Below the pieces are notes generated by a model, which was not told where the DNA came from, ran no database searches, and saw only the letters and a list, made by a program, of their open reading frames with translations. The position numbers and the translations under genes are program-made. From contig CAMDDX010000001.1 of the NCBI GenBank assembly GCA_945893075.1, positions 13,132 through 77,131 on the forward strand: a DNA stretch of 64,000 nt. The letters are read 5' to 3'. Of the stretch, positions 1 through 64,000 are shown piece by piece (position 1 is the first letter of the stretch; every line of letters begins with the position of its first letter). This DNA is from Planctomyces sp. SH-PL62. GTDB taxonomy: Bacteria; Planctomycetota; Planctomycetia; Planctomycetales; Planctomycetaceae.

Positions 1-1
1 C

Positions 2-778
2 GGGCTGGGATACAAGCTGATCGCGGCGAGTCGTAGCTCAGGCGGCTCGCCTGAGTCCGTGGCAACGGCAGAACAAAACGGGCAGGCGAGCCGCCTACCC
101 TACGACGTTGCCTGCGATGTCCTCGAACGCATGGCCGCCGCGCACATCAAGCTGTGCGATGGCCAGGGCGCGGAGATGTTCTGGCAGCAGAACCCAACGC
201 TCGACTTCACGCCGCTCGACGCGCTGCAAATCTACGCGCTCAAGACTTCGCCCGCTTTTGAGGCCGCGTTGTACGCCGGACTCCGCATGGCTGGATCGGT
301 TGAGAAGTACGAGCAACTCATTCCGCAATTCTGCCGGCACGTTGGCATCGGCTTCCAAATTCTCAACGACCTGAAAGACTGGCGCGGCGACAACGACAAC
401 AAGATGGTCGCCGGCCAAGACGCACTCGCACTGCGACCGACGCTGATCATGGCTCTGGCCTGGCAAGCCGCGAACGCCGAGCAACGGCAACTCATGCAAA
501 GCTGCTACTTCGATCGCGAGGAACAAGACGCGATCCGCCTCGCTCGCCTTCGCCGCTTGTACGAAGAACTCGGCGTGTTCGACAAAGCCGAACGACTTAT
601 CGAAAAGTCACGCGATCGAGCCGAACTCCTCGCCGACGACGTTGAATCGGACGACCTCCGGCAGCTTTTGTACTTCCTCGTGGACACCGTCCTCGCCGAC
701 GAACAAGACAAAGACCCGCGCGATTCGATGCCCAAGCCCTCGCCGATGCTCGTGTCGCTGCCGGTGACGACGGCGTGA
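2..778 (+). CDS. Polyprenyl (isoprenyl diphosphate) synthase family protein, 5'-truncated by window edge
   Basis: The frame is open from base 2, so the start lies outside the window. The translation has the layout of the C-terminal half of trans-isoprenyl diphosphate synthases (ALKTSPAFEAAL...GIGFQILNDLKDWRGD...GQDALALRPTLIMALA). The second Asp-rich motif reads NDLKD instead of DDxxD. Confidence 0.7.
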   Translation, partial: GLGYKLIAASRSSGGSPESVATAEQNGQASRLPYDVACDVLERMAAAHIKLCDGQGAEMFWQQNPTLDFTPLDALQIYALKTSPAFEAALYAGLRMAGSVEKYEQLIPQFCRHVGIGFQILNDLKDWRGDNDNKMVAGQDALALRPTLIMALAWQAANAEQRQLMQSCYFDREEQDAIRLARLRRLYEELGVFDKAERLIEKSRDRAELLADDVESDDLRQLLYFLVDTVLADEQDKDPRDSMPKPSPMLVSLPVTTA

Positions 779-803
779 GTCGCCGAGAGAGAAGGATGCT
801 TCC

Positions 804-1124
804 ATGAAGACTCGACTCGTCCGTGTCGGCAATTCGCAAGGCGTGCGCATTCCCAAGCCGCTGATTGAGCAAGCCGGCTTGCAGGGTGATCTCGAGATCG
901 AGGTCAAGAATCAGTCGGTCGTGATCCGGTCGGCCAAGAAACTCGGATTGAAGGGAACCACGCCGTCTGCCACTCGCCGCACACGTCAAAAGAAGAAAGG
1001 GAAGTCGGCCGGCAAGTCGTCGAAGAATTTCGTGGACATCTTGTTGTCATGTCCTGAAAAAGGCTGGTTCCAGCCGATGCCTCGTTCCGAGTCCACCGAC
1101 ACGATTAGATCGCCGTTCGAGTGA
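804..1124 (+). CDS. vapB: SpoVT/AbrB-type antitoxin (VapB-like)
   Basis: The N-terminus MKTRLVRVGNSQGVRIPKPLIEQAGL is the AbrB/MazE swapped-hairpin motif. Its stop overlaps the start of the downstream PIN gene (GTGA at 1121-1124). Confidence 0.75.
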   Translation: MKTRLVRVGNSQGVRIPKPLIEQAGLQGDLEIEVKNQSVVIRSAKKLGLKGTTPSATRRTRQKKKGKSAGKSSKNFVDILLSCPEKGWFQPMPRSESTDTIRSPFE

Positions 1125-1543
1125 AGTATCTCGTTGACACAAACATTCTGAGTGAAGCGATGAAGCCAGCCCCGCAAGTTCGCGTTGTCGAATGGTTGCA
1201 GGCACATCGGCTGGAGAGTGCCGTCTCGTCGGTCGTCCTCGGCGAATTAGAGTTGGGGATCCTTTCGCTTCCCGTTGGCCAGCGCCGTGCTCGACTCGAA
1301 CAATGGTTCCAGGAACTTCAGGCGGCGATTCCGGTGCTCTCGTTCGATGCCAAAGTCGCGTCGGAATGGGCCGAGATGATGGCCGGTTTGAAAGCGAAAG
1401 GGCTTTCGATGGCGGTCAAGGACAGCTTGATCGCCGCGACGGCTCGGACGCATCGCCTGACAGTCGTGACTCGCAACACGGCTGATTTCCGACACGCGGG
1501 TGTGCCGCTGCTGAATCCATTTGACGAGCCGGTTGCGGAGTGA
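1121..1543 (+). CDS. vapC: PIN-domain ribonuclease toxin VapC
   Basis: The protein begins MKYLVDTNILSE (conserved acidic residue) and contains SLIAATARTHRLTVVTRNTADF, a typical VapC layout. It is translationally coupled to the upstream antitoxin. Confidence 0.85.
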   Translation: MKYLVDTNILSEAMKPAPQVRVVEWLQAHRLESAVSSVVLGELELGILSLPVGQRRARLEQWFQELQAAIPVLSFDAKVASEWAEMMAGLKAKGLSMAVKDSLIAATARTHRLTVVTRNTADFRHAGVPLLNPFDEPVAE

Positions 1544-1715
1544 TGGCATCACTGACTGTGCGGCATTGCTCCGATTTCGGCCAGTTCCCATAATCCCGCC
1601 GCTTTGAATTCGCGTTTTCTCGTCGAGCGTTTTAACCGTCATGCACGGGCCGAACTCGCCGACGGATTTGATCTCGCATTGCTCATCTCTCACCGAGTTT
1701 GGAAGGAGCCGTTTC

Positions 1716-2648
<933 letters not shown>

Positions 2649-2654
2649 CGCCAC

Positions 2655-2780
2655 TTTGGAGTGCGGGGTGTTAGCCCCGCTTTCCTTTGCGGCGGAGCCG
2701 CTTTGCTTTTTCTTTCGCGTCGATGAAAAGAAAGCGGCTTCGCCGTAATCCAAAGCGGGGCTGACACCCCGCACTCCAAA
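2655..2780. repeat. 126-bp nested palindromic intergenic element
   Basis: The 29-nt outer arms (2655-2683 and 2752-2780) are complementary with one mismatch. A second imperfect inverted repeat lies inside them, and each outer arm contains its own GCGGGG...CCCCGC hairpin. The element sits between cysK and the next gene. Confidence 0.8.
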
Positions 2781-2795
2781 TGCGAGGCAACGACG

Positions 2796-4085
2796 ATGCG
2801 ACGACTCATTCTGGCCTTGTCTGTCGGCTGGCTTCTGTCCGTCACGGATTGCTTTGCCGATGACGCTGCTCCGCCGAAGTGGCTGCAATCCACCGCGTAT
2901 GTCATTCCGAAGTACACGGCGACCGAAGGCGAGGGCTACTTCGCGATCATCGAAGGGCTGAACCGCCGACTCTACATCGGCACGCACGCGAATGGAGTGA
3001 ACTCGTGGCTGGTTGAGTTTGATCCGGCCGCCAGCAAGATGAATGTCGTGGTCGATGCTCAGAAGGCGATCACCGTGCAAAGCTCCGGCTTTGCGACGCA
3101 AGCGAAAATTCATTCGCGGAACAACACCGGGGCGATCAGCGGGAAAATCTATTTCGCCACGAAGCAGGGATATCCGGCGGCTAACGAATCGCGGCTGGTG
3201 TATCCCGGCGGGCATCCGATGGCCTACGACCCTTCGACCGGCAAGACCGAGGTCTTTCCGATTCCCGTGCCGCATCAAGGGATCATCAGCGTCACGCCCG
3301 ATGAAGCCCGCGGCGTCGCGTATGTTTCGACCTGCTCGGACGAGCGGCCGATTGAGAGCACTCACTTTTTGGTGCTCGATCTGAAGACGCACAAGTACCG
3401 CGATCTGATGGACTGCCAGCACATGTATGCGTTCATCGTCGTCGATCATCTCGGCCGAGCCTATCACCCGATCCTGGGCGGAGACATCGCGCGGTACGAC
3501 CCCGCAACCGGCAAGCTGGATCGGCTGAAGCAAACCATCGACGGGCAACCGCCGACGAAGGAAAGTCATCTTGCTGATCCGGAGTCGCACGCGATCAATT
3601 GGGACGTCTCGCCCGATGGCAAGACGCTGTACTCGCTGCCGATGAGCACGAATCAACTCTATCGCTACGACCTCACGGCACCGGGTGACACGCTGGCCGG
3701 CAAGGCACTCGGCCCGTTGATCCCCGGTGCGACGAGTACCGATTGCCGAGGCATGTGTGTCGGCCCCAGCGGTGCGGTGTGGGCCTCGGTCACGCAAGCG
3801 ATCAACGGGATCAGTCAGCATCACTTGATTCGCTATCGTCCTGGAGATGCTGCTCCGCGCGACTTGGGACCGATTGCCGTGCGCAATCCGGACTTCACCA
3901 AGTTCAAAGACGCCAGCGGCAAAGACCTGCCGTTTCATGGTGGCTTCGGCAAACTCGCCGACGGAACCTTCACGACGAAGTTCGTGACGATGGGCGTTTG
4001 CGAGGCTCGTGACGGCAGCGTCTACACGCTGGTGCTGCATCCGTATTCGGTGTTGAAGTTGACGCCGGCAGACTTGCCGAAGTGA
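2796..4085 (+). CDS. Secreted hypothetical protein (beta-propeller-like repeats suspected)
   Basis: The N-terminus MRRLILALSVGWLLSVTDCFADD looks like a signal peptide. The ORF is 429 aa with GC-rich third codon positions. No family motif was recognised with confidence. Confidence 0.6.
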   Translation: MRRLILALSVGWLLSVTDCFADDAAPPKWLQSTAYVIPKYTATEGEGYFAIIEGLNRRLYIGTHANGVNSWLVEFDPAASKMNVVVDAQKAITVQSSGFATQAKIHSRNNTGAISGKIYFATKQGYPAANESRLVYPGGHPMAYDPSTGKTEVFPIPVPHQGIISVTPDEARGVAYVSTCSDERPIESTHFLVLDLKTHKYRDLMDCQHMYAFIVVDHLGRAYHPILGGDIARYDPATGKLDRLKQTIDGQPPTKESHLADPESHAINWDVSPDGKTLYSLPMSTNQLYRYDLTAPGDTLAGKALGPLIPGATSTDCRGMCVGPSGAVWASVTQAINGISQHHLIRYRPGDAAPRDLGPIAVRNPDFTKFKDASGKDLPFHGGFGKLADGTFTTKFVTMGVCEARDGSVYTLVLHPYSVLKLTPADLPK

Positions 4086-4102
4086 CGGGGTCGGGCGGAT
4101 TC

Positions 4103-4200
4103 GGGGTCGGGTCTACGATTTTTCGGAATTGGCCGACAGAGCGTTTTGAAATTGGTTAAACGTAGTCCGGCCAATTCCGAAAAATCGTAGACCCGACCCC
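4103..4200. repeat. Palindromic element, GGGGTC-terminus family (copy 1); likely bidirectional terminator
   Basis: A perfect 33-bp inverted repeat (4103-4135 and 4168-4200) lies between convergent genes. Its arm sequence GGGGTCGGGT..CGATTTTTCGGAATTGGC recurs at 7970-8069. Confidence 0.9.
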
Positions 4201-4205
4201 TGACC

Positions 4206-4685
4206 TCACTGCCGCTTCACCGCGGCTCCCGTGGCCGACGTCAGCGTCGCGAGATTCGCTTGAAACGCTTGATCGCCGTTGCCGCGCCAGGCGAGCATCT
4301 TTCTGTCGCGAGCGGTCACGACCCACAGTTCCAGTTCTCCGGCCATCCAGGGCCAGATCCGGTCCATGACCCAATTGAAGCCCAAAAAAAACATCCAATC
4401 GACCGCTCCGATTCCTTTCCGATTCTCCGCTTCAATCTGCACGATGAATTTCAGCTTGCAGCGTTCTGGTTTGCAGGGCACGAACGCGACGAACAACTGA
4501 GTCTTCAAGTCCGTCCCGACCACGCGCGAATCGCGGGCCGAGCCGACCAGTGCCGCCATCATTGCCACCGCAAAGGGCTTCGCCATCCAAGACAATTGCG
4601 AGCTAATCAACGCCGGCAGGATCAGCACGCCGAACACGATCCAGCGTATCGTCCAATTCGGCAGCGGTCCCAGCGGTCGGTCCAT
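4206..4685 (-). CDS. Hypothetical membrane protein
   Basis: The start is set at the internal Met (MDRPLGPLPNWTIRWIVFGVLILPALI...), 18 nt after the stop of the upstream gene. Two hydrophobic segments are present. The track ORF extends to 4784 and overlaps the upstream gene. Confidence 0.55.
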   Translation of the reverse strand: MDRPLGPLPNWTIRWIVFGVLILPALISSQLSWMAKPFAVAMMAALVGSARDSRVVGTDLKTQLFVAFVPCKPERCKLKFIVQIEAENRKGIGAVDWMFFLGFNWVMDRIWPWMAGELELWVVTARDRKMLAWRGNGDQAFQANLATLTSATGAAVKRQ

Positions 4686-4702
4686 GTTGAGGTGCTCTCG
4701 CG

Positions 4703-6262
4703 TCACGGCTTTCTTGGCGAGGTCGGCTTCGCCACCAGAATCAATCCCTGCAATACGAGGAACACCACTAGCGGAGCAATCCAAGCCAGACGCAAGACTC
4801 GCATCAGAGTGTCCCAGCCGGTGCTCACCGCCGCTGCGAGCAACGTGCGATGATCGGCGGCCTCGACGCCCAGATTCGCCAAGCGTTCGACGATCTTGCT
4901 GCGGCGGCGTTGATCGAGTTCCGAATTCGGTGGATCGCTCGAGGGTTCGAGATACACGGACTTCGGTTCGTCCTTCAACCGCTCGGCCATGTGTTCGAGC
5001 CGAGTCTCAGCCTTCGGAGTCAGCGCTGCGGCGTGCAATTCAAAATCGGACTCTTGCAACCACAAGCCGGCGGTTTCCGCATCGCGGACGGCTCGATCAC
5101 GCGACTCCAGCAGCGATCCCAGGCCGAGCAGCGCCAGCATCAGGACCAGCGTCAGCATCAGCATTCCACAGCCGATCGCCGTCATCTGCGTCTTGAACTG
5201 CTGCCGTTCGGACAAGATCTCGAAGTGCAAGTCGATGGTCCGTCGCCGCCGCAACGAACGCTTCGCAGCGTCGAGCACATCAAAGGCACGCACCGCATCC
5301 GACCAGGTCGGAGCGTGCGGTGTCTTGGAGGTCACGAACGCCGCGATCATCGCCACCGGCGCAGCGGCATCGGTGGGACGGTCCAAGGTGATTGGTCCGC
5401 GTTCGGTCTCGACGGTCAATCGCCACACGGGCACCGCGCCGCGTCGGGCGGTCCAGGTCGCGTCGGGCAAGTTGCTGCCCGCCAAAGTCAGCGTCGCTTG
5501 CGAGCAGCCTTGCTCCGTCAGGCCAGAACGTTGCGCGGTGACTTGGTCGTAGCGGCCTCCCAACCATTGCAGCAGGTCGATGTCGTCGAGAGCGGCAGCG
5601 TCGATCTCGGCATCCGTCAGCCCTGATGTAGTGGCGCACGACACACTTTGCGCACGAGCCGGGGTCAGGTGTTCTGATTTCTGTTTTGGCCGCGAGATGG
5701 CCGTCGATTTCATTTTCGAGTCAGTCTTCGAATCGGCGGTTGGCTCCTTTTGTGACGCCAAAACAGAAATCAGAACACCTGACCCCTCCGCTTTCGCTGA
5801 TGTCGCGGATGACGATGGAATTTCACGATCCACTTGGAGCCGCCGAATCGCTCCCAATTCGCCGGTCGCAAGCCGCTGCGAGAGGGAGACCAGTTCCGGC
5901 ACGAAACGCAACAAGAAGGCGGGCATCAGCTCAACGTGCGAATCATCTCGGACAAGCGACAACTCGTAGGCACACGCGGCTCCGAACGCGACGCGCGGCA
6001 CGATCAGCAGCGGCTTGCCTGCCGAGGCCAAGAGCTTGGCGGCCGCTTGCACTTCGTCGCTGTCTCCCGCGATGACGATCGCCTCGACGGCTGGGTCGAT
6101 CAGAAACTCCTCCCACGAGCACCGCGGGACCGACGACCATTCCGCATGCGATGCGAGCAGACGTTCCGCCAAGGCGGCTCGGACGACACGATGCCCCGCT
6201 GCGGGTATGGCTTCGAGCAGCGGAACCGCGGCGGCATCGTCTCCGACAAGTGCGAAATTCAT
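4703..6262 (-). CDS. Gfo/Idh/MocA-like oxidoreductase-fold protein with C-terminal transmembrane segments
   Basis: The N-terminus MNFALVGDD...AIVIAGDSDEVQAAAKLLASAGKPLLIVP resembles the Rossmann half of Gfo/Idh/MocA proteins. Hydrophobic stretches MTAIGCGMLMLTLVLMLALLGLG and WIAPLVVFLVLQGLILV occur near the C-terminus. The ORF contains an in-frame palindromic element. Confidence 0.55.
   Translation of the reverse strand: MNFALVGDDAAAVPLLEAIPAAGHRVVRAALAERLLASHAEWSSVPRCSWEEFLIDPAVEAIVIAGDSDEVQAAAKLLASAGKPLLIVPRVAFGAACAYELSLVRDDSHVELMPAFLLRFVPELVSLSQRLATGELGAIRRLQVDREIPSSSATSAKAEGSGVLISVLASQKEPTADSKTDSKMKSTAISRPKQKSEHLTPARAQSVSCATTSGLTDAEIDAAALDDIDLLQWLGGRYDQVTAQRSGLTEQGCSQATLTLAGSNLPDATWTARRGAVPVWRLTVETERGPITLDRPTDAAAPVAMIAAFVTSKTPHAPTWSDAVRAFDVLDAAKRSLRRRRTIDLHFEILSERQQFKTQMTAIGCGMLMLTLVLMLALLGLGSLLESRDRAVRDAETAGLWLQESDFELHAAALTPKAETRLEHMAERLKDEPKSVYLEPSSDPPNSELDQRRRSKIVERLANLGVEAADHRTLLAAAVSTGWDTLMRVLRLAWIAPLVVFLVLQGLILVAKPTSPRKP
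5661..5786. repeat. Palindromic element, GGGGTC-terminus family (copy 3), inserted in frame inside a CDS
   Basis: A perfect 30-bp inverted repeat (5661-5690 and 5757-5786) spans 126 bp in total, which is 42 codons. The host ORF reads through it as GSGVLISVLA...RPKQKSEHLTP. Confidence 0.85.
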
Positions 6263-6336
6263 GGTGGCGGAGAGTAGCCGGAGCGGGTGAAGGCGTCAGC
6301 CCTCGTGAGGATGCGATGATTTGTGGGCATTTAGCC

Positions 6337-6429
6337 GGAAATGGAAAATGAGAAATGAAGAATGGAAAATGCAAAATGTCTGCAATTTGATTTTGCATTT
6401 TCCATTTCTCATTTCTCATTTTCCATTCC
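6337..6429. repeat. A/T-rich long inverted repeat in a divergent promoter region
   Basis: Arms of about 40 nt (6337-6377 and 6390-6429) are built from GGAAAATG/GAGAAATG units and are complementary except for one indel and mismatch. The repeat lies between the minus-strand start at 6262 and the lepB start at 6490. Confidence 0.8.
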
Positions 6430-6489
6430 CGCCTTGAGTGCCGACTTCCTCTTTGGCCGAACGCAGACCGGCGGCTACAACTCCTGCCG

Positions 6490-7956
6490 ATGTCTGCCGC
6501 TGAAATCCAACCTGTGACTCCGACGCCTCACCGCGAAAGCGGCTTGCGGTATGTGATCGAGTCACTGGTCTCGCTGGCGTTGGCCGTGTGCTTGGTGCGA
6601 TCGTTCGTGGTGGAGGGATACATCATCTCGACCGGTTCGATGGCTCCGTTTCTGTTGGGGTATCACAAGCAAGTGGTTTGTCCCGACTGCCGGCTGCCGT
6701 TCGCGGTGGGTGTGCCCGTCGATTCCGAGGCGGAGACGAACGGTCCCGTCGCGTGTCCGAATTGCGGGCAGGTTCACATTGATCTCTCTTTCGTGCCGCG
6801 CAACGAAGGGGATCAATTGCTGGTTCAGAAATTCGCGTACCTGTTCCGCCGGCCGAAACGGTGGGAAGTGGTCGTCTTTCAGAATCCCAACCAGCCGACT
6901 CAAGCGTATGTGAAGCGCGTCATCGGCCTGCCGGATGAAGAAATCCAGGTCCGCGCAGGGGATGTCTGGATCAACGGCGAGTTGGCGCGGAAGAGCTTGG
7001 CCGAGCAGCGCAGCACGCGCATGGTTGTCTCTTCGTTGAAGTATCAGTCGCAAAACGGCGCTGAACTCCGTTGGCAGATGGGGAGCGGATGGAAGATCTC
7101 CAGCGATGGATTCGAATTCGATCCGGAGCGGGCCGTATGGATCGGTGATGCCGCGAGCCTAATCTCGGTGACGTATCGTGGTGCGACTCCAAATCATTCC
7201 AGTTCCTCGTCGGTGACGGAGGCGGCACAACTCTGGCCGACGGATGAGTATGCCTACAACGGGTTGAACGACTCGACGCAGCGGTATCGCGTGCGTGACT
7301 TGATGCTGGCGATGCAATTCGAACTGCACAGCGGGCGCGGCGAGATGGCGTGGGCGCTGAGCGATGGAGCACAGACTTTCGAGGTTTCGTTGGCGGCGGG
7401 TGAGCGAGAACTGCGGTTGTTTGTGGACGGTCTCGAAGAGCCGGAACTGCGAGTGAAGTTAAGCGGCTCGATGTGGCAGCGGAAACGGCTGGTCGAGATG
7501 TCGTTGTTTGACCGGCAGTTGCTGTTCGCGCTCGATGGTGAGGTGATTTATCAACGACCGCTCGAACCACTGGTGTTGCCGGCCAAGAATAGTGACGACG
7601 CGGCGAAGAACTCCACCCTGGAGGATGTCGGGCCGGTTCGATTCGGTGCGCAGAATCTGCATGTCTCGGTCAGCGACCTGACGCTGTATCGCGACGTGTA
7701 TTACACGCGCGGCGACGGGCGGCACGGCGTCAACGAGCCGTATCGACTCAGTTCGGACGAATACTTTTTTCTGGGAGATAACAGCCCGGTCTCGCTCGAC
7801 AGCCGCAGTTGGACGAACGCGGTCGTGCGCGATCACATGCTGATCGGCAAGCCGTTCCTGGTGCATCTGCCCTCTCGGCCGGGGCGGGTGAAACTCGGTT
7901 CGGCCGAGTGGCATATCCGCGTTCCCGACTGGGGACGCATCCGATACATTCGCTGA
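6490..7956 (+). CDS. lepB: Signal peptidase I (S26 family), copy 1, with Cys4 insertion
   Basis: Motifs seen: TGSMAPFLLG (Ser box), YVKRVIGLPDEEI (Lys box) and GDNSPVSLDSR. The pairs CPDC...CPNC lie between the catalytic boxes. Confidence 0.85.
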   Translation: MSAAEIQPVTPTPHRESGLRYVIESLVSLALAVCLVRSFVVEGYIISTGSMAPFLLGYHKQVVCPDCRLPFAVGVPVDSEAETNGPVACPNCGQVHIDLSFVPRNEGDQLLVQKFAYLFRRPKRWEVVVFQNPNQPTQAYVKRVIGLPDEEIQVRAGDVWINGELARKSLAEQRSTRMVVSSLKYQSQNGAELRWQMGSGWKISSDGFEFDPERAVWIGDAASLISVTYRGATPNHSSSSSVTEAAQLWPTDEYAYNGLNDSTQRYRVRDLMLAMQFELHSGRGEMAWALSDGAQTFEVSLAAGERELRLFVDGLEEPELRVKLSGSMWQRKRLVEMSLFDRQLLFALDGEVIYQRPLEPLVLPAKNSDDAAKNSTLEDVGPVRFGAQNLHVSVSDLTLYRDVYYTRGDGRHGVNEPYRLSSDEYFFLGDNSPVSLDSRSWTNAVVRDHMLIGKPFLVHLPSRPGRVKLGSAEWHIRVPDWGRIRYIR

Positions 7957-7969
7957 CGTTCGATATTCA

Positions 7970-8069
7970 GGGGTCGGGTGTTCGATTTTTCGGAATTGGC
8001 GGGAAGTAAGCTTGGATTGCAAGTGATGCTCACCTCCCGCCAATTCCGAAAAATCGAACACCCGACCCC
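7970..8069. repeat. Palindromic element, GGGGTC-terminus family (copy 2)
   Basis: A perfect 35-bp inverted repeat (7970-8004 and 8035-8069) lies between the two lepB paralogues. Confidence 0.9.
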
Positions 8070-8130
8070 GAATGCGAAGTCCTCACGCGAGCAACTTTAT
8101 TTCCTCTTCCTAAAGCCAGACTCTCCACGC

Positions 8131-10080
8131 ATGACAGCTCCATCCAATACTCCGACGACGAACAACAAACCTAATGCGACTGCCGCCGCTCCCAAAGTTG
8201 CGCCACCAGCGCGACAAGAGAGCGCACGCGAAACGATCGAGTCGATCGCGGTCGCGTTTCTGCTGGCGTTCTTGTTCCGCGCGTTTGAGGCCGAAGCGTT
8301 CGTGATTCCGACCGGCTCGATGGCCCCGACGTTGTATGGCCGGCACAAGGAAACGAACTGCAATCAGTGCGGGCATCTCATCACGATCGGTGCCAGCGAA
8401 GAGGTCGATGACAACGGCTATCTCAAGGGACGGTTAGAATCCTCGCTCTGTCCGAATTGCCGAGCACCGAACTCGATCCGCAACGCGCCGGTGTTTCGCG
8501 GCGACCGCATCCTGGTCAACAAGTTTCCGTTTGAGCTGAAGGAACCGCGGCGCTGGGATGTCGTCGTCTTCAAGTACCCCGAAGAGCCGAAAACGAATTA
8601 CATCAAGCGACTGGTCGGTCTGCCGAACGAAACGCTCATCATTCGCCAAGGGGATCTTTATCGAACGGAACCCGGCGGCGGTGAGACTCGCGTCGTGCGC
8701 AAGGCGGACCCCTACAAGCAGCGCGACGTTCAAATCCTGGTTCACGACAATGACTATCCAGAGACGCCGTTGATCAAGCACGGCTGGCCGAATCGCTGGG
8801 CCGCCGTCGAGCAGACTGCAACCGATTCGGAAGCCATCGCGACCGGCAGCACGCCAACCACTGAGATCGCTGGTTGGAAAGAGACCAACGCCGGCTGGCA
8901 ATCCTTGGAAAAGAAACACGCCTTCGCGCTCCAGGGAGAAGCGGCGAATCGCCCTCTTCCGCAATGGCTGCGGTATCGGCATTTCGTCCCCACGCCAGAG
9001 GTGTGGCGAGCGGCGCTCAAGTCGGATGATGGGGACCGGCTCAGTGACTTCGGCGTGAATGGAGCGGAATCATTGAAGCGTCCCAAGGCGCAGTTGGTCA
9101 CGGATTTCTGTGGATACAACGCTTTCTCGGCGCAACAGGACTTAGATCTCGACAGCTATTTTTGGGTCGGTGATTTGTCGGTTGGGTGTGACGTGCGGAT
9201 CGACAAGCTCAGTGAGAATCCCGAACTGCTGCTGGAACTCAACGAAGGGGTGCATCGCTTTCGCTGCCGGATCGATCCGAAGTCCGGTGAAGCTCAGTTG
9301 CAGCGGATCGTGTGGTTGGATCAATCCAGGGAAGACTTGAAAGTGCTCGCGAAAGCGACCACCTCGGTCGTCGGCACCGGCGAGCATCGCATCGAGTTCG
9401 CCAACGTCGATCAGCGGCTTTGCCTGTGGGTCGATGGGAGTCTGATCGACTTCGGACCGAAGGCGGAATACACGCTCTCGGAATTCGAGAACCTCGGACC
9501 ACAGGAAGAGGATTTGACGCCCGTCGGAATCGCGGCGCGCGGGATGAATGTCGAAGTCGCGCACCTGCAAATTCATCGCGACATTTACTATCGCAGCAGT
9601 CACGCGCTGGATTGGGGAGCGGATCAGGAAGAGTGGACTCCATGCTCTTCGCATCAGCACCTGAAATCTCTGCTGACGGACCCGCTTGCGTGGGGTGAAT
9701 CGTACAAGGCGTGCAGCCACGAGGCGCGGTTCGACATCGGCCCCGACGAGTTCATGATGCTGGGTGACAACAGCCCGCGCAGCAAAGACAGCCGCCTGTG
9801 GGGCAATGATCGCCGAGCGGAACATCGCCACGCGGTGCCGCGTTCGGCTCTGGTCGGCAAAGCGTTCTACATCTATTGGCCTCACGGCCAACCGTTTCTG
9901 AACGGCGGCGAAGGCTTTGCCGTCTGGAATCACAGACAAATTGAAACGAGACAACGACCGGGTGGGCGGCCGGAACTCGATGCGAACGGCAATCCCATCA
10001 TTCAGAAAGTCTCGACCGATTACCCCGACATCCGCCTGCCGTTCTATCCGAACGTCGGCCGGATGCAGCGAATTCGCTGA
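8131..10080 (+). CDS. lepB: Signal peptidase I (S26 family), copy 2, long form with Cys4 insertion
   Basis: Motifs seen: PTGSMAPTLYG, YIKRLVGLPNETL and GDNSPRSKDSRLWG. The pairs CNQC...CPNC form the insertion. The start is set at ATG 8131 because the track ORF start (7978) lies inside the palindromic element. Confidence 0.85.
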   Translation: MTAPSNTPTTNNKPNATAAAPKVAPPARQESARETIESIAVAFLLAFLFRAFEAEAFVIPTGSMAPTLYGRHKETNCNQCGHLITIGASEEVDDNGYLKGRLESSLCPNCRAPNSIRNAPVFRGDRILVNKFPFELKEPRRWDVVVFKYPEEPKTNYIKRLVGLPNETLIIRQGDLYRTEPGGGETRVVRKADPYKQRDVQILVHDNDYPETPLIKHGWPNRWAAVEQTATDSEAIATGSTPTTEIAGWKETNAGWQSLEKKHAFALQGEAANRPLPQWLRYRHFVPTPEVWRAALKSDDGDRLSDFGVNGAESLKRPKAQLVTDFCGYNAFSAQQDLDLDSYFWVGDLSVGCDVRIDKLSENPELLLELNEGVHRFRCRIDPKSGEAQLQRIVWLDQSREDLKVLAKATTSVVGTGEHRIEFANVDQRLCLWVDGSLIDFGPKAEYTLSEFENLGPQEEDLTPVGIAARGMNVEVAHLQIHRDIYYRSSHALDWGADQEEWTPCSSHQHLKSLLTDPLAWGESYKACSHEARFDIGPDEFMMLGDNSPRSKDSRLWGNDRRAEHRHAVPRSALVGKAFYIYWPHGQPFLNGGEGFAVWNHRQIETRQRPGGRPELDANGNPIIQKVSTDYPDIRLPFYPNVGRMQRIR

Positions 10081-10123
10081 TCGATCTGAAATTTGAATTG
10101 GATGCAATCGCAACTCTAGTCTT

Positions 10124-10318
10124 GGCCCCAACGGGGACTGACTCGAAAGCCCAGGGCAACGCCCTGGGTTAGTGCAACACCAACAGGTATTAAGCCCCAA
10201 CGGGGCGCAACTTTCATCGCATCCGTGCAAGTTGCGCCCCTTCAGGGCTGAAGATTCTCTCTCGTATGGCCAACCCAGGGCGATGCCCTGGGCTTTCGAG
10301 TCACGCCCCCTTGGGGCT
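10124..10318. repeat. ~195-bp nested palindromic intergenic element
   Basis: The outer arms of about 47 nt (10124-10170 and 10272-10318) are complementary with a few mismatches. An inner inverted repeat lies at 10191-10213 and 10229-10251. The arms contain CCCAGGGC..GCCCTGGG sub-hairpins. Confidence 0.75.
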
Positions 10319-10373
10319 GAAAACCGGAACGCCGGTGACACGCATTTGAATTTTCAACGTCAAGGAGGACGTC

Positions 10374-11150
10374 ATGGCTCTGCTGGAATGCCACGGATTG
10401 GTGAAGGACTACCCCGGTAAGCGCGCCGTCGATGGCGTGGACTTTTGCGTCGAGCGCGGCGAGATCGTCGGACTGCTGGGCCCGAACGGAGCCGGCAAGA
10501 CGACGTCGTTCCGCATGTCGTGCGGGATGATCGCCCCGACGGTCGGGCACGTCTTCCTGAATGGCGTCGAGGTCACACGCTGGCCGATGTATAAGCGCGC
10601 TCAAGCCGGCATGGGCTATCTGCCGCAAGACGAGAGTATCTTCATCAAGCTGACCGTCGAGCAAAACATTCTCGCGGTGCTCGAATTCCTGCCGATGACG
10701 CGTGAGGAGCGGCAAGCCAAGATCGAACAACTGCTGGCGGAGTTTGGTCTCGCGGACAAGCGGCGACAAATCGCCTCCACGCTGTCGGGGGGCGAGCGAC
10801 GACGACTGGAAATTGCGCGGTGTCTCGCCACCGATCCGGTTTTGATTCTGCTCGACGAGCCGTTCACCGGCATCGACCCGGTCACGATTCACAGCATTCA
10901 GGACATCATTGCTCGTCTGCGCAACAAGGGGATCGGCATTCTGCTGACCGATCACCGTGAACGCGAAACGCTGACGATCACCGACCGCAATTATGTGATC
11001 TGCGCCGGGCAAGTGATCGCCTCGGGCGATGCCAAGACCGTCCTGGCGAATCCGGACGCTCGCCGTCTGTACTTCGGAGAACGCTTCGACGCCAACTCGA
11101 TCATCCAAGGCAAGGAAGCGTTCGATTCGGGACTCGAAGCGGCAGCGTGA
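10374..11150 (+). CDS. lptB: LPS export ABC transporter ATP-binding protein
   Basis: Motifs seen: Walker A GPNGAGKTT, ABC signature LSGGERRRLEIAR and Walker B ILLDEPF. The size and the N-terminal pattern (KDYPGKRAVDGVDFCVERGEIVGLLGPNGAGKTT) are typical of LptB. Confidence 0.8.
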   Translation: MALLECHGLVKDYPGKRAVDGVDFCVERGEIVGLLGPNGAGKTTSFRMSCGMIAPTVGHVFLNGVEVTRWPMYKRAQAGMGYLPQDESIFIKLTVEQNILAVLEFLPMTREERQAKIEQLLAEFGLADKRRQIASTLSGGERRRLEIARCLATDPVLILLDEPFTGIDPVTIHSIQDIIARLRNKGIGILLTDHRERETLTITDRNYVICAGQVIASGDAKTVLANPDARRLYFGERFDANSIIQGKEAFDSGLEAAA

Positions 11151-11278
11151 GTCGACGAGTCACTCAGTGACTCGATCCTCCCGGTCAGGGAGTGACCGGA
11201 CGACTTTGACCCTCCTTGCACGTCGCGCGGGCGACCCCCACAATCCGCCCGCTCATGGGACTCAACAAGGAGGGCATT

Positions 11279-11650
11279 GTGGGTCTGTTGCTGTTGGCTG
11301 ACGTGACCTCGACCGCCGAAATCGCGACCAAACACGCCGTCGCTTCCGTGGATTACTGGTCGCTGCTGTTTGTCTTCGCGATGGCATCGCTGCTGGGCTT
11401 TGGCGTGATCGTCCGCGTCTCGCGGTTGCTGCACACGCCGCTGATGTCTCTGACGAACGCCATCTCGGGCATTGCGGTGGTCGGTTCGATCATTGTCACG
11501 GGGAATGAAAAATACTCGGACAGCATTCGCATTTTGGGAGCCATCGCGCTGTTCGCATCGACGACCAACGTCGTCAGCGGATTCCTCATCACCGACCGCA
11601 TGTTGAAGATGTTTAAGCAGCCGGGCGGCAGCGGGGAACCGAAACGATGA
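11279..11650 (+). CDS. pntA: NAD(P) transhydrogenase subunit alpha, part 2 (membrane part)
   Basis: Motifs seen: LHTPLMSLTNAISGIAVVGSI and ALFASTTNVVSGFLITDRMLKMF. The start is proposed at GTG 11279, 5 nt after AAGGAGG. The alternatives ATG 11255 and 11216 are in the same frame. The stop overlaps the pntB start. Confidence 0.75.
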   Translation: MGLLLLADVTSTAEIATKHAVASVDYWSLLFVFAMASLLGFGVIVRVSRLLHTPLMSLTNAISGIAVVGSIIVTGNEKYSDSIRILGAIALFASTTNVVSGFLITDRMLKMFKQPGGSGEPKR

Positions 11651-13053
11651 TGCACCACCTGCTGCAGTTGACGTATCTCGTCGCAACCGTGTTGTTCGTG
11701 TTCTCGTTGCATGGAATGAACAATCCGAAGACGGCGCGGCGCGGCGTGCAAGCGGGAATGTTGGCGATGTTCCTGGCAATCGCGGCGACCTGGGCGCAGG
11801 ATTCGATCACGCAGCATGGCTGGGTGCTGGCGGCGATCATCGCGGGGATCATCGTGGGCATTCCGCTCTCGAAAGTGCCGCTGACCGCGGTGCCTCAGCG
11901 GACGGCGATTTCGCACGCGTTCGGGGGACTCGCGGCGGGACTCGTCGGTACGGCCGAGTTCGTGTATTGGTCCTGCTACGATCGTGACGAACTGACCCAA
12001 TTCCACATGGCGGCGGTCGTCGCCGAGGTGCTGCTCGGATTTCTGACTGTCACCGGCAGCTTGATGGCTGCCGCTAAGCTGCAAGAGGTGAAATGGATTC
12101 CACAGCGGCCGGTGACGTATCCGTTTCAAAACGTCAGCAACATCGGCTTGCTCGGTTTGGCGGTGTTGTTCGGCGGATTGCTCGTGTTGAACCCGACCGG
12201 TCCCGGCGCGGGATTCCTGTTCGGTGGTGTCGTACTCCTGGCGCTGGCGTTCGGAGTGCTGCTGATCATCCCGATCGGCGGGGCGGACATGCCGACGGTG
12301 ATCTCGATTCTGAATTCGTATGCCGGACTCTCGGCCGTCGCGATGGGATTTGTGCTCGACAACAAGTTGCTGATCACGGCCGGTGCGCTGGATGGGGCCA
12401 GCGGCTTGATCCTGTCGATCATGATGTGCCGAGCGATGAATCGCTCATTCACCAACGTGCTCTTCGGAGCCTTCGGGCAAGTGCAAGCGGTCGCGGCAGA
12501 CTCGCAGGTGCGGCACTACAAGTCGGAGACCATCGAAGGTGCGGCTCAGGTTTTGGAGCAAGCCAGTCTGGTCGTGATCATTCCCGGCTATGGACTCGCG
12601 GTCGCGCAGGCTCAGCATCGCGTGCGTGAGCTGTACGACCAACTGACCAAAGCGGGCATCACGGTCAAGTTTGCGATTCATCCGGTCGCCGGCCGCATGC
12701 CCGGCCACATGAACGTGCTGCTGGCCGAGGCCGAGATCCCCTACAGCGATCTGATCGAGATGGACGAGATCAACGCCGACATGCCGCAATGCGACGTCGC
12801 GTTGGTGATCGGAGCCAACGACGTCGTCAACCCAGCCGCTCGATCGGTGAAGTCCTCGCCGATCTACGGGATGCCCATCATCGACGCCGACAAAGCGAAA
12901 ACCGTCTTCGCCATCAAACGCAGCAAAAGCCCCGGCTTCGCGGGCATCGACAACGAGCTGTATTTTCAAGACCGCACATTCATGCTCTTCGGCGACGCAA
13001 AGGCGGTTGTCGGCGAGCTGGCCAAGCACCTCGCGGGCGGCGGCGGGCATTGA
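11647..13053 (+). CDS. pntB: NAD(P) transhydrogenase subunit beta
   Basis: The N-terminal half is multi-TM. The C-terminal NADP(H) domain carries PGYGLAVAQAQH, AIHPVAGRMPGHMNVLLAEA and VIGANDVVNPAA. Confidence 0.9.
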   Translation: MMHHLLQLTYLVATVLFVFSLHGMNNPKTARRGVQAGMLAMFLAIAATWAQDSITQHGWVLAAIIAGIIVGIPLSKVPLTAVPQRTAISHAFGGLAAGLVGTAEFVYWSCYDRDELTQFHMAAVVAEVLLGFLTVTGSLMAAAKLQEVKWIPQRPVTYPFQNVSNIGLLGLAVLFGGLLVLNPTGPGAGFLFGGVVLLALAFGVLLIIPIGGADMPTVISILNSYAGLSAVAMGFVLDNKLLITAGALDGASGLILSIMMCRAMNRSFTNVLFGAFGQVQAVAADSQVRHYKSETIEGAAQVLEQASLVVIIPGYGLAVAQAQHRVRELYDQLTKAGITVKFAIHPVAGRMPGHMNVLLAEAEIPYSDLIEMDEINADMPQCDVALVIGANDVVNPAARSVKSSPIYGMPIIDADKAKTVFAIKRSKSPGFAGIDNELYFQDRTFMLFGDAKAVVGELAKHLAGGGGH

Positions 13054-13062
13054 TTGCGCGTA

Positions 13063-13115
13063 GTAGCCGCACTCGCCAGAGTGCGGGCCGCCCGCGTTCT
13101 GGCGAACGCGGCTAC
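13063..13115. terminator. Twin GC-rich hairpins between convergent pntB and pntA part 1
   Basis: GCACTCGCCAGAGTGC and CGCGTTCTGGCGAACGCG each form a hairpin. The two halves are also roughly complementary to each other. They lie between two convergent stop codons. Confidence 0.5.
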
Positions 13116-13128
13116 GGTGAGAAGCCGC

Positions 13129-14391
13129 TCAGCGCTCTCCCGCGTCCGACGCCAGCAGTTCATGCACTTTCGGATGCACGACTTGCCCGTCGATCGTGAC
13201 CAGCGTGCCCAACACAATCTCGTCCTCGCGGTTGATGGCCCAGTGGCCGTCGTTGATCAGCGACAACAAGAACGTCGTCGCGTTCCGTGAGAACATCTGG
13301 CTGGCGTGAAACGGCACCGACGCCGACAAGTTGACGCAGCCGATGATCGACACGCAGTTTTCGACAACCGTTTCCCAGGGCCGCGTCAATTCGCAGTTGC
13401 CCCCCTGCTCTGCCGCTAAGTCGATCACCAGAGAACCGGGCGACATCGAACGCACCATCTCTGCCGAGACCAATCGCGGAGCCTTCCGCCCCGGCACCGC
13501 TGCCGTCGTGATGACGATGTCGCTGTCGGCGATGACCGGCGACAGGGCCGCTTGCTGACGTTGATAGAAATCTGCGTCCATCCCTTTCGCGTAACCGCCG
13601 CCGCCGGCCGCATCCCCCAAGCCCATGTCGATGAACTTCGCACCGAGACTTTGCACGTCATCTTTCGCGACCGATCGCACGTCCGTCGCTTTGACCACCG
13701 CCCCCAATCGCCGAGCAGTCGCAATCGCCTGCAATCCGGCCACCCCCGCGCCGATCACAAACACCCGCGCGGCGGTGATCGTGCCTGCCGCCGTCATCAT
13801 CATCGGAAACATTTTCACAGACCGCTCAGCCGCCAGCAGCACCGCCTTGTAACCGGCGATCGACGCCTGAGACGACAGCACGTCCATGCTCTGCGCACGA
13901 GTGATCCGCGGCAGCAACTCCAGCGAGAACGCCAGAGCTCCGCGTTCCGCGACCCGCCGCATGAACTCCGGACGACTGAGCGGATCGCACAGACTGATCA
14001 CCGCTTGCCCCGGTCGTAGCGCAGCGATGTCCGCCTCCGCCGCATCGGCGTTGGCTCCGGCCGTGCGGACTTGCAACAGGATGTCCGCTCGCGAACACAC
14101 CTCTTCGCGATGTGCCAGCACCTCCGCGCCAACCGCGAGGTAAGCCGTATCCACAAACCCGGCCGACGTTCCAGCTCCGGCTTGAACGACGACCTGCAGC
14201 TTGGCCTTCTTGAGCGCCGCGATCGAAGCGGGGACCAACGCGACGCGGTGTTCCCTCCGAAACGTCTCGCGCAGCACACCGACCACCAATGGTTTCGCCG
14301 TCGCCGTTACCCCGGTCAGCGAATAGGTCTCGTGATCACCCGCCGTCACACCGTCCGTGCTCATCGTGCTTCCGTCTGAATGAGGAACCAT
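13129..14391 (-). CDS. pntA: NAD(P) transhydrogenase subunit alpha, part 1 (alanine dehydrogenase/PNT fold)
   Basis: The Rossmann motif VIGAGVAGLQAIATARRLGA is present, with ALKKAKLQVVVQAGAG at the N-terminus. Length and order match the soluble dI domain. The exact start is uncertain (an alternative Met lies 9 codons in). Confidence 0.85.
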   Translation of the reverse strand: MVPHSDGSTMSTDGVTAGDHETYSLTGVTATAKPLVVGVLRETFRREHRVALVPASIAALKKAKLQVVVQAGAGTSAGFVDTAYLAVGAEVLAHREEVCSRADILLQVRTAGANADAAEADIAALRPGQAVISLCDPLSRPEFMRRVAERGALAFSLELLPRITRAQSMDVLSSQASIAGYKAVLLAAERSVKMFPMMMTAAGTITAARVFVIGAGVAGLQAIATARRLGAVVKATDVRSVAKDDVQSLGAKFIDMGLGDAAGGGGYAKGMDADFYQRQQAALSPVIADSDIVITTAAVPGRKAPRLVSAEMVRSMSPGSLVIDLAAEQGGNCELTRPWETVVENCVSIIGCVNLSASVPFHASQMFSRNATTFLLSLINDGHWAINREDEIVLGTLVTIDGQVVHPKVHELLASDAGER

Positions 14392-14483
14392 TCGCCACGA
14401 CGACTCGTTCGCGCGACATCGCCGGGAAGGTAGCGGCTGCCAATCTCAGATTTCAAACCGCACAAACGCCCAACCCCAAGTTA

Positions 14484-17400
14484 TCACTTCGCGGAGTCAG
14501 TCGGATTGCTCAGCAAGTACGCGATCACGTCTCGCAACTCTTCCGTCGTCTTCACGACACCTTGTGGCATGGCCGAGACGTCCGCGAGTTTCCGGGCTTC
14601 GATGTCGGACTTGTTGATCGAGACTCGCTTCGTGTCGGGCAGCAGCACTTCCAACTTCTCGCCCGTTTCGCTGACGACGAGACCGGTGATGACTTTTCCA
14701 TCGGTCGTCTGGATCGTGGAAGACTTGAAGACGGGCGAGATCACTTTATTCGGAGCCAGCACCGATTCAACAAGGTACGCCACAGAGAACCGCTTGCCGG
14801 AATCGGCCAAGCTGGGTCCACCGCCACCGGGTTGAGTCGCTGTCGCCGCGTGACACTTCGCGCAGCCCAGCGACTCGGCACCGAATAATTTCTTGCCGCG
14901 TGCGACGTCACCGATCTTCACCGCTTCGGACCAATCGACAGTCAGGAACTTTGGGTCGATCGGCTGCGAGCCACTTCCGGCCGAGATCAATCGTTCCGCC
15001 AGCGACAGACCGTCCGGCTTCTCTGGCAAAGAGAACTTCACGTCGCCGAGATGTTTGAAGTGCAGATACTGCCCGCCACGTCCCGATTGCATCCGCACGC
15101 GGACGAGGATGTCGTTACTGCCCGCCAGCAGATCGAGCGGCACGACATCATCAAGCTGTTGCAACGGTCGGACGGCATCGTTGGTGAAGACCAGCTTGCC
15201 GTTGTGCCAGACGCGAACGCCGTCCTCACTACCAACGAGCAATTGCATGCGCTGAGCGGTCGGCACGTCGAAGCGAACCAGCGAATAGACCGACGAATTC
15301 GGCGACGGACCAAACAGCGTGTTGAAGTTGTAAAGCGGCCGATCCGGACTGGAGGTCTTCGTCAGCTTCCATTCGAACGATTTCCCGGCGACCGCAACTT
15401 TCGCGGCGAGGTCAATCGCCGCGGTCTCGACCGCATGCACGGTCTTGAATCCATCGGCATCCGGCACCGGGCCGAGCATCCACACCTGCGGCCGGACATG
15501 CTCCAGCTTCCCTTGCAGGTTCAGCCGCTTGTCCTGCACGCCGGCCGTGACGGTGGCGATCTTCGGCTCGGAACGCGGATCGTTGAGCAACGATAAGAAA
15601 TGCGCCGCCTGCAACCGCACCTTGTCGTCGTCATCGCTGAGCCGCTCCACGAGCAGCGCGAAGAGTTTCTCTTGTTCGTCAGTGTGCTTGAGCGTCTTCC
15701 AATGTTCGGCCACGGTGTAGTTGCCGACGCGGCCGAACTTGCGCAAGTCGATCGGCTCTTTCTCGTCGGCAAAGAGGATGATGTTCGCTTCCTCTTTCTG
15801 TTGTGGTGCGAGCGGCGCGGCCGCCGGCAACTTGGCATCGACGGCGGGAATCGTCAGCCGAAAACCTGCGATGAGCACGCCCATCATGCGCAATGGTTGT
15901 TCGGGTGCTCGGCTATACGCAGCGGTCAGTTTCGGCAACGGGAGACTCGAAAACACATGACAGGCCCGCACCAGATGGGCGTCGACATCACCTTGTCGCA
16001 GTCTTTCGCGAGTTCCGTCGTCCCAGTCTTGGCGAATCTGCTTCAGCGTGTTTTCTGGATCACGTTCCGCATCCGCCATCAAATCCTCAAGCCTCAACTC
16101 GGCAAACCCCTGTGCCAAGGATTTCGCAAGAGGCTCCACGAGAATTGGTCCAAAGATGGCAACCGTCAGAGCGTCTCCGAAAGCGAGCGGTGGATCAGGT
16201 GGATGCCGGCCAGGATGACGAGTCGTTTTCGGCGACACCTGCCAGCGACGGACCAGCTCGGCAAATGCTGTCGATGACCGATTCCACTCGGCCCGAAAAC
16301 GTTCCTCACGGAGCTTCTCGGCCGCAACACTCGTCAGATCGTATCCGTCGAACGGCATCGTGTCGGGATCGTCCTTGCGCGTGATGACGGCGAGGTCGCT
16401 GCGGTACACGGGCGAACCTTCGTTCTGAGCCATGTAGCAGATCGTGACGAAGACTCGCCCACCGCGACCGACGCAAACGCCAACCGGCCGCGCCTGATCG
16501 CTCCCTTCCAACAGGACATGCTCCTTCGCGGTGAAAGTGCTCCCCTTGGCTTCGAGCGGAAACCGCGTGACTTGTCGGCGACACCAGCGGGCGACGAGCA
16601 GATTGTTCTCGTACTTCTCCGGCAGATAGCCGTCTGCGTAATACGTTTGCAGGACCGGGACGAACCGGCCCAACTCTTCGTTGAGGCTCGGCAGGATGTC
16701 GGCGCGGTCGGGCGATTTGCTCTGCAACCAACCGCGCGGCCAACTGAAGTACGAACCTTCGGTCACATGCAGCAGCCGTCCGGGAACGTAGGCCGATGGC
16801 AGCCCCTCGTGATCGTTGTCGTTGGTGAAGAGGTTCCAATTCTTGTCGAAGCACAGCCCACACGGGTTTCGCAATCCGCGCGAGAAGCTCCGCAGATTGG
16901 TCCCGTCCGGTCGAATGCGAAAGACTCCGCCGACGCCGTTGTACGGCATCGTCGCCCAGTCTTTATCGCCGACACGAATCGTCTTCTCGACGTAGCCCTG
17001 TCGCTCCGCGACAGGAGAACTTTCCTGTCGCGGAGCGACAGGGCTACTTTTGAAGAACATCGTCCAATGCCCCCAGTGATCTGGTCGAGTGAAGTCTCCG
17101 TAATACCACAGCGGATCGCCCATCGAGACATAGAGGTCTCCCTCCGGTCCCCACGCGCAGGCGTGAAAGCACTGATGGACGTGACCGTTCGGCACGCCCC
17201 ACATTAGCCGCTCGATGGTGACACCTTCCCGCTTCAGTCGCGCCCCCGGCAGCCGATAGACCGCGCTGACCGTGACGACGTAAAGGTCGTCGCCTCGAAT
17301 CTCGATGTCGTTGACCCAAGTGTGATCGGGAAACGTGAACAGCAACTGCCGCGGCTTGTACCGCCCGGCCTCGTCGAGGTCGTAGACGAACAGCGTCTTG

Positions 17401-17576
17401 CGGCCTCCGACAAAGATGCGTCCCGCCGTGTCGAGCCGCACCGACAGGAACGAATCGTCGTCGGAAGAATCGAGCCGCACGACTTTCAAATCAGGATCGA
17501 GGACGCGGTAGTCGAGGTCTTCAGCCAGAAGTGGGGCCGTGGACAGCATCAGCAACAAAGCCAAACGCGAAGTCAT
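14484..17576 (-). CDS. Large secreted heme-binding protein (PVC-type CxxCH / membrane-bound-dehydrogenase-like)
   Basis: The signal-like N-terminus is MTSRLALLLMLSTAPLLA. A C-terminal cytochrome c motif CAKCHA is followed by a conserved tail (ITGLVVSETGEKLEVLLPD...MPQG). The architecture is recognised from planctomycete/verrucomicrobial proteins. Confidence 0.75.
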   Translation of the reverse strand: MTSRLALLLMLSTAPLLAEDLDYRVLDPDLKVVRLDSSDDDSFLSVRLDTAGRIFVGGRKTLFVYDLDEAGRYKPRQLLFTFPDHTWVNDIEIRGDDLYVVTVSAVYRLPGARLKREGVTIERLMWGVPNGHVHQCFHACAWGPEGDLYVSMGDPLWYYGDFTRPDHWGHWTMFFKSSPVAPRQESSPVAERQGYVEKTIRVGDKDWATMPYNGVGGVFRIRPDGTNLRSFSRGLRNPCGLCFDKNWNLFTNDNDHEGLPSAYVPGRLLHVTEGSYFSWPRGWLQSKSPDRADILPSLNEELGRFVPVLQTYYADGYLPEKYENNLLVARWCRRQVTRFPLEAKGSTFTAKEHVLLEGSDQARPVGVCVGRGGRVFVTICYMAQNEGSPVYRSDLAVITRKDDPDTMPFDGYDLTSVAAEKLREERFRAEWNRSSTAFAELVRRWQVSPKTTRHPGRHPPDPPLAFGDALTVAIFGPILVEPLAKSLAQGFAELRLEDLMADAERDPENTLKQIRQDWDDGTRERLRQGDVDAHLVRACHVFSSLPLPKLTAAYSRAPEQPLRMMGVLIAGFRLTIPAVDAKLPAAAPLAPQQKEEANIILFADEKEPIDLRKFGRVGNYTVAEHWKTLKHTDEQEKLFALLVERLSDDDDKVRLQAAHFLSLLNDPRSEPKIATVTAGVQDKRLNLQGKLEHVRPQVWMLGPVPDADGFKTVHAVETAAIDLAAKVAVAGKSFEWKLTKTSSPDRPLYNFNTLFGPSPNSSVYSLVRFDVPTAQRMQLLVGSEDGVRVWHNGKLVFTNDAVRPLQQLDDVVPLDLLAGSNDILVRVRMQSGRGGQYLHFKHLGDVKFSLPEKPDGLSLAERLISAGSGSQPIDPKFLTVDWSEAVKIGDVARGKKLFGAESLGCAKCHAATATQPGGGGPSLADSGKRFSVAYLVESVLAPNKVISPVFKSSTIQTTDGKVITGLVVSETGEKLEVLLPDTKRVSINKSDIEARKLADVSAMPQGVVKTTEELRDVIAYLLSNPTDSAK

Positions 17577-17610
17577 GCGAATATCTCCACAGCGCCAATC
17601 AGGCTCGCCA

Positions 17611-17648
17611 ATGAAAATGGCTCTCTCGCAGTCATTGACGAGAGAGCC
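17611..17648 (-). terminator. Rho-independent-like terminator downstream of the tRNA remnant
   Basis: A 10-bp stem (GGCTCTCTCG / CGAGAGAGCC, 17619-17628 and 17639-17648) is followed on the minus strand by ATTTTCATT. Confidence 0.5.
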
Positions 17649-17658
17649 ATATCTGAAT

Positions 17659-17676
17659 GCGGAGAGAGGGTGATTC
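17659..17676. repeat. 18-nt direct repeat (tRNA-Ser 3' end), copy 1, att-like
   Basis: GCGGAGAGAGGGTGATTC matches 24670-24687 at 17 of 18 positions in the same orientation. Confidence 0.6.
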
Positions 17677-17730
17677 GAACCCCCGGTACCCTCACGGGCA
17701 CGCCGGTTTTCAAGACCGGTGGCTCGCCAA
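17660..17730 (-). pseudogene. tRNA-Ser(UGA) remnant lacking the 5' acceptor strand and most of the D arm
   Basis: The minus strand reads CCGGT-CTTGAAA-ACCGG (anticodon UGA), then a long variable arm TGCCC-GTGA-GGGTA, a T arm GGGGG-TTCGAAT-CACCC (one mismatch) and the acceptor 3' strand TCTCTCC-G. No complementary GGAGAGA 5' strand occurs upstream, and the D arm is collapsed (TTGGCGAGCCA). Confidence 0.65.
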
Positions 17731-17869
17731 TGGTACTGACGTTAGTGGCTTGATGCTGCGCGAACAAGCGGGGGACTCTGGTACCATCCCTGGCCCAAAT
17801 TGTGGCGAGTTGGTGACAACGAATGAGAACGCGGAGCGTGTCGTCGCGAGTTCGGAACGTGGTCAGGAA

Positions 17870-17968
17870 CACGCTGCCGAGTTGGCTCGGATCATCGCGG
17901 TGTGTTCCGAACTGCCGGCGGTGTTGAAGGGGGCGATGCTGGCGATTGTGGACTCGGCCGGCGCGGCG
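17870..17968. repeat. 99-bp repeat module A (encodes [25 protein letters not shown]), copy 1
   Basis: Nearly identical to 21323-21421 (three substitutions seen). A shortened version lies at about 22027-22089. Confidence 0.8.
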
Positions 17969-18107
17969 CGGAGCCGTCCAGGCAAGCCGTAGTGCGGACG
18001 GGCGGGAGTTGCTGTGGGTATCAGGCTGGCCTAGACTCCAATTGAACTTTCCGTGCGTCGAACGGTTGCGGGAACGGCATTGAAACCCTCAAAAATGATG
18101 CTCTGTC

Positions 18108-18935
18108 ATGGCTGACACGCTGAGCACACCGCTACCTGAATACGAATTGCCGCCCGTCATCGAGACGTTGCTCGGCGTACAATTTCAGCGATTGGAAGCA
18201 TGGGGAACGCCGCATTTCGGATTGTTTTGGCAACGAATTCGTGACGAGTACCCCGAATTCGAGATCCAGCCACCTCTCCAAATTCAGGAAGAACTTTTTG
18301 GAGCTGAGGATGTCCGCCCAAAGTCGCTGTCATTTCGACTCCAACAAGAGCCGCCTCTTCGCTGTTGGTTTTTGAATCAAACTGGTGAAAGGCTGCTGCA
18401 AATTCAGAACGGGCACTTCCTCCACAACTGGCGACGGATTCGCGAACAAGACGCCTACCCGCGATATGATCTGACGATTCGCCCGCGATTCGAGACGGAA
18501 TGGCGTCGCTTCTGTGAGTTTCTCGCCAGCGAAAAGATCCCTGAGCCGAAGATTACTCAGTGCGAAGTGATCTATGTGAACCACATTGTCCGTGGAATCG
18601 GCTGGGGGAGTCCCAAGGATTTGCCACAAGTCTTCCCATGCTGGTCGGGTGAGGTTTCTGGGTGTTTCTTACCAACGCCTGAGTCAGTCGTTCTCAATGC
18701 CAACTACGTTTTGCCAAACCAGCAAGGGCGATTACACATCGAGGCGGAGCCAGCAATTCGGGAAGTCGATGCTCAGGAGGTTCTGCAACTGAAACTGACT
18801 GTGCGAGGACGTCCGGCTTCGAGTAGCCTGTCCGACGTCTTGAATTGGTTCGATCTTGGTCGTGAGTGGATTGTTCGCGGGTTTACGGATTTCACATCCG
18901 CTCGAATGCACGAGCTTTGGAAGCGAAAGAGCTAA
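18108..18935 (+). CDS. Hypothetical protein, resembles the TIGR04255 uncharacterised family (recollection only)
   Basis: A 275-aa ORF with ATG start. The pattern VIETLLGVQF..., LLQIQNGHFLHNWRR..YPRY, CEVIYVNHI and a C-terminal WFDLGREWIVRGFTDFTS matches my memory of TIGR04255-type proteins. It is the first gene of a tightly packed three-gene operon. Confidence 0.6.
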   Translation: MADTLSTPLPEYELPPVIETLLGVQFQRLEAWGTPHFGLFWQRIRDEYPEFEIQPPLQIQEELFGAEDVRPKSLSFRLQQEPPLRCWFLNQTGERLLQIQNGHFLHNWRRIREQDAYPRYDLTIRPRFETEWRRFCEFLASEKIPEPKITQCEVIYVNHIVRGIGWGSPKDLPQVFPCWSGEVSGCFLPTPESVVLNANYVLPNQQGRLHIEAEPAIREVDAQEVLQLKLTVRGRPASSSLSDVLNWFDLGREWIVRGFTDFTSARMHELWKRKS

Positions 18936-18937
18936 CC

Positions 18938-19414
18938 ATGCCGCAAGGTCTGTACGAACCACGTCAGCGCGAGCGTCTGTCCGGTGGACAGCGTGGCGGA
19001 TTTGCCGTCAAGCCGGCAACGTCGGCGTTGTGGACCACTGTCAGTTCCCTGAGCGACGCAAGGGAATGGCAGCGGGATGCCTGGAAACAACTCAATGAGG
19101 TTCGTGCATTGCCCGCTGATTGGGATGGTTACGGAAGTCCGGTGATGAGCGAACGCTCTTTCCAACAGGCGTGCAAGCTAATCTTTGCTGTTGAGGTCGA
19201 GTATCTGCCGACTCCGCATCTTGGCCCAGAGTCCGGCGGCGCAGTGCAATTCGATTGGTGCAACGGCCGTCACGCTTTGGAACTGCATTTCCTCGCCGAC
19301 GGCACTGTCTCGTATCTGAAAACCGTCAACGGTGACTGCGAGGCAGACGGAGAACTCCCAGCCAATGCCATCAACGAATGGCGCTCACTGGTCGAGTGGC
19401 TGCAAGAAGGCTGA
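18938..19414 (+). CDS. Hypothetical protein (158 aa)
   Basis: ATG lies 2 nt after the stop of the upstream gene. The protein contains LPADWDGYGSPV. No family was assigned. The track ORF start (18866) overlaps the upstream gene. Confidence 0.6.
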   Translation: MPQGLYEPRQRERLSGGQRGGFAVKPATSALWTTVSSLSDAREWQRDAWKQLNEVRALPADWDGYGSPVMSERSFQQACKLIFAVEVEYLPTPHLGPESGGAVQFDWCNGRHALELHFLADGTVSYLKTVNGDCEADGELPANAINEWRSLVEWLQEG

Positions 19415-19438
19415 TCGGGTTCACGGAGACGAACCGCT

Positions 19439-19867
19439 ATGCCAACGGAACGTGCCGATGACCCAGCCATTCGCAACGAGGATGAGCTTTGGCGTTCCGT
19501 GCATCCCAGCCAATTGTTTTTAGACCCTCAGACAAAGCGGATACGACCAAAATCCGGCGCGTTCATTGACCGGAACACCGGTGAAATGTCGGTTGATGTG
19601 GCCCGCCTGACATCGTTGGATGCCATCCGCCATCGAAGACCACAGCACAGCTTTGCGAAATTCACGGCCGGCGACGTTCGGACGATGGAGTCTGGATACC
19701 GCGTTTGCTCTGATCCGATCCTTCCCAACAACCTGGAACACGAGCCACCGAATCCGGCGCACGCTGTTGTGTGTCCACGAATGAAAAGCTCAGACGCTCA
19801 AAAGCTCGCTACCAGTGAAAACGTCTGGGCCTTCTTGAATTCTCCCGACAGTGCCGCGGCAAGCTAA
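19439..19867 (+). CDS. Hypothetical protein (142 aa)
   Basis: ATG lies 24 nt after the previous stop. This is the third gene of the operon. The protein reads ELWRSVHPSQL...SGAFIDRNTGEMSVDVARL...NPAHAVVCP. No family was assigned. Confidence 0.6.
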   Translation: MPTERADDPAIRNEDELWRSVHPSQLFLDPQTKRIRPKSGAFIDRNTGEMSVDVARLTSLDAIRHRRPQHSFAKFTAGDVRTMESGYRVCSDPILPNNLEHEPPNPAHAVVCPRMKSSDAQKLATSENVWAFLNSPDSAAAS

Positions 19868-19930
19868 CGGACAAGGCCGAGCGAGGAACGCCACACCCAC
19901 CAATCTGACGCGGAAGTCCTGAGAACCGCA

Positions 19931-20061
19931 CGGCGAGTGGACGGTGAGGTGAGATGGCTGATCGAACGGTGAGACGGACGGTGCCACGGATCGGCTGGCC
20001 GGGAGTGTAAGCAGCGACGTTGTGGCTGACATGGACACAACCTCGAAGGTCGCGGGGATCG
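19931..20061. repeat. 131-bp repeat module S, copy 1
   Basis: CGGCGAGTGG.CGGTGAGGTG.GATGGC.GATCGAACGGTGAGACGGACGGTGCCACGGATCGGCT...GTCGCGGGGATCG recurs with the same length at 21417-21547, with scattered substitutions. Its first 20 nt recur at 22085-22104. Confidence 0.85.
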
Positions 20062-20155
20062 GATGGGTTTCGTCAATGAGCGGCGGGGTTGTGTCGGCAA
20101 GACTGGTGGGCACCGCGTCTTCCGAAGTCCGTCCATCGACGCCAGCATCTCGACA

Positions 20156-20788
20156 TCAGCGCGCCGGTTCCAAGCCGTCAAACAGTGCGGGAAGTTCCCC
20201 ACGTCGTCGGCGTTCAAAGAAACTGGCGGACAAACCGGATGGAATTGCGTTTCCATCAGGTGGATGCAGCTTCGCGAGATTCGGAAGGTCCGAAGGATGG
20301 CCAAACAGGCGGTGCTTCAACTCGCGAGCCTCTGCTGAAGACTCGGCATTCAAGAGCGTCCAAAGCCGAAACATCGTCTGCCGCGCCGACACCAGCGCGG
20401 GCCGATTCAACAGGCAGAGATCAATCAAGGCTTGCCCCTCGGCGGACTTCGCGATGACCGCACCGTCAGGGCTGACAGAGACATGCTCTGCCACTCGGTC
20501 TCGACACGGATTGAGTGGCGAATCGTGATCCTGTTTGGCCGAGTTACAACCGCAACAGGCATAGACCAAATTGGCGTAGTCGCGAGCCAAATCCGGCTGC
20601 CGGGACTGCGACTGAAGATGCTCCACGCTGAAGGCGGCATCACCGGCGGAGCTCCACGTTTCACGCCACAGACAGTAAACACAGCGAAAGGCAAACTCAT
20701 CGCGAAGCCAAGGCTTGAACGAGCGATAATCGTTGTAGCCTCGCGGCCCATGACGGCGTTGGTGAGCGTGCTGCGGATAGTCGAACAT
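20156..20788 (-). CDS. HNH-family nuclease (210 aa)
   Basis: FRCVYCLWRE...FSVEHLQSQS...NLVYACCGCNSAKQD is an HNH beta-beta-alpha-metal core with two Cys pairs. The start lies 9 nt downstream of the RHH gene stop. Confidence 0.75.
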   Translation of the reverse strand: MFDYPQHAHQRRHGPRGYNDYRSFKPWLRDEFAFRCVYCLWRETWSSAGDAAFSVEHLQSQSRQPDLARDYANLVYACCGCNSAKQDHDSPLNPCRDRVAEHVSVSPDGAVIAKSAEGQALIDLCLLNRPALVSARQTMFRLWTLLNAESSAEARELKHRLFGHPSDLPNLAKLHPPDGNAIPSGLSASFFERRRRGELPALFDGLEPAR

Positions 20789-20797
20789 GCCGCGCTC

Positions 20798-21148
20798 TCA
20801 AGTGGCTGTGACCGTGCCAGTGTGTGGGACAACGCGATCGACTGCCTCTCGCATGGCGGCCACATCGCTCAGCAATTGCGAGTCCCAAGCTTCCAGCCGT
20901 TCTGTCGCCAAGTCTTGCAGGTGTTCCAACTCGCGCGTTTCCGCCGCATCCAACCCCTGAGTGAACCGCTGATGAATCAACGCGACTCGCCGAGCATTCT
21001 TGGCCGACCAATCATCACTGGAATCGTCGGCATCAATCGCCGCATCCAGAATGGTCACGACCAATGATTCCACCGTGGTTCGTTGTGACTGAGCTTTCTT
21101 CTCCAACCGAGCGGCCAGTCTTTCCGGCACTGCGATCGTTTGCGACAT
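20798..21148 (-). CDS. Ribbon-helix-helix (CopG/Arc-like) protein, putative partner or antitoxin of the HNH nuclease
   Basis: MSQTIAVPERLAARLEKKAQSQRTTVESLVVTILDAAI has an RHH N-terminal pattern and is followed by a helical tail. The start is set at the internal Met (the track ORF runs to 21166). Confidence 0.65.
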   Translation of the reverse strand: MSQTIAVPERLAARLEKKAQSQRTTVESLVVTILDAAIDADDSSDDWSAKNARRVALIHQRFTQGLDAAETRELEHLQDLATERLEAWDSQLLSDVAAMREAVDRVVPHTGTVTAT

Positions 21149-21219
21149 GACAAGTCTCTCCCACAAACACTCGGTGGCTCTGAACGAGAATCAATCTATC
21201 GGACTCACCCGCAGTCAGA

Positions 21220-21237
21220 CAAGACGCTTGCGTCTTG
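21220..21237. promoter_or_regulatory. Candidate operator palindrome upstream of the RHH-HNH operon
   Basis: CAAGACGC-TT-GCGTCTTG has perfect 8-bp arms and lies 72 nt upstream of the RHH start codon. It is duplicated at 21999-22016, upstream of the second RHH copy. Confidence 0.35.
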
Positions 21238-21322
21238 CTCGGTGTCCCGTCCTCGATTCCATCCACTTCCGCGTCTTGCCGGGAGAGTTTGCGTTCGACG
21301 ACTGCGCGGGAAGGAATTTGGC

Positions 21323-21421
21323 CACGCTGCCGAGTTGGCTCGGATCGTCGCGGCGTGGTCCGAACTGCCGGCGGTGTTGAAGGGGGCGATGCTGGCGATT
21401 GTGGACTCGGCCGGCGCGGCG
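21323..21421. repeat. 99-bp repeat module A, copy 2
   Basis: See 17870-17968. It directly abuts repeat module S copy 2. Confidence 0.8.
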
Positions 21422-21547
21422 AGTGGGCGGTGAGGTGGGATGGCGGATCGAACGGTGAGACGGACGGTGCCACGGATCGGCTAGCCGCGAGTGTGAGCAG
21501 CGACGTGGTGGCTGACATTGATACAACCTCGAAAGTCGCGGGGATCG
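21417..21547. repeat. 131-bp repeat module S, copy 2
   Basis: See 19931-20061. Confidence 0.85.
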
Positions 21548-21576
21548 TGCTGCGGATAGTCGAACATGCCGCGCTC

Positions 21577-21927
21577 TCAAGTGGCCGTCGCCGTACCGGT
21601 GTGTGGGACAACGCGCTCGACCGCCTCTCGCATCGCCGCAACATCGCTCAGCAATTGCGAGTCCCAGGCTTCCAGCCGTTCTGTCGCCAAGTCTTGCAAG
21701 TGTTCCAACTCGCGCGTTTCCGCCGCATCCAACCCCTGAGCGAACCGCTGATGAATCAACGCGACTCGCCGAGCATTCTTGGCGGACCAATCATTACTGG
21801 AATCGTCGGCATCAATCGCCGCATCCAGAATGGTCACGACCAATGATTCCACCGTGGTTCGTTGTGACTGAGCTTGCTTCTCCAGTCGAGCGACCAATCT
21901 TTCCGGCACTGCGATCGTTTGCGACAT
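21577..21927 (-). CDS. Ribbon-helix-helix protein, duplicate copy (orphan: its HNH partner is reduced to 7 codons)
   Basis: The 116-aa translation is almost identical to that of 20798-21148. Downstream, only MFDYPQH of the HNH gene remains before the junction with module S. Confidence 0.5.
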   Translation of the reverse strand: MSQTIAVPERLVARLEKQAQSQRTTVESLVVTILDAAIDADDSSNDWSAKNARRVALIHQRFAQGLDAAETRELEHLQDLATERLEAWDSQLLSDVAAMREAVERVVPHTGTATAT

Positions 21928-21998
21928 GACAAGTCTCTCCCACAAACACTCGGTGGCTCTGAACGAGAATCAATCTATCGGACACGCCCGCAGTCAGA

Positions 21999-22016
21999 CA
22001 AGACGCTTGCGTCTTG
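21999..22016. promoter_or_regulatory. Candidate operator palindrome, duplicate copy
   Basis: Same 8-2-8 palindrome as at 21220-21237. Confidence 0.3.
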
Positions 22017-22026
22017 CTCGGTGTCG

Positions 22027-22089
22027 GCTGAATTGCAAGCGGTGTTGCAGGGGGCGATGCTTGCGATTGTGGACGCCACCGGTGCGGCG
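22027..22089. repeat. Repeat module A, shortened copy 3
   Basis: It encodes [21 protein letters not shown] and aligns to the ends of the 99-bp module with the middle missing. The first 20 nt of module S follow it. Confidence 0.6.
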
Positions 22090-22244
22090 AGTGGGCGGTG
22101 AGGTTGACTTGGCCGACGGACAGTTGTGCCATGAAGCGAGTCTTGGCCGGAGATTTTTCGATCGACTGCCGAGCGGCGAACCAACCGATCCGATTGTCTT
22201 CATCGCAGCACGGGCTGAGCGTCGTTTTTTGTGGGGCTTTCAGA

Positions 22245-23333
22245 ATGGCGAATTCCGAACACGTTGAAGTCGTTCGCAAGGGAACGGAAGCGATTCGATT
22301 GTGGCATGAGCGCAATCCCAACGAGTCGTTGAACCTTATCGAGGCAGACCTAAGCGGCGCAAATTTAAGCGGCGCGAACCTCAGGAGGGCAAATCTCTAC
22401 GGGGCGAACCTCATCAGGACGGATCTAAGCCGGTCGGACCTAATTCTTTCGGCCCTAATCGAGGCGAACCTCGGCGGGGCGAGCCTCATCGAAGCGAACC
22501 TAAACGGGGCGCAACTCATTGAAGCGAACCTCATCGGAACAAACCTCGACGGGACGAACCTCAGCGGGGCGAATCTCAACACTGTGTGCTGTGAGCATAC
22601 GGCGTTCACAGACGTTGATCTTTCACGTGTCGTGGGGCTTGAAACAGCGAGGCACAACGGACCGTCTTCAGTGGGCATCGACACCCTCTCCAAATCAAAA
22701 GGCCAGATCCCCGAAGTATTCCTGCGTGGTTGCGGCTTACGCGATTGGGAAATCGTTGCCTCCCGCTTGTACGCTGAGGGACTGACTCCCGATCGGATTA
22801 CGACCATCGGTTATGAACTCATCAACCTGAGAAACGATCAGCCGATTCAGTTCTTCTCGGCGTTTATCTCGTATGGTCACGCAGATAAGCCGTTCGCTCG
22901 GCGGTTGCACGATGCGCTTCAGAAACGCGGCATTCGCTGTTGGCTGGACGCGCACCAATTGCTTCCGGGTGATGACATTCACGAGCAGGTTGATCGTGGC
23001 ATTCGACTATGGGACAAGGTGCTGCTGTGTGGGTCTCGGCATTCGCTCACCAGTTGGTGGGTCGATAATGAAATTGAGACGGCCTTCGCCAAAGAACGTG
23101 AGTTGATGGAAGAGCGTGGCCGGAAGGTGCTGTCGTTGATCCCGTTGAATCTGGACAGCTTTCTGTTCGGGTGGGTCAACGGCAAGGCTCAACAAGTGAA
23201 ATCACGCCTCGCCGCCGACTTCACGGGCTGGGAGACGGACAACGCTACGTTTGAGCGGGAACTTGAGAAGTTGGTCAAAGCTCTGCGAGCCGACGATGGC
23301 GGACGGCCACCCGCACCGGAACCGAAGTTGTGA
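22245..23333 (+). CDS. Pentapeptide-repeat / TIR-domain fusion protein
   Basis: The N-terminal half has consecutive A(D/N)LxG-type pentapeptides ([33 protein letters not shown]...[18 protein letters not shown]). The C-terminal half has TIR motifs [39 protein letters not shown] and [15 protein letters not shown] (candidate catalytic Glu). The start is set at ATG 22245 (the track ORF starts at 22098, inside the repeat modules). Confidence 0.8.
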
Positions 23334-23482
23334 AGGCCCCACGCCCATGCCGCCGTCCGGACCTTCACGGCCATCGTGCGAGCAGTTTTGGAGTTCGCTC
23401 GTTCTCGTTCCGATGCTATGTTGATGGCCGTGTCGAGTCATTGTGACGGTGCGAGTGCTTGCTTCCGCTCAGGAGTTGTCTG

Positions 23483-23944
23483 ATGAATTCTGTCACCATT
23501 CGATTGTCGAAGCCTGCGTTCGATCGCTTGCAGCAAGCGGCTCGCCGGTCGCGGCGGAGCGTGGATGAGTACGCTTCGGAGATGTGTGCGACGATGGCCA
23601 CGGTTGGTCCCGGTGAATTCTTCGTACCGTTGGGAGACTGTCGTGGGTTGCGAATGAAACGCTGGAAGGACAGCCTCGCTGACATCGACGCGGCTCTGAA
23701 AGTGATGGAGTTTCTCAGCGAGGCTGACTTGAAGCGGGCCTTCAAGACCGTGCCCACCAAACAGAGTCAGCAGGAGATGGCCGACCTCAACGACAAGGCA
23801 CAAAGCGTCGGTCTGACGAAGGCCGAGAAACAGCGATCCGAAGAACTTCGCGAATACTTCGACCAGTGCCAACTCATTCGCGCGAACGCGGCGGCGGTCT
23901 TGAAGCAACGTGGCTTTGACGTCAATAAGTTGCTGCGACCATGA
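23483..23944 (+). CDS. Ribbon-helix-helix-like protein, putative partner of the downstream HNH nuclease
   Basis: MNSVTIRLSKPAFDRLQQAARRSRRSVDEYASEM has an RHH-like N-terminus and is followed by a helical tail. Its stop overlaps the HNH start (ATGA at 23941-23944). Confidence 0.55.
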   Translation: MNSVTIRLSKPAFDRLQQAARRSRRSVDEYASEMCATMATVGPGEFFVPLGDCRGLRMKRWKDSLADIDAALKVMEFLSEADLKRAFKTVPTKQSQQEMADLNDKAQSVGLTKAEKQRSEELREYFDQCQLIRANAAAVLKQRGFDVNKLLRP

Positions 23945-24369
23945 GTGCGGCTTCCGTCTCGAAAAAGCTGCGGCAGAAAGTCGCTCGGCGTGCCAAGCAG
24001 CGCTGTGGGTATTGTTTGGTGGCGTCTTCGATCACCGGCGTCGAATTGCAGATCGAACATTTGTGGCCCACGTCCAAAGGTGGTCTGACCGTCGAGGACA
24101 ATCTTTGGCTGGCTTGCGCGGAATGCAACCAACGAAAATCTGATCGAACGCGAGTCGTTGATCCGCTGACAAAGAAAGAAGTGCCGTTATTTAATCCTCG
24201 CCAAGATGGTTGGCAGGATCATTTTCGTTGGTCGGACGACGGAACCGAAATCGTCGGATTGACGGCCGTTGCTCGCGCGACGATCGTCGCATTGCAACTC
24301 AACCGGCCAGCTCGAATCGCCGCAAGGCGGCGATGGGTGAGCGTCGGCTGGCATCCACCGAAAGACTGA
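23941..24369 (+). CDS. HNH endonuclease (142 aa)
   Basis: CGYCL...LQIEHLWPTSKGGLTVEDNLWLACAECNQRKSD is a canonical HNH core with two Cys pairs. Confidence 0.8.
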   Translation: MSAASVSKKLRQKVARRAKQRCGYCLVASSITGVELQIEHLWPTSKGGLTVEDNLWLACAECNQRKSDRTRVVDPLTKKEVPLFNPRQDGWQDHFRWSDDGTEIVGLTAVARATIVALQLNRPARIAARRRWVSVGWHPPKD

Positions 24370-24608
24370 CTCTCTGCGCTGCAATTCTTCGCCAAGGTCA
24401 TGAAAACCGTGCCGAATGCGGCGGACGTCGATCGTTGAGCGAACAACGAGCCTCAATCCGAGGGAACAGTGTTGCGAGCTACGGCCACCGACGACTTCTC
24501 TGGCCCAACTGTGTCACCAAGCCTAGCTCAAAATTGGCTCAAACCGGTGCCAGTGATAGACGATCCCTGAGAACGCTTGAGGCGACGGACGCGGAATCGT
24601 CTGCCAAC

Positions 24609-24632
24609 GAAAAACCCCCGAATCACCGGGGG
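24609..24632 (-). terminator. Terminator-like hairpin downstream (minus strand) of the second tRNA 3'-end copy
   Basis: The stem CCCCCG / CGGGGG has a 6-nt loop and is followed on the minus strand by TTTTTC. Confidence 0.4.
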
Positions 24633-24669
24633 ATTAGCAGCATCGACAACGCATGAGCAAACCTGAGAA

Positions 24670-24687
24670 GCGGAGAGAGGGGGATTC
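24670..24687. repeat. 18-nt direct repeat (tRNA-Ser 3' end), copy 2, att-like
   Basis: GCGGAGAGAGGGGGATTC reads on the minus strand as GAATCCCCC-TCTCTCC-GC (T-stem 3' strand, acceptor 3' strand, discriminator). No remainder of a tRNA is found upstream of it. Confidence 0.6.
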
Positions 24688-24946
24688 TCTGACCGGCGGC
24701 GCTTCTGGAACTCCGAATCATGGCAACTTACGCGATGATAGCACCTTGAGCGTTTGAGGCAATTCCGGTCAATCATGAGTGCCCGAGAGGTCCGATGATC
24801 GCAACGCCACAAAATTGCCACAAATGAAATCATGGAATGCGGCGAGTCGTGGTGAGGTTGGCTTGGAAACCAGCGAAACACTCAGATGTTCGTCTGACGA
24901 ATGTTTTTCAAACCGCACGCATGAATAATGAGAGCCAAGTCTTCGC

Positions 24947-25462
24947 GTGGCTCGCGCTGTGTTTCAGCAGCTCAACAGCTTCGACTTCGCGGACGTAGCG
25001 GCTGAAGTTGGGACTGAGGAACGAGGCGACGACATCCACGATGAGTTCAAGGAAACCGGCGACCAGTTCGGCCTTGGAAGCATCGGAAACTTTCCAGCGA
25101 CTGACAATGACTCGACATACATCCTCGACCGTTTCCGGCACCTCGCCGAGGTCATTCAAATCACCGGCAAAAGTTTTCGACTCCACCACGCCGACAACGC
25201 CGCCGCCGAACCGCTGCTGCTGGCCGGCGAGCAAGATCTCGCCAAGCTCGAATCGACCATTCCGGCCGAGGACCGCGTCCGGTTCCGGAAGGAGTCCGTG
25301 CAACGCTTGATCGACCTCTTTCGGGCGACGAAACGCGATCGCGAAATCGCACGCTGGGAGGAACGCCTCCGCGCGAGCAAATCGCCAGATACCTCGGCGG
25401 AATCGAAAGTCAAAGGTTGTTGCGGCAACCCGGGATGGATAGGCTCACACTTTCATTTTTGA
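24947..25462 (+). CDS. Hypothetical protein immediately upstream of the giant gene (uncertain)
   Basis: A 171-codon ORF with a GTG start and no internal Met. It ends 38 nt before the giant ORF start. A 131-codon ORF on the opposite strand shares the same triplet partition, so the strand assignment is not secure. Confidence 0.4.
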   Translation: MARAVFQQLNSFDFADVAAEVGTEERGDDIHDEFKETGDQFGLGSIGNFPATDNDSTYILDRFRHLAEVIQITGKSFRLHHADNAAAEPLLLAGEQDLAKLESTIPAEDRVRFRKESVQRLIDLFRATKRDREIARWEERLRASKSPDTSAESKVKGCCGNPGWIGSHFHF

Positions 25463-25500
25463 GTGCATCGTGCTCCTAACTCCTAAGAAAACGCCCAACA

Positions 25501-28500
25501 ATGCAACTCACAAACTGGTTACGCGGCATTCCCCGACGGGTTCGTCGAGCAGTTCCTGTGTCACGTCGCCGGACCAGTCAGCGACCGAATCCGCTGACCA
25601 CGAAGTCGCACTGGGCAAGCTACGCAGAGTCGCTGGAATCGCGCACGCTGTTGTCCGGAGTGCAGACTTTCGGGGATGGCTTTGGCTCATTGAATCGCGC
25701 GAGTGGCGATGGGACGACGCTCGATTTCTCTGCAGTGTCGGGCGGTCTCGTCTTCACTGTTTCGGGTGATTCGGTGAGCGTGTCGTATGCCGACACGAAT
25801 CGCAGCGACCTGCTGACGTATTCTGCGGACGGACTGGGCTACTCGATCGTTGGCTCGCAGGGTAGCGATCAGTTCCTGGTGGTAAGTGACGGACAATTGA
25901 CGTCGATCGACGCTGGGCCTGGTGAGGACTCCATTCGGTTTGATTCGACGACCGGCGTCGCGCGGAGCGGGGCGGACACGATCGCAACTCGCAGCGACTT
26001 GTCGACCTTCACGTTGACGGGGATCGAGAGCTTGACCGGGCATGTCGCGCTGGGATCCGCCTTGCGAGGCGAGATCAATCAGGCGTTCGACCGCTGGACC
26101 GGGGTTGCGACGGAGTTCGTTCAGGGCGAAGTGTTGTCGGCCCAGATTCCGTTTTTGAATGTCTCGCTGGTTCAAGCACTCAACCGTGGCTTTGATGCGG
26201 CGGCAGTGACGGTCCCTTCGCTGGCGGATGCGAGGAACTATGCCCTCGATTTGCTGACGATCCAGACCGCGCCGCTCGCGAGTTTCGGTGACTTGGGGGG
26301 ACTCGCGAGTGCTTTGGAGAGCCAGTTCAACTCGGTCACGTCGGGCAGTCCTTTTACGGTCACGGCCGGGATTCATGATTGGTCAGAGCTGCGATTCGAT
26401 GTGTCGTTTAATGCCTCACGCTCGTTTGCGTTCGCTCCGTCGCTGTCGCCGGAAATCACTGCGGCGTTGGGAGCGGCAGGCATTGAGTTGTCGGCGTTCT
26501 CGAATCTCGATGTGCAGACGCGGCTTGGCGGTTCGGTCGAGGTCGGCATCCGACTGGATGGGTTGACCGCGCTGAACGGCGCGAGCGGGTTCGCTGATCG
26601 AGGTTTCCTGCGCGTGCATCCGCTCTCGGTCGAAGTGGATTCGAGCTTTGAGAACTTGTCGGTGGCAGCGGGACTTTCGGCTCAAGTGTTTGGGTCGGCG
26701 GCGACGGTCAATGTTGTGAATGGGACAGTGAATCTCGATGCGCGGGCGGAGTTGTCGCTCGATCCGAACGGGGCGGATGGCAGCGGGCGGTTTACACTCG
26801 CGGCGCTTGCTGCGGCACCGGCGGTTCAGTTTCAAGCTTCGGGAAGTCTCGATGCGCGGCTGCCGCTGAGCGCGACGCTCGGACAGTTCGACCTCAGCCA
26901 GTACGGCACGCCGATCCTGATCTTGGCGACCGACAGTTTGTTCGAGTACCGCGACGACCGTTTGCTGATTACGACGCCCGCCGTGTCGCTGGATGTGTCG
27001 ATCAATCCGGCGCTGGCCGAGCGATTGCTGGACCTGTTGGGACAGGTGCGTGATCTGGGTCAGAAGCTGCCGCTGGACCTCTTCAACAAAGAGATTCCGG
27101 GGCTTGGTCAGAGTCTCAACCAGTTGCTGACGAACAGCGCCTCGACCGTCGAAGCGGGCGGGCTGGGCGGGACGTTCAAGCTCAAAGACGCGGTGGGGCA
27201 TTACTTCTACAGCGATTACGAGTCGGCGACTGGCATCGGTTTGACGTTCAATTTGGGGATCTCGGTGCGTGGGATGCTCGAAGCGTTGAATCGCGCGCTG
27301 GCGAGCCTGACTCAAGTGAAGTTCTCGATCGGGGACTTCGATTGGTCGGACAAGAATCTGGCGGGGTTCGACTTCTCCGCGTTTCGTATTTCGGGCGGGC
27401 TCTCGTTGGACTTCCTGCGCGGGTTCAATTTCTCAGGAGCGGATCTGCGCGGTGTTAACCTCAGTGGTCTGGATCTGACTGGGATCGACTTCTCCGGCGC
27501 ACGCTTCGACTTCTCGACGAACTTTTTCGGATCGATCCTGCGGTGGGTCAACTTTTCGGGCTGCGATCTGCGCGGCGTCGATTTTTCGGGACTCGATCTT
27601 CGTTGGGCCGACTTCAGCGGGTCGTGGCTCGACGGCGCGAAGTTCAATTTCGCCCTCGCGTTCGATGTCAATTTTGCCAACATCCGGTTCTCGATCGGCA
27701 AGCTGCCGAACGTTGGCAATCTGCTGTCAAACTTTGATCTGACGAGCTTGTTCGGCGCGTCGAGCGGTTGGAAGAGGCTCTCGTTCGGGCTCGATCTGTC
27801 CGGCTGGTCGCTGAAGAACTGGAGCCGCTTCGATCTTTCGGGATTGGATTTTTCGGGCGTCAATCTGTCGGGGTTCAATCTCAGCGGCGTCAACTTGCGC
27901 GGCATCTCGTTTCATGGCGCGACTCTGAACTTCGTCGACTTCAGCGGCGCGTTTGGCTGGAACGTGCGTTGGGGGACGCTCGCCGGTTCGAGCAGCGTCA
28001 ACATTTCGGGACTGCTCCACAACGGGCAATTGCCGAGTTGGTCGTCGTCAACGGGCACCGCCCATCAGTGGGGATCGGGACTCGATCTGTCGGGCTTCAA
28101 TTTCTCTGGCTGGGATCTGTCGGGACTCGACTTCAGCGGCATCACTTTCAGCGGGGCCAACTTCAGCGGCGCGAAACTGTTCGGCGTTCGCTTCCCCAGC
28201 TTCGATGTCAATTTGAACTTCAGCTTTGCGGACTTCCGAGGCTTCGATCTCAGCGGACTGAGCGAGTTGCTGGGCAAGTTTCGCGGTGCGAATTTTTCGG
28301 GACTCGACTTCAGCGGCATCACGTTTGGCATCGGGTCGATCGACTTCTCCGGCGCGAACTTCAGCGGCTGTTTCAATCTGGGTGGCTTGTTCAGCGGGCT
28401 GTCGGGCAGCTTCCGTCGGCTGTTCAACGGCGTGAGCTTCGGTGGCGTCGACTTCAGCGGCTTGTCGTCGAGCATCAAGCTCAACTTCAAATTCGGTTCG

Positions 28501-31500
28501 TTCAAGGGAATCAACTTCGAGGGCGCGATCCTCGATGGGCTCGACTTCACGGATGTCGATTTTTCGTTCGGATGGTTCAAACGAACGTCCGTCAACGGCG
28601 CGAAGTTCGATGGGACGACGCTGCTGGGGACCGATCTGTCGGGCACGATCGGCGATGTCGCGTCGGCGGTCGGAGCGTTCTTTGACAAGCTCAGCAAGTT
28701 GCCGACCAGTTGGACGAGCAGTGCGTCGTTCATGGCGAATTTGAACTCGGTCGTGATCGAGGAGATCTTCGCGACGGGAGCGCCCGGCCCGGCGTTCGCC
28801 TTTTCGGGGGGCGTCAAGTTCAACAACAATCAAGTTGATCTCGGCATCCACTTGCAGGCCAAAATCGACCGCAGTTTCTCGACAGAGTTTTCGCTCAGTG
28901 GCGACGATCTGCCTCCGGCCGTGGCGGCGGTCCTGCCAACAATGGAGTTGTCGGGGACCGCGTTCGGTCGCGGGGTGCTGGCGCTCGACTTCGATCTCGG
29001 AGTGTTGCTCGGTCTGCGCGATACGTCGGTCGCCGGCCTCTTCACCGTGCCGCTGCCGGATGCGAGTTCGCTCGATCCGTACTTCAAACTCAACCGCTTC
29101 GATGTCGGTGCGAGTTTGGGAGTCTCCGGCTTGCACGCCTCGCTGGCCGTTGCGGGTTTGGGGAGCGTCGGTGTTGACGATGTCGCGCTGAGCCTCATGG
29201 TCGGCGGTCGGGTTGCGCTCTCGAACGCACAAGGGACCGATCGGCTGCGACTGTCCGACATCAAGGCTCTGCGCGCGGCTGATCCGACGAACTGGTTCAA
29301 GAATTTGATCGCGGTCACTCCGTCGGCGAAGTTCGATGCGGGCTTCACCGTGACGGTTGACTCGGCGATTCAAGTCGGCGGTCAGTCTTTCACGGCGGTG
29401 TTTGGAAACCCGATCGTCAAGCTCGCGACGGACCAGCTCTTCAAAATCGACGAACAAGGAGCCGCGCGGTTTCAAGGCCCGGCCGTGACGCTCGATGTTG
29501 CGTTGACGGCGACTCAGCGAGACATGCTGCTCGAAGTGCTCGACCAACTGCGCGGGGCGGGTGACGGAGCGCTCGACAGCGAGTTCCTCACGAAGACGAT
29601 TCCGGGAATCGGAAAATCGCTGAAGCAGCTCTTCAGCGTCTCGGCGGATGGCAGCGTGCTTCAAAGACTGTTCGCGCTGACGGATGCCGCTCGCGAGTAC
29701 TTCAACACCACGAATCTGCCGACCGACGGAAATCCGGTTGGTCCGGAGACAGCGACGATTCGCGGATTGGCGGCGGCTCTGAATGAGGCTGTGGCGAAGG
29801 CCGGTGCGATGCCGTTTCAGCCGGTGCAGCCGGAGTGGGCCGGAGCCAAGTTGGCCTTCACGAACTTCACTGGCCTGGACTTGCGCGGCTTCAACTTTGT
29901 CGGTGCCGATCTGCATGGCGCGAACTTCGCCGGAGCCGATCTGACGGGCGTCGATTTCTCCGGGGCGAATCTGACGGGCGCGACGTTCGCCACTTATGAC
30001 GGCAACGGGCAGGTCACTTCGGGAGCTGTGTTGCGCGACGTGAACTTCAGCGGTGCGCAGGTCGCGGGGTTGTCGTTCAAGGGACTCGATTTGCGTGACG
30101 CGAGCTTCGTGGACACGGACGTGCGCGGCGTGAATTTCACGGCGGCCTCGCTGATCGCGGTGGACTTCGCTCGGTCGGTCGTGGATGCCACGACCTCGGT
30201 GGCCGACGCGTTCTTCACGGGACCGATCGTCGCGGAACTCGCGGCGGCGAGCGACTACTTGCAGGCCGTGCGGCTCGATCCCGCGAGCGGACTCGCGGAC
30301 TTGGCCGGCTATCTGCTGGATGGCTTCGATCTGTCGGCGCTCGACCTGTCGCGCGTCAACTTCAGCAATGCGCGATTGGCCGGAGCGAACCTGCGGGAAG
30401 CGGTGCTCGATGGGGCGACGTTCGTCAATACGGTGCTCGATCAAGCCTACATCTTCAAAGCGAAGTTCAGTTCCGGCCTCAACATTCCGGCGCAGGCACT
30501 GGCGTTCGGCCAGAACGTCTTGGCGAACGCGGGTGACCTCTCGGCATTGGTCAAGCAGGTGCAGTCGGGCACGAGCTTGGCTGGTTTCAATCTTTCGGGC
30601 TTCGATCTCTCGGGAATCAACTTCGCGGGGATCGACCTCGCCGGCGCGAAGCTGGCCGGGGTCAAACTGGCGGGTGCTCAGTTGGCGGATGCGATTCTGT
30701 CCGACGCGACGGACTTCACCGGCGCGGCGCTGGAAGGAATCAGCAGTCTGCCGAACGTGCTCAAGGGGAACTTCGAGCGTGCCGGTCTGACGGGCATCGA
30801 CTTCACGGGCAAGGTGCTCGATCACTTGAACCTGTCGGGAGCGAATTTCACGGGCGCGATCCTGACCAACGCATCGCTCGCGCTGGCCGATCTGCGCGGC
30901 GCGGTGCTGGTCAACTTGCAGCAAGTCGCCGCTGGTACGGGGCAACTTGTCGCGGCCGAGATCGACGCGCTGAAGACCTCGCTGACCGGCGCGGTCTATG
31001 ACCAACTGACGCATTTCGACGCCGCTCAAGCCGCGACGCTGCAAGCGGCGATGGCTCCGTTTGAACTCGACAATGTCTTTGAAGAAGGGGCGTCCGGGCC
31101 GGCGTTCGCGTTCCTCGGTGGGCTGACCGTGACCGAGCAAGGGATCGGGCTGAGCCTCAATCTGCAAGTCAACATCGACACCGAAGTCAGTCAGTCCTTC
31201 AGCCTCAGCGCGGCGGATCTGCCGGAGGTGGCTCAGAGCATTGTGCCGGATTTCAGTCTGTCGGGATTGGCGACCGCGCGACTGGTGACGGCGCTCAATG
31301 TGGATCTGGGAGTTGATCTGGCTCGCGGATCGGGATCGACGTTCGCCGTCGAGACCGACACCTGGCTGCGGCTGAATCGCTTTGATGCCGGTGCTCGCGT
31401 CGCGATCACGGGACTCGACGCGGACCTTTCCGTGGCCGGGCTGGCGAACGTGCAGGTGCGTGACGGCGTGGTCGATCTGCGCGTCGCGGCTCAAGTGAGT

Positions 31501-34500
31501 TTGATCGATCCGGATGACGCGGACGGAACGCATCGACTGACCTCCGCCGATCGCGCGGGAGTTCCCTTCAGCGAACTGGTCGATGCGGCGACGACCTCGA
31601 ATCTGCGCGGCCGATTGACGCTGAACGCACAAGGGGCGGGCTTCAATCTGAATGACTTCGGCGTGCCGACGTTGATCTTCCGAGCTCCCGATCTGATTCA
31701 TCGCGATCTTGAGACCGGCGTCTTCACCGTCTCGAAGCCGGATGTCTTTTTGGATGTGCGGATCGGTACGGCGCTCAAGGACAAGATTCTCGATGTGCTC
31801 CAAACGATTGACGACACGGGCAACGGCGCGCTGTCGGCGGATGTGATCCAACAGCAGATTCCCGGACTGGGCAAGAGCATTGGCGAGTTGATCGGAATCG
31901 AACTGGACGCCGACGGCCGCGCGCAGACCTTCAAGCTGCGCGATGCGGCGGAGGAATACCTCGACGGCTTCACTTATGTCGCCAATGATTTTCCGAGCCT
32001 GTCGGGCCTGACCGACACGCTGCGCTTGCTGTTCGCCGGAGATTTCTCGATCCCGTTCAACACGACGCGGACGGATTGGTCGGGCTTCGATTTCTCAGGC
32101 TTCGACTTCTCCGGCTTCAGCTTCGATGCCCTGCGGAACTTCAACTTCAGCGGCTGCAATCTGTCGTTCGCCAATTTCCGAGGACTCGATCTCAGCGGTA
32201 TCAACTTCAGCGGCGCGAACCTTTCGGGAGCCTTCTTCGACATCTTCAATCTCTTCAACGGGATCAACTGGAGCGGTGCGAACCTGACGGGCATCAATTG
32301 GACCGGCATTGATCTGCGAGGGTTCGACTTCAGCGGCGTGGATCTGTCCTTCACGAACTTCTCCGGCTTCGATCTTTCGGGGATCAACTTCAGCGGCGCG
32401 AATCTGCGTGGCATCAATTTCAGCTTCGCGAATCTGCGTTGGTGCAACCTCATTGGCTGCGATCTGTCCGGGGCGAACCTGAGCTTTGCGTTCGCGATCG
32501 ACGTCGATTGGTCGAGCTTCTTCCGCTCGGACCTGACGTTCGATTTCAACACGAACTTCACGGGGATGATCGTTGATCTCGATCTCCACAGCCTGTTTGG
32601 CGATCTGTCACTGGGGATGAAGCGGCTGAACTTTGGGCTGGATCTGTCGGGCTTCAACTTGAATTGGAGCGGCTGGGATCTGTCGGGCATCGACTTCAGC
32701 GGCATCAACCTGTCGGGGATCAATTTCTCGTTCGCGAATCTGCGCGGCGTGAAGTTCAACTTTGCGAACTTGAGCCTCGCGAAGTTTTCGTTCTCGTTCG
32801 CGTTCGATGTCGATTGGACCGGCAGCACCGGCACCGTCGCCGACTTCGGCGGCATGATCTCGAAGATCAAAGCCGGCAGCCTGCCCAGCGCATCGACCGG
32901 GGTTGCGTTCCACTTTGTCAGTGGCCTGACCGTGTCCGGGTACAACTGGAGCCGTTGGGATCTGTCGGGGATCGACTTCAGCGGCTTCCACTTCGACAAC
33001 ATCAACTGGAGTTGGACCGAGCTGACCGGGGTCAACTTCACCGGTGCGACGTTCGGAGCCAACCTGAACTGGACCGGTTCGATTTGGAAGGGCGTGACGC
33101 TCCCGAGCGGAACGTTGCGGGGCCTCTTCCGCGACGTCGATTTCAGCGGCTTCACGTTCAACCCGGATATCAATTGGAACCTGTCGGGCTATCTGCCGGA
33201 CTTCTCGGGTATCAAGCTGTCAGGCTCGATCGGTTCGTTCAACTTCTTCTCGAAGATCTTCGAGGCGTGGAACGGACTGGGGCTGAACGCGCCGAAGCTC
33301 AACTTCCGTTGGGCCGACTTCGATGGCCTGGATCTGACCGGATTGCTCGACGGCCTGACGTTCCAATTCGGCAACTTCAAAGGGGTGTCGTTCAAGGGCT
33401 TCAAGCTGCCGACGTTGAGCCTTGGTGATTGGGACTTCTCGGGGCTCAATCTGTCGTTGACTCGTTGGACGGATTTCACGTTCAGCGGCGGCATCGGTGG
33501 GGACACGAAGCTGAAGCTCGATCGCTCCGACGTCGGCGGCGCGGAGATCGAGGGGCTGCTGGGTAAGTTGTCTTCCGCGGCGGGTGCGTTCTTCGACGGG
33601 CTGACTTCGTTCGGTAGTTTTTCGACGTCGTTTGTGACGCAGCTCGGCATGAACGAGGTGGTCGTTGGCGATGTGCTGGGGACGCCGCTGTCAGGGCCGC
33701 CGTTCAAGTTCACGCCGATCTTTCGACTGAACGGCACGGACGACGTCACGGTCGGGTTCCAGTTGATCGTCAATCAAGATCTGCAACAGCGATTGGACTT
33801 CGCGATTGGACTCGACGATCTGGGTCTGTCGGGCATCGCGGCGATGGGGAGTCTCGATGTCTCGGGGACGGCGGCGGCTCGGCTGGTGATCAAGCTCGAC
33901 ACGGAAGTGCTGGTGAAGATCCCGTTGCAGAATCAGGAGATCGCGGGCGTCACAATACCGACGCCGCAGTTTGCCAACGCCGAAGTGCTCGTGGACATCA
34001 ACCGCTTCGATGTCGGTGCCAGCGCGGGGATCTATGGCTTCAGTGCCGAACTGGGACTCGGCGATTCCGGTTCGGTGCATCTGCGCGACGGGCAACTGAG
34101 TCTCGACGTGGCGGGGCAGTTGTCGATCGCTCCCGCGGCGGACACGAACATGGACGGCTACTTGAGCTTGTCGGAAGTCCGCGCCCGCAGAACGGCCGAT
34201 CCCGACAATTGGTACAAGCAGCTTCTGAATCTCAACCTGGGAGCGGACTTCGAGGCCCATTTTGCGATCGACGTCAATCAGGTCAATCTCTTCGGCAGCG
34301 GCGTGATGCTGAACGGTACGCTGATGGCCGACATCGACCGCAACGCCACGTCGCCCGAAGACGCGGTGACTCCCAGCGGAATCGCGCTGACGGTGACGAT
34401 CGAAAACGGCTCGTTGAGCCTGCCGGGATTCATCGACCTCAACGGCGACTTCGCGCTGCAGAGCACTGCTCAGAACGTGACGCTGGCGGATGGCACGATC

Positions 34501-37500
34501 GTGCTGGCCGACATGCTGCGAATCGGCGGCAACGATGTGAATGCCTTCGTCGGCATGAATGGTCCGTATCTCGTTGACAGCGACGCCGACGGGGACATTG
34601 ATGGCGACGATGTCCCGAATGCCGACGCGGTTGGGTTGGCGTTGAGCGATGTTGATTTCGGCGCGGCGTTGATCTCGGCGCGGCCCGGGCAAGCGGGACT
34701 GGATGGCGTGAAGTGGAAGTCGTTGCAAGCCACGGCGGGATCAGTGGCGCTGGTGGGAATCCCGGATGTCACACTCGTGGCCGCTGGGCTGGAGGTGCAG
34801 GTCAATCAAGTCAGCGGTCTCGAAGCGGGAGTTGATCAAAGTAGTCGCGTCGTTGATTTCTCGAACGTCCCGCTGACCGTGATGACCGGGCCGACAACGA
34901 CGGTGTCGCTGGATCTGGATGGCGGGCGCGGGCCGTTGCAGCGCGCGGTAGGACATCTCGAAGTGGCGGTCGCGGACTTCTTCGCAGTCGAGGGTGACTT
35001 CGCCTTCGAGAAGTCTGTTTCGTTGCTGACTCTCGATGACGGACAGCATGTCGAAGCGGAATTGCTGACGATTGGCGCTGCGGGCGCGTCAGCGTTTGCG
35101 GGGCTCAACGGCGGGACCGCGGATCAGCTCGGGCTGAGTTTGAGCGACGTCGAATTCGCATTGGTCGTGGCGGCCGATCAATCCGTACCGTCACGCTCGT
35201 GGACGGCACTCAAAGCCAACGCGGGCAGCATCGAGTTGTCGGGGTTGCTTTCGATCTCGGCGACGGGCGAGAACGTTTCCGTCGAGATCAATCGCGCGGC
35301 CAGCGACGGGTCGCTGATTGACTTCCTCGCGCAGCCGCTTGAGATTCCCACGGGACCGACATCGACTCAAACGCTGAGCATGGATGGCAGCGTCGGCGCG
35401 CTGGTTCGCGCCTCGGGCAGTCTCGACGTGACGGTCGGCGACTTCGTGCAGTTCTCCGGCGATGTCGCGTTCGAGACCAGCCGCCGCGACAACGTGAAGC
35501 TCGCGGACGGCAGCTCGGTCAATCTCGATCAACTCATCATCGGTACGAACGGAGTCTCGGCATTCGTCGGCAACAACGGCGGGACCGACAATGCGATAGG
35601 CTTCCATCTGGAGGGTGTCGATCTCGCGCTCGTGCTCAGTTCCGATGCCGCGCAGCCCGACGACAAATGGATCTCGCTGCAAGCGGAAGCACGCACGGTC
35701 GAGTTCATCGGTTTGCCCAGCATCACCGCGAGCGGCACGGACCTCAGCGTCACGTTCAATCAGGCGTCGTCCGGCGACAACGTCATCGACTTCACCGCTT
35801 CGCCGCAACTCGTCACGACCGGACCAGGCAGCTCCGTCACGCTCGAGATGCCGGGTTCAGCGGGCAACCTGTCGCGAGCGACCGGGCACCTCGACCTGGT
35901 GGTCGACAGCTTCTTTTCGGTCAGCGGCGACTTCGGATTCGAGCAGTCGATTCGCACGGTCAAACTTTCTGACGGCAGCGAGATCATGGTCGATCTGTTG
36001 AGCCTCGGAGCGTCTGACACCGACGCCTTCATCGGTCTCAACGGTGGCAGCGAGAACGCGATCGGCTTCGAAGCGACCGGAGTCAAGTTCGGACTGGTGC
36101 TCGCGACCGACCGCACCAACGCAGCCCGCGAGTTCCTGCTGCTGCAAGCGACTGTCGAGAGCGCGGCGTTCTCCGGTGGAGACGGTTTGAGCATCGCGGT
36201 CAGCGAGATGTCGGCAACGATCGCTGACACCGCAGACTCCGACCTTGTGCTCGACTTCGACGACACGCCGCTCGTGATCGCGACCGGCGCAACATCGACG
36301 GTCACGCTCGACTTCGACGGCGCACAAGGCGAGATCGTGCAGGTCGAAGCGCATGCGGCCCTCGACCTCTTCGGCTTCGTGCAAGTCTCCGGCGACTTCG
36401 CGTTCCGGAAATCCGCAGGCTCGATCACGCTGACCGACGCCTCGAAAGTCGAAGCGGACTTCCTGGCCATCGGAGCGACCGGGGCCGACGCCTTCATCGG
36501 CTTGAATGGCGGCACCGATGGAGCACTCGGCTTCGCGGCCACCAATGTGGAATTCGCCCTGCTGCTGGCCACCGATCAAGAGGATGACGCCCGCTCCTGG
36601 ACGACGCTGCTGGCGACCGCCGGTTCGGTCGGCTTCGTCGGCAGCGACGACCTGACGCTCAGCGGTACGGACCTCAGTGTCGAGTTGACTCGCGCCAGCG
36701 CCGGCGCACCGCAGATCGACTTCCTGGCCGAACCGGTCGAAGTCGCGACCGGCCCCAACAGCTCCATCACCATCGACCTCGATACAACGGCCGGCCCGAT
36801 CACCCGCGCGGCCGGGCATCTCGATCTCGATGTCGGCGGCTTCTTCCAAGCGACCGGCGACTTTGTTTTCGAGCAAACCACGCACGCGTTCACGCTCTCA
36901 GATGCCAACACCGTTCAGACCGATTTGCTGCTGCTGGGTGCCAGCGGCGTCAGTGCCTTCGTCGGCAACAACGGCGGCACGGCAGACGCGGTGGGCTTCG
37001 CGATTCAGGACGTTGATTTCGCTCTGGCCATCGCCAGCGATCAAACGAACTCAGCACGCAGTTGGACCGCGCTCAAAGCGACGGCCGGCAGCGTCGGCTT
37101 TGTCGGCATCGAAGGGATCACCGCCACTGGCAGCGATCTCGACGTGGAAATCAATCACGCCTCCGGGACGAACGCGGTGCTCGATCTCAACGAGGCTCCG
37201 CTGCTGGTCCGCACCGGCCCCGTCGATTTCCTGTCGCTCGACTTTGACGGAGCGTCCGGCGAACTGACGCGCGCACAAGGACATATCGAACTCGACCTGT
37301 TCGGCTTCTTCGCGATCGACGGCGACTTTGGTTTCGAGAAGTCGGTTCGCACCGTCAATCTCTCGGACGACTCGGTCATCAGCGCCGACGTCGTCACGTT
37401 CGGTGCGCGCGGCGCGTCGGCCTTCGTCGGTCTCAACGGCGGCACGGACGAGCGACTTGGCCTGGCCGTGGACGGCGTCGATTTCGGGCTGGCTCTGATG

Positions 37501-40500
37501 ACCGATCGAGCCAACCGCAAGCACACCTTTACGACGCTGCAAGCCACCGCTGAGAGCGCCGGCTTTGAAGGTCTCGACGCGCTGCAAGTCGCGGTCAGCG
37601 ATGTGACCGTCGCCATCAATCGCGGCATCACCGTGCTCGCGACGCCCGATGTCGTGACGAAGACGAACACGGTGTTCGACTTCACGCTGACCGACCGGAC
37701 GCTCGGCACGGTCACGTTCAGCTTCGGCGGCGAATCGCGCAGTTTCACCGCGACGGGCATCGAATCGAGCTTGCTGCGACGCAACAAAATTCGGCAGACG
37801 CTTGAAAGTCTGCCGGGGATCGGCGCTGGCAACGTCAGCGTGACTGGTGATTCCTACGCCGGCTTCCGCATCGAATTCATCGGCGACCGTGCGGGTGAAG
37901 ACCTGTCTTCGTTGAGTATCACCACGACCGAAGCGACCCCCTCTTCGACCGTGACACAGATCACCGCCGCCACCGCGGGACTCAACGAGATCAAGTACCT
38001 GACGTTCGATCTGCCGCGTCAGCAGCCGTCACCGATTGATGCCGCCGTCACGACCATCACTGAGCCAACCAACGGCACCGGCGGCGGCACGACCATCTAC
38101 TTCACCAATCCGTTTTCGGCGAGCGGCCACTACGACTTGAAGCTCGGCAATCGCACGGTTGATAAGCGTTACGCTCCTGGCGATGTGACCAACAACGCGG
38201 TGCGGCTGCGAGACGGCATCGCCTTTCTGCTGAACACTTCGACTGCCAATGTCACGGTCCAGTTCGACCAGAATTACCATGGCACGCATCGCTACTTCAT
38301 TTCCGTCCGCAATGGAGTGACCAGTCAGAGCTTGCTCGGTTTGCGCGTCGTCGATCGAGTCGACGACGGACTCGTCTATCTCAACGGCTCCTACACCGGA
38401 ACACCCGGAGACGCTGAGGAACAACTCGTCAGTCTGAGCTACGACGAGATGGCGACCGGTCAATTCCAACTCAGCCTGCGACGCGGCGCGTCGACGTTCA
38501 CGACCAGCGAACTGCCGCTGGGAGCATCGTCTGCCGACGTTCAATCGGCGCTGAACTCGGCACTCGGAAGCATTGCCGGGGCGAACATCACCGTCGCGGA
38601 CGGCGAGAGCATAGGGAGCTATGTGGTCACGTTTGGCGGCTCGTTGTCCGGCGAGAACATCAATCCGCTCTCGGTCTTTGCGAGCGTCGATGCACCGGGA
38701 CCAAGCGGATCCTTCACCATTTCCGTCGATGGCGAGAAGACCTCGCCGATCGAGTACTCGACCGACACCGCAACCTTCGCCGACAACATTCAAACGGCGC
38801 TCGTCGCGTTGACGAACATCGGCAGCAACAACGTCGCCGTGATGTTCGACACCACGAAGTCGGGGGACACTCACGACACCTTCCGCGTCGAGTTCATCAA
38901 CGGCCGCGCAAAGGAGAACATCCCCGACTTCTCCACCAATTCGTCGCTGCTGTCGCTCACGCGAGCGATCCCGACGCGCGAGAATCATGGCCGAGCGCCC
39001 ATTGCCGAGGGTCAGCGGATCGTCATCGGCACACCGGGACTCAGCGACACGGTTCGGATCAGCCTGACTCACGATGGTCAAACTTATCAGAGCGCTGAGT
39101 TCAACCGGCTCGCCGAGCAGGACGACGTGCAGGCTGCGATCAACAACGGCTTCACCAGCCTGCCCGGCGCGAGCGTCACGGTCGTCGTGTGGACTGGCAC
39201 GACTCTCAAGCTCACTTTCGGTGGAACACTGGCGGGAGTCGATGTTGCCGAGGTCGTCGTCGATCTGACGGTCAACAGCGTCGATCCACAACTGACGGTC
39301 GTCACCGCCGGCAGCACCGTCACCACGCCGGGAGTTCCCGAGCACGATGTCGTCGCTGACTTCGACACTCTGGCGCTTCCCGTCATCACCGGCGGCGTCC
39401 CGTTCGAACTGAACCTCGACGGCGCGGCGGGCGAATTGACGGAAGCGCGCGGGCATGTGTCGTTGAACATTGCGGAGTTCGTGACGGTGGAAGGGGACTT
39501 CGCGTTCCGCAAGGGTGAGTCGCAAGTCACGCTGGATGATGAGAGCCAGGTGAAAGTCAGCCTGCTGACGATTGGGGCGACGGGTGTGACGGCCTTCGCG
39601 GGTTTGGACGGTGGGACGCCGGAGGCGATCGGCTTCGGACTCGACGGCGTGGAATTCGGTTTGGTGCTGGCTCAGGAAGCGATTGCCGAGGGACCGGATC
39701 GGCAGTGGTTCGCACTCAAAGTCACGGCCGAGTCGGGGGGCTTCTACGGCAGCGATGTGTTGGAAGCGAGCGGCACGGACTTCACGGCGGAGATCACTCG
39801 CGGCGCGGCGGACGGCACGTTCATCGACCTGTTTGCCGATCCGCTCGACGTTCGCACGGGACCGGCGGAGGACTCGACGATCACGCTGGATATGGACAGC
39901 TCGGCCGGTCCGGTCACGCGCATCGAGGGGAATGTGAATCTGAATGTGGGCGGCTTCTTCCAAGTCACCGGCGGGTTCCACTTCGACAAGACGACCGCCG
40001 CAGTCACGCTGGCCGGCGGACCAGAAACCCGAAACGTCGATCAACTGCGGATTGGCGCGTCGCATGTGGAGGCCTTCGCGGGACTCAACGGCGGGACGGC
40101 GGATGAAGTCGGTCTGAAGCTCAGAGACGCGGACTTCGCTCTCGTGCTGAGCACGGAGCAAGTGACGGTCGGCGTGCCAGTTCAATGGACGACGCTCGTG
40201 GCCACTGCGGGGAGCGTCCAATTTGTCGGGGTCACAGGTTTGACGTTGTTGGCGTCGGATCTGAAAGTGGAAATCAACCGTGCATCGAACGGCGAAGTCA
40301 TCAACTACTCGGCCGAACCGCTGACGATCGCGACCGGTCCCGGTGAGTCCCTGGAAATCTCGATCGACGGCGCGCTGGGTTCGTTGACTCGTGCGAAAGC
40401 CACGGTCGATGTCAACCTGTTCGACTTCTTCACGGTCGCGGGGAGCTTCGAGTTCGTGAAGTCGCGTGGCAGCGTGACGCTGTCTGATGGCCAGCAGATC

Positions 40501-43500
40501 GACGCGGACATCGTGACGCTGGGTGGCGCGAACGTGAGCGCGTTCGCCGGGATCGACTTCGGCGACGGCGAGCAGGTGGGTCTGTCGCTGGGCGAAGCGA
40601 ACTTCGGCCTGGCATTGATCGTCGATCAGGCCCATCCGCAGAACAAGTTCACCTCGCTGCAAGCGACCGCCGAGAGCGCGGGCTTCCGCGGGCTGGACAT
40701 CCTGAATGTCTCGGCCAGTGATTTGTCGGTGGCGATCAATCGCGGCATCACGGTGGCGGCGACTCCGGAAGTCATCACGAAAACGAACTCGGTTTACGAC
40801 CTGAATGTCTTTGACGGCACGATCGGAAACCTGACCTTCAGCTACGGCGGCGACACGGAAACGCTGCTGCTGCGTGGCACGGAAAGCAATGCCTCACTGC
40901 GTGCCTCACTGGCGCTGACGGTGGCGAACTTGACCGGCATCGGGACTGGCAACGTGCAAGTCACGGGCAACAAGACGAACGGCTTCCAGATCGAATTCCT
41001 CGGCGCGCTCGCAGGGACCGACGTCACCGCCCTGACGGTCACCACGACCGTGCAGACTGCGACCAGCGAGGTCTCTCAAACCGTCGATTCGGACGCCGGT
41101 CTGACCGAAATCAAGTACCTGACGTTCAACCTGCCGCGCGTGCAGCCGACTCCGGTGAGCGCGAGCGTGGCGACGACGCAGACGGCGCTGGGAACGATCA
41201 GCGAGCAATTCGCGATCGAGTTCACGCAGCCGTACTTTTCGCGCGGGTTCTACGAGATCGCGTTGGGCGGGTCAGCGGCGCAAGTGCGGTTCGTCGGCAA
41301 CGACATCCAGAACAACGAACGTTACATCCGCGAGGCGGTGGCCGGACTGGCGGGAGTCTCGACGCAGTCGGTCTCGGTGTTCTTCGATCAGGGGCATCCG
41401 AACCAGCACCACTATTACGTGCGGTTTATTGGCAATGCGGTCGGTCAGAGCCTGTCGGGTCTGGCGGTGAGCGACCGCTTCGGGACCGGTTCCGCGCGGT
41501 TGTTGCGGAGCGGTTCGTCGAGTGCCGCCTACCTGGAGACCGGCCGGTCGTCCCGCTCAGAAGTTCAGCGAGTGACGATCAATGCCCACGACGCCGACGG
41601 TGAGTTCTCGTTGAGCCTGGATAATGGCAACACGACCTACTCGACGAGCGACCTGCCGTTCGAATCGAGTGCGTCCGACGTGCAGGCCGCGCTGAATGCT
41701 GCGTTCGGGATCTCCGGCGCGGTGTTCGCGGTGACGTCACCGGCGACGAACGTGTACGACGTGAGCTTCGGCGGTTCGCTGCGGGGCTTCAATGTCGCGT
41801 TGATGGAAATCAAAGCGGCGGCCATCACGCAGGTTCCCAGCGGGACATTCACGGTCGAGGTCGGCGGTCAGACGTCGCAGCCGATTGAGTTCGCGACCGA
41901 CACGACAGCGCAAGCTGCGAACATTCTGGCGAAGCTTCAATCGCTCAACGCCATCGGCAGCGGCAATGTGAGCGTGACTTACGACGCCGCGCGTTCGACC
42001 CTGCGGGCTAACGTGTTCCGAGTGGACTTCCTCAACGCCCGCACGCTGCAAGACATCCCGGACTTCACGACCGACAGCAGCGAACTGACTCTGGCCTCAG
42101 TCTCGCCGACGCGGGAACATCACGGCCAATCTCCGACGGCCGAGCAACAGCGAGTGCGCCTGCTGACGACGGCGAAGACGGGCACATTCACGCTGAGCCT
42201 GACTCACGGCGGCTCGGCTTACACGACAACTGCCATTGAGATCGGAGCGGATGCGGACTCGATCAACGCCGCGCTGGCAACCGCCTTCGCCAGCCTCAGT
42301 GGCGCGGAAGTCACGGTCGCGAGTTGGTCTGGTCGCACGTTCTCAGTCGCCTTCGGCGGCACGCTTGCCGGCCAAGATGTCGCGGCCCTCGCTGTCACGC
42401 TCAATCCGACGACCGTCGCGGCCGAACTGACTCAGACGGTGATCGGCAAGACTGACGTTACGCCGGCCGTCGCTGAACACGACGTCGTAGTCGACTACGC
42501 CGCGCAATCGCTGGAGATCCCGACCGGCGGCGAAGCGATCACGCTCGACATGGACGGCGCGGACGGCGAACTGACCGAAGCCTTCGGGCAAATCGAAATC
42601 ACCGTCTCAGAGTTCCTGACGGTCGATGGCGAAATCGCGTTCCGCCGAGCGGATTCCCAAGTGCATGTGCTCGGTGAAACCGATCCGGTCGCCGTCAGTT
42701 TGCTGACCATCGGCGGCAAGAATCTCAACGCCTTTGCCGGACTCAACGGCGGCACGCCCGACGCGATCGGGCTGACGCTCAGCAACGTCGAATTCGCCGT
42801 CGCCTTTGCGACTCAGGTGATCGACTCCGCCCCGGATCGCAAGTGGTTGAGCGTCAAAGCAACCGCCGAGGAAGCGGGTTTTGTCGGCAGCGACGTGCTC
42901 AACATTATCGGTTCCGATCTGACCGTCGAAATCACACGTCCCGCGACGGACATGTCGTTCCTCGATCTGGTGAATCATCCGATCGAAGTCCGCACCGGCA
43001 CCGGCGATGATGACAAGGTTTTGCTCGATCTGGACAGCAGCGCCGGCCCGGTGACGCGCGTCGAAGGGACGCTCGACATTCAAGTCGGCAACTTCTTCCA
43101 GACGGCCGGCACTTTTCACATCGACAAAACGCAAGCAGCATTGGTCGAGTCTGGTCCGGGAACCGCCGCTCCAGCGGAAACGGTCGATCTGCTGCTGATC
43201 GGTGCGACGAACGTCTCTGCGTTCGTGGGACTCAACGGGGGCTTGGACGACGCGCTGGGATTGACCGCCACCAACGTCAACTTCGGTCTGATGATCGCGA
43301 CCTCTCAAGCCGATCCGTCGAAGGACTGGACGGCTCTGAAGGCGTCCGCCGGCAGCGTTGCGTTTCTCGGCATCGACGGACTGACGATGTCCGCCAGCGC
43401 CGTCGAGATCGAAATCAACACCGCCGCGCCGGGTGAGACGGTGCTCGACTTCTCCACCGCGCCGCTGGTCATTCAAACCGGCGGCACACCAGTCACGCTC

Positions 43501-46500
43501 GACTTCGACGGCGATCGCGGCGAACTGTTCCGCGCGCGAGCCGACATTGAGATCGACTTGTTCGGCGTGTTCCAAGTCAGCGGAGCGTTTGAATTCAACA
43601 AGTCCAGCGACCAAGTCACGCTCTCCGACGGCGAGCAGATCGATGTGGACTTGCTGACTATCGGCGGCAGCAACATCTCGGCTTTCGCGGGGCTCAGCGG
43701 CGGGACCGACGACGCGCTCGGTTTTGGATTGACCGGAGCCAACTTCGCACTCGCGCTGATGACCGATCAGGACGACCCGTCGCGATCGTTCACCGCGCTG
43801 CAAGCGGACGCCAACGGCGCGTCGCTCACCGGCATCGACGGGCTGACGGTCGCCGCGACCGATCTGCAGGTCGCGATCAATCGCGGGCTCATCGTGCCGA
43901 CCAAAGACGAAGAAGTCGTGATGAAGACCAACGCGGTCTACGACTTCAATCTGTTCACCGAAACCATCGGCACGGTCACGTTCCATTACGGTTCGGATTC
44001 CGCCGACCTCGTGCTTCGCGGCAACGAAGGCAATCTTCATCTGCGGAACGCGATCGCACTGACGGTGGCCAGTCTCGACGGCATCGGCTCGAACAACGTC
44101 CAAGTGACCGGCACGAAACTCAGCGGCTTCCAGATTGAATTCGTCGGAACCCTCGCTGGTGCGGTGATCGACGGCTTCACGGTCACGACGGCTGCCGCCA
44201 GTGCCACGGCCACCGCCACGCAGCAAACGGCGGCTGATCCGGGTCAGAGCGAGATCAAATTCATCACGATCGAAACCCCGCGCGTCGTTTCACCGAACCC
44301 GCAGCCCAGCGGCAGCTTCACGATCAAGGTCAGCGGCGAGACTTCGACCGTCATCTATTCGGCATCGCACACTGCGCAAGCCGCGAATATCCAGGCCGCG
44401 CTCGACGCTTTCACCGCCGTCGGCTCCGGCAATTCGACGGTTGTGTTCGACGCGACGAAATCCACGCCGACCGCTGCCGTTTATCGCATCGACTTCGTGG
44501 GCGCTCGAGCGTTGCAGAACATCCCGGACTTCTCGACCAACAACAGCCTCCTTTCGCGTGCGACCGCCAGACCGTCGCGCGAACAGCACGGACATGAGCC
44601 GAGTTCCGAGACGCAGAAAGTCGTCCTGAAGACCAGCGCGCGGACCGGCAGTTTCACGCTGGCGCTGACGCATGGCGGGCAGACTTACACGACGGCGGCG
44701 ATCGACCTGGCCGCCGATCAGACCGCCGTGCAAGCGGCGATCGATTCTGCGATCAGCGGACTCGCGGGAGCCACGATCCCCGTCACGTTCTGGAACGGCA
44801 AGGTGCTGGAAGTCACCTTCGGCGGCTCGCTGACCGGAGTCGATGTCACGCTGTTGAATGCCGTCATCACACCGACCGTCGAAGCGGCCACGCTCACACA
44901 AATTGAAGTCGGCAGCACGCTCGTTGATCCGGAAGTTCTCGCGCACACGCTCGTCGTCGACTTCGCGGCTCAGGAACTCGTCGTGCCGACTGGCGGCGCT
45001 CCGATCACGCTCAACATGGACGGCCAGCGCGGCGAGATCACCGAAGCCGGTGCGCATCTGGAACTGGGTCTCGACGACTTCGCGACGGCGGAAGGGGACT
45101 TCCTGGTCACCTTCACGTCGCAAGTCACAGGGACGATCACGAACGAGAAGCTGACCGTGGCCGGCACCGACATCAGTGCGTTTGTCGGCACCGGACAGCG
45201 CACGGCCGACGAGACCGGCCTCAAGCTGGAAGATGGTTCGTTCGCGCTGGTCGCTTACCAGAAGCTCGATTCGACTCTGACGACACAGCTCGATCCGAAG
45301 TACGCCTTCACGACCACAGCCACGGCCAGCCTGGTCGGCATCAGCGGCATCACCGGCAGCGGCACATTGACGGCGCGAGTGAACTACACGGGCGAGGCAG
45401 TCGATGAGGAAATCCAGACGCTCGGCGACCCGATCGAGGTGAAGTTCGCGGACGGCGTCGAACGTCCGATCGTCTTCGGCAACGCCACGCTGAGCCTGGC
45501 CGGGTTCGTCGATGTCAGCGGCGATTTCTACTTCGAGAAGTCCGCTGCGACCGTCGGCGACATTACCACCACGACAATCACTGCCGCCGCCACGGCACTC
45601 GATGTCTTCATCGGCATCGGCGGCGGAGCGGATGTGGTCGGCGCGGAGACTCCGATCGGAGTCCGCATCAACGACACGACTTTGGCCGTCATCTTTGAGA
45701 CGCATGTCGATGCGACGCCCACCGTCGAGCCAATCGTCGCAAAGACCAGTGGCTACGCGGTCACAGCCACGGGCGATGCGGAACTGGTCGGCGTCGAGGG
45801 CCTCTCGTTGGCCGGTACGCTGACCGCCAGCGTCAACACGACCGGCCACGCGATCAACCGGACGATCAACGTTCCCGATTCCAGCGGCGGCCCGGATGTC
45901 GGGGTCTCGATCGTCTTTGCGAACGGCGAGAACGTTCCGACCTTCATCGGCGACAACGTGACGCTCAACATCGCCAACCTGATCGAACTGAGCGCGGATG
46001 TCCTCATCGAAAAGCACACGACGGCCGACATGCAGACGCAGCTTCTGATCGGAGCGGAAGACATCAGTGCGTTCCTGGGAGTCGATGCCGGGACTCCGGA
46101 GGCGATTGGGCTGACCTTCACCGATGGCACGCTCGGTGCGGTGCTGACATCAGGCGGCCCGGCTGGCACGCGCGGCGGCGTCGCGATCAAGGGTTCGGGC
46201 ACTGTCGGACTGACCGGCGCGGGTCTGGAAAACATCGGCCTCACCGGTACGGTCAGCATTGAAGTCAATACGACCGGCGGGACGGTCAATCAAACGGTTC
46301 AACAACGAACGGAAGTGGCGACAGAGGTCATCTTCACCGATGCCACGACCATCAGCCGCATCTCGCCGCCGACCGACTTCGACATCAGGCTCGACGAACA
46401 GACGTTTGTCACTGGTTTGTTTGAGGATCTCGCCGGTGAGATCGACGAACTCAATGAAGACTTGCAGGTCACGACCGACAGCGACGGCAATCGCATCGCC

Positions 46501-49500
46501 AACAGTCCGCTGGTGGAATTGATCCCCGGTACGGACCTGTCGATTGATGATCTCATCGGAGCCGGGAAGCTGACCGGAGCGGGCAAATACATCAACTTCT
46601 ACCTCGCGTATCTGAATTACCTGAGCGATCTCGACAAGCATCAAGACGGAACTTTGCCCGCTGAGCCGCAGTCGCCAGCGAATCCCGGCAACTTGCCGAA
46701 CCCGGTCACACCGCCGAGGCCGATGGACAACAACCTGACGCATCAGCTCAACCTGGCGAGCGGCACGAACGGCAACCTCGCGAACGGCACATCCACCTTC
46801 ACCGCCGTCGGCGCTACCTTCACGAGCACGCTGGCGGGCAAGCACCTGGCGTTCCTCGACGCATCCGGAAACATCGACCAGACGTTTCAAATCGCCTCGG
46901 TGACGAACGGCACGACGCTGGAGTTGACCACCACCGTCGCCACTGAGTCATTCGCCGGTCGCTCGTTCGTCATCCGCGAACAAGTGCCGGTGAACACCTT
47001 AACGGTGACGGAGCCGACCTTGCGCGGCCTGCTGGCCTATTTGAACTTGTCCTGGATTCCGACCATCAGCTCGAATCCGGCTGACGGCATCGAGCTGACG
47101 CTGACCAGTCGCGGTGTCGGTTTAAGCGTCGCGCTCTCGACGACACAGATGAAGACCACCAAGTTGAACTTCGGTGATGCGTTCAACGAATTCGGGCTGA
47201 AGTTCAGCACGGACGCGACTGTTGACTTGAATGTGAGCACCGCCATCGATGTCGCGTTCGGCGTGGATTGGGTCGATCAGAAAGCGCGGTTCGATGTCAA
47301 CACGCTCGCTCTGACGGCGAAGGCCACGACGGACGACCTCCTCCTCGCGGCGAGCTTCGGGCCGATCGAAGTCAGCATCGGCAGCGACAGTCCGGACGCA
47401 CAGAAAGGCCAGATCAGCGTCGCTCTCGGCGGATCAATCTCGTATGTGAATGGCGGCTTCACCTTCAAGCCGCAGAAGAACGGCTTCGATGCGGTGCTGC
47501 CGGTGTATGCGTCGCTCGCCGGAGTCAATCTGTCGAACGGTCCGACTCCGACGGCGCGTGTCAGCGGCGGGTTCTTCAATAAGGTTGATCTCAAGACGGG
47601 CACGGACGGTTCGGTGGCTGCCGGCCAGAAGACGTTCACGGCCGTGGGCGCGGACCTCATCGGCGTGCTGAAGAACGGCACGAACGGCTCGGTGGCTGCC
47701 AGTAAGACGACGTTTGTGGCAGCAGGGGCCAACTTCACGGACGCGGCCAAGAACAAGTTCCTGTCGTTCCTCGACGACAGCGGCAAGATCGTGGCGACGT
47801 TCGGCGTCAGGGCCTTCACAGATAGCAGCACTCTGGAGCTGAAATCCGCTCCCGATGCAGCCTTCATGCTTCGTCCGTTCGTGTTGCACGAACTGGACCT
47901 GCGGGGCAAGTTCCTGTCGTTCAATGACAACAGCGGCAAAGTCGTCGCGACCTACGGAGTCAAGGGGGCCACGAACAGCACCACGCTGGAACTGACGACT
48001 GCTGCCGATGCAGCGTTCAGCAACCGTCCGTTCGTCGTGTTTCAGAACGAGAGCGGCTTTAGTTTCTCGCACGAGAATTTTGACAAGCTGATCGACTTCA
48101 AGAGTCTGACGGTCGCCCAGGTCATCCAGATGTTCCCGGACTTCCGCGACTACCTCGCCGATGAAGTCACGAACGCGGATTCGCTGCTGACGAAGATCCC
48201 GTTCGTCACGACCGCTCTCAATCAAGTGCTGCAATTCGCGAACGCCTTCGACGAGAAGATTTACTCGAAGGTCAACTTCAACTTGCCGCGCGAGGATTTG
48301 AAGACTGGCACGAACGGCTCGCTCGCCTCTGGCGCGAAGGATTTCACGGCTCCTGGAGCTGGTTTCAGCAGCAGCTTGCAGAGCAAGTTCCTCTCATTCC
48401 TCGACGACAGCGGCACGATCGTGGCGACGTTTGCCATCAAGACCGTCACAAACGACACGACGCTGCAATTGCAAACGGCGGCAGGAGCCACCTTCGCGAA
48501 CCGGCCGTTCGTCGTGCATGAGAAACTCGAGAAAGTGCAGACGCTGCAGCAGCTCACGGCCGCGATCAACAGCTCGGGCATTCTGGGTGGCGTGCAGATC
48601 ACGTTCGATCCGGTCAATCAGATCTTCAGCATCCCGCTGAGTTTCGCGCAGAGCTTCACTCCGGTTGATGCCGAGATTGATCTGGGCTTCGAGACCGACG
48701 GGATTTCGCTGGGCACGACGGCGCACGGAGCGATCAACGCCTCGGTCAGCGGCGGACTGTCGTTGTTCGTCGATCTTGACGGTCTGGTTTTCGACGGAAC
48801 TGGCGGCAACGTCGCGCTCGGCTCGAAGAACTTTTCGTCGAACAGCTTCACGTTCACGAACAAGATGGTCGGCTACGAGCTGAAACTTGGCGGCGAGTCT
48901 TACGAGATCAAATCATTCGTCGATGCCCGTCGAGTCACGCTCGATCGCAACGCGGTCGCCCTCGCCAGCAACGCAAGTTTCAAAGTCCGCGAAGGACTGA
49001 CGCTGGGAATCGCCGACGCGCAGCTCGACGGTTCCGTCTCGCTCGATGTCACGGACCTGACGGTCACCGCACAGCTCGGCTTCCTCGGCCTGACGGCCGG
49101 CGGAGCAGGTTCCGGTTCCGGCATTCACGTCGCCGCTGCGGCAGGGATTTCGCTCGATCGCAACATCGCCTCGAACAATCCCGCCGAAACGCGCTTCAGC
49201 TTCGCGGACATCTTTGACGGCACGGCGACCAACAATCTGCGGCTCGATTTCACGGGGGATGCGTTTGCTCGGATTCGCGGACTGTCGGTCAACGTGGGCA
49301 TCGGCGGCGACCTGCCAATCGCCTCGTCCGCCGAAGTCGGCATCTATGTGCAAGACCTGCTCAACGTCGGCAACGTGAGGACGGTCTTCAGCGATCCGTC
49401 GTTGCCGTTCTCGCTGGCCGCCGCGCGCGCCGCCGGAACCGTGACCGCGACGGACGTTGTCATCGCGTTGCCCGATCTCAGCGCGGCCTTCGACTTCAGC

Positions 49501-52500
49501 GACCTCACGTTCGAGGACATCATCGTCGGCATCCGCTCGGGACTCGACTTCCTGGACGAGTCGCTGGCCAACGAGCCGTTCTACAACGCGACGTTGCCGG
49601 TCATTAACCGCTCGCTCGCCGAAGTCTTCAACTTCGCCGATCAATTCGCGGCGCGCGTCGAAGAGGCTGCCGCCAATCCGGCTGCGGCGATTCAAGAGGT
49701 CGAAAGCATCATCGAGACCGCGCTGGGCATCAGCGACAACAACAGCCTCGATTCGCAGGACCAAAAATTCTCGCTGCGGCTGCACGGCAACACGCTCGAT
49801 CTGCATGTCCGCTTCGACGCGGTGTTCTCGGACATGTATCAATTCCACGTCGATCTCGGCACGCTGATTCCGGAGATCGACAGCGTTGGCGAACTGAGCG
49901 ACCTGCTCGGCGGCAGCGGCAACATCCGGCTGGATGCGTTCGTGAATCTGACGGTCGATGTCGGCATTCAGTTCGGCGGCGTGGGCGGGACGCAGATCTT
50001 CCTGTACGACTACCGCCCGACACGCGAAGTCACGACGACCGCCAGCGAGTTGCTGTTTGCGAATCCCGGCTTCGCGACCGGCAGCAGCGAAGTGACCGAG
50101 TCGATGTATCAGTCGCTCAAAACGCAGTTGCTCGCCGCCAAGACCGCGGCACTCGCCGGTCAGCCGTCAGGTTCGACGCTCAAGAGCATCCGAGCCAACA
50201 TCGTCAGCGCGATCGACGCTTCGGTCGGAGACGCTGCGAACACCGACGCCGTTCACGGAGCGGGCCAGCTTCTGGGACGTCGGCAAATCGCGCTCGTCGC
50301 GCTGCAAAGCCGGCTGAAGACGGACCTCGGAGTCGATGTCGTTCTGCTCGCGGGACAACAAATTCAAGCGGCCGATGCGGCAGCGCTCGCGCAAGTCGAT
50401 GCCTTCCAGAACGTGCAACTGACGCTCGAAGTTCCGGTCGCCGCCAATCAGGCGACGGGCACGCATCTCGCGCTGGGTGGTCGTATCCTGGGACAGAATC
50501 TGGAACTCGGTCTGCAAGCGGGCCCGATCAGGATCGGCGTCAACGACGGCTACGCGGTGCTCGACGGCGACGGCAATCGCGCGACGGACGATTACGCCTC
50601 CTTCACCGTGGCACTCGATCAGAAGCCGGGCATCCCCGGTGCTCCGATCGACGACGGCAAGTTCCGCTTCGACGAGTCCTTCAGCAACAACATCCAGTTC
50701 GTGCTGCAAGGCGGTTTCGATGTCAACCTGCCGGTCAAAGTCGATGTTGCCGGTTTCGACTTCGCGCTCACCCCGCCGCTGCGAGTTCAAACCAATCCCG
50801 TCTACGGCGACCAAGGACTGCGGCAGCTTTTGAATCAGCTCACCGGGACCGCGCTCGCGATGCCCGGAACTCCCGCGATCCTTTACAGCTATCCGGACAT
50901 TGCCGGTTCGTTCGAAAATCTTGGCGGACAATACTCGGTGCTCGGACTGATCAACGATCCTTCGGTCGTGATCGACGGCATCGACACGGCGCTCGGAGCG
51001 GTGCAGGACGTCTTCGACAGCAGCGTGGCTCAGGACATCCCGCTGATCGGCGACAAGCTGAAATCCGCCGCGCAGTTCCTCGGCGAATTGCGGACGGGCT
51101 TGCTCAAAGACATCCGAGACAAAGTCAGCGGCAACGGCAAGCTGATCGAAGTCGTCCGCGACGCGCTGTACGACGTCTTCGGGCCTGACCTGCTGGGCAT
51201 CCTGCGCGACAACAATCTCAACGGCACGATCAACGAGAATGACGTGATCGTCGGCTGGTACCGCAAGGACGGCACGTTCCTGCAAGTCTGGACGCTCGGC
51301 GGTTCATTGCCCACGGGAGCCGACGCGATTCAATTCAACGTCGGACTCGGCGGCTTGCTGTTCGGTGACGGCATCGACATCCCGCTGAACATCGACCTGC
51401 CTGGGTTTGGGCTGAACGTCGATGGCGGCTTCGCGCTGGAAATCGCTTGGGCTTACGACTTCGGCTTCGGTCTGTCGACCACGGACGGCTTCTATCTCAC
51501 CACGAATGCCAGCAACGCGGTGCCGGAATTCCGCTTCGACGTTAAAGCGTTCCTGGATGGCAGCCCGGATGACCCCGGCGTCACGACCGCCTTCTCCGGC
51601 ACGGGCAAGCTGCTGTTCTTCAAAGTCACGCTGGTCGATCAAGACATCTATCCCCTTCAGCCGGGCTTCCAGCCCAGCGGCGTGTACGGTGGCTTGAGCG
51701 TGAATTACTCCGGCAACTCGCGCGGACGACTCACCTACAACCACATCGTCTCGACGCCGCTCGCCAAACTGTTCGACGTCAATTTCGGAGTCGATGCGCA
51801 GTTGAAGCTGGCCGCGACGCTGGAAGTCGATGGCGTTTCGGTGCTGCCGAAGTTGAAAGGCGATCTGAGGCTCGGCTGGGGCTGGAATCTGAAGACCGGA
51901 GCCACTGAGCCGGTCGTCGCGCTCGAACGCTTCCGCGTCGATGTCGGCACGCTCGTCACCGGCTTCCTCAAGCCGATCGCGGAGAAGATTTCGGGAATCC
52001 TGGAACCGTTCCGGCCGGTCATCGACGGGTTACTCGATCCGATCCCTGGCTTTTCTTTGCTTCTGCCACGGGGCGAGGACAACTTGATTGGCTTGATCAA
52101 CCTGGTCCTGAAGATCAACGGGAAGAAGCCGATCGATACGTCGTTCCTGAAGGCCGCGAAAGACATGCTCGACCTCGTGGCACAGATCGACGACATGATC
52201 AACGACGCGACGGGCGAAATCTATCTGGGCGAAATGATTGGGCTGGGCACCAAGGCGGCCAGCGCGGTGCAAGCGTCCGCCGCCAGCCTCGCAGCCTTGG
52301 GAGACGCGGCCGCTGGCCTGTCGCTCGACGCGTCACCTGCATTGAACGCCAAGCTGGAGACCGTGAAGAATAAATCTTCGGCGGGCACCGTGACCACGAA
52401 CCGATCCGGCTTCAAGGCTCTGGAATACATCAAGGACATCTCGAACTGGCTGAAGGTTCTGAAAGGAGGCGATGCCACGCTCTTCACCTACGAGATGCCG

Positions 52501-55500
52501 AAGTTCGAATTCAAGGCCGAGTTCGACGTCACACTGGTCACGATTCTGCTCGGTCCCGTGCCGTTGTCGATCAAAGCGTTCGGCAAGTTTGCAGCGTCCG
52601 TGGATCTGGCCTTCGGCTACGACACCTACGGCATCAGGACGGCGATCTCCACCGGCAACTTCGCGTACGTTTTAGACGGCTTCTATGTTTCGGACTTCAC
52701 CCTGCCGGACTTCAAGAATGGCAAGGTCGTCCCAAACACCGGTGGCACGGATAAGGATGAATTCACGCTCCAAGTGGTCGTCGGCCTGGCTGCGGAAGTG
52801 AATCTCGGACTCATCGCAGCCGGTCTGGAAGGTGGCATCGAACTGAAGGTCGGCGCGGACCTCAACGACATCGGTCTCGGGCTCCTGACGAAGGACGATC
52901 TCGGCAATGTGACCAACACAGAGTTTCTCTCCGACGGCAAGATTCGCGGGACTGAAATCGCGACGATGTTCAACTTCGACAGCGATGACGACGGCGAGGG
53001 CGATGGTTTCAGCAACCTCTTCAACCTCGTCGCCAAGCTCGACCTGTTCGCGAATGCCTACGCCAGTACCGTCATCACGGGCCGGATCTTCGACTTCGAG
53101 CTCTTCCGCACGACGCTCTATGAGTATGAATACAAAGCACCGCCCGTGGTGCCGACCCTCGCGAAGAAAGTCGGCTCGACGCTGTACATCAACGCGGGTC
53201 CGCAAGCCGGTGATCGAGAGTACTTCGACATTGATGACGGCAACGAGAATTTCATTATCAGCGGCTCCGGCGGTACGGTGAATGTCGAGTTCGATCCCAC
53301 TCCGTTCACCGAAAAACCGGATCGTCCAGCGAACGCACCGAAACGCTTCCTCGGCTGGTACCAGACCTACACCGGCATCACAGAAGTCGTCGTTGACATG
53401 GGCAACGGGGACGACACGTTCAACGCCACGCGACTGCGGGACGTGACGGTCGATGTGAAGGGTGGAGCCGGCAAGGACAAACTGTATTCCGGCTTCGCGG
53501 GCGGCATTCTCGACGGCGGCGACGGCGACGATCAGCTCTTCGGCAACACGCTCGACGGCAATTCCGCGGCGGAAACGCTGCGGGGCGGAGCGGGCAGCGA
53601 TCGCCTCAATGGCGGTAACGGCAACGATCGGCTCGACGGCGGTTCCGGCAACGACGTCCTGTCGGGCGGCGATGGGGATGACACCTTCGCGTTCGGGGAC
53701 GGCTACGGAGTCGATCGCTTCAACGACGCTGCTGGCAACGCGAGCTTCGATTTCAGCGCGATGACCATCTCGGTCACCGGCACATTGAATTCGCGCGGCA
53801 TCGAAGTCTTCCAGGATGAAGAGAACCGCATCCGAGCCTCACGAGCGACCGTCACGGCGGTCACTCTGGGACAGGCCGACGACCGGCTGTTCGTCAAAGA
53901 GTTCGCCGAACGAGCGATCTCCGTCAGCGATGTCGGCGGCAACGATCAGTACCGCGTCACGATGGGCAATGCCGGTTCGACGAAAGCCACCGGGACGCTG
54001 TCGATCTCGGACAACAACGGCCTGTTCGACGACATCGTGCTCGAACAGACGCGATCCGGAAGTCCGATCCAGCTTGATTCGTTCCTGGTCACCAACGGTC
54101 GCGAAGTCATCAACTACAACACGGGCGTCGAACGCCTGACGATATTCGGCAAAGCGGGAGCCTTCGATTATGAAACTGGCGACATCATCGACTTCGGCGG
54201 CAAGGTGACCTACACGATCGACGCAGCCGACAGCGCCGTCGATCTCAAGACCACGGGCCTGCGAGTCATCACCGATCAGTTCGTCATCAGCAACGAGCTG
54301 AAGGCCGGACATGTGCTCGTCGAATCCTTCAAAGACATCAACGTCGCCCAGCGGATCAACGCCGGCGACAACGGCTACATCGACCTGCGAGTCTTCAAGG
54401 ACGGGGGCGATATTCATCTCAACGCCGACCTGTTCGCGTCGGCGGGCGATGATTGGAACGGGACCGGCTCCGGCTACATCCGGCTGGTCGCGCCGGACGG
54501 ATCGATCACGAACGACAACGACATTTTCATCAAAGGGACGAACGCGCATCTCATCGTGAAGGCTTACGAGTCGGTCGGCACGTTCGCCGCACCGCTGCGC
54601 ACCGAAGTCGGCAGCTTGACGGCCGCGACCTCGGCGGAAGCGGTCGGCAACGTCGTCGTCATCGAAGCGGACGACTTGATACTGACGAGCACCGATTCGC
54701 ACGGCTCGCTGGTGAATTATGGTCTGATTATCCCGAACCTCGCCGATCCCCCGAAATGGGTCACGACGGTCACTTGGGACGACGACGCCACACCCGATTG
54801 GCTCAATCAAGTCCGCGATGGCAACGACATCTACGCCGTGACGAGCGGCACCGGGATCATCGACATCAGGCTGCTCGGACAAGACGCCTTGCTGACATTG
54901 CAGTCGGGCAGGATCGAAGCTCGCGCCGCCGGCAAGACGACCTTCCTCACGGCCGATGACTTCGATTTCTCCAGCGGCGAGAACCAGATCGTCGGACCCG
55001 GCGTGCTCGATATTCGTTCGACACACGACGAGATCAACTACCGGCTCGGTTCGGCGGGCGAGAACGTTCAGGGCGTTGACGTATCGACGCTCACTCGCGA
55101 CGGCACGGCGCACATCGGAGTCCGCGACTTCGCGGCGATCGGCGATGATTTTTCGGAGGTGCTGATCGGCCACGCGTTCGTCAACACCAGCGACATCGGC
55201 AACACGATGACCTTCGGCGACATCGAAGACGATCCGGTCATCAAGTTGGGCTTCATGCCGCGCAGCTCGAAGGCCGCGCTCCGCAACCTGACCAAGTTCT
55301 ACGCCGACACGATGACGATCGCCGGTGACGTGCAGGCACCCGACGATACCATCGAACTCCATGCCCATCGTGCCGAAGTCAACGCCAAGAACCTGCATGC
55401 TCAACTGCAAGCCAACGATTCCGGCGTCACCGCGCAGAACGTCTGGTTCGATCTCGCCGAGCAACTGCAACACGGCGGCTGGATCATCGGGGAAGAGCGC

Positions 55501-58500
55501 GTCGATATCGACGTGCTCAGCAGCGACGGCACGCGGCCCTACTTCGCCTTCCCGGATGAACTGGTCAGTCTGAAGTCAGATGTCGGCAGCCGTATCGAGT
55601 CGCTCAATCCCAACAGCAGCATCGACATCAACACGAACCAGTCGATCCAAATTGCCGGACTGGTCGAGGTGTACGCAGCCGCTTCACGCGCCGACCTCAC
55701 GACCGCCACGAAGCTGACGGTTCTCGAAGGGGGCGTCGTGGCCGGTCGCGATGACTTCAACGTCCTGACGCTCAATGCGGGTGTGACCGTTTCGATCAAT
55801 CCAGGTGGAGCCGTCACCGCTGGGGCACGCTTCGACGACGTCGACGGCACGCCGGTCGCCGTGCAGACCGGAGCCGGTGCGGACGCGATCCTGAATTCGC
55901 CGCACGAACTGTTCATCGGCGGCACGGTCACGACCTCCGATCAAATGCAGCTCAACTCCGGCTCGCCAGAGTTCGATCACACGGCGTACTTCAACGGTTT
56001 CGCGGACGTCGATCCGCAGCATCCGCTGATCGGACACAGCCAGTACGGCATCCTGCTGACCGGGACGCTCACGTCGCTGGCGGCAAACACCGAACTGAAA
56101 CTGGTCTCGAATGCCGACATCATTTCGCGCGGTAACATCAACGTCTTCGGAGCGAATTCCAACTTGCTGATTCAGTCGGATCGGTTCGTCTATCTCGAAG
56201 GCTTCACGGATGTGAGAAAAAACGCTCGCATTTACGGCGGCGTCGAGACCAATGGCACCGTCTACGATGACGCTGACCCGATTCTCGGCAGCAGCGTTTA
56301 TGTCGCGACAACCTCGCGCACCGTGACTCGCGCTGCCGGCAGTTCGATCGATATCCGCGGAGCGAAAGATGTGGACCTGCTGGGCGCGATCGTTGCCGGC
56401 GGAACGATTGGAGAAAGCGGCGTCACCTTCTCCGGTCCAAGTTCCAGCATCACGGTCACAGCGGGCGAGCAAGTCTTCCTGGACAGCGGACTGCTGGCGT
56501 CCGGTACGGTGACGGTCAATTCGGGAACTCCCGGAGCGGACGACACGCTCGCCGCGCTCTTCCCAGGCCAGACGCTTCCCGCCGACGACGGCAACGATCG
56601 ACTGAGCCTCGTCATCACAACGGCCGGCGGCATCAACACCGTCGGCGATACTACGGACAACTCCGGCGGCGGCATCGTCATCAATGCCAGTGGCAACATT
56701 GAGATTCTCGGCAACCTGACTGCCGGAGCGGCAGTCACGCAACAATTCGATGTGGACGGCAAATTCCTCGGTGAGACCTTCACTTACTCCGACGAGCCGA
56801 CGACTCTGACGATCAACGCGACGGGCCGAGCCTTCCTCGGTGGCCATACGCTCAATGAAGCGCAGGAACTGGTCCAGACCGGCACGTTCCTGCGAGCCGC
56901 GCACGCGATGACGATCAACGGCGGCAGCTTCCGCACCGGCGAAGGCTTGCTGGTTCATGCCGCCAGCGAATTGACCGTCAACGACAAAGACGGCTTCATC
57001 ACGCTGACTTCGGAGCAGAATGCGACCGTGCTGGGCCTGTTCGTGGCCGGCGGTCGCATCGACACCGTGCGCGATATTAACGGCGGATATCTTGGCCGAG
57101 TTCCGGTGTACTTCGATGGCAATTCGGTCATCACCCTGCGAGCGGGCGGGACAATCGAAATCGGTCAGGACATCGTTGCCGGCCAGAAGATCAACATCAT
57201 TGGCGGCAATGGATCTGTCAGCAGCGGGCCGGGTCTGAAAGTCCAGGGCAGCGGGCGATTGATCACGCTGCGAGAAAACAGCGAAATCAATCTCAACGCG
57301 CCGGGCGAAGTCGTCATCCAACCCCCCGGACACATCAACGAGATCGAAGCGGCGGGCTTCATCGCCATCAACGACGGCAAGCTGGCCAGCGACATCACGT
57401 TCGGCCTGACCGTTGATCGAGTGGACTTCTCGTATCGCGGCACGGTCACGATCACGGCCGAGCAAACCGCCAACAACACCGGCATCGCCGATGTCGTCGC
57501 CGACCTGCAGGCGGCCATCGAAAACGGTGCCTTCACGATCATTGAATCGGACAATCCGAACTACGTCGTCGATGCGGCCTTCATAGAACTCGCCGATGAT
57601 CCGAGCACTGACGGCATCGTCGATCCGGATGTGAAAGTGAAACTCCGCAACGGCAAGCTGCTGCTGACGGCACCGTATGAAGTCATCTTCAATCCCATCG
57701 AGCTGCTCGCGGCCATCACCGGAGCGGCTGAGTTACTGGCCGCGCTCGGTTTCGACACGACCGACGGACCGCTGACCACATCGCGGCTGTATGCCATCGA
57801 CGCGGCCCAGCCCGGTTCGACGGTCAACATCGGAGCGCCCGACGGCCCGAACGGCAAGCTGTCGATCGGCGGCAAAGTCCGAGCGCACTCGGCCATCAAT
57901 CTCTACAGCGGCACATCGCCCGACGGGGTCGACATCGACCTGGGCCCGACCGGAGTGCTCGAAACGGTCAACGGTTCGATTCAATTCACCGCCGGGCAAT
58001 ACGGCGACATTCAAGGTGAGATCATCGCGGGCGGAGCGGGTTCAGACATCATTCTCGATGCCGCGCAGACGCTGCGGATTCGCGGGCACCTCACCGCCAA
58101 CGACGACATCCTGCTGATGGCCGGAGTGGCACTCGTCGAGCATCAAGTCAGCGTGCAGATCGACGGCACCAGCAAACTGATCTCCGCTGGCGGCGGCGGT
58201 GACGGCGAGATCGTCGTCACTGGCTACAACGACGTGGTCTTCAACGGCGTCGTCGGCAGCGGCAGCAATCAGTTGACTCGATTGGAACTCAACGCCGAGT
58301 ACGGCAACTTGACGATTCCGAAGACCTCGGGCCGCATTGAATCCGACGCGCTGATCTTCCTCAAGGGTGCGATCGTCGATGTGCAAGGTGTTGTTCACAG
58401 CACACTGACAACAGCGAGCACCAGCGACTACGAAATCACGATCGACGCCAGCGACACGGCGATGATCAACGGCGATCTGCAATTGACCGGCTCGCTGCTG

Positions 58501-61500
58501 ATCGACGCGGAAAACCTCGTCGAAGTCTTCAACACGACGATCGCCATCACCGAACCCGGACAGCACGTTCGCTTCACCGGCGGCAACATCCGTTTCGGCA
58601 AAGCCTCGACTGATACCAATGGCGATCCGGTGCAGCTCGGCGCGCTGGTCACGGCCGTGGATCTCATCGAGTTCCACGCGACCGGACTCATCGAGATCGG
58701 TTCTGGATCGGTCATCGCGACCAGCGCCGAGAACAGCGTGATCGACCTGCAAGCCGGCAGTCTGGCAATCGCCGGTTCGCTGCTGGCCGGAGCGACGGTC
58801 GCAGAACCCGCTCTCGGCGAGAGCGGGCTACACTTCGGCGGCGCGGGTGCGGACATCACGATCACGGCGAAGGAAACTGTGTCACTGGGCGGCCTGGGAA
58901 TCATCGGCGGCGTTTCGCAGACCGTCGGCGGCACATTGGCCGCAACCGGAGACATCTCCGTCAACGTCCGTGGCGGATCGGAGGATGTCAGCTTCTCGAT
59001 GAACGGAAGCAGTTCGCTCCGCACCGTCGCTGCCACCAACGAGGCTCCCGATCTCAGCCACACGATCACGCTGACGACCGATCAGAACATTCAGATCGAC
59101 GGCACAATCTCTGCGCTGCCCGAAGGTGGCGACATCACGCTCACGTCGAGCGAAATGATTCTCATCAACGGATTCGTCAAAGCGGACGACAAACTGACGC
59201 TGAACGGCGGCAGTGACGAGACGGGAGTAGGCTTGATGGTGCAGCCGTTTGTCTTCGACGGCGGCAACCGAGTCAGCGGCGGTACGCTGACGACGAATGT
59301 CGGCGGCACGATTTCGCTCGCGACGACCCAGAAGATGGTGCTGGGTGGTGTGATTGGCGAGGTTCACTCGGAGATCGCCGACGCGGTGTCAATCAGCGTC
59401 ACTCAGGCGAGCGAAGTGATGGTCACGGGCGTTTTGAACGCGGCCGAACGCATCGACATCCGTGCGACGAGCATCGCCATCGCTCCGGACGCTGTGCTTC
59501 AAACACGAACCGCTGGCGGCATCGTCGATCTGCGAGCGACTGGCAGCTTCATCATCGGAGCCACCACGGTGGGCACGCAGCCCGCGCTGATTCAAAGCGA
59601 CGCGCTGGTGCATCTGGTCGGTGACACGCTCAGTCTCGACGGTCAGATCATCGGCACCAGCAGCACGGGCCGAGTGGTCATCAACGCAGTCAACTCGGTG
59701 ACGTTCTTCGGCGCGGTCAACGCGGAGAATTCGCTGGAAGTGAATGCCGGTGTCGGAGCGAATTGGACGACGGAGCAACTGCTGGGCACGATCGTGCTGG
59801 CGGACCTGAGCGGTGGCGACATCACGATCAACGGCGGCACGCTGACCAGCAGCGGTGAATCGCACCTGCTGGCTGGCCATGACGTCAATGTGACCGGCTC
59901 GATGAGCGTTGGCGGCGACCCGGTTCCGGTGCGTCGCCCGATCATCGTCACGACACCGCGGACGATCGAAGTCATCACGGGCACGCGGCAAGTCGCGGTC
60001 GGCAGCATCCTGGTCCCACTCGTCACGTTTGTCTCGACGACGACCACCGAGCAAGTCGGTACCGAAAGCGTCCGTGTCGGCAGCGCGTTCAATACCGCCG
60101 ACGTGACGCTGACGCAGTTGGGCTACTACAACGAGAACGCGCCGGTCGCGACACGATTCCGCAAGATATTTGTCGAAGGGATCGACTACTCGAACGGGAG
60201 CATCAATTGGAACAAGGTCTACGATCCGCTCACTGGCGACATCAGAACGCTGTCGACCTTCACCGCAGCGTCGGGCACGACGGAGTTTGGAGCACTCAGC
60301 GATAACCAACGCGATTCCGTGCTCATCCAGCTCGGCTATCGCAAGTACTACAACGTCAGCTTCGCCAATCTGAAAACGAACAACACCATCAACGGCATCC
60401 CGACTCAAATCGCGTGGCACCCCACCTGGGAAACCGCCTTCACCACGCAGACGGTGGATACCAGCTACGTCAACGCCAGCGGCGTGTTCGTCAGCGGCCC
60501 GTTGCTCACTTTCAAGCAGTACACCAACACCACTTCCGCGCGTTTGCCGGTCGATGGCTGGCGCGACAAATACGTCCGGTTGCCAGCCGGAGCGGAATCG
60601 GACATTTTACGAGTGGTCTCACAGGGCGAAGCCACAACGTTCCAGGAAGATGTCGGCGACTACTACGACCAAGCCCGCGTGCTCTATTACCAGGACAAGT
60701 CGGCACATACGTTTAACCAAGATGGAGACTTCCGCAGAACGGACTTTGATAATTCCCCGGTCCGCTGGGATGTGAGCTATTTCGATTCGGGCAAACGTTG
60801 GTATTCGATCAACGACGGCCGCACGGCCGGCAATATGGTCAACGAGTTCCAAAATCCACTCTGGAATGCCGGAGGCAAATCCCAGTCGGGCGACATCAAC
60901 GGTCGCTCGATTAACGTGCAATCTGGCTACGTCGCGACAACGCGTCTGATCAATAACCAGTCTGTCTACAGCCTGCGAGACATGTTTCGCGTCGGCGATC
61001 TTGAGCGGCTCTTGTTCGACGTCGAATTCAATTTCCGTCTTCGTTGGAATGAAGGCGATGGGCCCGGAAGTCCAGAGATCGGTTTCACGGTCGTTGTCTA
61101 TAACGATGGAAACGAGGTCGCGCGGCGGAACGGCTCTGAGAATGATCGGGAGGAAGGCGAGTTCTCCTTCACCCTCAACCCCGACCTCAACACGCTGCCC
61201 CGTCAGCCTCGTGACAAGAGCTATTCGGTCTTAGTCGACTTCAACGAAGACGATGACCCGTTCTTTCAAAATGTCACATTCAACGTGAGCCTGAGTTCGT
61301 CAGTCGATGAGCGGAGAACTGCTGGGCTCGATGATGGAGAATACGGACAGGTCATCCTCAGCGTTTCAGGCGACGCCGGGCAATGGGTCGATATCAACGA
61401 CGTATACGAGCTGTTCCGCGACGATCTTTACAACTGGGAGTCCAAATTTCTCGACGTCGTCGATACCCGCTTGCAGTTGTCGTATCAGTTCGTCACCAAG

Positions 61501-64000: not shown

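Follow-up and report, generated by a model that had tools for sequence, protein, structure and literature searches.

A tRNA island is defined by a regenerated tRNA gene and a displaced fragment of that gene (PMC4383910), and the sublocation classes of such islands are those of Williams 2002, as cited in PMC4383910. CIMEs and tandem accretion, as in the ICESt1-related elements of Streptococcus thermophilus, have also been reviewed (PMC5704250). The locus described here lies in a 64-kb window of planctomycete DNA (the whole stretch analyzed, 64,000 nucleotides). It contains a CIME-like island in tandem accretion, E1, and is of this known kind of system. The coordinates of E1, of the adjoining element end (E2) and of their flanks are collected in Table 1.

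Table 1. Features of the E1 island and its surroundings (window coordinates).
Feature	Position	Strand	Evidence or remark
T1 intrinsic terminator, native to the tRNA-Ser locus	17617-17650	-	13-pair stem, then TTTCATT (terminator scan)
attR of E1, displaced tRNA-Ser(UGA) 3' fragment, nt 26-88	17659-17721	-	61/63 identity to intact tRNA
E1	17722-24669		6,948 bp between repeats
Conserved att-proximal arm of E1 family	17744-17968	+	88% identical to L078 9992-10214
1.96-kb insert between R3 and R2	17969-19930	+	R3-R2 contiguous in L052, L078 and the window's copy B
Insert gene, TIGR04255 family	18108-18935	+	NCBIfam E=4e-16
Insert gene, C-terminal similarity to candidate PDC-M32A	18938-19414	+	PADLOC
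Insert gene without assigned function	19439-19867	+
Repeat unit A	19928-21246	-	R2, HNH gene, RHH-like gene, R1
R2	19928-20061	-	part of unit A
PtuB-like HNH nuclease gene	20156-20788	-	Pfam HNH E=4e-7; PADLOC PtuB E=2e-16
R1	20761-21246	-	unit A
Small RHH-like gene	20798-21148	-	unit A
Repeat unit B (R3'-R2'-R1', without HNH gene)	21323-22025	-	self-BLAST
Second RHH-like gene	21577-21927	-	unit B
Partial unit C	21991-22104	-	self-BLAST
Pentapeptide-repeat and TIR protein, 362 aa	22245-23333	+	Pfam Pentapeptide E=6e-26, TIR_2 E=6e-23
Second two-gene module	23483-24369	+	153-aa ORF and 142-aa HNH, 4-nt overlap
153-aa ORF without assigned function	23483-23944	+	upstream partner of second HNH
PtuB-like HNH nuclease, 142 aa	23941-24369	+	Pfam HNH E=3e-9; PADLOC PtuB E=8e-14
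T2 terminator, E1-supplied for the regenerated tRNA	24615-24632	-	7 pairs, then TTTTT (terminator scan)
Right remnant, last 18 nt of tRNA-Ser(UGA): T-loop end, T-stem 3' strand, acceptor 3' strand	24670-24687	-
E2 P arm	24688-24830	-	core-adjacent block and TTGTGGC pair
171-aa ORF between E2 arm and giant ORF	24947-25462	+	gene call on two Logan contigs only
Giant ORF, at least 12,833 codons, exits window	25501-64000	+	six-frame stop-free scan

tRNA-Ser(UGA) remnants and the intact allele

ARAGORN called no tRNA in the whole 64-kb window, and an Rfam search returned chance miRNA-like matches to hairpins only, with no tRNA match. Two pieces of a tRNA-Ser(UGA) 3' end are present on the minus strand. 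The left remnant, read from 17721 to 17659, is CACCGGTCTTGAAAACCGGCGTGCCCGTGAGGGTACCGGGGGTTCGAATCACCCTCTCTCCGC. It retains the anticodon arm (UGA), the long variable arm, the T arm and the 3' acceptor strand. Its identity was scored against the intact tRNA of L047, L049 and L052, and one mismatch disrupts the T stem. An earlier sequence-only reading of the window had listed the same arms but extended the remnant over 17660-17730. The arms were correct and the extent was not: identity stops at 17721, and the bases beyond it resemble a D arm only loosely. The other predictions of that reading for the two ends were confirmed. There is no cloverleaf at 17.7 kb, the 18-nt direct repeat at 24670-24687 matches 17659-17676 at 17 of 18 positions (repeat family D7), and a hairpin follows each remnant on the minus strand (17650-17617 and 24632-24615). 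Shuffled sequence yielded no comparable repeat, and the expected count of a related 23-nt pattern was 0.00. T1 sits just upstream of a cytochrome-c/DUF7133 gene (14484-17576, minus); in another species, L007 and L046 retain it along with the tRNA tail. In L047, L048, L049 and L060, T2 immediately follows the intact tRNA. The first ~35 nt past the tRNA are common to the L052 island and absent from the island-free L053.

The intact allele was found in sibling contigs from other metagenome samples (at least five samples). As far as base 24687, L047, L048, L058, L060 and L062 match the window at 99.96-99.97% identity. Identity to L047, L048, L049 and L058 ends exactly at this base, and in place of the window's 18-nt tail the sibling contigs carry an intact 88-nt tRNA-Ser(UGA) that folds as a cloverleaf and is preceded by coaX. 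The order in these contigs is intact tRNA, same hairpin, same 7 kb, then the 63-nt fragment. The intact target tRNA is at the homologous position in L047, L048, L049, L058, L060 and L062, and is missing in the window itself. Since sibling contigs carry the intact tRNA, the island and the displaced fragment with 61/63 identity, the 6,948 bp form a classic tRNA-integrated island. A second, identical tRNA-Ser(UGA) gene adjoins a BMC gene in the same species, in agreement with the sequence-only reading, which had placed the functional gene elsewhere in the genome. The two loci have 107 nt in common. In L049, the 5' flank comes from one locus and the 3' flank from the other, and this contig could be a chimera across the repeated tRNA.

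A comparison with related genomes for an empty site had been proposed as a check on the island, and its outcome was mixed. The 7 kb are absent at equivalent junctions of other species: in L007 and L046 the tRNA tail lies directly on T1 and the cytochrome-c gene, without E1, and L053-55 display the order coaX-tRNA-mfd with no island after the tRNA. L052 and L053-55 have retained the coaX-tRNA 5' flank. Within the species, however, an empty allele (coaX-tRNA-T1-cytochrome c) was not found: all five contigs with the exact cytochrome-c protein carry E1, and no empty site appeared among the 6 contexts shown for the exact coaX protein, which is present on 10 contigs. Therefore, we infer the insertion from two half-sites of other species. 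A metagenome scan with the tRNA-T1 junction pattern matched only L046 and L045 (same contig as L007). Upstream of the cytochrome-c gene in 44 related species, no tRNA was detected in any; synteny around this gene is poorly kept in these species, with a break at 17588-17676.

Composition and gene content of E1

E1 has a GC content of 57.6%, compared to 60.3% in the left flank and 61.3% in the right flank, and is the lowest-GC 7-kb stretch of the window. GC3 is 0.56-0.70 in island genes and 0.70-0.80 in the flanks. Thus, the interior is A/T-richer, as the sequence-only reading had noted, by a modest shift. The same reading had described accessory-type content without an integrase, and this also agrees with our analysis: E1 contains two HNH genes, the pentapeptide-TIR gene, unknowns and internal repeats, and no integrase, relaxase or similar gene. 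No island ORF, and none of the ORFs scanned in the window, matched Pfam PF00589, and tblastn of the window with four integrases from related loci gave no match. Its interpretation as an integrase-less, tRNA-targeted element is supported by the intact-tRNA allele, the displaced fragment and these negative searches.

The att-proximal arm contains repeat R3 (17870-17968) and a small ORF (17657-17992, P0001 family), which is an uncertain candidate coding sequence, its 5' part being merely the antisense of the tRNA fragment. The L078 copy of the arm also abuts a tRNA-Ser 3' fragment, of the GCU isoacceptor, beside an HTH_17 gene and a 425-aa integrase. The arm is 90% identical to L052 18569-18712, and the 31 short homologues are all from Planctomycetaceae.

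Self-BLAST identities among the repeat units are 95% (486 nt), 92% (134 nt), 97% (99 nt) and 85% (86 nt), and the differences between R1 copies are distributed 12:6:2 over codon positions 3:1:2 of the minus frame. Unit A displays 92% nucleotide identity to L052 17270-18576, whereas the neighboring coaX gene reaches just 80.7%. The pentapeptide-TIR gene call was taken from sibling contig L047, and its product gives weak matches to defence-type TIR proteins (PADLOC, NCBIfam). The second two-gene module is transcribed towards the tRNA, and occupies the place of the HTH_17 and integrase genes in the L078 gene order. The two HNH proteins of E1 share 32% identity (E=2e-7); between their small partners, relatedness was not detectable.

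Right boundary and the E2 arm

The right flank of the island is an att arm followed by the giant ORF, not ordinary chromosome. The core-adjacent block CGCCGCCGGTCAGA (24688-24701) makes, together with the tRNA tail, the core AGAGA-ATCCCCC-TCTCT, and some 115 nt away from this core lie two TTGTGGC sites (24806-24812 and 24817-24823). Read in this way, the 18-nt right remnant appears to be both what is left of E1 attL and the core of E2 attR. TTGTGGC pairs are present in four loci, and in L061 and L066 they lie between the tRNA and a 461-aa integrase. L061, from the same species and with the identical coaX protein, has the order coaX, tRNA, arm, 461-aa integrase (PF00589). The sequence-only reading had allowed for several nested events; indeed, the L061 integrase end and the E2 arm indicate that the tRNA was cut again by a second element, the arrangement being more exactly tandem.

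The likeness of E2 arms is short, covering about 150 nt in blocks, and the interiors of L061, L063, L066, L068 and L078 have no further similarity to the window. No contig carried both the window's junction and the far end of E2, no E2 attR was found within 11 kb in L066, and viral-contig scans for the E2 integrase or its core pattern gave no match. A 550-aa ORF of L007 was also considered as an integrase. It displays pairwise BLASTP similarity to the L068 (E=6e-13) and L066 (3e-10) integrases only, with no Pfam or PDB match, and is at most a candidate tyrosine recombinase.

The 171-aa ORF that separates the E2 arm from the giant ORF gave only a sub-threshold match to the IstB C-terminus. The giant ORF lies in a stop-free plus-strand stretch from 25480 to 63999 (12,840 codons), has a GC of 0.60/0.46/0.78 by codon position, and contains pentapeptide repeats in its first 4,500 residues (Pfam PF00805 E=3e-108). 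It stayed hidden because it runs off the window. This single 12,840-codon ORF rules out a description of 25-64 kb as ~40 minus-strand genes of a novel prophage. Since it spans the region, and since the minus-strand ORFs across it gave no Pfam or PHROG match, these are shadow ORFs. The ORF at 62917-63909 is one such shadow ORF, and scans of viral contigs with two shadow ORFs of this region were negative.

The giant ORF is the right-hand neighbor of the island and at most a candidate for E2 cargo. That E2 might be a very large tRNA-Ser-integrating element (>43 kb) with this pentapeptide-repeat ORF as its main cargo is a tentative idea that we consider rather improbable. Several observations count in its favor: the ORF begins 814 nt from the E2 att core, directly after the P arm with no other junction between; the 171-aa ORF is on only 2 contigs, against 8-10 for coaX and E1 genes; and the first 800 residues have just 6 relatives in 5.8 billion proteins. 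Against it, codon GC is native-like (GC3 0.79), the L077 homologue has a non-mobile context, and the E2 ends are unlinked on any one contig. If true, planctomycetes would have a giant surface-protein gene that varies between strains and moves horizontally.

Proposed history and alternatives

We read the repeats, the intact-tRNA allele, the exact breakpoint, the arm motifs, the same-species integrase end and the absence of E1 at other-species junctions as follows. E1 is very probably a decayed integrative element at tRNA-Ser(UGA), and E2 later integrated into the regenerated tRNA in the window's strain. E1 would have entered by a tyrosine-recombinase crossover in the segment from the anticodon stem to the 3' end of the tRNA-Ser(UGA) between coaX and the cytochrome-c gene. 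Integration would have rebuilt the tRNA from element sequence, bringing the new terminator T2, and displaced the original 3' 63 nt with the native T1 to the far end of E1. The integrase and excisionase would then have been lost, presumably from the tRNA-proximal position where the 153-aa/HNH pair now sits. This would leave the att repeats and a cargo of TIGR04255, pentapeptide-TIR and two small-protein/PtuB-like-HNH modules, one of them duplicated. In the window's strain, E2, of the 461-aa integrase family, would have integrated into the regenerated tRNA using the short core at its T-loop/3' end. This would leave the 18-nt tail beside E1 and shift the intact tRNA beyond the window, to the other end of E2. 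From these data we infer in what order the events took place, that the integrase was lost and that E1 is no longer self-mobile.

Speaking of one element may overstate the unity of E1, as its content is mosaic (insert, duplicated units). A version of this concern, less probable than the proposed history but worth weighing, is that E1 was never one element, and that the region downstream of the tRNA-Ser is a long-lived hypervariable hot spot for defence genes and mobile elements. Only the att repeats and the att-proximal arm would then derive from an old integrative element, and most of the 7 kb from later, separate insertions and spread of the HNH module. The 1.96-kb insert (55.8% GC), which lies between R3 and R2 and is missing from L052 and L078, is consistent with such a history. 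So are units A, B and C, which are internal duplications without att cores, the HNH module, which is 92-96% identical to that of L052 in islands that otherwise differ, and the uneven GC of E1 segments (55.8% to 62.3%). However, the full 7 kb is present unchanged (99.96-99.97%) in every contig of the species, and its limits coincide exactly with the two att copies; the sampled population is fixed for E1. The hot spot refines the decayed-element model and does not exclude it.

The 18-nt tail could also have arisen by an ordinary deletion or rearrangement that broke the tRNA, with no second site-specific integration. The absence of an integrase within 39 kb rightwards, the native-like GC3 of the flanking giant ORF and its L077 homologue would fit this origin. 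The tRNA break falls in the T-loop, however, where sequence from the new flank supplies the second half of an inverted repeat with a 7-nt spacer. L046, from another species, has this 14-nt block and the TTGTGGC pair with identical spacing, in that case joined to T1, and a matching integrase end is present in the same species as the window. We thus regard a deletion as very improbable. Still less credible, to the point of being nearly negligible, is an assembly chimera across repeated tRNA sequence. The two identical tRNA-Ser(UGA) genes with their common 107 nt could produce one, as perhaps in L049, but the window junction has only 18 nt in common with the tRNA, and was recovered independently in L059, from another sequencing run (100% over 10,883 nt).

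Altogether, a ~7-kb defence-type foreign island in a freshwater planctomycete is an ordinary yet very cleanly documented case of stacked mobile elements. Population-level alleles show one tRNA gene of a poorly studied phylum gathering such elements, with an integrase-less defence island fixed in the species, and the same tRNA-Ser serves three or more further integrase families, which target it at two different sublocations. The att cores and arm motifs are concrete for planctomycete integrases, and might serve as genetic tools. Moreover, the "unannotatable" 39 kb beside the island is a single giant ORF, not a prophage.

Comparison with known systems

As in the tRNA islands collected by Islander, E1 has an intact regenerated tDNA at one end (in siblings) and a directly oriented 3' fragment at the other. 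The E1 fragment starts from the anticodon stem (anticodon-centered class), whereas E2 and the L007 element use the T-stem region. E1 differs in having no internal integrase, so that the Islander filter would reject it, and its regenerated tRNA is recut in the window. Like CIMEs, E1 keeps attL and attR (in sibling contigs) and has no recombination or transfer genes; its host is a planctomycete, and conjugation genes were not seen. L078 has the E1-type arm beside an integrase; intermediates in a putative decay from such an element were not detected. Tandem accretion is represented by the 18-nt tail and E2 P arm at 24670-24830, with the matching integrase end in L061, a separate contig. Unlike in ICESt1-type accretion, the cores used by E1 and E2 within the one tRNA are not the same (63 nt and 18 nt), and the E2 integrase is therefore unlikely to recognize E1 attR.

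The cargo resembles parts of known defence systems. Both HNH proteins match the PtuB profiles of Septu and retron-associated systems (PADLOC), but their scores fall well short of the NCBIfam cut-off (24.5 bits against 150). E1 has no PtuA ATPase gene, each HNH gene being preceded instead by a small-protein gene, one of them RHH-like. The TIR protein matches ThsB of Thoeris weakly, and no ThsA-like gene accompanies it. For E2, neither an excisionase nor host-factor sites were identified. Its ends share with lambda-type attP a short core with imperfect inverted repeats around the 7-nt spacer, and repeated TTGTGGC heptamers, which are putative arm-type sites, in both arms at fixed distances.

tRNA-Ser(UGA) remnants around a 7-kb island

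ARAGORN called no tRNA in the 64-kb window. On the minus strand, the stretch from 17721 to 17659 (CACCGGTCTTGAAAACCGG-CGTGCCCGTGAGGGTAC-CGGGGGTTCGAATCACCC-TCTCTCCGC) extends from the anticodon arm (UGA) through the long variable arm and the T arm, whose stem has one mismatch, to the 3' acceptor strand, confirming the truncated tRNA-Ser(UGA) proposed near 17.7 kb by the sequence-only reading. That remnant had been drawn to 17730; its limit is corrected here to 17721, where true tRNA identity ends. The right remnant (24687 to 24670, GAATCCCCCTCTCTCCGC) is identical to the end of the left one at 17/18 positions, as claimed for an 18-nt direct repeat, and shuffled sequence gave no comparable match. 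The hairpin proposed after each remnant (T1 and T2) was also found. The island is indeed more A/T-rich than its flanks, with 57.6% GC between the remnants versus 60.3% to their left and 61.3% to their right, and is the lowest-GC 7-kb stretch in the window. GC3 is 0.56-0.70 in its genes and 0.70-0.80 in flank genes.

The small ORF beside the left fragment (17657-17992) is present on nine public contigs, five of which (L047-L051) are 99.96-99.97% identical to the window; the same identity was found for L058 and L060-L062, reached through neighbouring genes. In L047, L048, L049 and L058, identity ends exactly at base 24687, beyond which these contigs run into an intact 88-nt tRNA-Ser(UGA), called by ARAGORN and folding as a cloverleaf. 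The 18-nt tail in the window corresponds to the final 18 nt of this tRNA, and T2 and the identical 7 kb come next. The order in these strains is therefore coaX, intact tRNA-Ser, T2, 6,948 bp (hereafter E1), 63-nt 3' fragment, T1 and the cytochrome-c/DUF7133 (cyt c) gene. The displaced fragment matches the intact tRNA at 61/63 positions. A regenerated target together with a displaced fragment is the mark of a tRNA-integrated island (PMC4383910), and E1 is such an island, as the reading had proposed.

The native locus in other species

Two other species preserve the 5' side, coaX-tRNA, and with it about 35 nt upstream of the tRNA. In one (L053-55, coaX 87% identical) mfd comes straight after the tRNA and there is no island; the other (L052, coaX 83% identical) carries a different island. 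The opposite side, i.e. tRNA 3' end, T1 and cyt c gene, is kept in L007 and L046 (different species, cyt c 87% identical), where the tRNA tail lies directly on T1, without E1. The remaining 40-odd relatives lacked a tRNA and showed no resemblance to window sequence lying to the right of 17676. Within the species, E1 is present on 5 of 5 contigs that encode the exact cyt c protein, and none of the 6 contexts shown, out of 10 contigs encoding the exact coaX protein, has the empty site. The empty-site comparison yielded two half-sites in other species and, on these contigs of the species itself, no empty-site allele. Therefore, rather than reading the insertion of E1 from a full empty site, we infer it from the two half-sites, the repeats, composition and cargo.

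The L052 island (11099-19240, about 8 kb, downstream of coaX-tRNA-Ser) begins with the same first ~35 nt as E1. It carries a DUF3987 fragment, a PIN toxin pair and a 977-aa HemolysinCabind protein; a 3' tRNA fragment was searched for at its far end and not found.

Genes and repeats of E1

Gene calls for E1 were those made on the sibling contigs, transferred to window coordinates. The accessory-type content (HNH nucleases, a TIR protein, internal repeats) is present as predicted, and neither an integrase nor an integrase remnant was found in E1, in agreement with the reading.

Coordinates of features in the window and in compared contigs
Feature	Location	Strand	Remarks
T1	17650-17617	minus	terminator-like hairpin after left tRNA copy, 13 pairs
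T2	24632-24615	minus	terminator-like hairpin after right tRNA copy, 7 pairs then TTTTT
TIGR04255 family gene	18108-18935		E=4e-16
Gene resembling C-terminus of PADLOC candidate PDC-M32A	18938-19414		
Gene, no family assigned	19439-19867		
PtuB-like HNH gene	20156-20788	minus	PADLOC E=2e-16
116-aa gene	20798-21148	minus	weakly RHH-like
116-aa gene, second copy	21577-21927		
Pentapeptide + TIR gene	22245-23333		
153-aa gene, no family assigned	23483-23944		
Second PtuB-like HNH gene	23941-24369		32% identical to first HNH
R3-R2-R1, copy B	21323-22025		compact
R3-R2-R1, copy C	21991-22104		partial
Second tRNA-Ser(UGA)	L067 7761-7848		between BMC-domain gene and PSCyt1 gene
HTH_17, 425-aa integrase, tRNA-Ser(GCU) 3' fragment, E1-arm homologue	L078 8147-10340		tRNA fragment on opposite strand

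The repeat unit of E1 is R3-R2-R1. Copy A is broken at two points: the HNH gene separates R2 from R1, and 1.96 kb (17969-19930) separates R3 from R2. Since L052 and L078 have R3 joined directly to R2, the 1.96 kb was inserted. This insert comprises three genes (TIGR04255 family, PDC-M32A-like and a third), with the pentamer CGGCG on both sides. The differences between R1 copies are distributed 12:6:2 over codon positions 3:1:2 in the minus frame, which supports the 116-aa gene being real. The R1-HNH-R2-R3 block is 92-96% identical between the window and L052, versus 80.7% for the adjacent coaX; the block has therefore moved recently between species. The same identity applies to the small-protein and HNH module with its flanking repeats (window 19928-21246, L052 17270-18576), which suggests that the module spreads on its own, possibly by homing.

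Probable element family of E1

Contig L078 comes from the same MAG as L007. A homologue of window 17744-17966 plus 19928-20057 (88-94% identical) there adjoins a tRNA-Ser(GCU) 3' fragment spanning the anticodon stem to the 3' end. The HTH_17 gene and the integrase (PF00589) lie on the other side of the fragment and are transcribed towards it. This order (xis-int, core, arm) is the one expected of an attP in the E1 family. Once integrated, it would leave the arm at attR, and the arm is seen at 17.7-18.0 kb. It would also place int/xis at the tRNA-proximal end, reading towards the tRNA. In the window this place holds the 153-aa/HNH pair; we infer that the recombination module of E1 was lost. The attP-like segment of L078 looks uninterrupted, yet is embedded in a chromosome contig and has no intact tRNA close to it.

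A second element on the same tRNA

In the window, the tRNA upstream of the T-loop is replaced (...CGCCGCCGGTCAGA|GAATCCCCCTCTCTCCGC), and together with the tail the new flank makes up an imperfect inverted repeat whose halves are separated by a 7-nt spacer (AGAGA-ATCCCCC-TCTCT). In another species (L046), a 14-nt block of the window is also found on the tRNA tail (13/14), and both share a TTGTGGC pair about 115 nt away as well as other conserved blocks with matching spacing. L061 encodes a coaX protein identical to the one in the window species; there an intact tRNA is followed by an arm and, after it, a 461-aa integrase (PF00589). The L061 arm contains two TTGTGGC sites, a third TTGTGG site and two inverted copies of TCAGAGA(A)TTCCC. 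The arrangement recurs in another MAG (L066, integrase 91.5% identical). The window junction and the integrase side in L061 and L066 represent opposite ends of a single element family, E2, and the window holds the attR of E2 stacked on E1. The junction might instead be an assembly chimera; this was rejected, since an independent Logan assembly (L059) reproduces it with 100% identity over 10.9 kb. The suggestion of several nested events is borne out, with the E2 attR directly on E1 and the integrase-bearing end in L061. The E2 arm also contains a sigma-70-like promoter match (24735-24762, minus strand; TTGCCT, 16-nt spacer, TATCAT, TG upstream), pointing towards the tRNA tail and E1.

Other elements use this tRNA. 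L007 carries a different one on the same tail, with a 550-aa ORF that matches the L068 integrase (BLASTP E=6e-13) and had no Pfam or PDB match. Contigs L007 and L046 come from one species and are 99.9% identical over 10.3 kb, but diverge at the tRNA tail (L007 3357-5009 compared with L046 10429-12011): L007 has the integrase-like ORF, whereas L046 has the E2-type arm together with a Ser/Thr kinase gene that is divergent.

A further tRNA-Ser(UGA) gene of the window species, identical to the first, lies beside a BMC gene (L067, L069-L076), so a functional copy is available elsewhere, as anticipated. Identity between the two loci covers 107 nt, including the upstream 18-19 nt. In L068 the second locus is occupied by a 452-aa integrase (43% identical to that of E2) and a 660-aa resolvase. 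In L049 (7349-7600) the tRNA and E1 are preceded by the BMC-side 5' flank that belongs to the second locus; this junction is either a recombinant or an assembly chimera across the 107-nt repeat. In L063 (7326-7768), coaX is accompanied by a tRNA whose variable arm has compensatory changes, and the 3' flank differs again. Together, L049 and L063 reflect either exchange by recombination of the two tRNA loci along with a further element, or a chimeric L049.

The right flank and other features

One stop-free ORF runs from 25501 (plus strand) to the window end at 64000 and off it, with at least 12,833 codons. GC by codon position is 0.60/0.46/0.78, and pentapeptide repeats occur within the first 4,500 residues. 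The ORF listing omitted it, hence the region's first appearance as about 40 minus-strand genes; these were rejected as shadow ORFs of the single giant ORF. For its first 800 residues a large protein collection yielded only 6 relatives, and the surroundings of a homologue in L077 contain neither a tRNA nor an integrase. The giant ORF possibly rides on E2 as cargo, which would raise the interest of the locus; possibly, it was instead brought alongside by a later rearrangement.

Two long near-perfect hairpins lie at 5649-5798 and 6326-6442 (z-scores -10 and -14 versus shuffles), the latter intergenic and AT-rich (38% GC). Their Rfam hits are chance miRNA-precursor matches. L046 (1851-1994) is weakly similar to the window hairpin sequence.

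Comparison with known systems

Altogether, the locus pairs an integrase-less, CIME-like tRNA island carrying defence-type genes with a second element, arranged in tandem, that bears an integrase. This kind of arrangement is already known, and the present case adds a further instance, its value lying in clean population-level alleles and an explicit att architecture. To our knowledge, few mobile elements have been characterised in the Planctomycete phylum. A CIME-plus-accretion pattern has been described for streptococcal elements (PMC5704250), which E1 and E2 resemble in pattern. In contrast to the streptococcal case, the cores of E1 and E2 differ within the same tRNA, that of E1 being 63 nt and anticodon-centred and that of E2 18 nt in the T-stem region.

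Follow-up and report, generated by a model that had tools for sequence, protein, structure and literature searches.

A pentapeptide-repeat beta-solenoid fused to a TIR domain in Planctomyces: a putative stand-alone sensor-effector NADase

A stretch of 64,000 nucleotides from Planctomyces sp. SH-PL62, hereafter the window, carries an intact gene in which pentapeptide repeats precede a TIR domain. What would a single protein made of these two parts do, and does it belong to bacterial immunity, as an initial annotation proposed? The gene is a confirmed fusion of a pentapeptide-repeat beta-helix with a TIR domain: the Pentapeptide profile PF00805 reaches 90.8 bits (cut-off 20.2, E 3.6e-26, residues 30-128) and the TIR_2 profile PF13676 reaches 82.3 bits (cut-off 28, E 5.1e-23, residues 207-338), so that both domains pass their Pfam cut-offs. 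The same protein is called, with identical sequence, on six other metagenome contigs. The listed open reading frame extends from 22098 to 23333, but alignment with 23 homologues places the true start at the ATG at 22245, where the protein begins with MANSEHVE and the family with MANPEHLE. The 49-residue N-terminal extension of the listed frame is spurious. It was still present in a first structure model, built on 24 sequences and moderately confident in the TIR domain, which was replaced by an AlphaFold2 model built on 120 sequences (mean pLDDT 91). In the latter, a helical linker connects a beta-solenoid with a TIR domain of flavodoxin-like fold. The protein of 362 amino acids, followed by a stop codon, is laid out as follows.

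22245..23333, + strand: complete pentapeptide-repeat/TIR gene (open reading frame list, start fixed by homologues, Pfam domains)
22245..22322, + strand: N-terminal two-helix cap, residues 1-26 (model helices, family motif)
22323..22628, + strand: pentapeptide-repeat beta-solenoid, residues 27-128 (PF00805, model, Foldseek and phmmer matches)
22629..22844, + strand: solenoid C-cap and conserved helical linker, residues 129-200 (conserved columns, model helices)
22845..23285, + strand: TIR domain, residues 201-347 (PF13676, phmmer, Foldseek, conservation)
23070..23072, + strand: GAA codon of Glu276, the predicted catalytic glutamate (alignment with AbTir and PdTIR, conservation)
23286..23330, + strand: conserved C-terminal tail of 15 residues (near-invariant residues)

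The N-terminal cap is made up of two helices (residues 4-11 and 14-23, pLDDT 97-98), and its motif, MANPEHL...W..WR..NP, is kept across the family in the homologue alignments. The regular repeats that follow are shorter than the approximately 140 residues initially annotated: they occupy about 100-110 residues, or 20-22 pentads of the A[DN]LxG type, and form only about five coils. In the model a strand recurs every five residues (pLDDT 98-99). Solved pentapeptide-repeat proteins match this part in Foldseek and in phmmer searches of the PDB (E down to 5.6e-29), and the fold is the right-handed quadrilateral beta-helix that Foldseek finds in common with MfpA, Qnr and AlbG. Within the family, the solenoid varies five-fold in length, from 11 to 54 pentads.

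The likeness to MfpA and Qnr led the initial annotation to suggest that the solenoid imitates B-DNA as a decoy, and that binding of a phage DNA-binding protein activates the TIR NADase. Such a mechanism would be one particular form of a sensor-effector protein and does not compete with an immune role. The common beta-helix is in agreement with it, as is the charge of the surface: the net charge is negative in 90% of the family solenoids (median -6; -7 in the window protein). However, the charge ranges from -18 to +8, with 10% of the solenoids neutral or basic, and the top-ranking structures belong to repeat proteins, cyanobacterial and synthetic, that have no DNA-mimic role. The likeness to Qnr and MfpA is a generic repeat similarity, far below the equivalog cut-offs (QnrA 29 against 450 bits, MfpA 23.4 against 360, Qnr 22.6 against 240). 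A solenoid of only about five coils also speaks against the decoy, and the five-fold variation in length implies that no fixed DNA-like rod is conserved. Finally, most proteins with pentapeptide repeats are not known to mimic DNA, which counts in the same direction. We therefore regard mimicry of DNA as improbable.

The repeats have also given rise to a different name. Gimesia homologues are automatically called 'secreted effector protein PipB2' in some databases, from which a secreted or injected effector or toxin could be imagined, and the NCBIfam models PipB and PipB2 do match the repeat region (E 8e-14 and 2e-12). These matches are confined to the repeats and, with 51 and 47 bits, fall far under the cut-offs of 274 and 354. 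Furthermore, no signal peptide was seen in the protein and no secretion-system genes were seen beside the window gene or its homologues, while the family occurs in free-living bacteria of soil and water from many phyla. Secretion is thus a very improbable explanation.

Between solenoid and TIR domain lies a linker with the motif GLET.H.GPS..GIDTL.KS.G.IPE.FLRGCGL, in which H137, S141, T147, F159 and G164 of the C-cap and linker are invariant or nearly so among 120 homologues. Its helices span residues 145-196 (pLDDT 76-98). The family uses two discrete linker lengths, of about 46 and about 66 amino acids, and the window protein has the long, 66-residue form. At the other end, the tail is modelled at low confidence (pLDDT 54-57) and has the family consensus ALRAD.G.RE.PP..KL, with R348, R354, E355, P358 and L362 near-invariant.

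In the TIR domain, strands at 206-209, 232-234, 258-263 and 298-302 alternate with helices (pLDDT 82-96) in a flavodoxin-like arrangement. Foldseek matches it to the SPARTA TIR-APAZ protein (rmsd 2.7 A over 145-148 columns, 25% identity), then to Cat1, and also to TLR1, and phmmer finds AbTir, PdTIR, TcpB/BtpA and Cat1 among solved structures. The TIR motifs that had been named at the outset are present, a stretch of 16 residues and SWWVDNEIE among them, and the glutamate put forward as catalytic was borne out as a candidate. It is Glu276 in SWWVDNE (W272-x-x-x-E276), at the start of helix C, and it aligns with the glutamate of the WxxxE motif of AbTir and PdTIR (in AbTir E208, counted along the AbTir chain). 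Glu276 is kept in all 120 close homologues and in 146 of 148 sequences of a representative TIR alignment, in which W272, E284 and D304 are found in all 148. With Glu276 and Trp272 intact, the domain looks catalytically competent.

It is not an unusual architecture. It occurs, under generic database names, in more than 4,600 proteins from many soil and aquatic phyla, and clustering at 50% identity gives at least 790 groups. By two search patterns, at least 268 of about 185,000 species genomes carry it. The two parts of the protein have different histories of change. In the two closest relatives the TIR domain is 93% identical and the solenoid 49-51%, with 20-35 indel columns, and the family medians are 71% for the TIR domain (119 homologues) against 40% for the solenoid. 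Judged from these alignments, divergence is much faster in the repeats than in the TIR domain. Linker and tail are, like the TIR domain, very highly conserved across phyla. For a gene engaged in an arms race, a TIR domain so well conserved across phyla is unusual, and this counts against immunity.

Tandem or nearby copies occur in about 10 of 79 homologue loci, up to three in a row, and several genomes have three or four copies. The idea that tandem copies combine a constant TIR domain with differing solenoids was dropped: both parts are old and divergent in these copies, with a TIR identity of 38-74%. The TIR module is also found outside the family. Among its best 148 representatives, 105 have pentapeptide repeats. 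Relatives that are 55-68% identical, tail included, are attached to AAA_16-TPR, DUF4062-TPR, Pkinase and Trypsin_2 (3 proteins), and further fusions within the same range of identity involve ParA-like, SEFIR, Response_reg and KdpD-N modules. Because the matches reach the end of the query, the tail travels with the TIR module when it is fused to other N-terminal domains. The Response_reg, KdpD-N, ParA-like and kinase fusions fit ordinary signal transduction equally well, which is a second observation counting against immunity.

The surroundings of the gene give little indication of a system to which it would belong. It sits in a 7.8-kb variable island of lower GC content with duplicated segments, beside a degenerate tRNA-Ser-like remnant without D arm; an intact tRNA integration site was not found with ARAGORN. 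An integron-cassette reading of the 99-nt repeat 'A' was considered and set aside. The repeat resembles the 3' end of a duplicated small open reading frame. A scan for promoters and terminators around the gene found nothing and is uninformative for this organism. The two neighbouring pairs first described as RHH-HNH are confirmed in their HNH part: the HNH genes match PtuB models of PADLOC (E 2e-16 and 8e-14), while their small partners give sub-threshold RHH scores (E 0.01-0.1). A third RHH-like copy lies at 21577-21945 without an adjoining HNH gene. Against the NCBIfam PtuB model the HNH genes reach 24.5 bits, below the cut-off of 150, and the PtuA ATPase gene of Septu was not found in the island, so that they are orphan PtuB-like genes. 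With Pfam, PADLOC and NCBIfam profiles no complete known defence system was found in the 7.8 kb. The context is a small variable island and not a clear defence island.

The homologues do not point to a partner either. All-against-all clustering of open reading frames found no conserved partner gene among 79 genome loci. The best neighbour cluster is present in 9 of the 79, several of them Pyrinomonadaceae records, and synteny is stable within one group of acidobacterial genomes, again with several Pyrinomonadaceae. Flanking genes share the strand of the gene only 52-61% of the time, and the HNH and RHH neighbours seen in the window are not conserved beside homologues. When 147 immediate neighbours were scanned with Pfam and PADLOC, the only recurrence among the best 25 families listed was that of the gene's own paralogues. 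That these matches include no recurrent known defence family counts against immunity. Many of the 147 are housekeeping genes, for example PEPCK, CPSase and Obg.

This bears on the possibility that the TIR domain works as in Thoeris, making a nucleotide signal, such as a cADPR isomer or His-ADPR, for an effector encoded elsewhere. TIR chemistry permits such signal production, and there are weak ThsB-type matches (ThsB_TIR 20.6 against a cut-off of 21.2 bits; PADLOC ThsB, E 8e-6; Thoeris type III ThcB4, E 5.7e-8, 32 bits against a cut-off of 220). All of these scores are under the family cut-offs, however, and no ThsA-like, SLOG, Macro or SIR2 gene is present in the window island or recurrent in the 79 homologue loci. 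The horizontal transfer of the gene alone argues against the need for a separate effector. A signal generator of this kind is improbable.

As to mobility, a Planctomyces metagenome-assembled genome has 90% nucleotide identity to the window over 22803-23343 only, with unrelated flanks, and a copy of the gene on a Skermanella plasmid is interrupted by two IS256 elements. In eight of the nine 20-kb contexts that were inspected there are mobile or conflict genes, including GmrSD_N, IS elements, integrases, Abi_alpha, CAP12-PCTIR_TIR, RVT_1+HTH, CHAT and a DruA fragment; the ninth is purely housekeeping. With an iterative HMM search, tyrosine recombinases turned up in no more than 5 of the 79 loci, and an enrichment of integrases is not clear. 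A phage origin was rejected: tblastn gave no match to the family in 50,697 phage genomes, only two loci were found on IMG/VR viral contigs, and the PHROGs matches are to generic repeat and TIR families only. The near absence of the family from phage genomes, its rarity on viral contigs, the many housekeeping neighbours, the one purely housekeeping context and the small number of tyrosine recombinases also count against immunity.

It could then be imagined that the protein has a regulatory or housekeeping role outside immunity. The solenoid would bind a host protein that is itself conserved, such as a topoisomerase or another DNA enzyme in the manner of MfpA, and the TIR domain would be a scaffold or a regulated enzyme of NAD(P)-linked stress signalling. 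The conservation of TIR domain, linker and tail across phyla is in accordance with this, as are the housekeeping neighbours, the stable acidobacterial synteny and the presence of the TIR module on Response_reg, KdpD-N and ParA-like proteins. On the other hand, the distribution is patchy (the 268 species genomes mentioned above), the gene transfers alone, occurs in multiple copies and tandem arrays, and has been inactivated by IS elements on a plasmid. Moreover, IS elements, integrases and conflict genes accompany it in eight of the nine contexts, and the putative binding surface diverges rapidly. A non-immune role is unlikely on this balance.

The reading that we prefer, with a probability of about one half, is that of a stand-alone cytoplasmic sensor-effector TIR NADase, a one-gene, NAD+-consuming conflict or immunity protein. 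It is consistent with the conservation of the active site, the lack of a partner gene, the fast divergence of the solenoid beside the slow divergence of the TIR domain, the paralogue arrays, the recurrence of the TIR module beside other sensor or regulator modules, and the frequent mobile and conflict genes in the surroundings. The place of the gene in a variable island and the sensor role given to pentapeptide repeats in the literature fit this reading as well. A single cytoplasmic polypeptide would act as both sensor and effector: the N-terminal solenoid would be the variable part that binds a ligand or protein, and the C-terminal TIR domain would cleave NAD+. As long as no trigger is bound, solenoid and helical linker probably separate the TIR domains or keep them from acting; the most likely trigger is a phage component or one of some other mobile element. 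To our knowledge, all characterised TIR NADases require self-association. Binding of the trigger may bring about such self-association, and the resulting depletion of NAD+ would stop the growth of the infected cell in an abortive infection. The gene would function alone and move between genomes alone. A more daring version, to which we attach little probability, is that these proteins form a widespread and hitherto unrecognised class of one-gene immune receptors, in which DNA-binding or anti-defence proteins of phages are baited by the solenoid, possibly through mimicry of a nucleic acid. Their capture would then lead to TIR assembly and a collapse of NAD+, and tandem arrays would constitute a recognition repertoire without an NTPase switch.

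Sensor-coupled TIR NADases are central to bacterial, plant and animal immunity. If the gene is a defence gene, it would represent a compact new type of sensor, in which a TIR domain is paired with a pentapeptide solenoid alone, and it would provide one of the first clear functions for the abundant and poorly understood pentapeptide-repeat proteins. The paralogue arrays would then lend themselves, as a natural series, to the mapping of recognition specificity. If the protein is not immune, the unusually conserved TIR domain, linker and tail would point to a conserved cellular NAD-linked pathway.

How does the protein relate to known systems? No model of PADLOC or NCBIfam spans its full length, all matches covering the TIR or the repeat part only. 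The single-gene model of the PADLOC candidate system PDC-S66 is matched at positions 146-232 of 282 only, the TIR core (E 6.2e-11), short of a full-length match. In the literature library that was searched, no paper was found on a characterised system with this architecture, in agreement with what had been stated initially. Of all solved structures, those of the TIR NADases AbTir, PdTIR and TcpB (BtpA) match best in sequence (E 4.6e-6 to 2e-3). These enzymes have in common with the window protein the FIS[HY] strand, the GD of the BB-loop region and the W-x-x-x-E motif. At an identity of about 25-30%, they differ in having an N-terminal coiled coil or uncharacterised region instead of a pentapeptide solenoid, and the linker and C-terminal tail conserved in the window subfamily are particular to it. 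The pentapeptide proteins MfpA, Qnr and AlbG are alike in their quadrilateral beta-helix and mildly acidic surface, but they have no enzymatic domain, and the repeat number of the window family varies widely. Thoeris ThsB, an infection-sensing TIR protein with weak profile similarity, has a different N-terminal architecture, and the window protein lacks a ThsA partner.

In the literature, pentapeptide repeats are treated, together with TPR, LRR, HEAT and WD40 repeats, as the ligand-recognition part of NLR-like bNACHT and other conflict proteins, and a pentapeptide-repeat channel protein has been described in the Hailong defence system. These proteins use an NTPase switch or an ion channel, whereas the window solenoid meets its TIR domain through a helical linker alone. 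The closest TIR folds are those of SPARTA TIR-APAZ and then Cat1. SPARTA (TIR-APAZ with a short pAgo), the CARF-TIR protein Cat1, TIR-STING and the STAND/NLR-like TIR proteins are immune effectors of one chain or one complex that deplete NAD+ once their sensor has driven oligomerisation. With them, the window protein has in common that a variable, in its case putative, sensor is fused to a constant TIR effector. Unlike these effectors, it is without NTPase, CARF, STING, APAZ or Argonaute partner, and the solenoid alone occupies the position of the sensor. The central STAND NTPase of bNACHT and Avs-like proteins is missing in particular, although one relative of the TIR module, P0183, has AAA_16-TPR. 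The characterised bacterial sensor-coupled TIR NADases use nucleotide-binding, Argonaute, CARF, STING or STAND sensors. On the basis of its sequence and predicted fold, the pentapeptide-repeat/TIR protein is best read as an uncharacterised variant of this group.

The pentapeptide-repeat/TIR gene is enclosed by a plus-strand open reading frame at 22098-23333. Alignment with 23 homologues shows that its conserved part starts at the ATG at 22245 (MANSEHVE, against MANPEHLE in the family), and the coordinates 22245-23333 of the initial annotation are therefore right, with a product of 362 amino acids. Both predicted domains lie far above the Pfam cut-offs: Pentapeptide (PF00805, E = 3.6e-26, residues 30-128) and, towards the C-terminus, TIR_2 (PF13676, E = 5.1e-23, residues 207-338). 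The regular repeats span about 100-110 residues (20-22 pentads) and not 140 as first estimated, while the TIR motifs named at that stage, one of 16 residues and SWWVDNEIE, were all found. On its own, the TIR part matches AbTir (E = 4.6e-6), PdTIR, TcpB/BtpA and Cat1 in phmmer searches. The glutamate proposed earlier as catalytic, Glu276, lines up with the W-x-x-x-E glutamate of these proteins, which in AbTir we take to be the catalytic E208 by counting along the chain. Glu276 is kept in all of 120 homologues; of the 148 sequences in the representative TIR alignment, 146 have it and every one has Trp272.

An AlphaFold2 model built from 120 sequences (mean pLDDT 91) predicts an N-terminal two-helix cap followed by a solenoid with one strand per five residues (pLDDT 98-99), then a four-helix linker and a flavodoxin-like TIR domain with a flexible BB loop. 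Foldseek matches the model to pentapeptide-repeat proteins of solved structure and, for the TIR part, to SPARTA (rmsd 2.7 Å), Cat1 and TLR1.

The gene belongs to a large, conserved family. At E < 1e-3, a word-indexed search matched over 4,665 proteins; the best 120 all share the architecture, with identities of 44-72%. An exhaustive search with linker plus TIR gave 790 representatives, each standing for a 50%-identity cluster, at E < 1e-30 and 4,411 at E < 1e-10. With one genome per species and two peptide patterns, 268 genomes encode a detectable relative. The carriers include Acidobacteriota, Chloroflexota, Planctomycetota, Verrucomicrobiota and Desulfobacterota, besides Calditrichia, Deferribacteres, several Proteobacteria and a MAG of the Firmicutes genus Heliomicrobium.

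Within this family, a variable N-terminal solenoid is combined with a constant C-terminal half. Compared with the two closest relatives, the TIR domain is 93% identical and the solenoid 49-51%, with 20-35 indel columns; median identities across the family are 71% and 40%, respectively. Solenoids contain 11 to 54 pentads, linkers fall into two discrete length classes of about 46 and 66 residues, and the C-terminal tail is conserved (ALRAD.G.RE.PP..KL). Three points weaken the earlier proposal that the solenoid senses its trigger specifically as a DNA-mimic decoy, a mode that appears very doubtful: its likeness to Qnr and MfpA does not go beyond the generic, the solenoid charge is inconsistent (-18 to +8, and neutral or basic in 10% of members) and solenoid length varies five-fold.

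Pentapeptide repeats are present on 105 of the 148 top representatives. The TIR module including its tail also recurs, at 55-68% identity, behind AAA_16-TPR (1,465 aa), DUF4062-TPR, Ser/Thr kinase, Trypsin_2 (three proteins), ParA-like NTPase, SEFIR, Response_reg and KdpD-N modules; it is a promiscuous effector module. Related proteins that carry this TIR subfamily with its tail on AAA_16-TPR, Ser/Thr kinase, Trypsin_2, ParA-like, SEFIR and KdpD-N modules are P0183, P0170, P0194, P0204, P0219, P0205, P0254, P0188 and P0225. A constant TIR half joined to variable N-terminal modules follows the pattern of conflict systems, in which the effector is constant and the sensor variable. Several of the partners, though, would equally suit ordinary signalling, and a non-immune regulatory role is conceivable, if rather unlikely; that of a secreted effector is hardly credible.

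Family members have no conserved partner gene. Clustering of all ORFs gave no neighbour family shared by more than 9 of 79 loci, and the one found in 9 reflects synteny of an acidobacterial genome group (several Pyrinomonadaceae). Flanking genes are co-oriented with the homologue in only about half of the cases. Among 147 immediate neighbours searched with Pfam and PADLOC, many are housekeeping genes, and the sole theme to recur among the top 25 families listed is paralogues, which account for 7-9 of the neighbours. A Thoeris-like signal generator would have to act on an unlinked effector, which we regard as quite improbable. Tandem or nearby paralogues, up to three in a row, occur in about 10 of the 79 loci, and some genomes hold 3-4 family copies. 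Arrays of two to three paralogues, which diverge from each other in both domains, were observed in homologue loci L008 (2500-5864), L012 (1969-4359), L017 (8873-11137), L080 (10001-12841) and L084 (8800-11245), from Chitinivibrionales, Chloroflexia, Deferribacteres, Gimesia panareensis and Acidobacteriaceae.

The gene also moves alone: a Planctomyces MAG has 90% nucleotide identity to the window over 22803-23343 and nothing beyond. On the Skermanella rosea plasmid pSR-5 (L090, 5832-9588), two IS256 insertions separate the pentapeptide-repeat part from the TIR part. According to precomputed annotation, mobile or conflict genes lie within 10 kb on eight of the nine long contigs inspected (GmrSD_N, IS66, IS110 and other transposases, integrases, Abi_alpha, a CAP12-PCTIR TIR protein, RVT_1 with HTH, CHAT proteases and a DruA fragment); the ninth has housekeeping genes only. 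A purpose-built HMM search for tyrosine recombinases was positive in no more than 5 of the 79 loci. The family was not found in phage genomes, and only two viral contigs carry a member.

In the window, the gene resides in a probably horizontally acquired, variable island of 7.8 kb (about 17.7-25.5 kb; G+C 0.56-0.57 against about 0.61). Its left flank is a Planctomycete-type cytochrome/PSD gene, within which lies a 57-nt near-perfect palindromic hairpin (16992-17047) with spurious microRNA-family matches in Rfam. Its right flank is a giant plus-strand ORF of more than 12,800 aa, from the ATG at 25501 past the window end at 64000. This ORF has an LESRTLLSG-type motif at its N-terminus and, at about 27.4-33 kb, 15-nt periodicity, weak pentapeptide-like tblastn matches and strong AT skew; being open at the window end, it is absent from the ORF list.

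Features of the island
17660-17729, minus strand: degenerate tRNA-Ser(UGA)-like remnant at the left edge (anticodon, variable and T arms, no D arm)
17870-17968: repeat A, also at 21323-21421 (97%) and 22030-22104 (88%)
18108-19867, plus strand: three co-directional, tightly spaced genes, encoding a TIGR04255-family protein (275 aa), a protein of 158/182 aa whose C-terminus matches PADLOC candidate PDC-M32A (E = 4.7e-7), and a 142-aa protein with no family match
19928-20061: repeat B, also at 21414-21547 (92%)
20156-20788, minus strand: HNH endonuclease gene
20761-21246: repeat C, also at 21540-22025 (95%)
23941-24369, plus strand: HNH endonuclease gene

The tRNA-like remnant may be an old integration scar; its score against the tRNA clan is 22.3 bits, and ARAGORN does not call it. 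The region 17870-22104 is a patchwork of duplicated segments, in which repeat A codes for AELARI[IV], 23 further residues and a stop. The genes of 18108-19867 may constitute an uncharacterised three-gene module. The HNH genes resemble PtuB of Septu and retron Ec78 (E = 2e-16 and 8e-14), and no PtuA ATPase gene accompanies them in the island. A small gene precedes each of them, and one of the three small RHH-like genes in the island is a 95% duplicate without its HNH. Of the two RHH-HNH pairs recognized initially, the HNH part holds, the RHH similarity of the partners being sub-threshold only; they resemble either orphan HNH modules or pairs of the toxin-antitoxin kind, and such genes do not adjoin family members elsewhere. 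The context suggested to be defence-island-like is a variable island with PtuB-like genes, in which no complete known defence system was found.

The best-supported model, to which we assign a probability of about one half, is a stand-alone sensor-effector protein whose TIR domain would cleave NAD+ and arrest the cell. The solenoid would serve as a recognition or regulatory surface, coupled by the conserved linker to the TIR domain, and a trigger would lead to TIR self-association, NAD+ cleavage and arrest. The analysis shows the domain architecture and active site, the autonomy of the gene, the divergence of its N-terminal half, the paralogy and the shuffling of the TIR module; the enzymatic activity, how it is activated, the trigger and a phenotype are inferred. 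A role in defence is plausible.

Full-text searches retrieved no paper characterising this architecture, in keeping with the initial annotation, and no PADLOC or NCBIfam model spans the full length, matches being limited to the TIR core or the repeats. The architecture is common and already catalogued under generic or automatic names ('toll/interleukin-1 receptor domain-containing protein', 'YjbI with pentapeptide repeats', 'PipB2'). Where the searched literature takes up pentapeptide repeats, it treats them only as sensor-type repeats of NLR-like and other conflict proteins, and one pentapeptide-repeat channel protein is described in the Hailong system. The general logic of coupling a TIR effector to a repeat sensor is already established.

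Follow-up and report, generated by a model that had tools for sequence, protein, structure and literature searches.

Forward frame +1 of the analysed DNA, a 64,000-nt window from an uncultured member of the Planctomycetaceae, is open from position 25501 to the last base, which raises the question whether a single genuine gene of this length exists and what its product could do. A preliminary description, made from the letters alone, had proposed an uninterrupted frame of at least 12,833 codons starting at an ATG just after an in-frame TAA. Translation of 25501-63999 gave 12,833 codons and no stop; the nearest in-frame stop on the 5' side was the TAA at 25477-25479, and ATG 25501 was the first start thereafter.

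25501..64000, + strand: giant ORF, first 12,833 of 15,489 codons (no stops; GC3 0.785; independent call of 15,470 aa)
25501..25503, + strand: start codon ATG, probable true start (first start after the in-frame TAA 25477-79)

Over the same span the remaining five frames contained between 57 and 762 stops each; the lowest of these rates predicts about 57 stops, so that the probability of finding none in frame +1 is about e^-57. GC at codon positions 1/2/3 was 0.60/0.46/0.785, and codon usage equalled that of housekeeping genes (RSCU r 0.89-0.96). With an open length of 38.5 kb inside the window and about 46.4 kb on an independent contig, this is a single uninterrupted ORF of more than 5 kb, as giant genes have been defined (Reva & Tummler, as used in PMC5177795). 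Its absence from the program-made ORF track, which lists only short plus-strand and long minus-strand ORFs in this region, had been noticed before and is explained by the omission of ORFs that run off the end of the source. The minus-strand ORFs had been taken for antisense shadows, in agreement with our data: 12 of 13 shared one phase, they were Arg-rich without Pfam matches, and their GC was highest at their own position 1, corresponding to sense position 3.

The expected continuation beyond the window was found on the 76.8-kb contig ERZ27280223:k141_343827, within which the gene ends. The gene caller on this independent contig chose GTG 25558 and called 15,470 aa, compared with 15,489 aa from ATG 25501, and the predicted stop lies at window-equivalent ~71,970. 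The residues upstream of GTG 25558 are conserved as protein, because the relative L047 begins with MRFKNWLLNLPLRVR, matching MQLTNWLRGIPRRVR of the giant protein. Comparison with L047 over 3,193 codons of the X/Y region (see below) gave a dN/dS of 0.18, i.e. purifying selection. Of this genuine protein-coding gene of 46.5 kb the window carries the 5' part, 83% of its length; the product has 15,489 aa and a mass of ~1.6 MDa; coding statistics, colinear homologues, purifying selection and the independent assembly agree on the single real gene that had been proposed. The last 2,656 aa of the protein are encoded beyond the window end, and the domain scans reported here cover 12,833 aa.

An assembly artefact of repeated units, named in the preliminary description as what would overturn its reading, is excluded as far as sequence data allow by repeat identity and independent assemblies. 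No exact repeats of at least 30 nt were present, and internal repeats were at most 75% identical at the DNA level. An independent assembly matched at 99.99% over 21 kb, and repeat order was preserved across 9.6 kb in an unrelated SPAdes assembly. The last 500 aa of the window had no match in GTDB genomes or JGI metagenomes, and the exact giant protein was absent from a 5.8-billion-cluster database.

The anatomy of the protein was then read from its N-terminus.

25501..26037, + strand: N-terminal domain, aa 1-179 (62% aa identity with L047/P0150, where it stands directly before the X repeats)
25627..25662, + strand: N-terminal motif AESLESRTLLSG, aa 43-54, after a basic stretch; Planc_extracel-like, putative export/sorting signal (sub-threshold PF07595, regex)

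The sole Pfam match on aa 1-80 was PF07595 (Planc_extracel), with residues 43-54 aligned to profile positions 8-19 at 12 bits (E 0.18), below the 25.5-bit cut-off of this 20-position model. The string ESLESRTLLSG had been associated with the N-termini of many large planctomycetal extracellular proteins; this was right in kind, although the score stayed below threshold, and 16 of 16 regex matches fell within the first ~55 residues among 150 family representatives. L032 carries LEALEPRLLLSA at its ORF start. In ~430 kb of planctomycete DNA, a regex search hit the motif in no protein but the giant one, a result that is uninformative on its generality. No classical signal peptide was found (maximum KD19 of 1.2 in the first 100 aa), and no TPS (Haemagg_act) domain was detected by Pfam on aa 1-4000, nor on aa 1-420 even at E<=10.

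The N-terminal domain is followed by a region specific to this lineage.

26038..34404, + strand: lineage-specific region of ~2,790 aa (aa 180-2968), three ~790-aa super-repeats (self-BLAST 30-43% identity)
27385..28341, + strand: pentapeptide-repeat block 1, aa 629-947 (Pfam Pentapeptide, period-5 signal)
29821..30924, + strand: pentapeptide-repeat block 2, aa 1441-1808 (Pfam Pentapeptide, period-5 signal)
32101..33084, + strand: pentapeptide-repeat block 3, aa 2201-2528 (Pfam Pentapeptide, period-5 signal)

Each super-repeat consists of one non-pentapeptide module and one pentapeptide-repeat block, the non-pentapeptide modules being aa 180-628, 948-1440 and 1809-2200. The close relative P0150/L047 is without the ~2,790-aa region and has aa 179 joined to aa 2969; the independent contig L009 carries the region at 99.99% identity up to aa 2611. 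Pfam Pentapeptide (PF00805) matched in 15 stretches of aa 1-4000 (E 2e-109; 356.7 bits vs a cut-off of 20.2 bits), and the blocks showed autocorrelation at lags 5, 10 and 20. The repeats are of the A(D/N)LxG type with F/L at the centre position and therefore point to a quadrilateral β-helix. NCBIfam equivalogs stayed below their cut-offs (HetL 193 vs 260, Qnr 102 vs 240, MfpA 89 vs 360), and the generic Alr5209-type model alone passed (229 vs 125). A neighbouring pentapeptide-TIR gene was rejected as donor of the insert, having only generic repeat similarity (28-42%).

Among pentapeptide-repeat proteins studied so far, small mimics of DNA and lumenal proteins predominate. Like the repeats of Qnr, MfpA, HetL and PipB2, those of the giant protein imply a quadrilateral β-helix; however, these four are stand-alone proteins of ~200-350 aa, whereas here three blocks of ~320-370 aa are embedded in a protein of 15,489 aa, where we assume their role to be structural. 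A literature search found no paper on pentapeptide repeats within giant proteins.

Two further repeat regions lie downstream of the insert.

34405..46050, + strand: X/Y repeat region, aa 2969-6850 (~3,900 aa), ~15 X copies with Y spacers between
46543..48582, + strand: short repeat zone, aa 7015-7694, including ~75-aa units (internal repeat analysis)

The X unit has 155 aa and its ~15 copies are arranged as seven in tandem followed by groups of three, three and two, alternating with Y spacers of ~560 aa that each contain about five small α/β modules. AF2 predicted long antiparallel strands (a β-meander) for the X units at pLDDT 85-90, and β-β-α-β-β folds for the Y modules at pLDDT 50-80. X and Y modules had no Pfam match and no significant PDB fold match, and they are present in 855 representative proteins. 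The earlier impression of a repeat-rich protein wherever it was translated held for aa ~400-7,700, where internal repeats were found, but none were detected in aa 7,800-12,833. That most modules fit no named family agrees with our scans, in which only Pentapeptide and one RTX block matched Pfam/NCBIfam and ~9,800 aa were left without a Pfam match.

The remainder of the window is occupied by a non-repetitive body (at least 5,700 aa), which contains a single RTX block and a parallel β-helix core that was modelled with confidence.

46798..64000, + strand: conserved body, aa ~7,100 to window end, colinear across phyla, no internal repeats detected from aa 7,800
53458..53745, + strand: RTX calcium-binding nonapeptide block, aa ~9,320-9,415 (HemolysinCabind E 1.3e-12)
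55501..58800, + strand: most conserved core, aa 10,001-11,100, predicted right-handed parallel β-helix rod with an inserted α/β domain (AF2)

The RTX block gave PDB sequence matches to the CyaA RTX region, lipase and AlgE R-modules. The core was 70-93% identical to three relatives, and its AF2 model had a pLDDT of 83.9 and a pTM of 0.78. All top Foldseek matches of the core were parallel β-helix proteins, the nearest folds being TpsA-type adhesins (HxuA, EtpA), Ag43, tailspikes and lyases; since none was significant (no E<=1e-3), structural inference is limited to the fold class. Further downstream, aa 11,650-11,980 were variable among relatives. Judged from its sequence, the protein has a composition of extracellular type, with 1,480 D+E vs 728 K+R and five Cys in 12,833 aa, and no TM-like segment was found over this length. 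Surface proteins or PKS/NRPS are stated to make up more than 90% of bacterial giant genes in the account given by a later paper (Reva & Tummler 2008, as cited in PMC5177795). Pfam and NCBIfam scans of all 12,833 aa detected no condensation, adenylation, KS, AT or carrier domains of NRPS/PKS.

Giant ORFs without interruption match the body colinearly, at 62-76% in Planctomycetaceae and at 30-44% in other PVC bacteria and cultured, filamentous Nostocales cyanobacteria. Single-frame colinearity was seen for L024 (62-70%) and L030 (50%), and the cyanobacterial loci L036, L043 and L046 were colinear at 30-37% over ~4,400-5,600 aa. In those loci the reading frames stay open for at least 7,240 aa, and the family includes uninterrupted giant ORFs at 41-45% GC. 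The closest relative, L024, served as proxy for the part beyond the window; past the window-end equivalent it continues with Big_12, Cadherin, Big_9 and 10 RTX stretches. The last ORF of L001 contained Cadherin_4, Big_9, PKD_4 and a weak HemolysinCabind match.

The left flank of the gene coincides with a point of strain variation.

24670..24687, - strand: 3'-terminal 18 nt of a tRNA-Ser(TGA) gene and breakpoint (alignment with L008, L010 and L011)

L008, L010 and L011 are identical to the window up to 24687 and then diverge, with an intact tRNA-Ser and different genes at the breakpoint; the window contains no intact tRNA-Ser. The giant gene starts 800 nt from the breakpoint, and the other strains are without it at this locus. 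As to features of a tRNA island, the left boundary fits with its 18-nt tRNA-Ser remnant, no integrase was seen, codon usage is native-like and the right boundary lies outside the window; recent foreign acquisition was unsupported by codon or tetranucleotide usage. Defence-type genes adjoin the giant gene region. Two candidates for the downstream neighbour were rejected: the BMC gene seen in the L011 context was found in unrelated neighbourhoods, and the exact Pan_kinase gene of the L008 context occurs only on contigs of at most 37 kb and is therefore not on the 76.8-kb giant-gene contig.

We consider it likely that the product of this single genuine gene is an exported, acidic, calcium-binding, β-rich and very long fibre or adhesin at or beyond the cell surface. 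The data show that the gene is genuine, how long it is, how its modules are arranged, that it is conserved and under purifying selection, which fold classes occur, and that the motif is strictly N-terminal; the extracellular location, the fibre or adhesin role, calcium-dependent folding and the export route are what we infer. The basic N-terminus with the LExRxLLS (Planc_extracel-type) motif would probably act as a signal for export, sorting or retention. The three pentapeptide-repeat quadrilateral β-helices may form a lineage-specific extender, continued by the ~15 X β-meander units and the interspersed strings of small α/β Y modules. The conserved body, non-repetitive and more than 5,700 aa long, with its RTX block and the ~1,100-aa parallel β-helix rod, would then probably be the functional part responsible for binding or contact. 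Beyond the window the protein may go on, to judge from the closest relative, with domains of Ig-like and cadherin type and with densely arrayed RTX repeats.

A T1SS RTX giant adhesin of the LapA, MpIBP or SiiE kind, exported C-terminus first through ABC/MFP/TolC, with folding of RTX in extracellular Ca2+ and N-terminal retention, is a possible reading that we regard as rather unlikely. It would be a narrower form of the explanation that we prefer. Giant RTX adhesins secreted by T1SS (LapA, MpIBP, SiiE, FrhA) are megadalton, acidic and Cys-poor, without a Sec signal peptide, and consist of a long repetitive extender, distal domains and RTX. The giant protein resembles them in size, high acidity, very low Cys content, the lack of an N-terminal Sec signal peptide expected of T1SS substrates, and a layout leading from a long extender to distinct distal domains and then to RTX; an RTX nonapeptide block lies inside the window, and the continuation of the closest relative has its 10 RTX stretches after the Ig-like/cadherin domains. 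Unlike the BIg extenders of these adhesins, however, its extender is built from pentapeptide β-helices and X/Y modules, the RTX block of the window is internal, 6,000 aa from the C-terminus, and the conserved LExRxLLS motif is strictly N-terminal. To our knowledge this strictly N-terminal motif has no counterpart in known RTX adhesins. Neither T1SS ABC/MFP/TolC nor other secretion genes were found upstream in the window, where an ATPase of 258 aa, at a distance of 14 kb, is the sole ABC protein, and no secretion genes flanked eight family members, although unlinked copies may exist.

An improbable reading is that of a fibre for contact-dependent delivery or predation (CdiA/TpsA or Omnitrophota-like), in which a toxin or lytic domain at the C-terminus would be presented to other cells by a β-helical shaft. 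It would fit the TpsA adhesins HxuA and EtpA as nearest folds of the core, the position beside a strain-variable breakpoint and defence-type genes, the variable aa 11,650-11,980, and the implication of Omnitrophota giant genes in predation, which has been proposed for their products (West-Roberts et al. 2023, bioRxiv 10.1101/2023.11.21.568195). However, no TPS, toxin, immunity or lytic-enzyme domain was found in 12,833 aa, the visible C-termini of relatives consist of Ig, PKD or RTX domains or nothing, and the body is colinear from Planctomycetes to Nostocales, unlike fast-swapping toxin tips.

By far the least probable reading is that the single ORF is an artefact or non-functional, i.e. a misassembled repeat array, a recent two-gene fusion or a still-open decaying pseudogene: in L047 a separate start is preceded by a piece covering aa 150-466 and the pentapeptide region is missing, fitting a two-gene ancestor fused here, and frameshifts break the homologues in L001, L002 and L003, but exact repeats of at least 30 nt are lacking, two independent assemblies agree (one with the 15,470-aa call), the repeat order recurs in the SPAdes assembly, no stop was found where at least 57 were expected, dN/dS is 0.18, codon usage equals that of housekeeping genes, ORFs run uninterrupted across 21.7 kb in at least 15 relatives, and a past fusion would still mean one functional gene today.

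Taking the product as a probable surface fibre or adhesin, we compared it with other giant proteins. Its ranking among the largest bacterial proteins in the preliminary description was fair, but the size, though notable, is neither unprecedented nor a record: in BV-BRC, 7,478 proteins measure at least 10,624 aa, and lengths of up to 85,804 aa occur in Omnitrophota. With planctomycetal giant genes (Reva & Tummler 2008; Kohn et al. 2016, PMC5177795) it shares the great length of one ORF, the position in a strain-specific region and adhesion-type Ig-like, cadherin and RTX domains, here by proxy from relatives; unlike them, the protein is mostly without InterPro/Pfam-type annotation and its body is conserved outside the phylum. 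The 46.5 kb also exceed the maximum of 36,239 bp in that survey of 29 genomes, only two of which had genes above 30 kb (PMC5177795). With TpsA/FHA/EtpA exoproteins and autotransporter passengers the protein shares the predicted long right-handed parallel β-helix of its core, but no TPS domain and no barrel were found, and 10,000 aa separate the helix, which has an α/β insertion, from the N-terminus. Omnitrophota giants (West-Roberts et al. 2023) are likewise longer than 10,000 aa, from PVC bacteria, metagenomic, largely unannotated and of large β-helical architecture; however, they are 2-5 times larger and have SecA-like, dockerin or lytic domains and TM anchors, none of which were seen here.

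Giant genes in Planctomycetes were already known; new are the cross-phylum family, the X/Y modules and the pentapeptide insert. A literature search found no paper on a cyanobacterial or PVC family of such giant proteins. Only tentatively, and with considerable doubt, we propose a cross-phylum family, undescribed so far, of extracellular megadalton proteins from PVC bacteria and Nostocales, which would have a colinear body of more than 5,700 aa, new folds (notably the X β-meander), a basic N-terminus with LExLExRxLLSADP as signal for a dedicated export/anchoring pathway distinct from Sec, Tat and T1SS, growth by module capture (here ~2,790 aa of pentapeptide β-helices), and gain and loss among strains at a tRNA-Ser hot spot.

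Bacterial proteins of giant size are costly to produce, are common among PVC bacteria and have hardly been characterised at all; this one adds ~9,800 residues without a family, which are coding with confidence and under selective constraint and include a 155-aa module without PDB fold match. Pentapeptide-repeat β-helices appear here as probable structural building blocks within a megaprotein; one strain lineage has them and a close relative does not. The LExRxLLS motif has been given a clean positional definition on planctomycete/PVC proteins without a signal peptide, which makes it possible to test how these proteins are exported, a question of long standing. The conserved body is also present in culturable cyanobacteria, namely Nostoc flagelliforme FACHB-838 (NZ_JACJSI010000055.1), Anabaena minutissima FACHB-250 (JACJRG010000002.1), Calothrix CCY 0018 and Cronbergia UHCC 0137, and experimental work may therefore be possible there.

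Read in frame +1, the window gave 12,833 codons without a single stop between the ATG at 25501 and its last complete codon, just as the preliminary description had claimed, and this ATG is the first start codon after an in-frame TAA at 25477-79. Over the same 38.5 kb the remaining five frames contain 57-762 stops, and even at the lowest of these stop rates the chance of such an open frame is about e^-57. The GC content at codon positions 1, 2 and 3 is 0.60, 0.46 and 0.785, and the codon usage of the giant ORF correlates with that of upstream housekeeping genes at r = 0.89-0.96, the range observed among those genes themselves. The ORF was missing from the ORF track because the track omits ORFs that run off the source, as had been supposed. 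The minus-strand ORFs of at least 300 aa were likewise correctly taken for antisense shadows: 12 of 13 lie in one common antisense phase, their GC content peaks at the first position of their own codons, Arg is abundant in their products, and none matched a Pfam family.

The concern that the region might be an artefact of repeated units was not borne out. Exact repeats of at least 30 nt were not found within the giant ORF, and its best DNA-level repeats (at least 100 nt) are at most 75% identical, thus far too divergent to mislead an assembler. Contig ERZ27280223:k141_343827 (76,829 nt), which comes from another sample, matches window positions 12245-33333 at 99.991%. There, the gene is called from a GTG (window 25558), comprises 15,470 residues and ends approximately 12.8 kb before the contig end. 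Counted from the ATG at 25501, the full product has 15,489 aa (~46.5 kb), with 83% of the gene in the window. An unrelated SPAdes contig of a close relative (L047) gave one 9.6-kb alignment, colinear with window 34415-43991 at 87%, so the repeat units follow one another in a conserved order. The protein starts with MRFKNWLLNLPLRVR in L047 and with MQLTNWLRGIPRRVR in the window, a similarity ahead of the GTG that speaks for ATG 25501, not GTG 25558, as the real start.

The protein consists of the following regions (residues counted from ATG 25501, all on the plus strand):
aa 1-179, plus strand: N-terminal region, basic at its start, then AESLESRTLLSG (residues 43-54)
aa 180-2968, plus strand: three super-repeats of ~790 aa, mutual identity 30-43%
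aa 629-947, 1441-1808 and 2201-2528, plus strand: pentapeptide-repeat blocks, one per super-repeat (Pfam Pentapeptide, E 2e-109)
aa 2969-6850, plus strand: X/Y region with ~15 X units of 155 aa, 7 in tandem, then 3+3+2
aa 7015-7694, plus strand: a further few repeats
aa ~9,320-9,415, plus strand: block of calcium-binding nonapeptide (RTX) repeats, the sole database signal from aa ~7,800 to 12,833

The X units alternate with Y spacers of ~560 aa, each a string of some five small modules (75-100 aa). Internal repeats were not detected between aa ~7,800 and 12,833. In scans of ~1,000-aa pieces, approximately 9,800 aa had no Pfam or NCBIfam match even at E≤1, in line with the earlier impression that most modules fall outside named families. 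The 12,833 residues are strongly acidic (1,480 D+E vs 728 K+R), include 5 Cys and contain no TM-like segment. Inside the otherwise conserved body lies a hypervariable stretch, aa 11,650-11,980 (nt ~60,450-61,440), where relatives keep 17-49% identity or lose it entirely; it measures 321 aa in the window vs ~586 aa in L001, a homologous locus.

A hydrophobic signal-peptide core was not found in the first 100 aa (maximum KD19 = 1.2). The only Pfam match on the first 80 aa, PF07595 'Planc_extracel', aligns exactly to the N-terminal motif, with 12 bits against a cut-off of 25.5 bits. When the pattern L[ED]xRx[LMVI]L[SAT] was scanned in the 150 best X/Y-containing representatives (231,477 residues), all 16 occurrences fell in the first ~55 residues, behind a basic stretch, with the consensus ...LExLExRxLLSADP. 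Most M-start representatives without the motif are visibly internal fragments, and a verrucomicrobial family member starts ...FKLEALEPRLLLSADPG. The comparison of the motif with the N-termini of large planctomycetal extracellular proteins was therefore right in kind; the PF07595 match itself stays below its threshold. By its position, the motif is a signature of the N-termini of these giant proteins, and it may act in export, sorting or retention. Some 15 kb upstream of the giant gene, two S26 signal-peptidase paralogues stand in tandem (6490-7956 and 7978-10080; 488 and 700 aa vs ~250-320 aa typical); that they might process motif-bearing giant proteins is pure speculation.

The most conserved stretch, aa 10,001-11,100 (the core), is 70-93% identical to three relatives. 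Its model, built from an alignment of 7 sequences only, reached a mean pLDDT of 83.9 and a pTM of 0.78 and shows short beta-strand triplets stacked into a long solenoid, into which an alpha/beta domain is inserted. No PDB entry matched the core significantly (best E 0.03); the top matches are all right-handed parallel beta-helices, namely HxuA, EtpA, Ag43, phage tailspikes and polysaccharide lyases. In the model of aa 3755-4792, the X units (pLDDT 85-90) are predicted to form 6-7 very long antiparallel strands of 15-20 residues each, and the Y modules (pLDDT 50-80) a beta-beta-alpha-beta-beta arrangement, again with no significant fold match in the PDB.

Among 5.8 billion clusters, the core and the last 1,200 aa each matched no more than a few fragmentary proteins, named 'hypothetical' or 'calcium-binding protein' in their sources. 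A degenerate-pattern scan with the core alignment against GTDB species representatives found the core at 25 loci: in Planctomycetaceae MAGs (75-76%), in Lentisphaerales, Verrucomicrobia, Brocadiia and Rubripirellula MAGs, and in many filamentous cyanobacteria (40-44%), including the isolates Nostoc flagelliforme FACHB-838, Cronbergia UHCC 0137, Calothrix CCY 0018 and Anabaena minutissima FACHB-250. At most of these loci the ORF stays open through all 21.7 kb of retrieved sequence, which makes at least 7,240 aa with neither end reached, even at 41-45% GC. From aa ~7,100 onward, two homologous loci are colinear in one frame (L024 at 62-70%, L030 at 50%), and cyanobacterial genes are colinear with this body at 30-37% over ~4,400-5,600 aa. 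X/Y modules occur in 855 representative proteins out of 1.84 billion (254 at E≤1e-30), many of them thousands of residues long. Compared with L047, 3,193 X/Y codons gave a dN/dS of 0.18 at a dS of ~0.39, so the X/Y region is under purifying selection.

In other MAGs (L001/L026, L002, L003/L004) the homologues are broken into consecutive ORFs, heavily so in L002, which gene callers return as several 'hypothetical proteins'. The apparent gene junctions in L001, L003 and L004 are not gene boundaries; they are frameshifts inside continuous homology, and the splits reflect either sequencing errors or genuine decay. Two MAGs titled 'Candidatus Kuenenia sp.' (L026 and L027; JAYTAK010000781.1 and JAYSPO010000942.1) carry core homologues at 68-70% with 57-58% GC; since they sit among Planctomycetaceae matches, this label looks doubtful.

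The 5' part differs between close relatives. In the L047 protein, aa 1-179 (62%) are followed directly by aa 2969-4812 (88%), without the ~2,790-aa pentapeptide region. Of 21 long representatives with X/Y modules, none showed homology to this region; two independent assemblies of the window's organism contain it in one piece. Ahead of the L047 gene's start, at L047:1751-3522, lies a fragment with 91% identity to aa 150-466. The N-terminal 179 codons have a dS of 1.1, vs ~0.39 elsewhere. Both findings indicate a recombinant or paralogous history of the 5' part: two ancestral genes may have fused in the window lineage, a paralogue may have recombined with the gene, or the arrangement may be a low-coverage chimera. 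As donor of the insert, the pentapeptide-TIR gene nearby was considered and rejected.

The product is probably exported and calcium-binding, a rod-shaped fibre or adhesin of the cell surface. Rigid spacers and a binding platform would be formed by its pentapeptide beta-helices, its X/Y modules and its beta-helical body, and, with relatives L024 and L001 as proxies, Ig-like and cadherin domains followed by RTX arrays would lie further downstream. Nested within this fibre or adhesin reading, an RTX adhesin exported by type I secretion is its most specific rival and a tentative one; no linked secretion genes were found upstream of the giant gene in the window or flanking 8 family members. A fibre for toxin delivery or predation is improbable, and an artefact or pseudogene is very unlikely, the agreement between independent assemblies speaking against the former.

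Giant genes are already known in Planctomycetes, the largest in 2016 being 36.2 kb, with genes >30 kb in 2 of 29 genomes only (PMC5177795). Proteins of at least 10,000 aa are 'frequently detected' in PVC phyla (the planctomycete-related supergroup) and far larger ones occur in Omnitrophota (bioRxiv 10.1101/2023.11.21.568195). Size alone is thus no surprise to the specialist, and to rank 15,489 aa among the largest bacterial proteins is fair, though such a size has precedents. Four findings are new: PVC bacteria and Nostocales share a family that lacks annotation and whose colinear body exceeds 5,700 aa; there are modules that match no fold or sequence significantly; a motif placed sharply at the N-terminus occurs on proteins that lack a signal peptide; and a 2,790-aa pentapeptide insert is strain-specific.

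Three contigs of other samples (L008, L010, L011) share the window's sequence exactly as far as position 24687 and diverge beyond it. This breakpoint sits in the T-loop of a tRNA-Ser(TGA) gene, which is intact in these contigs; only its 3'-terminal 18 nt are left in the window and in the independent contig L009. The giant gene, native-like in composition, starts 800 nt to the right of this strain-variable breakpoint and is absent at the locus in at least 4 contigs. To the left lies a ~7-kb segment (17653-24687) of lower GC content (0.56-0.59) with defence-type genes, flanked by two tRNA remnants:
17653-17721 (~70 nt): tRNA-Ser(TGA) 3' remnant
18938-19414: PDC-M32A-like ORF
20156-20788, minus strand: PtuB-like HNH nuclease
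22245-23333: pentapeptide and TIR protein
23941-24369, plus strand: PtuB-like HNH nuclease
24670-24687 (18 nt): tRNA-Ser(TGA) 3' remnant

The segment looks like a decayed tRNA-integrated defence islet without an integrase. It also holds a 486-nt direct duplication (20761-21246 and 21540-22025, 95% identity) that yields two paralogous 116-aa minus-strand ORFs, neither with a Pfam or PADLOC match. The tRNA-Ser(TGA) gene plus 19 nt (107 nt) is identical at two or more loci, beside Pan_kinase and beside a BMC gene (L008:12426-12513, L011:7349-7436, L012-L021 at ~9760-9866, L013:6303-9640), and the identical left flank is joined to either locus depending on the sample. In GCA_014193005.1, an element with Phage_integrase and Resolvase abuts tRNA-Ser. 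In this species, recombination and integration apparently concentrate at the tRNA-Ser copies, and the shared-flank breakpoint together with the varying tRNA-Ser contexts places the start of the giant gene beside such a hot spot.
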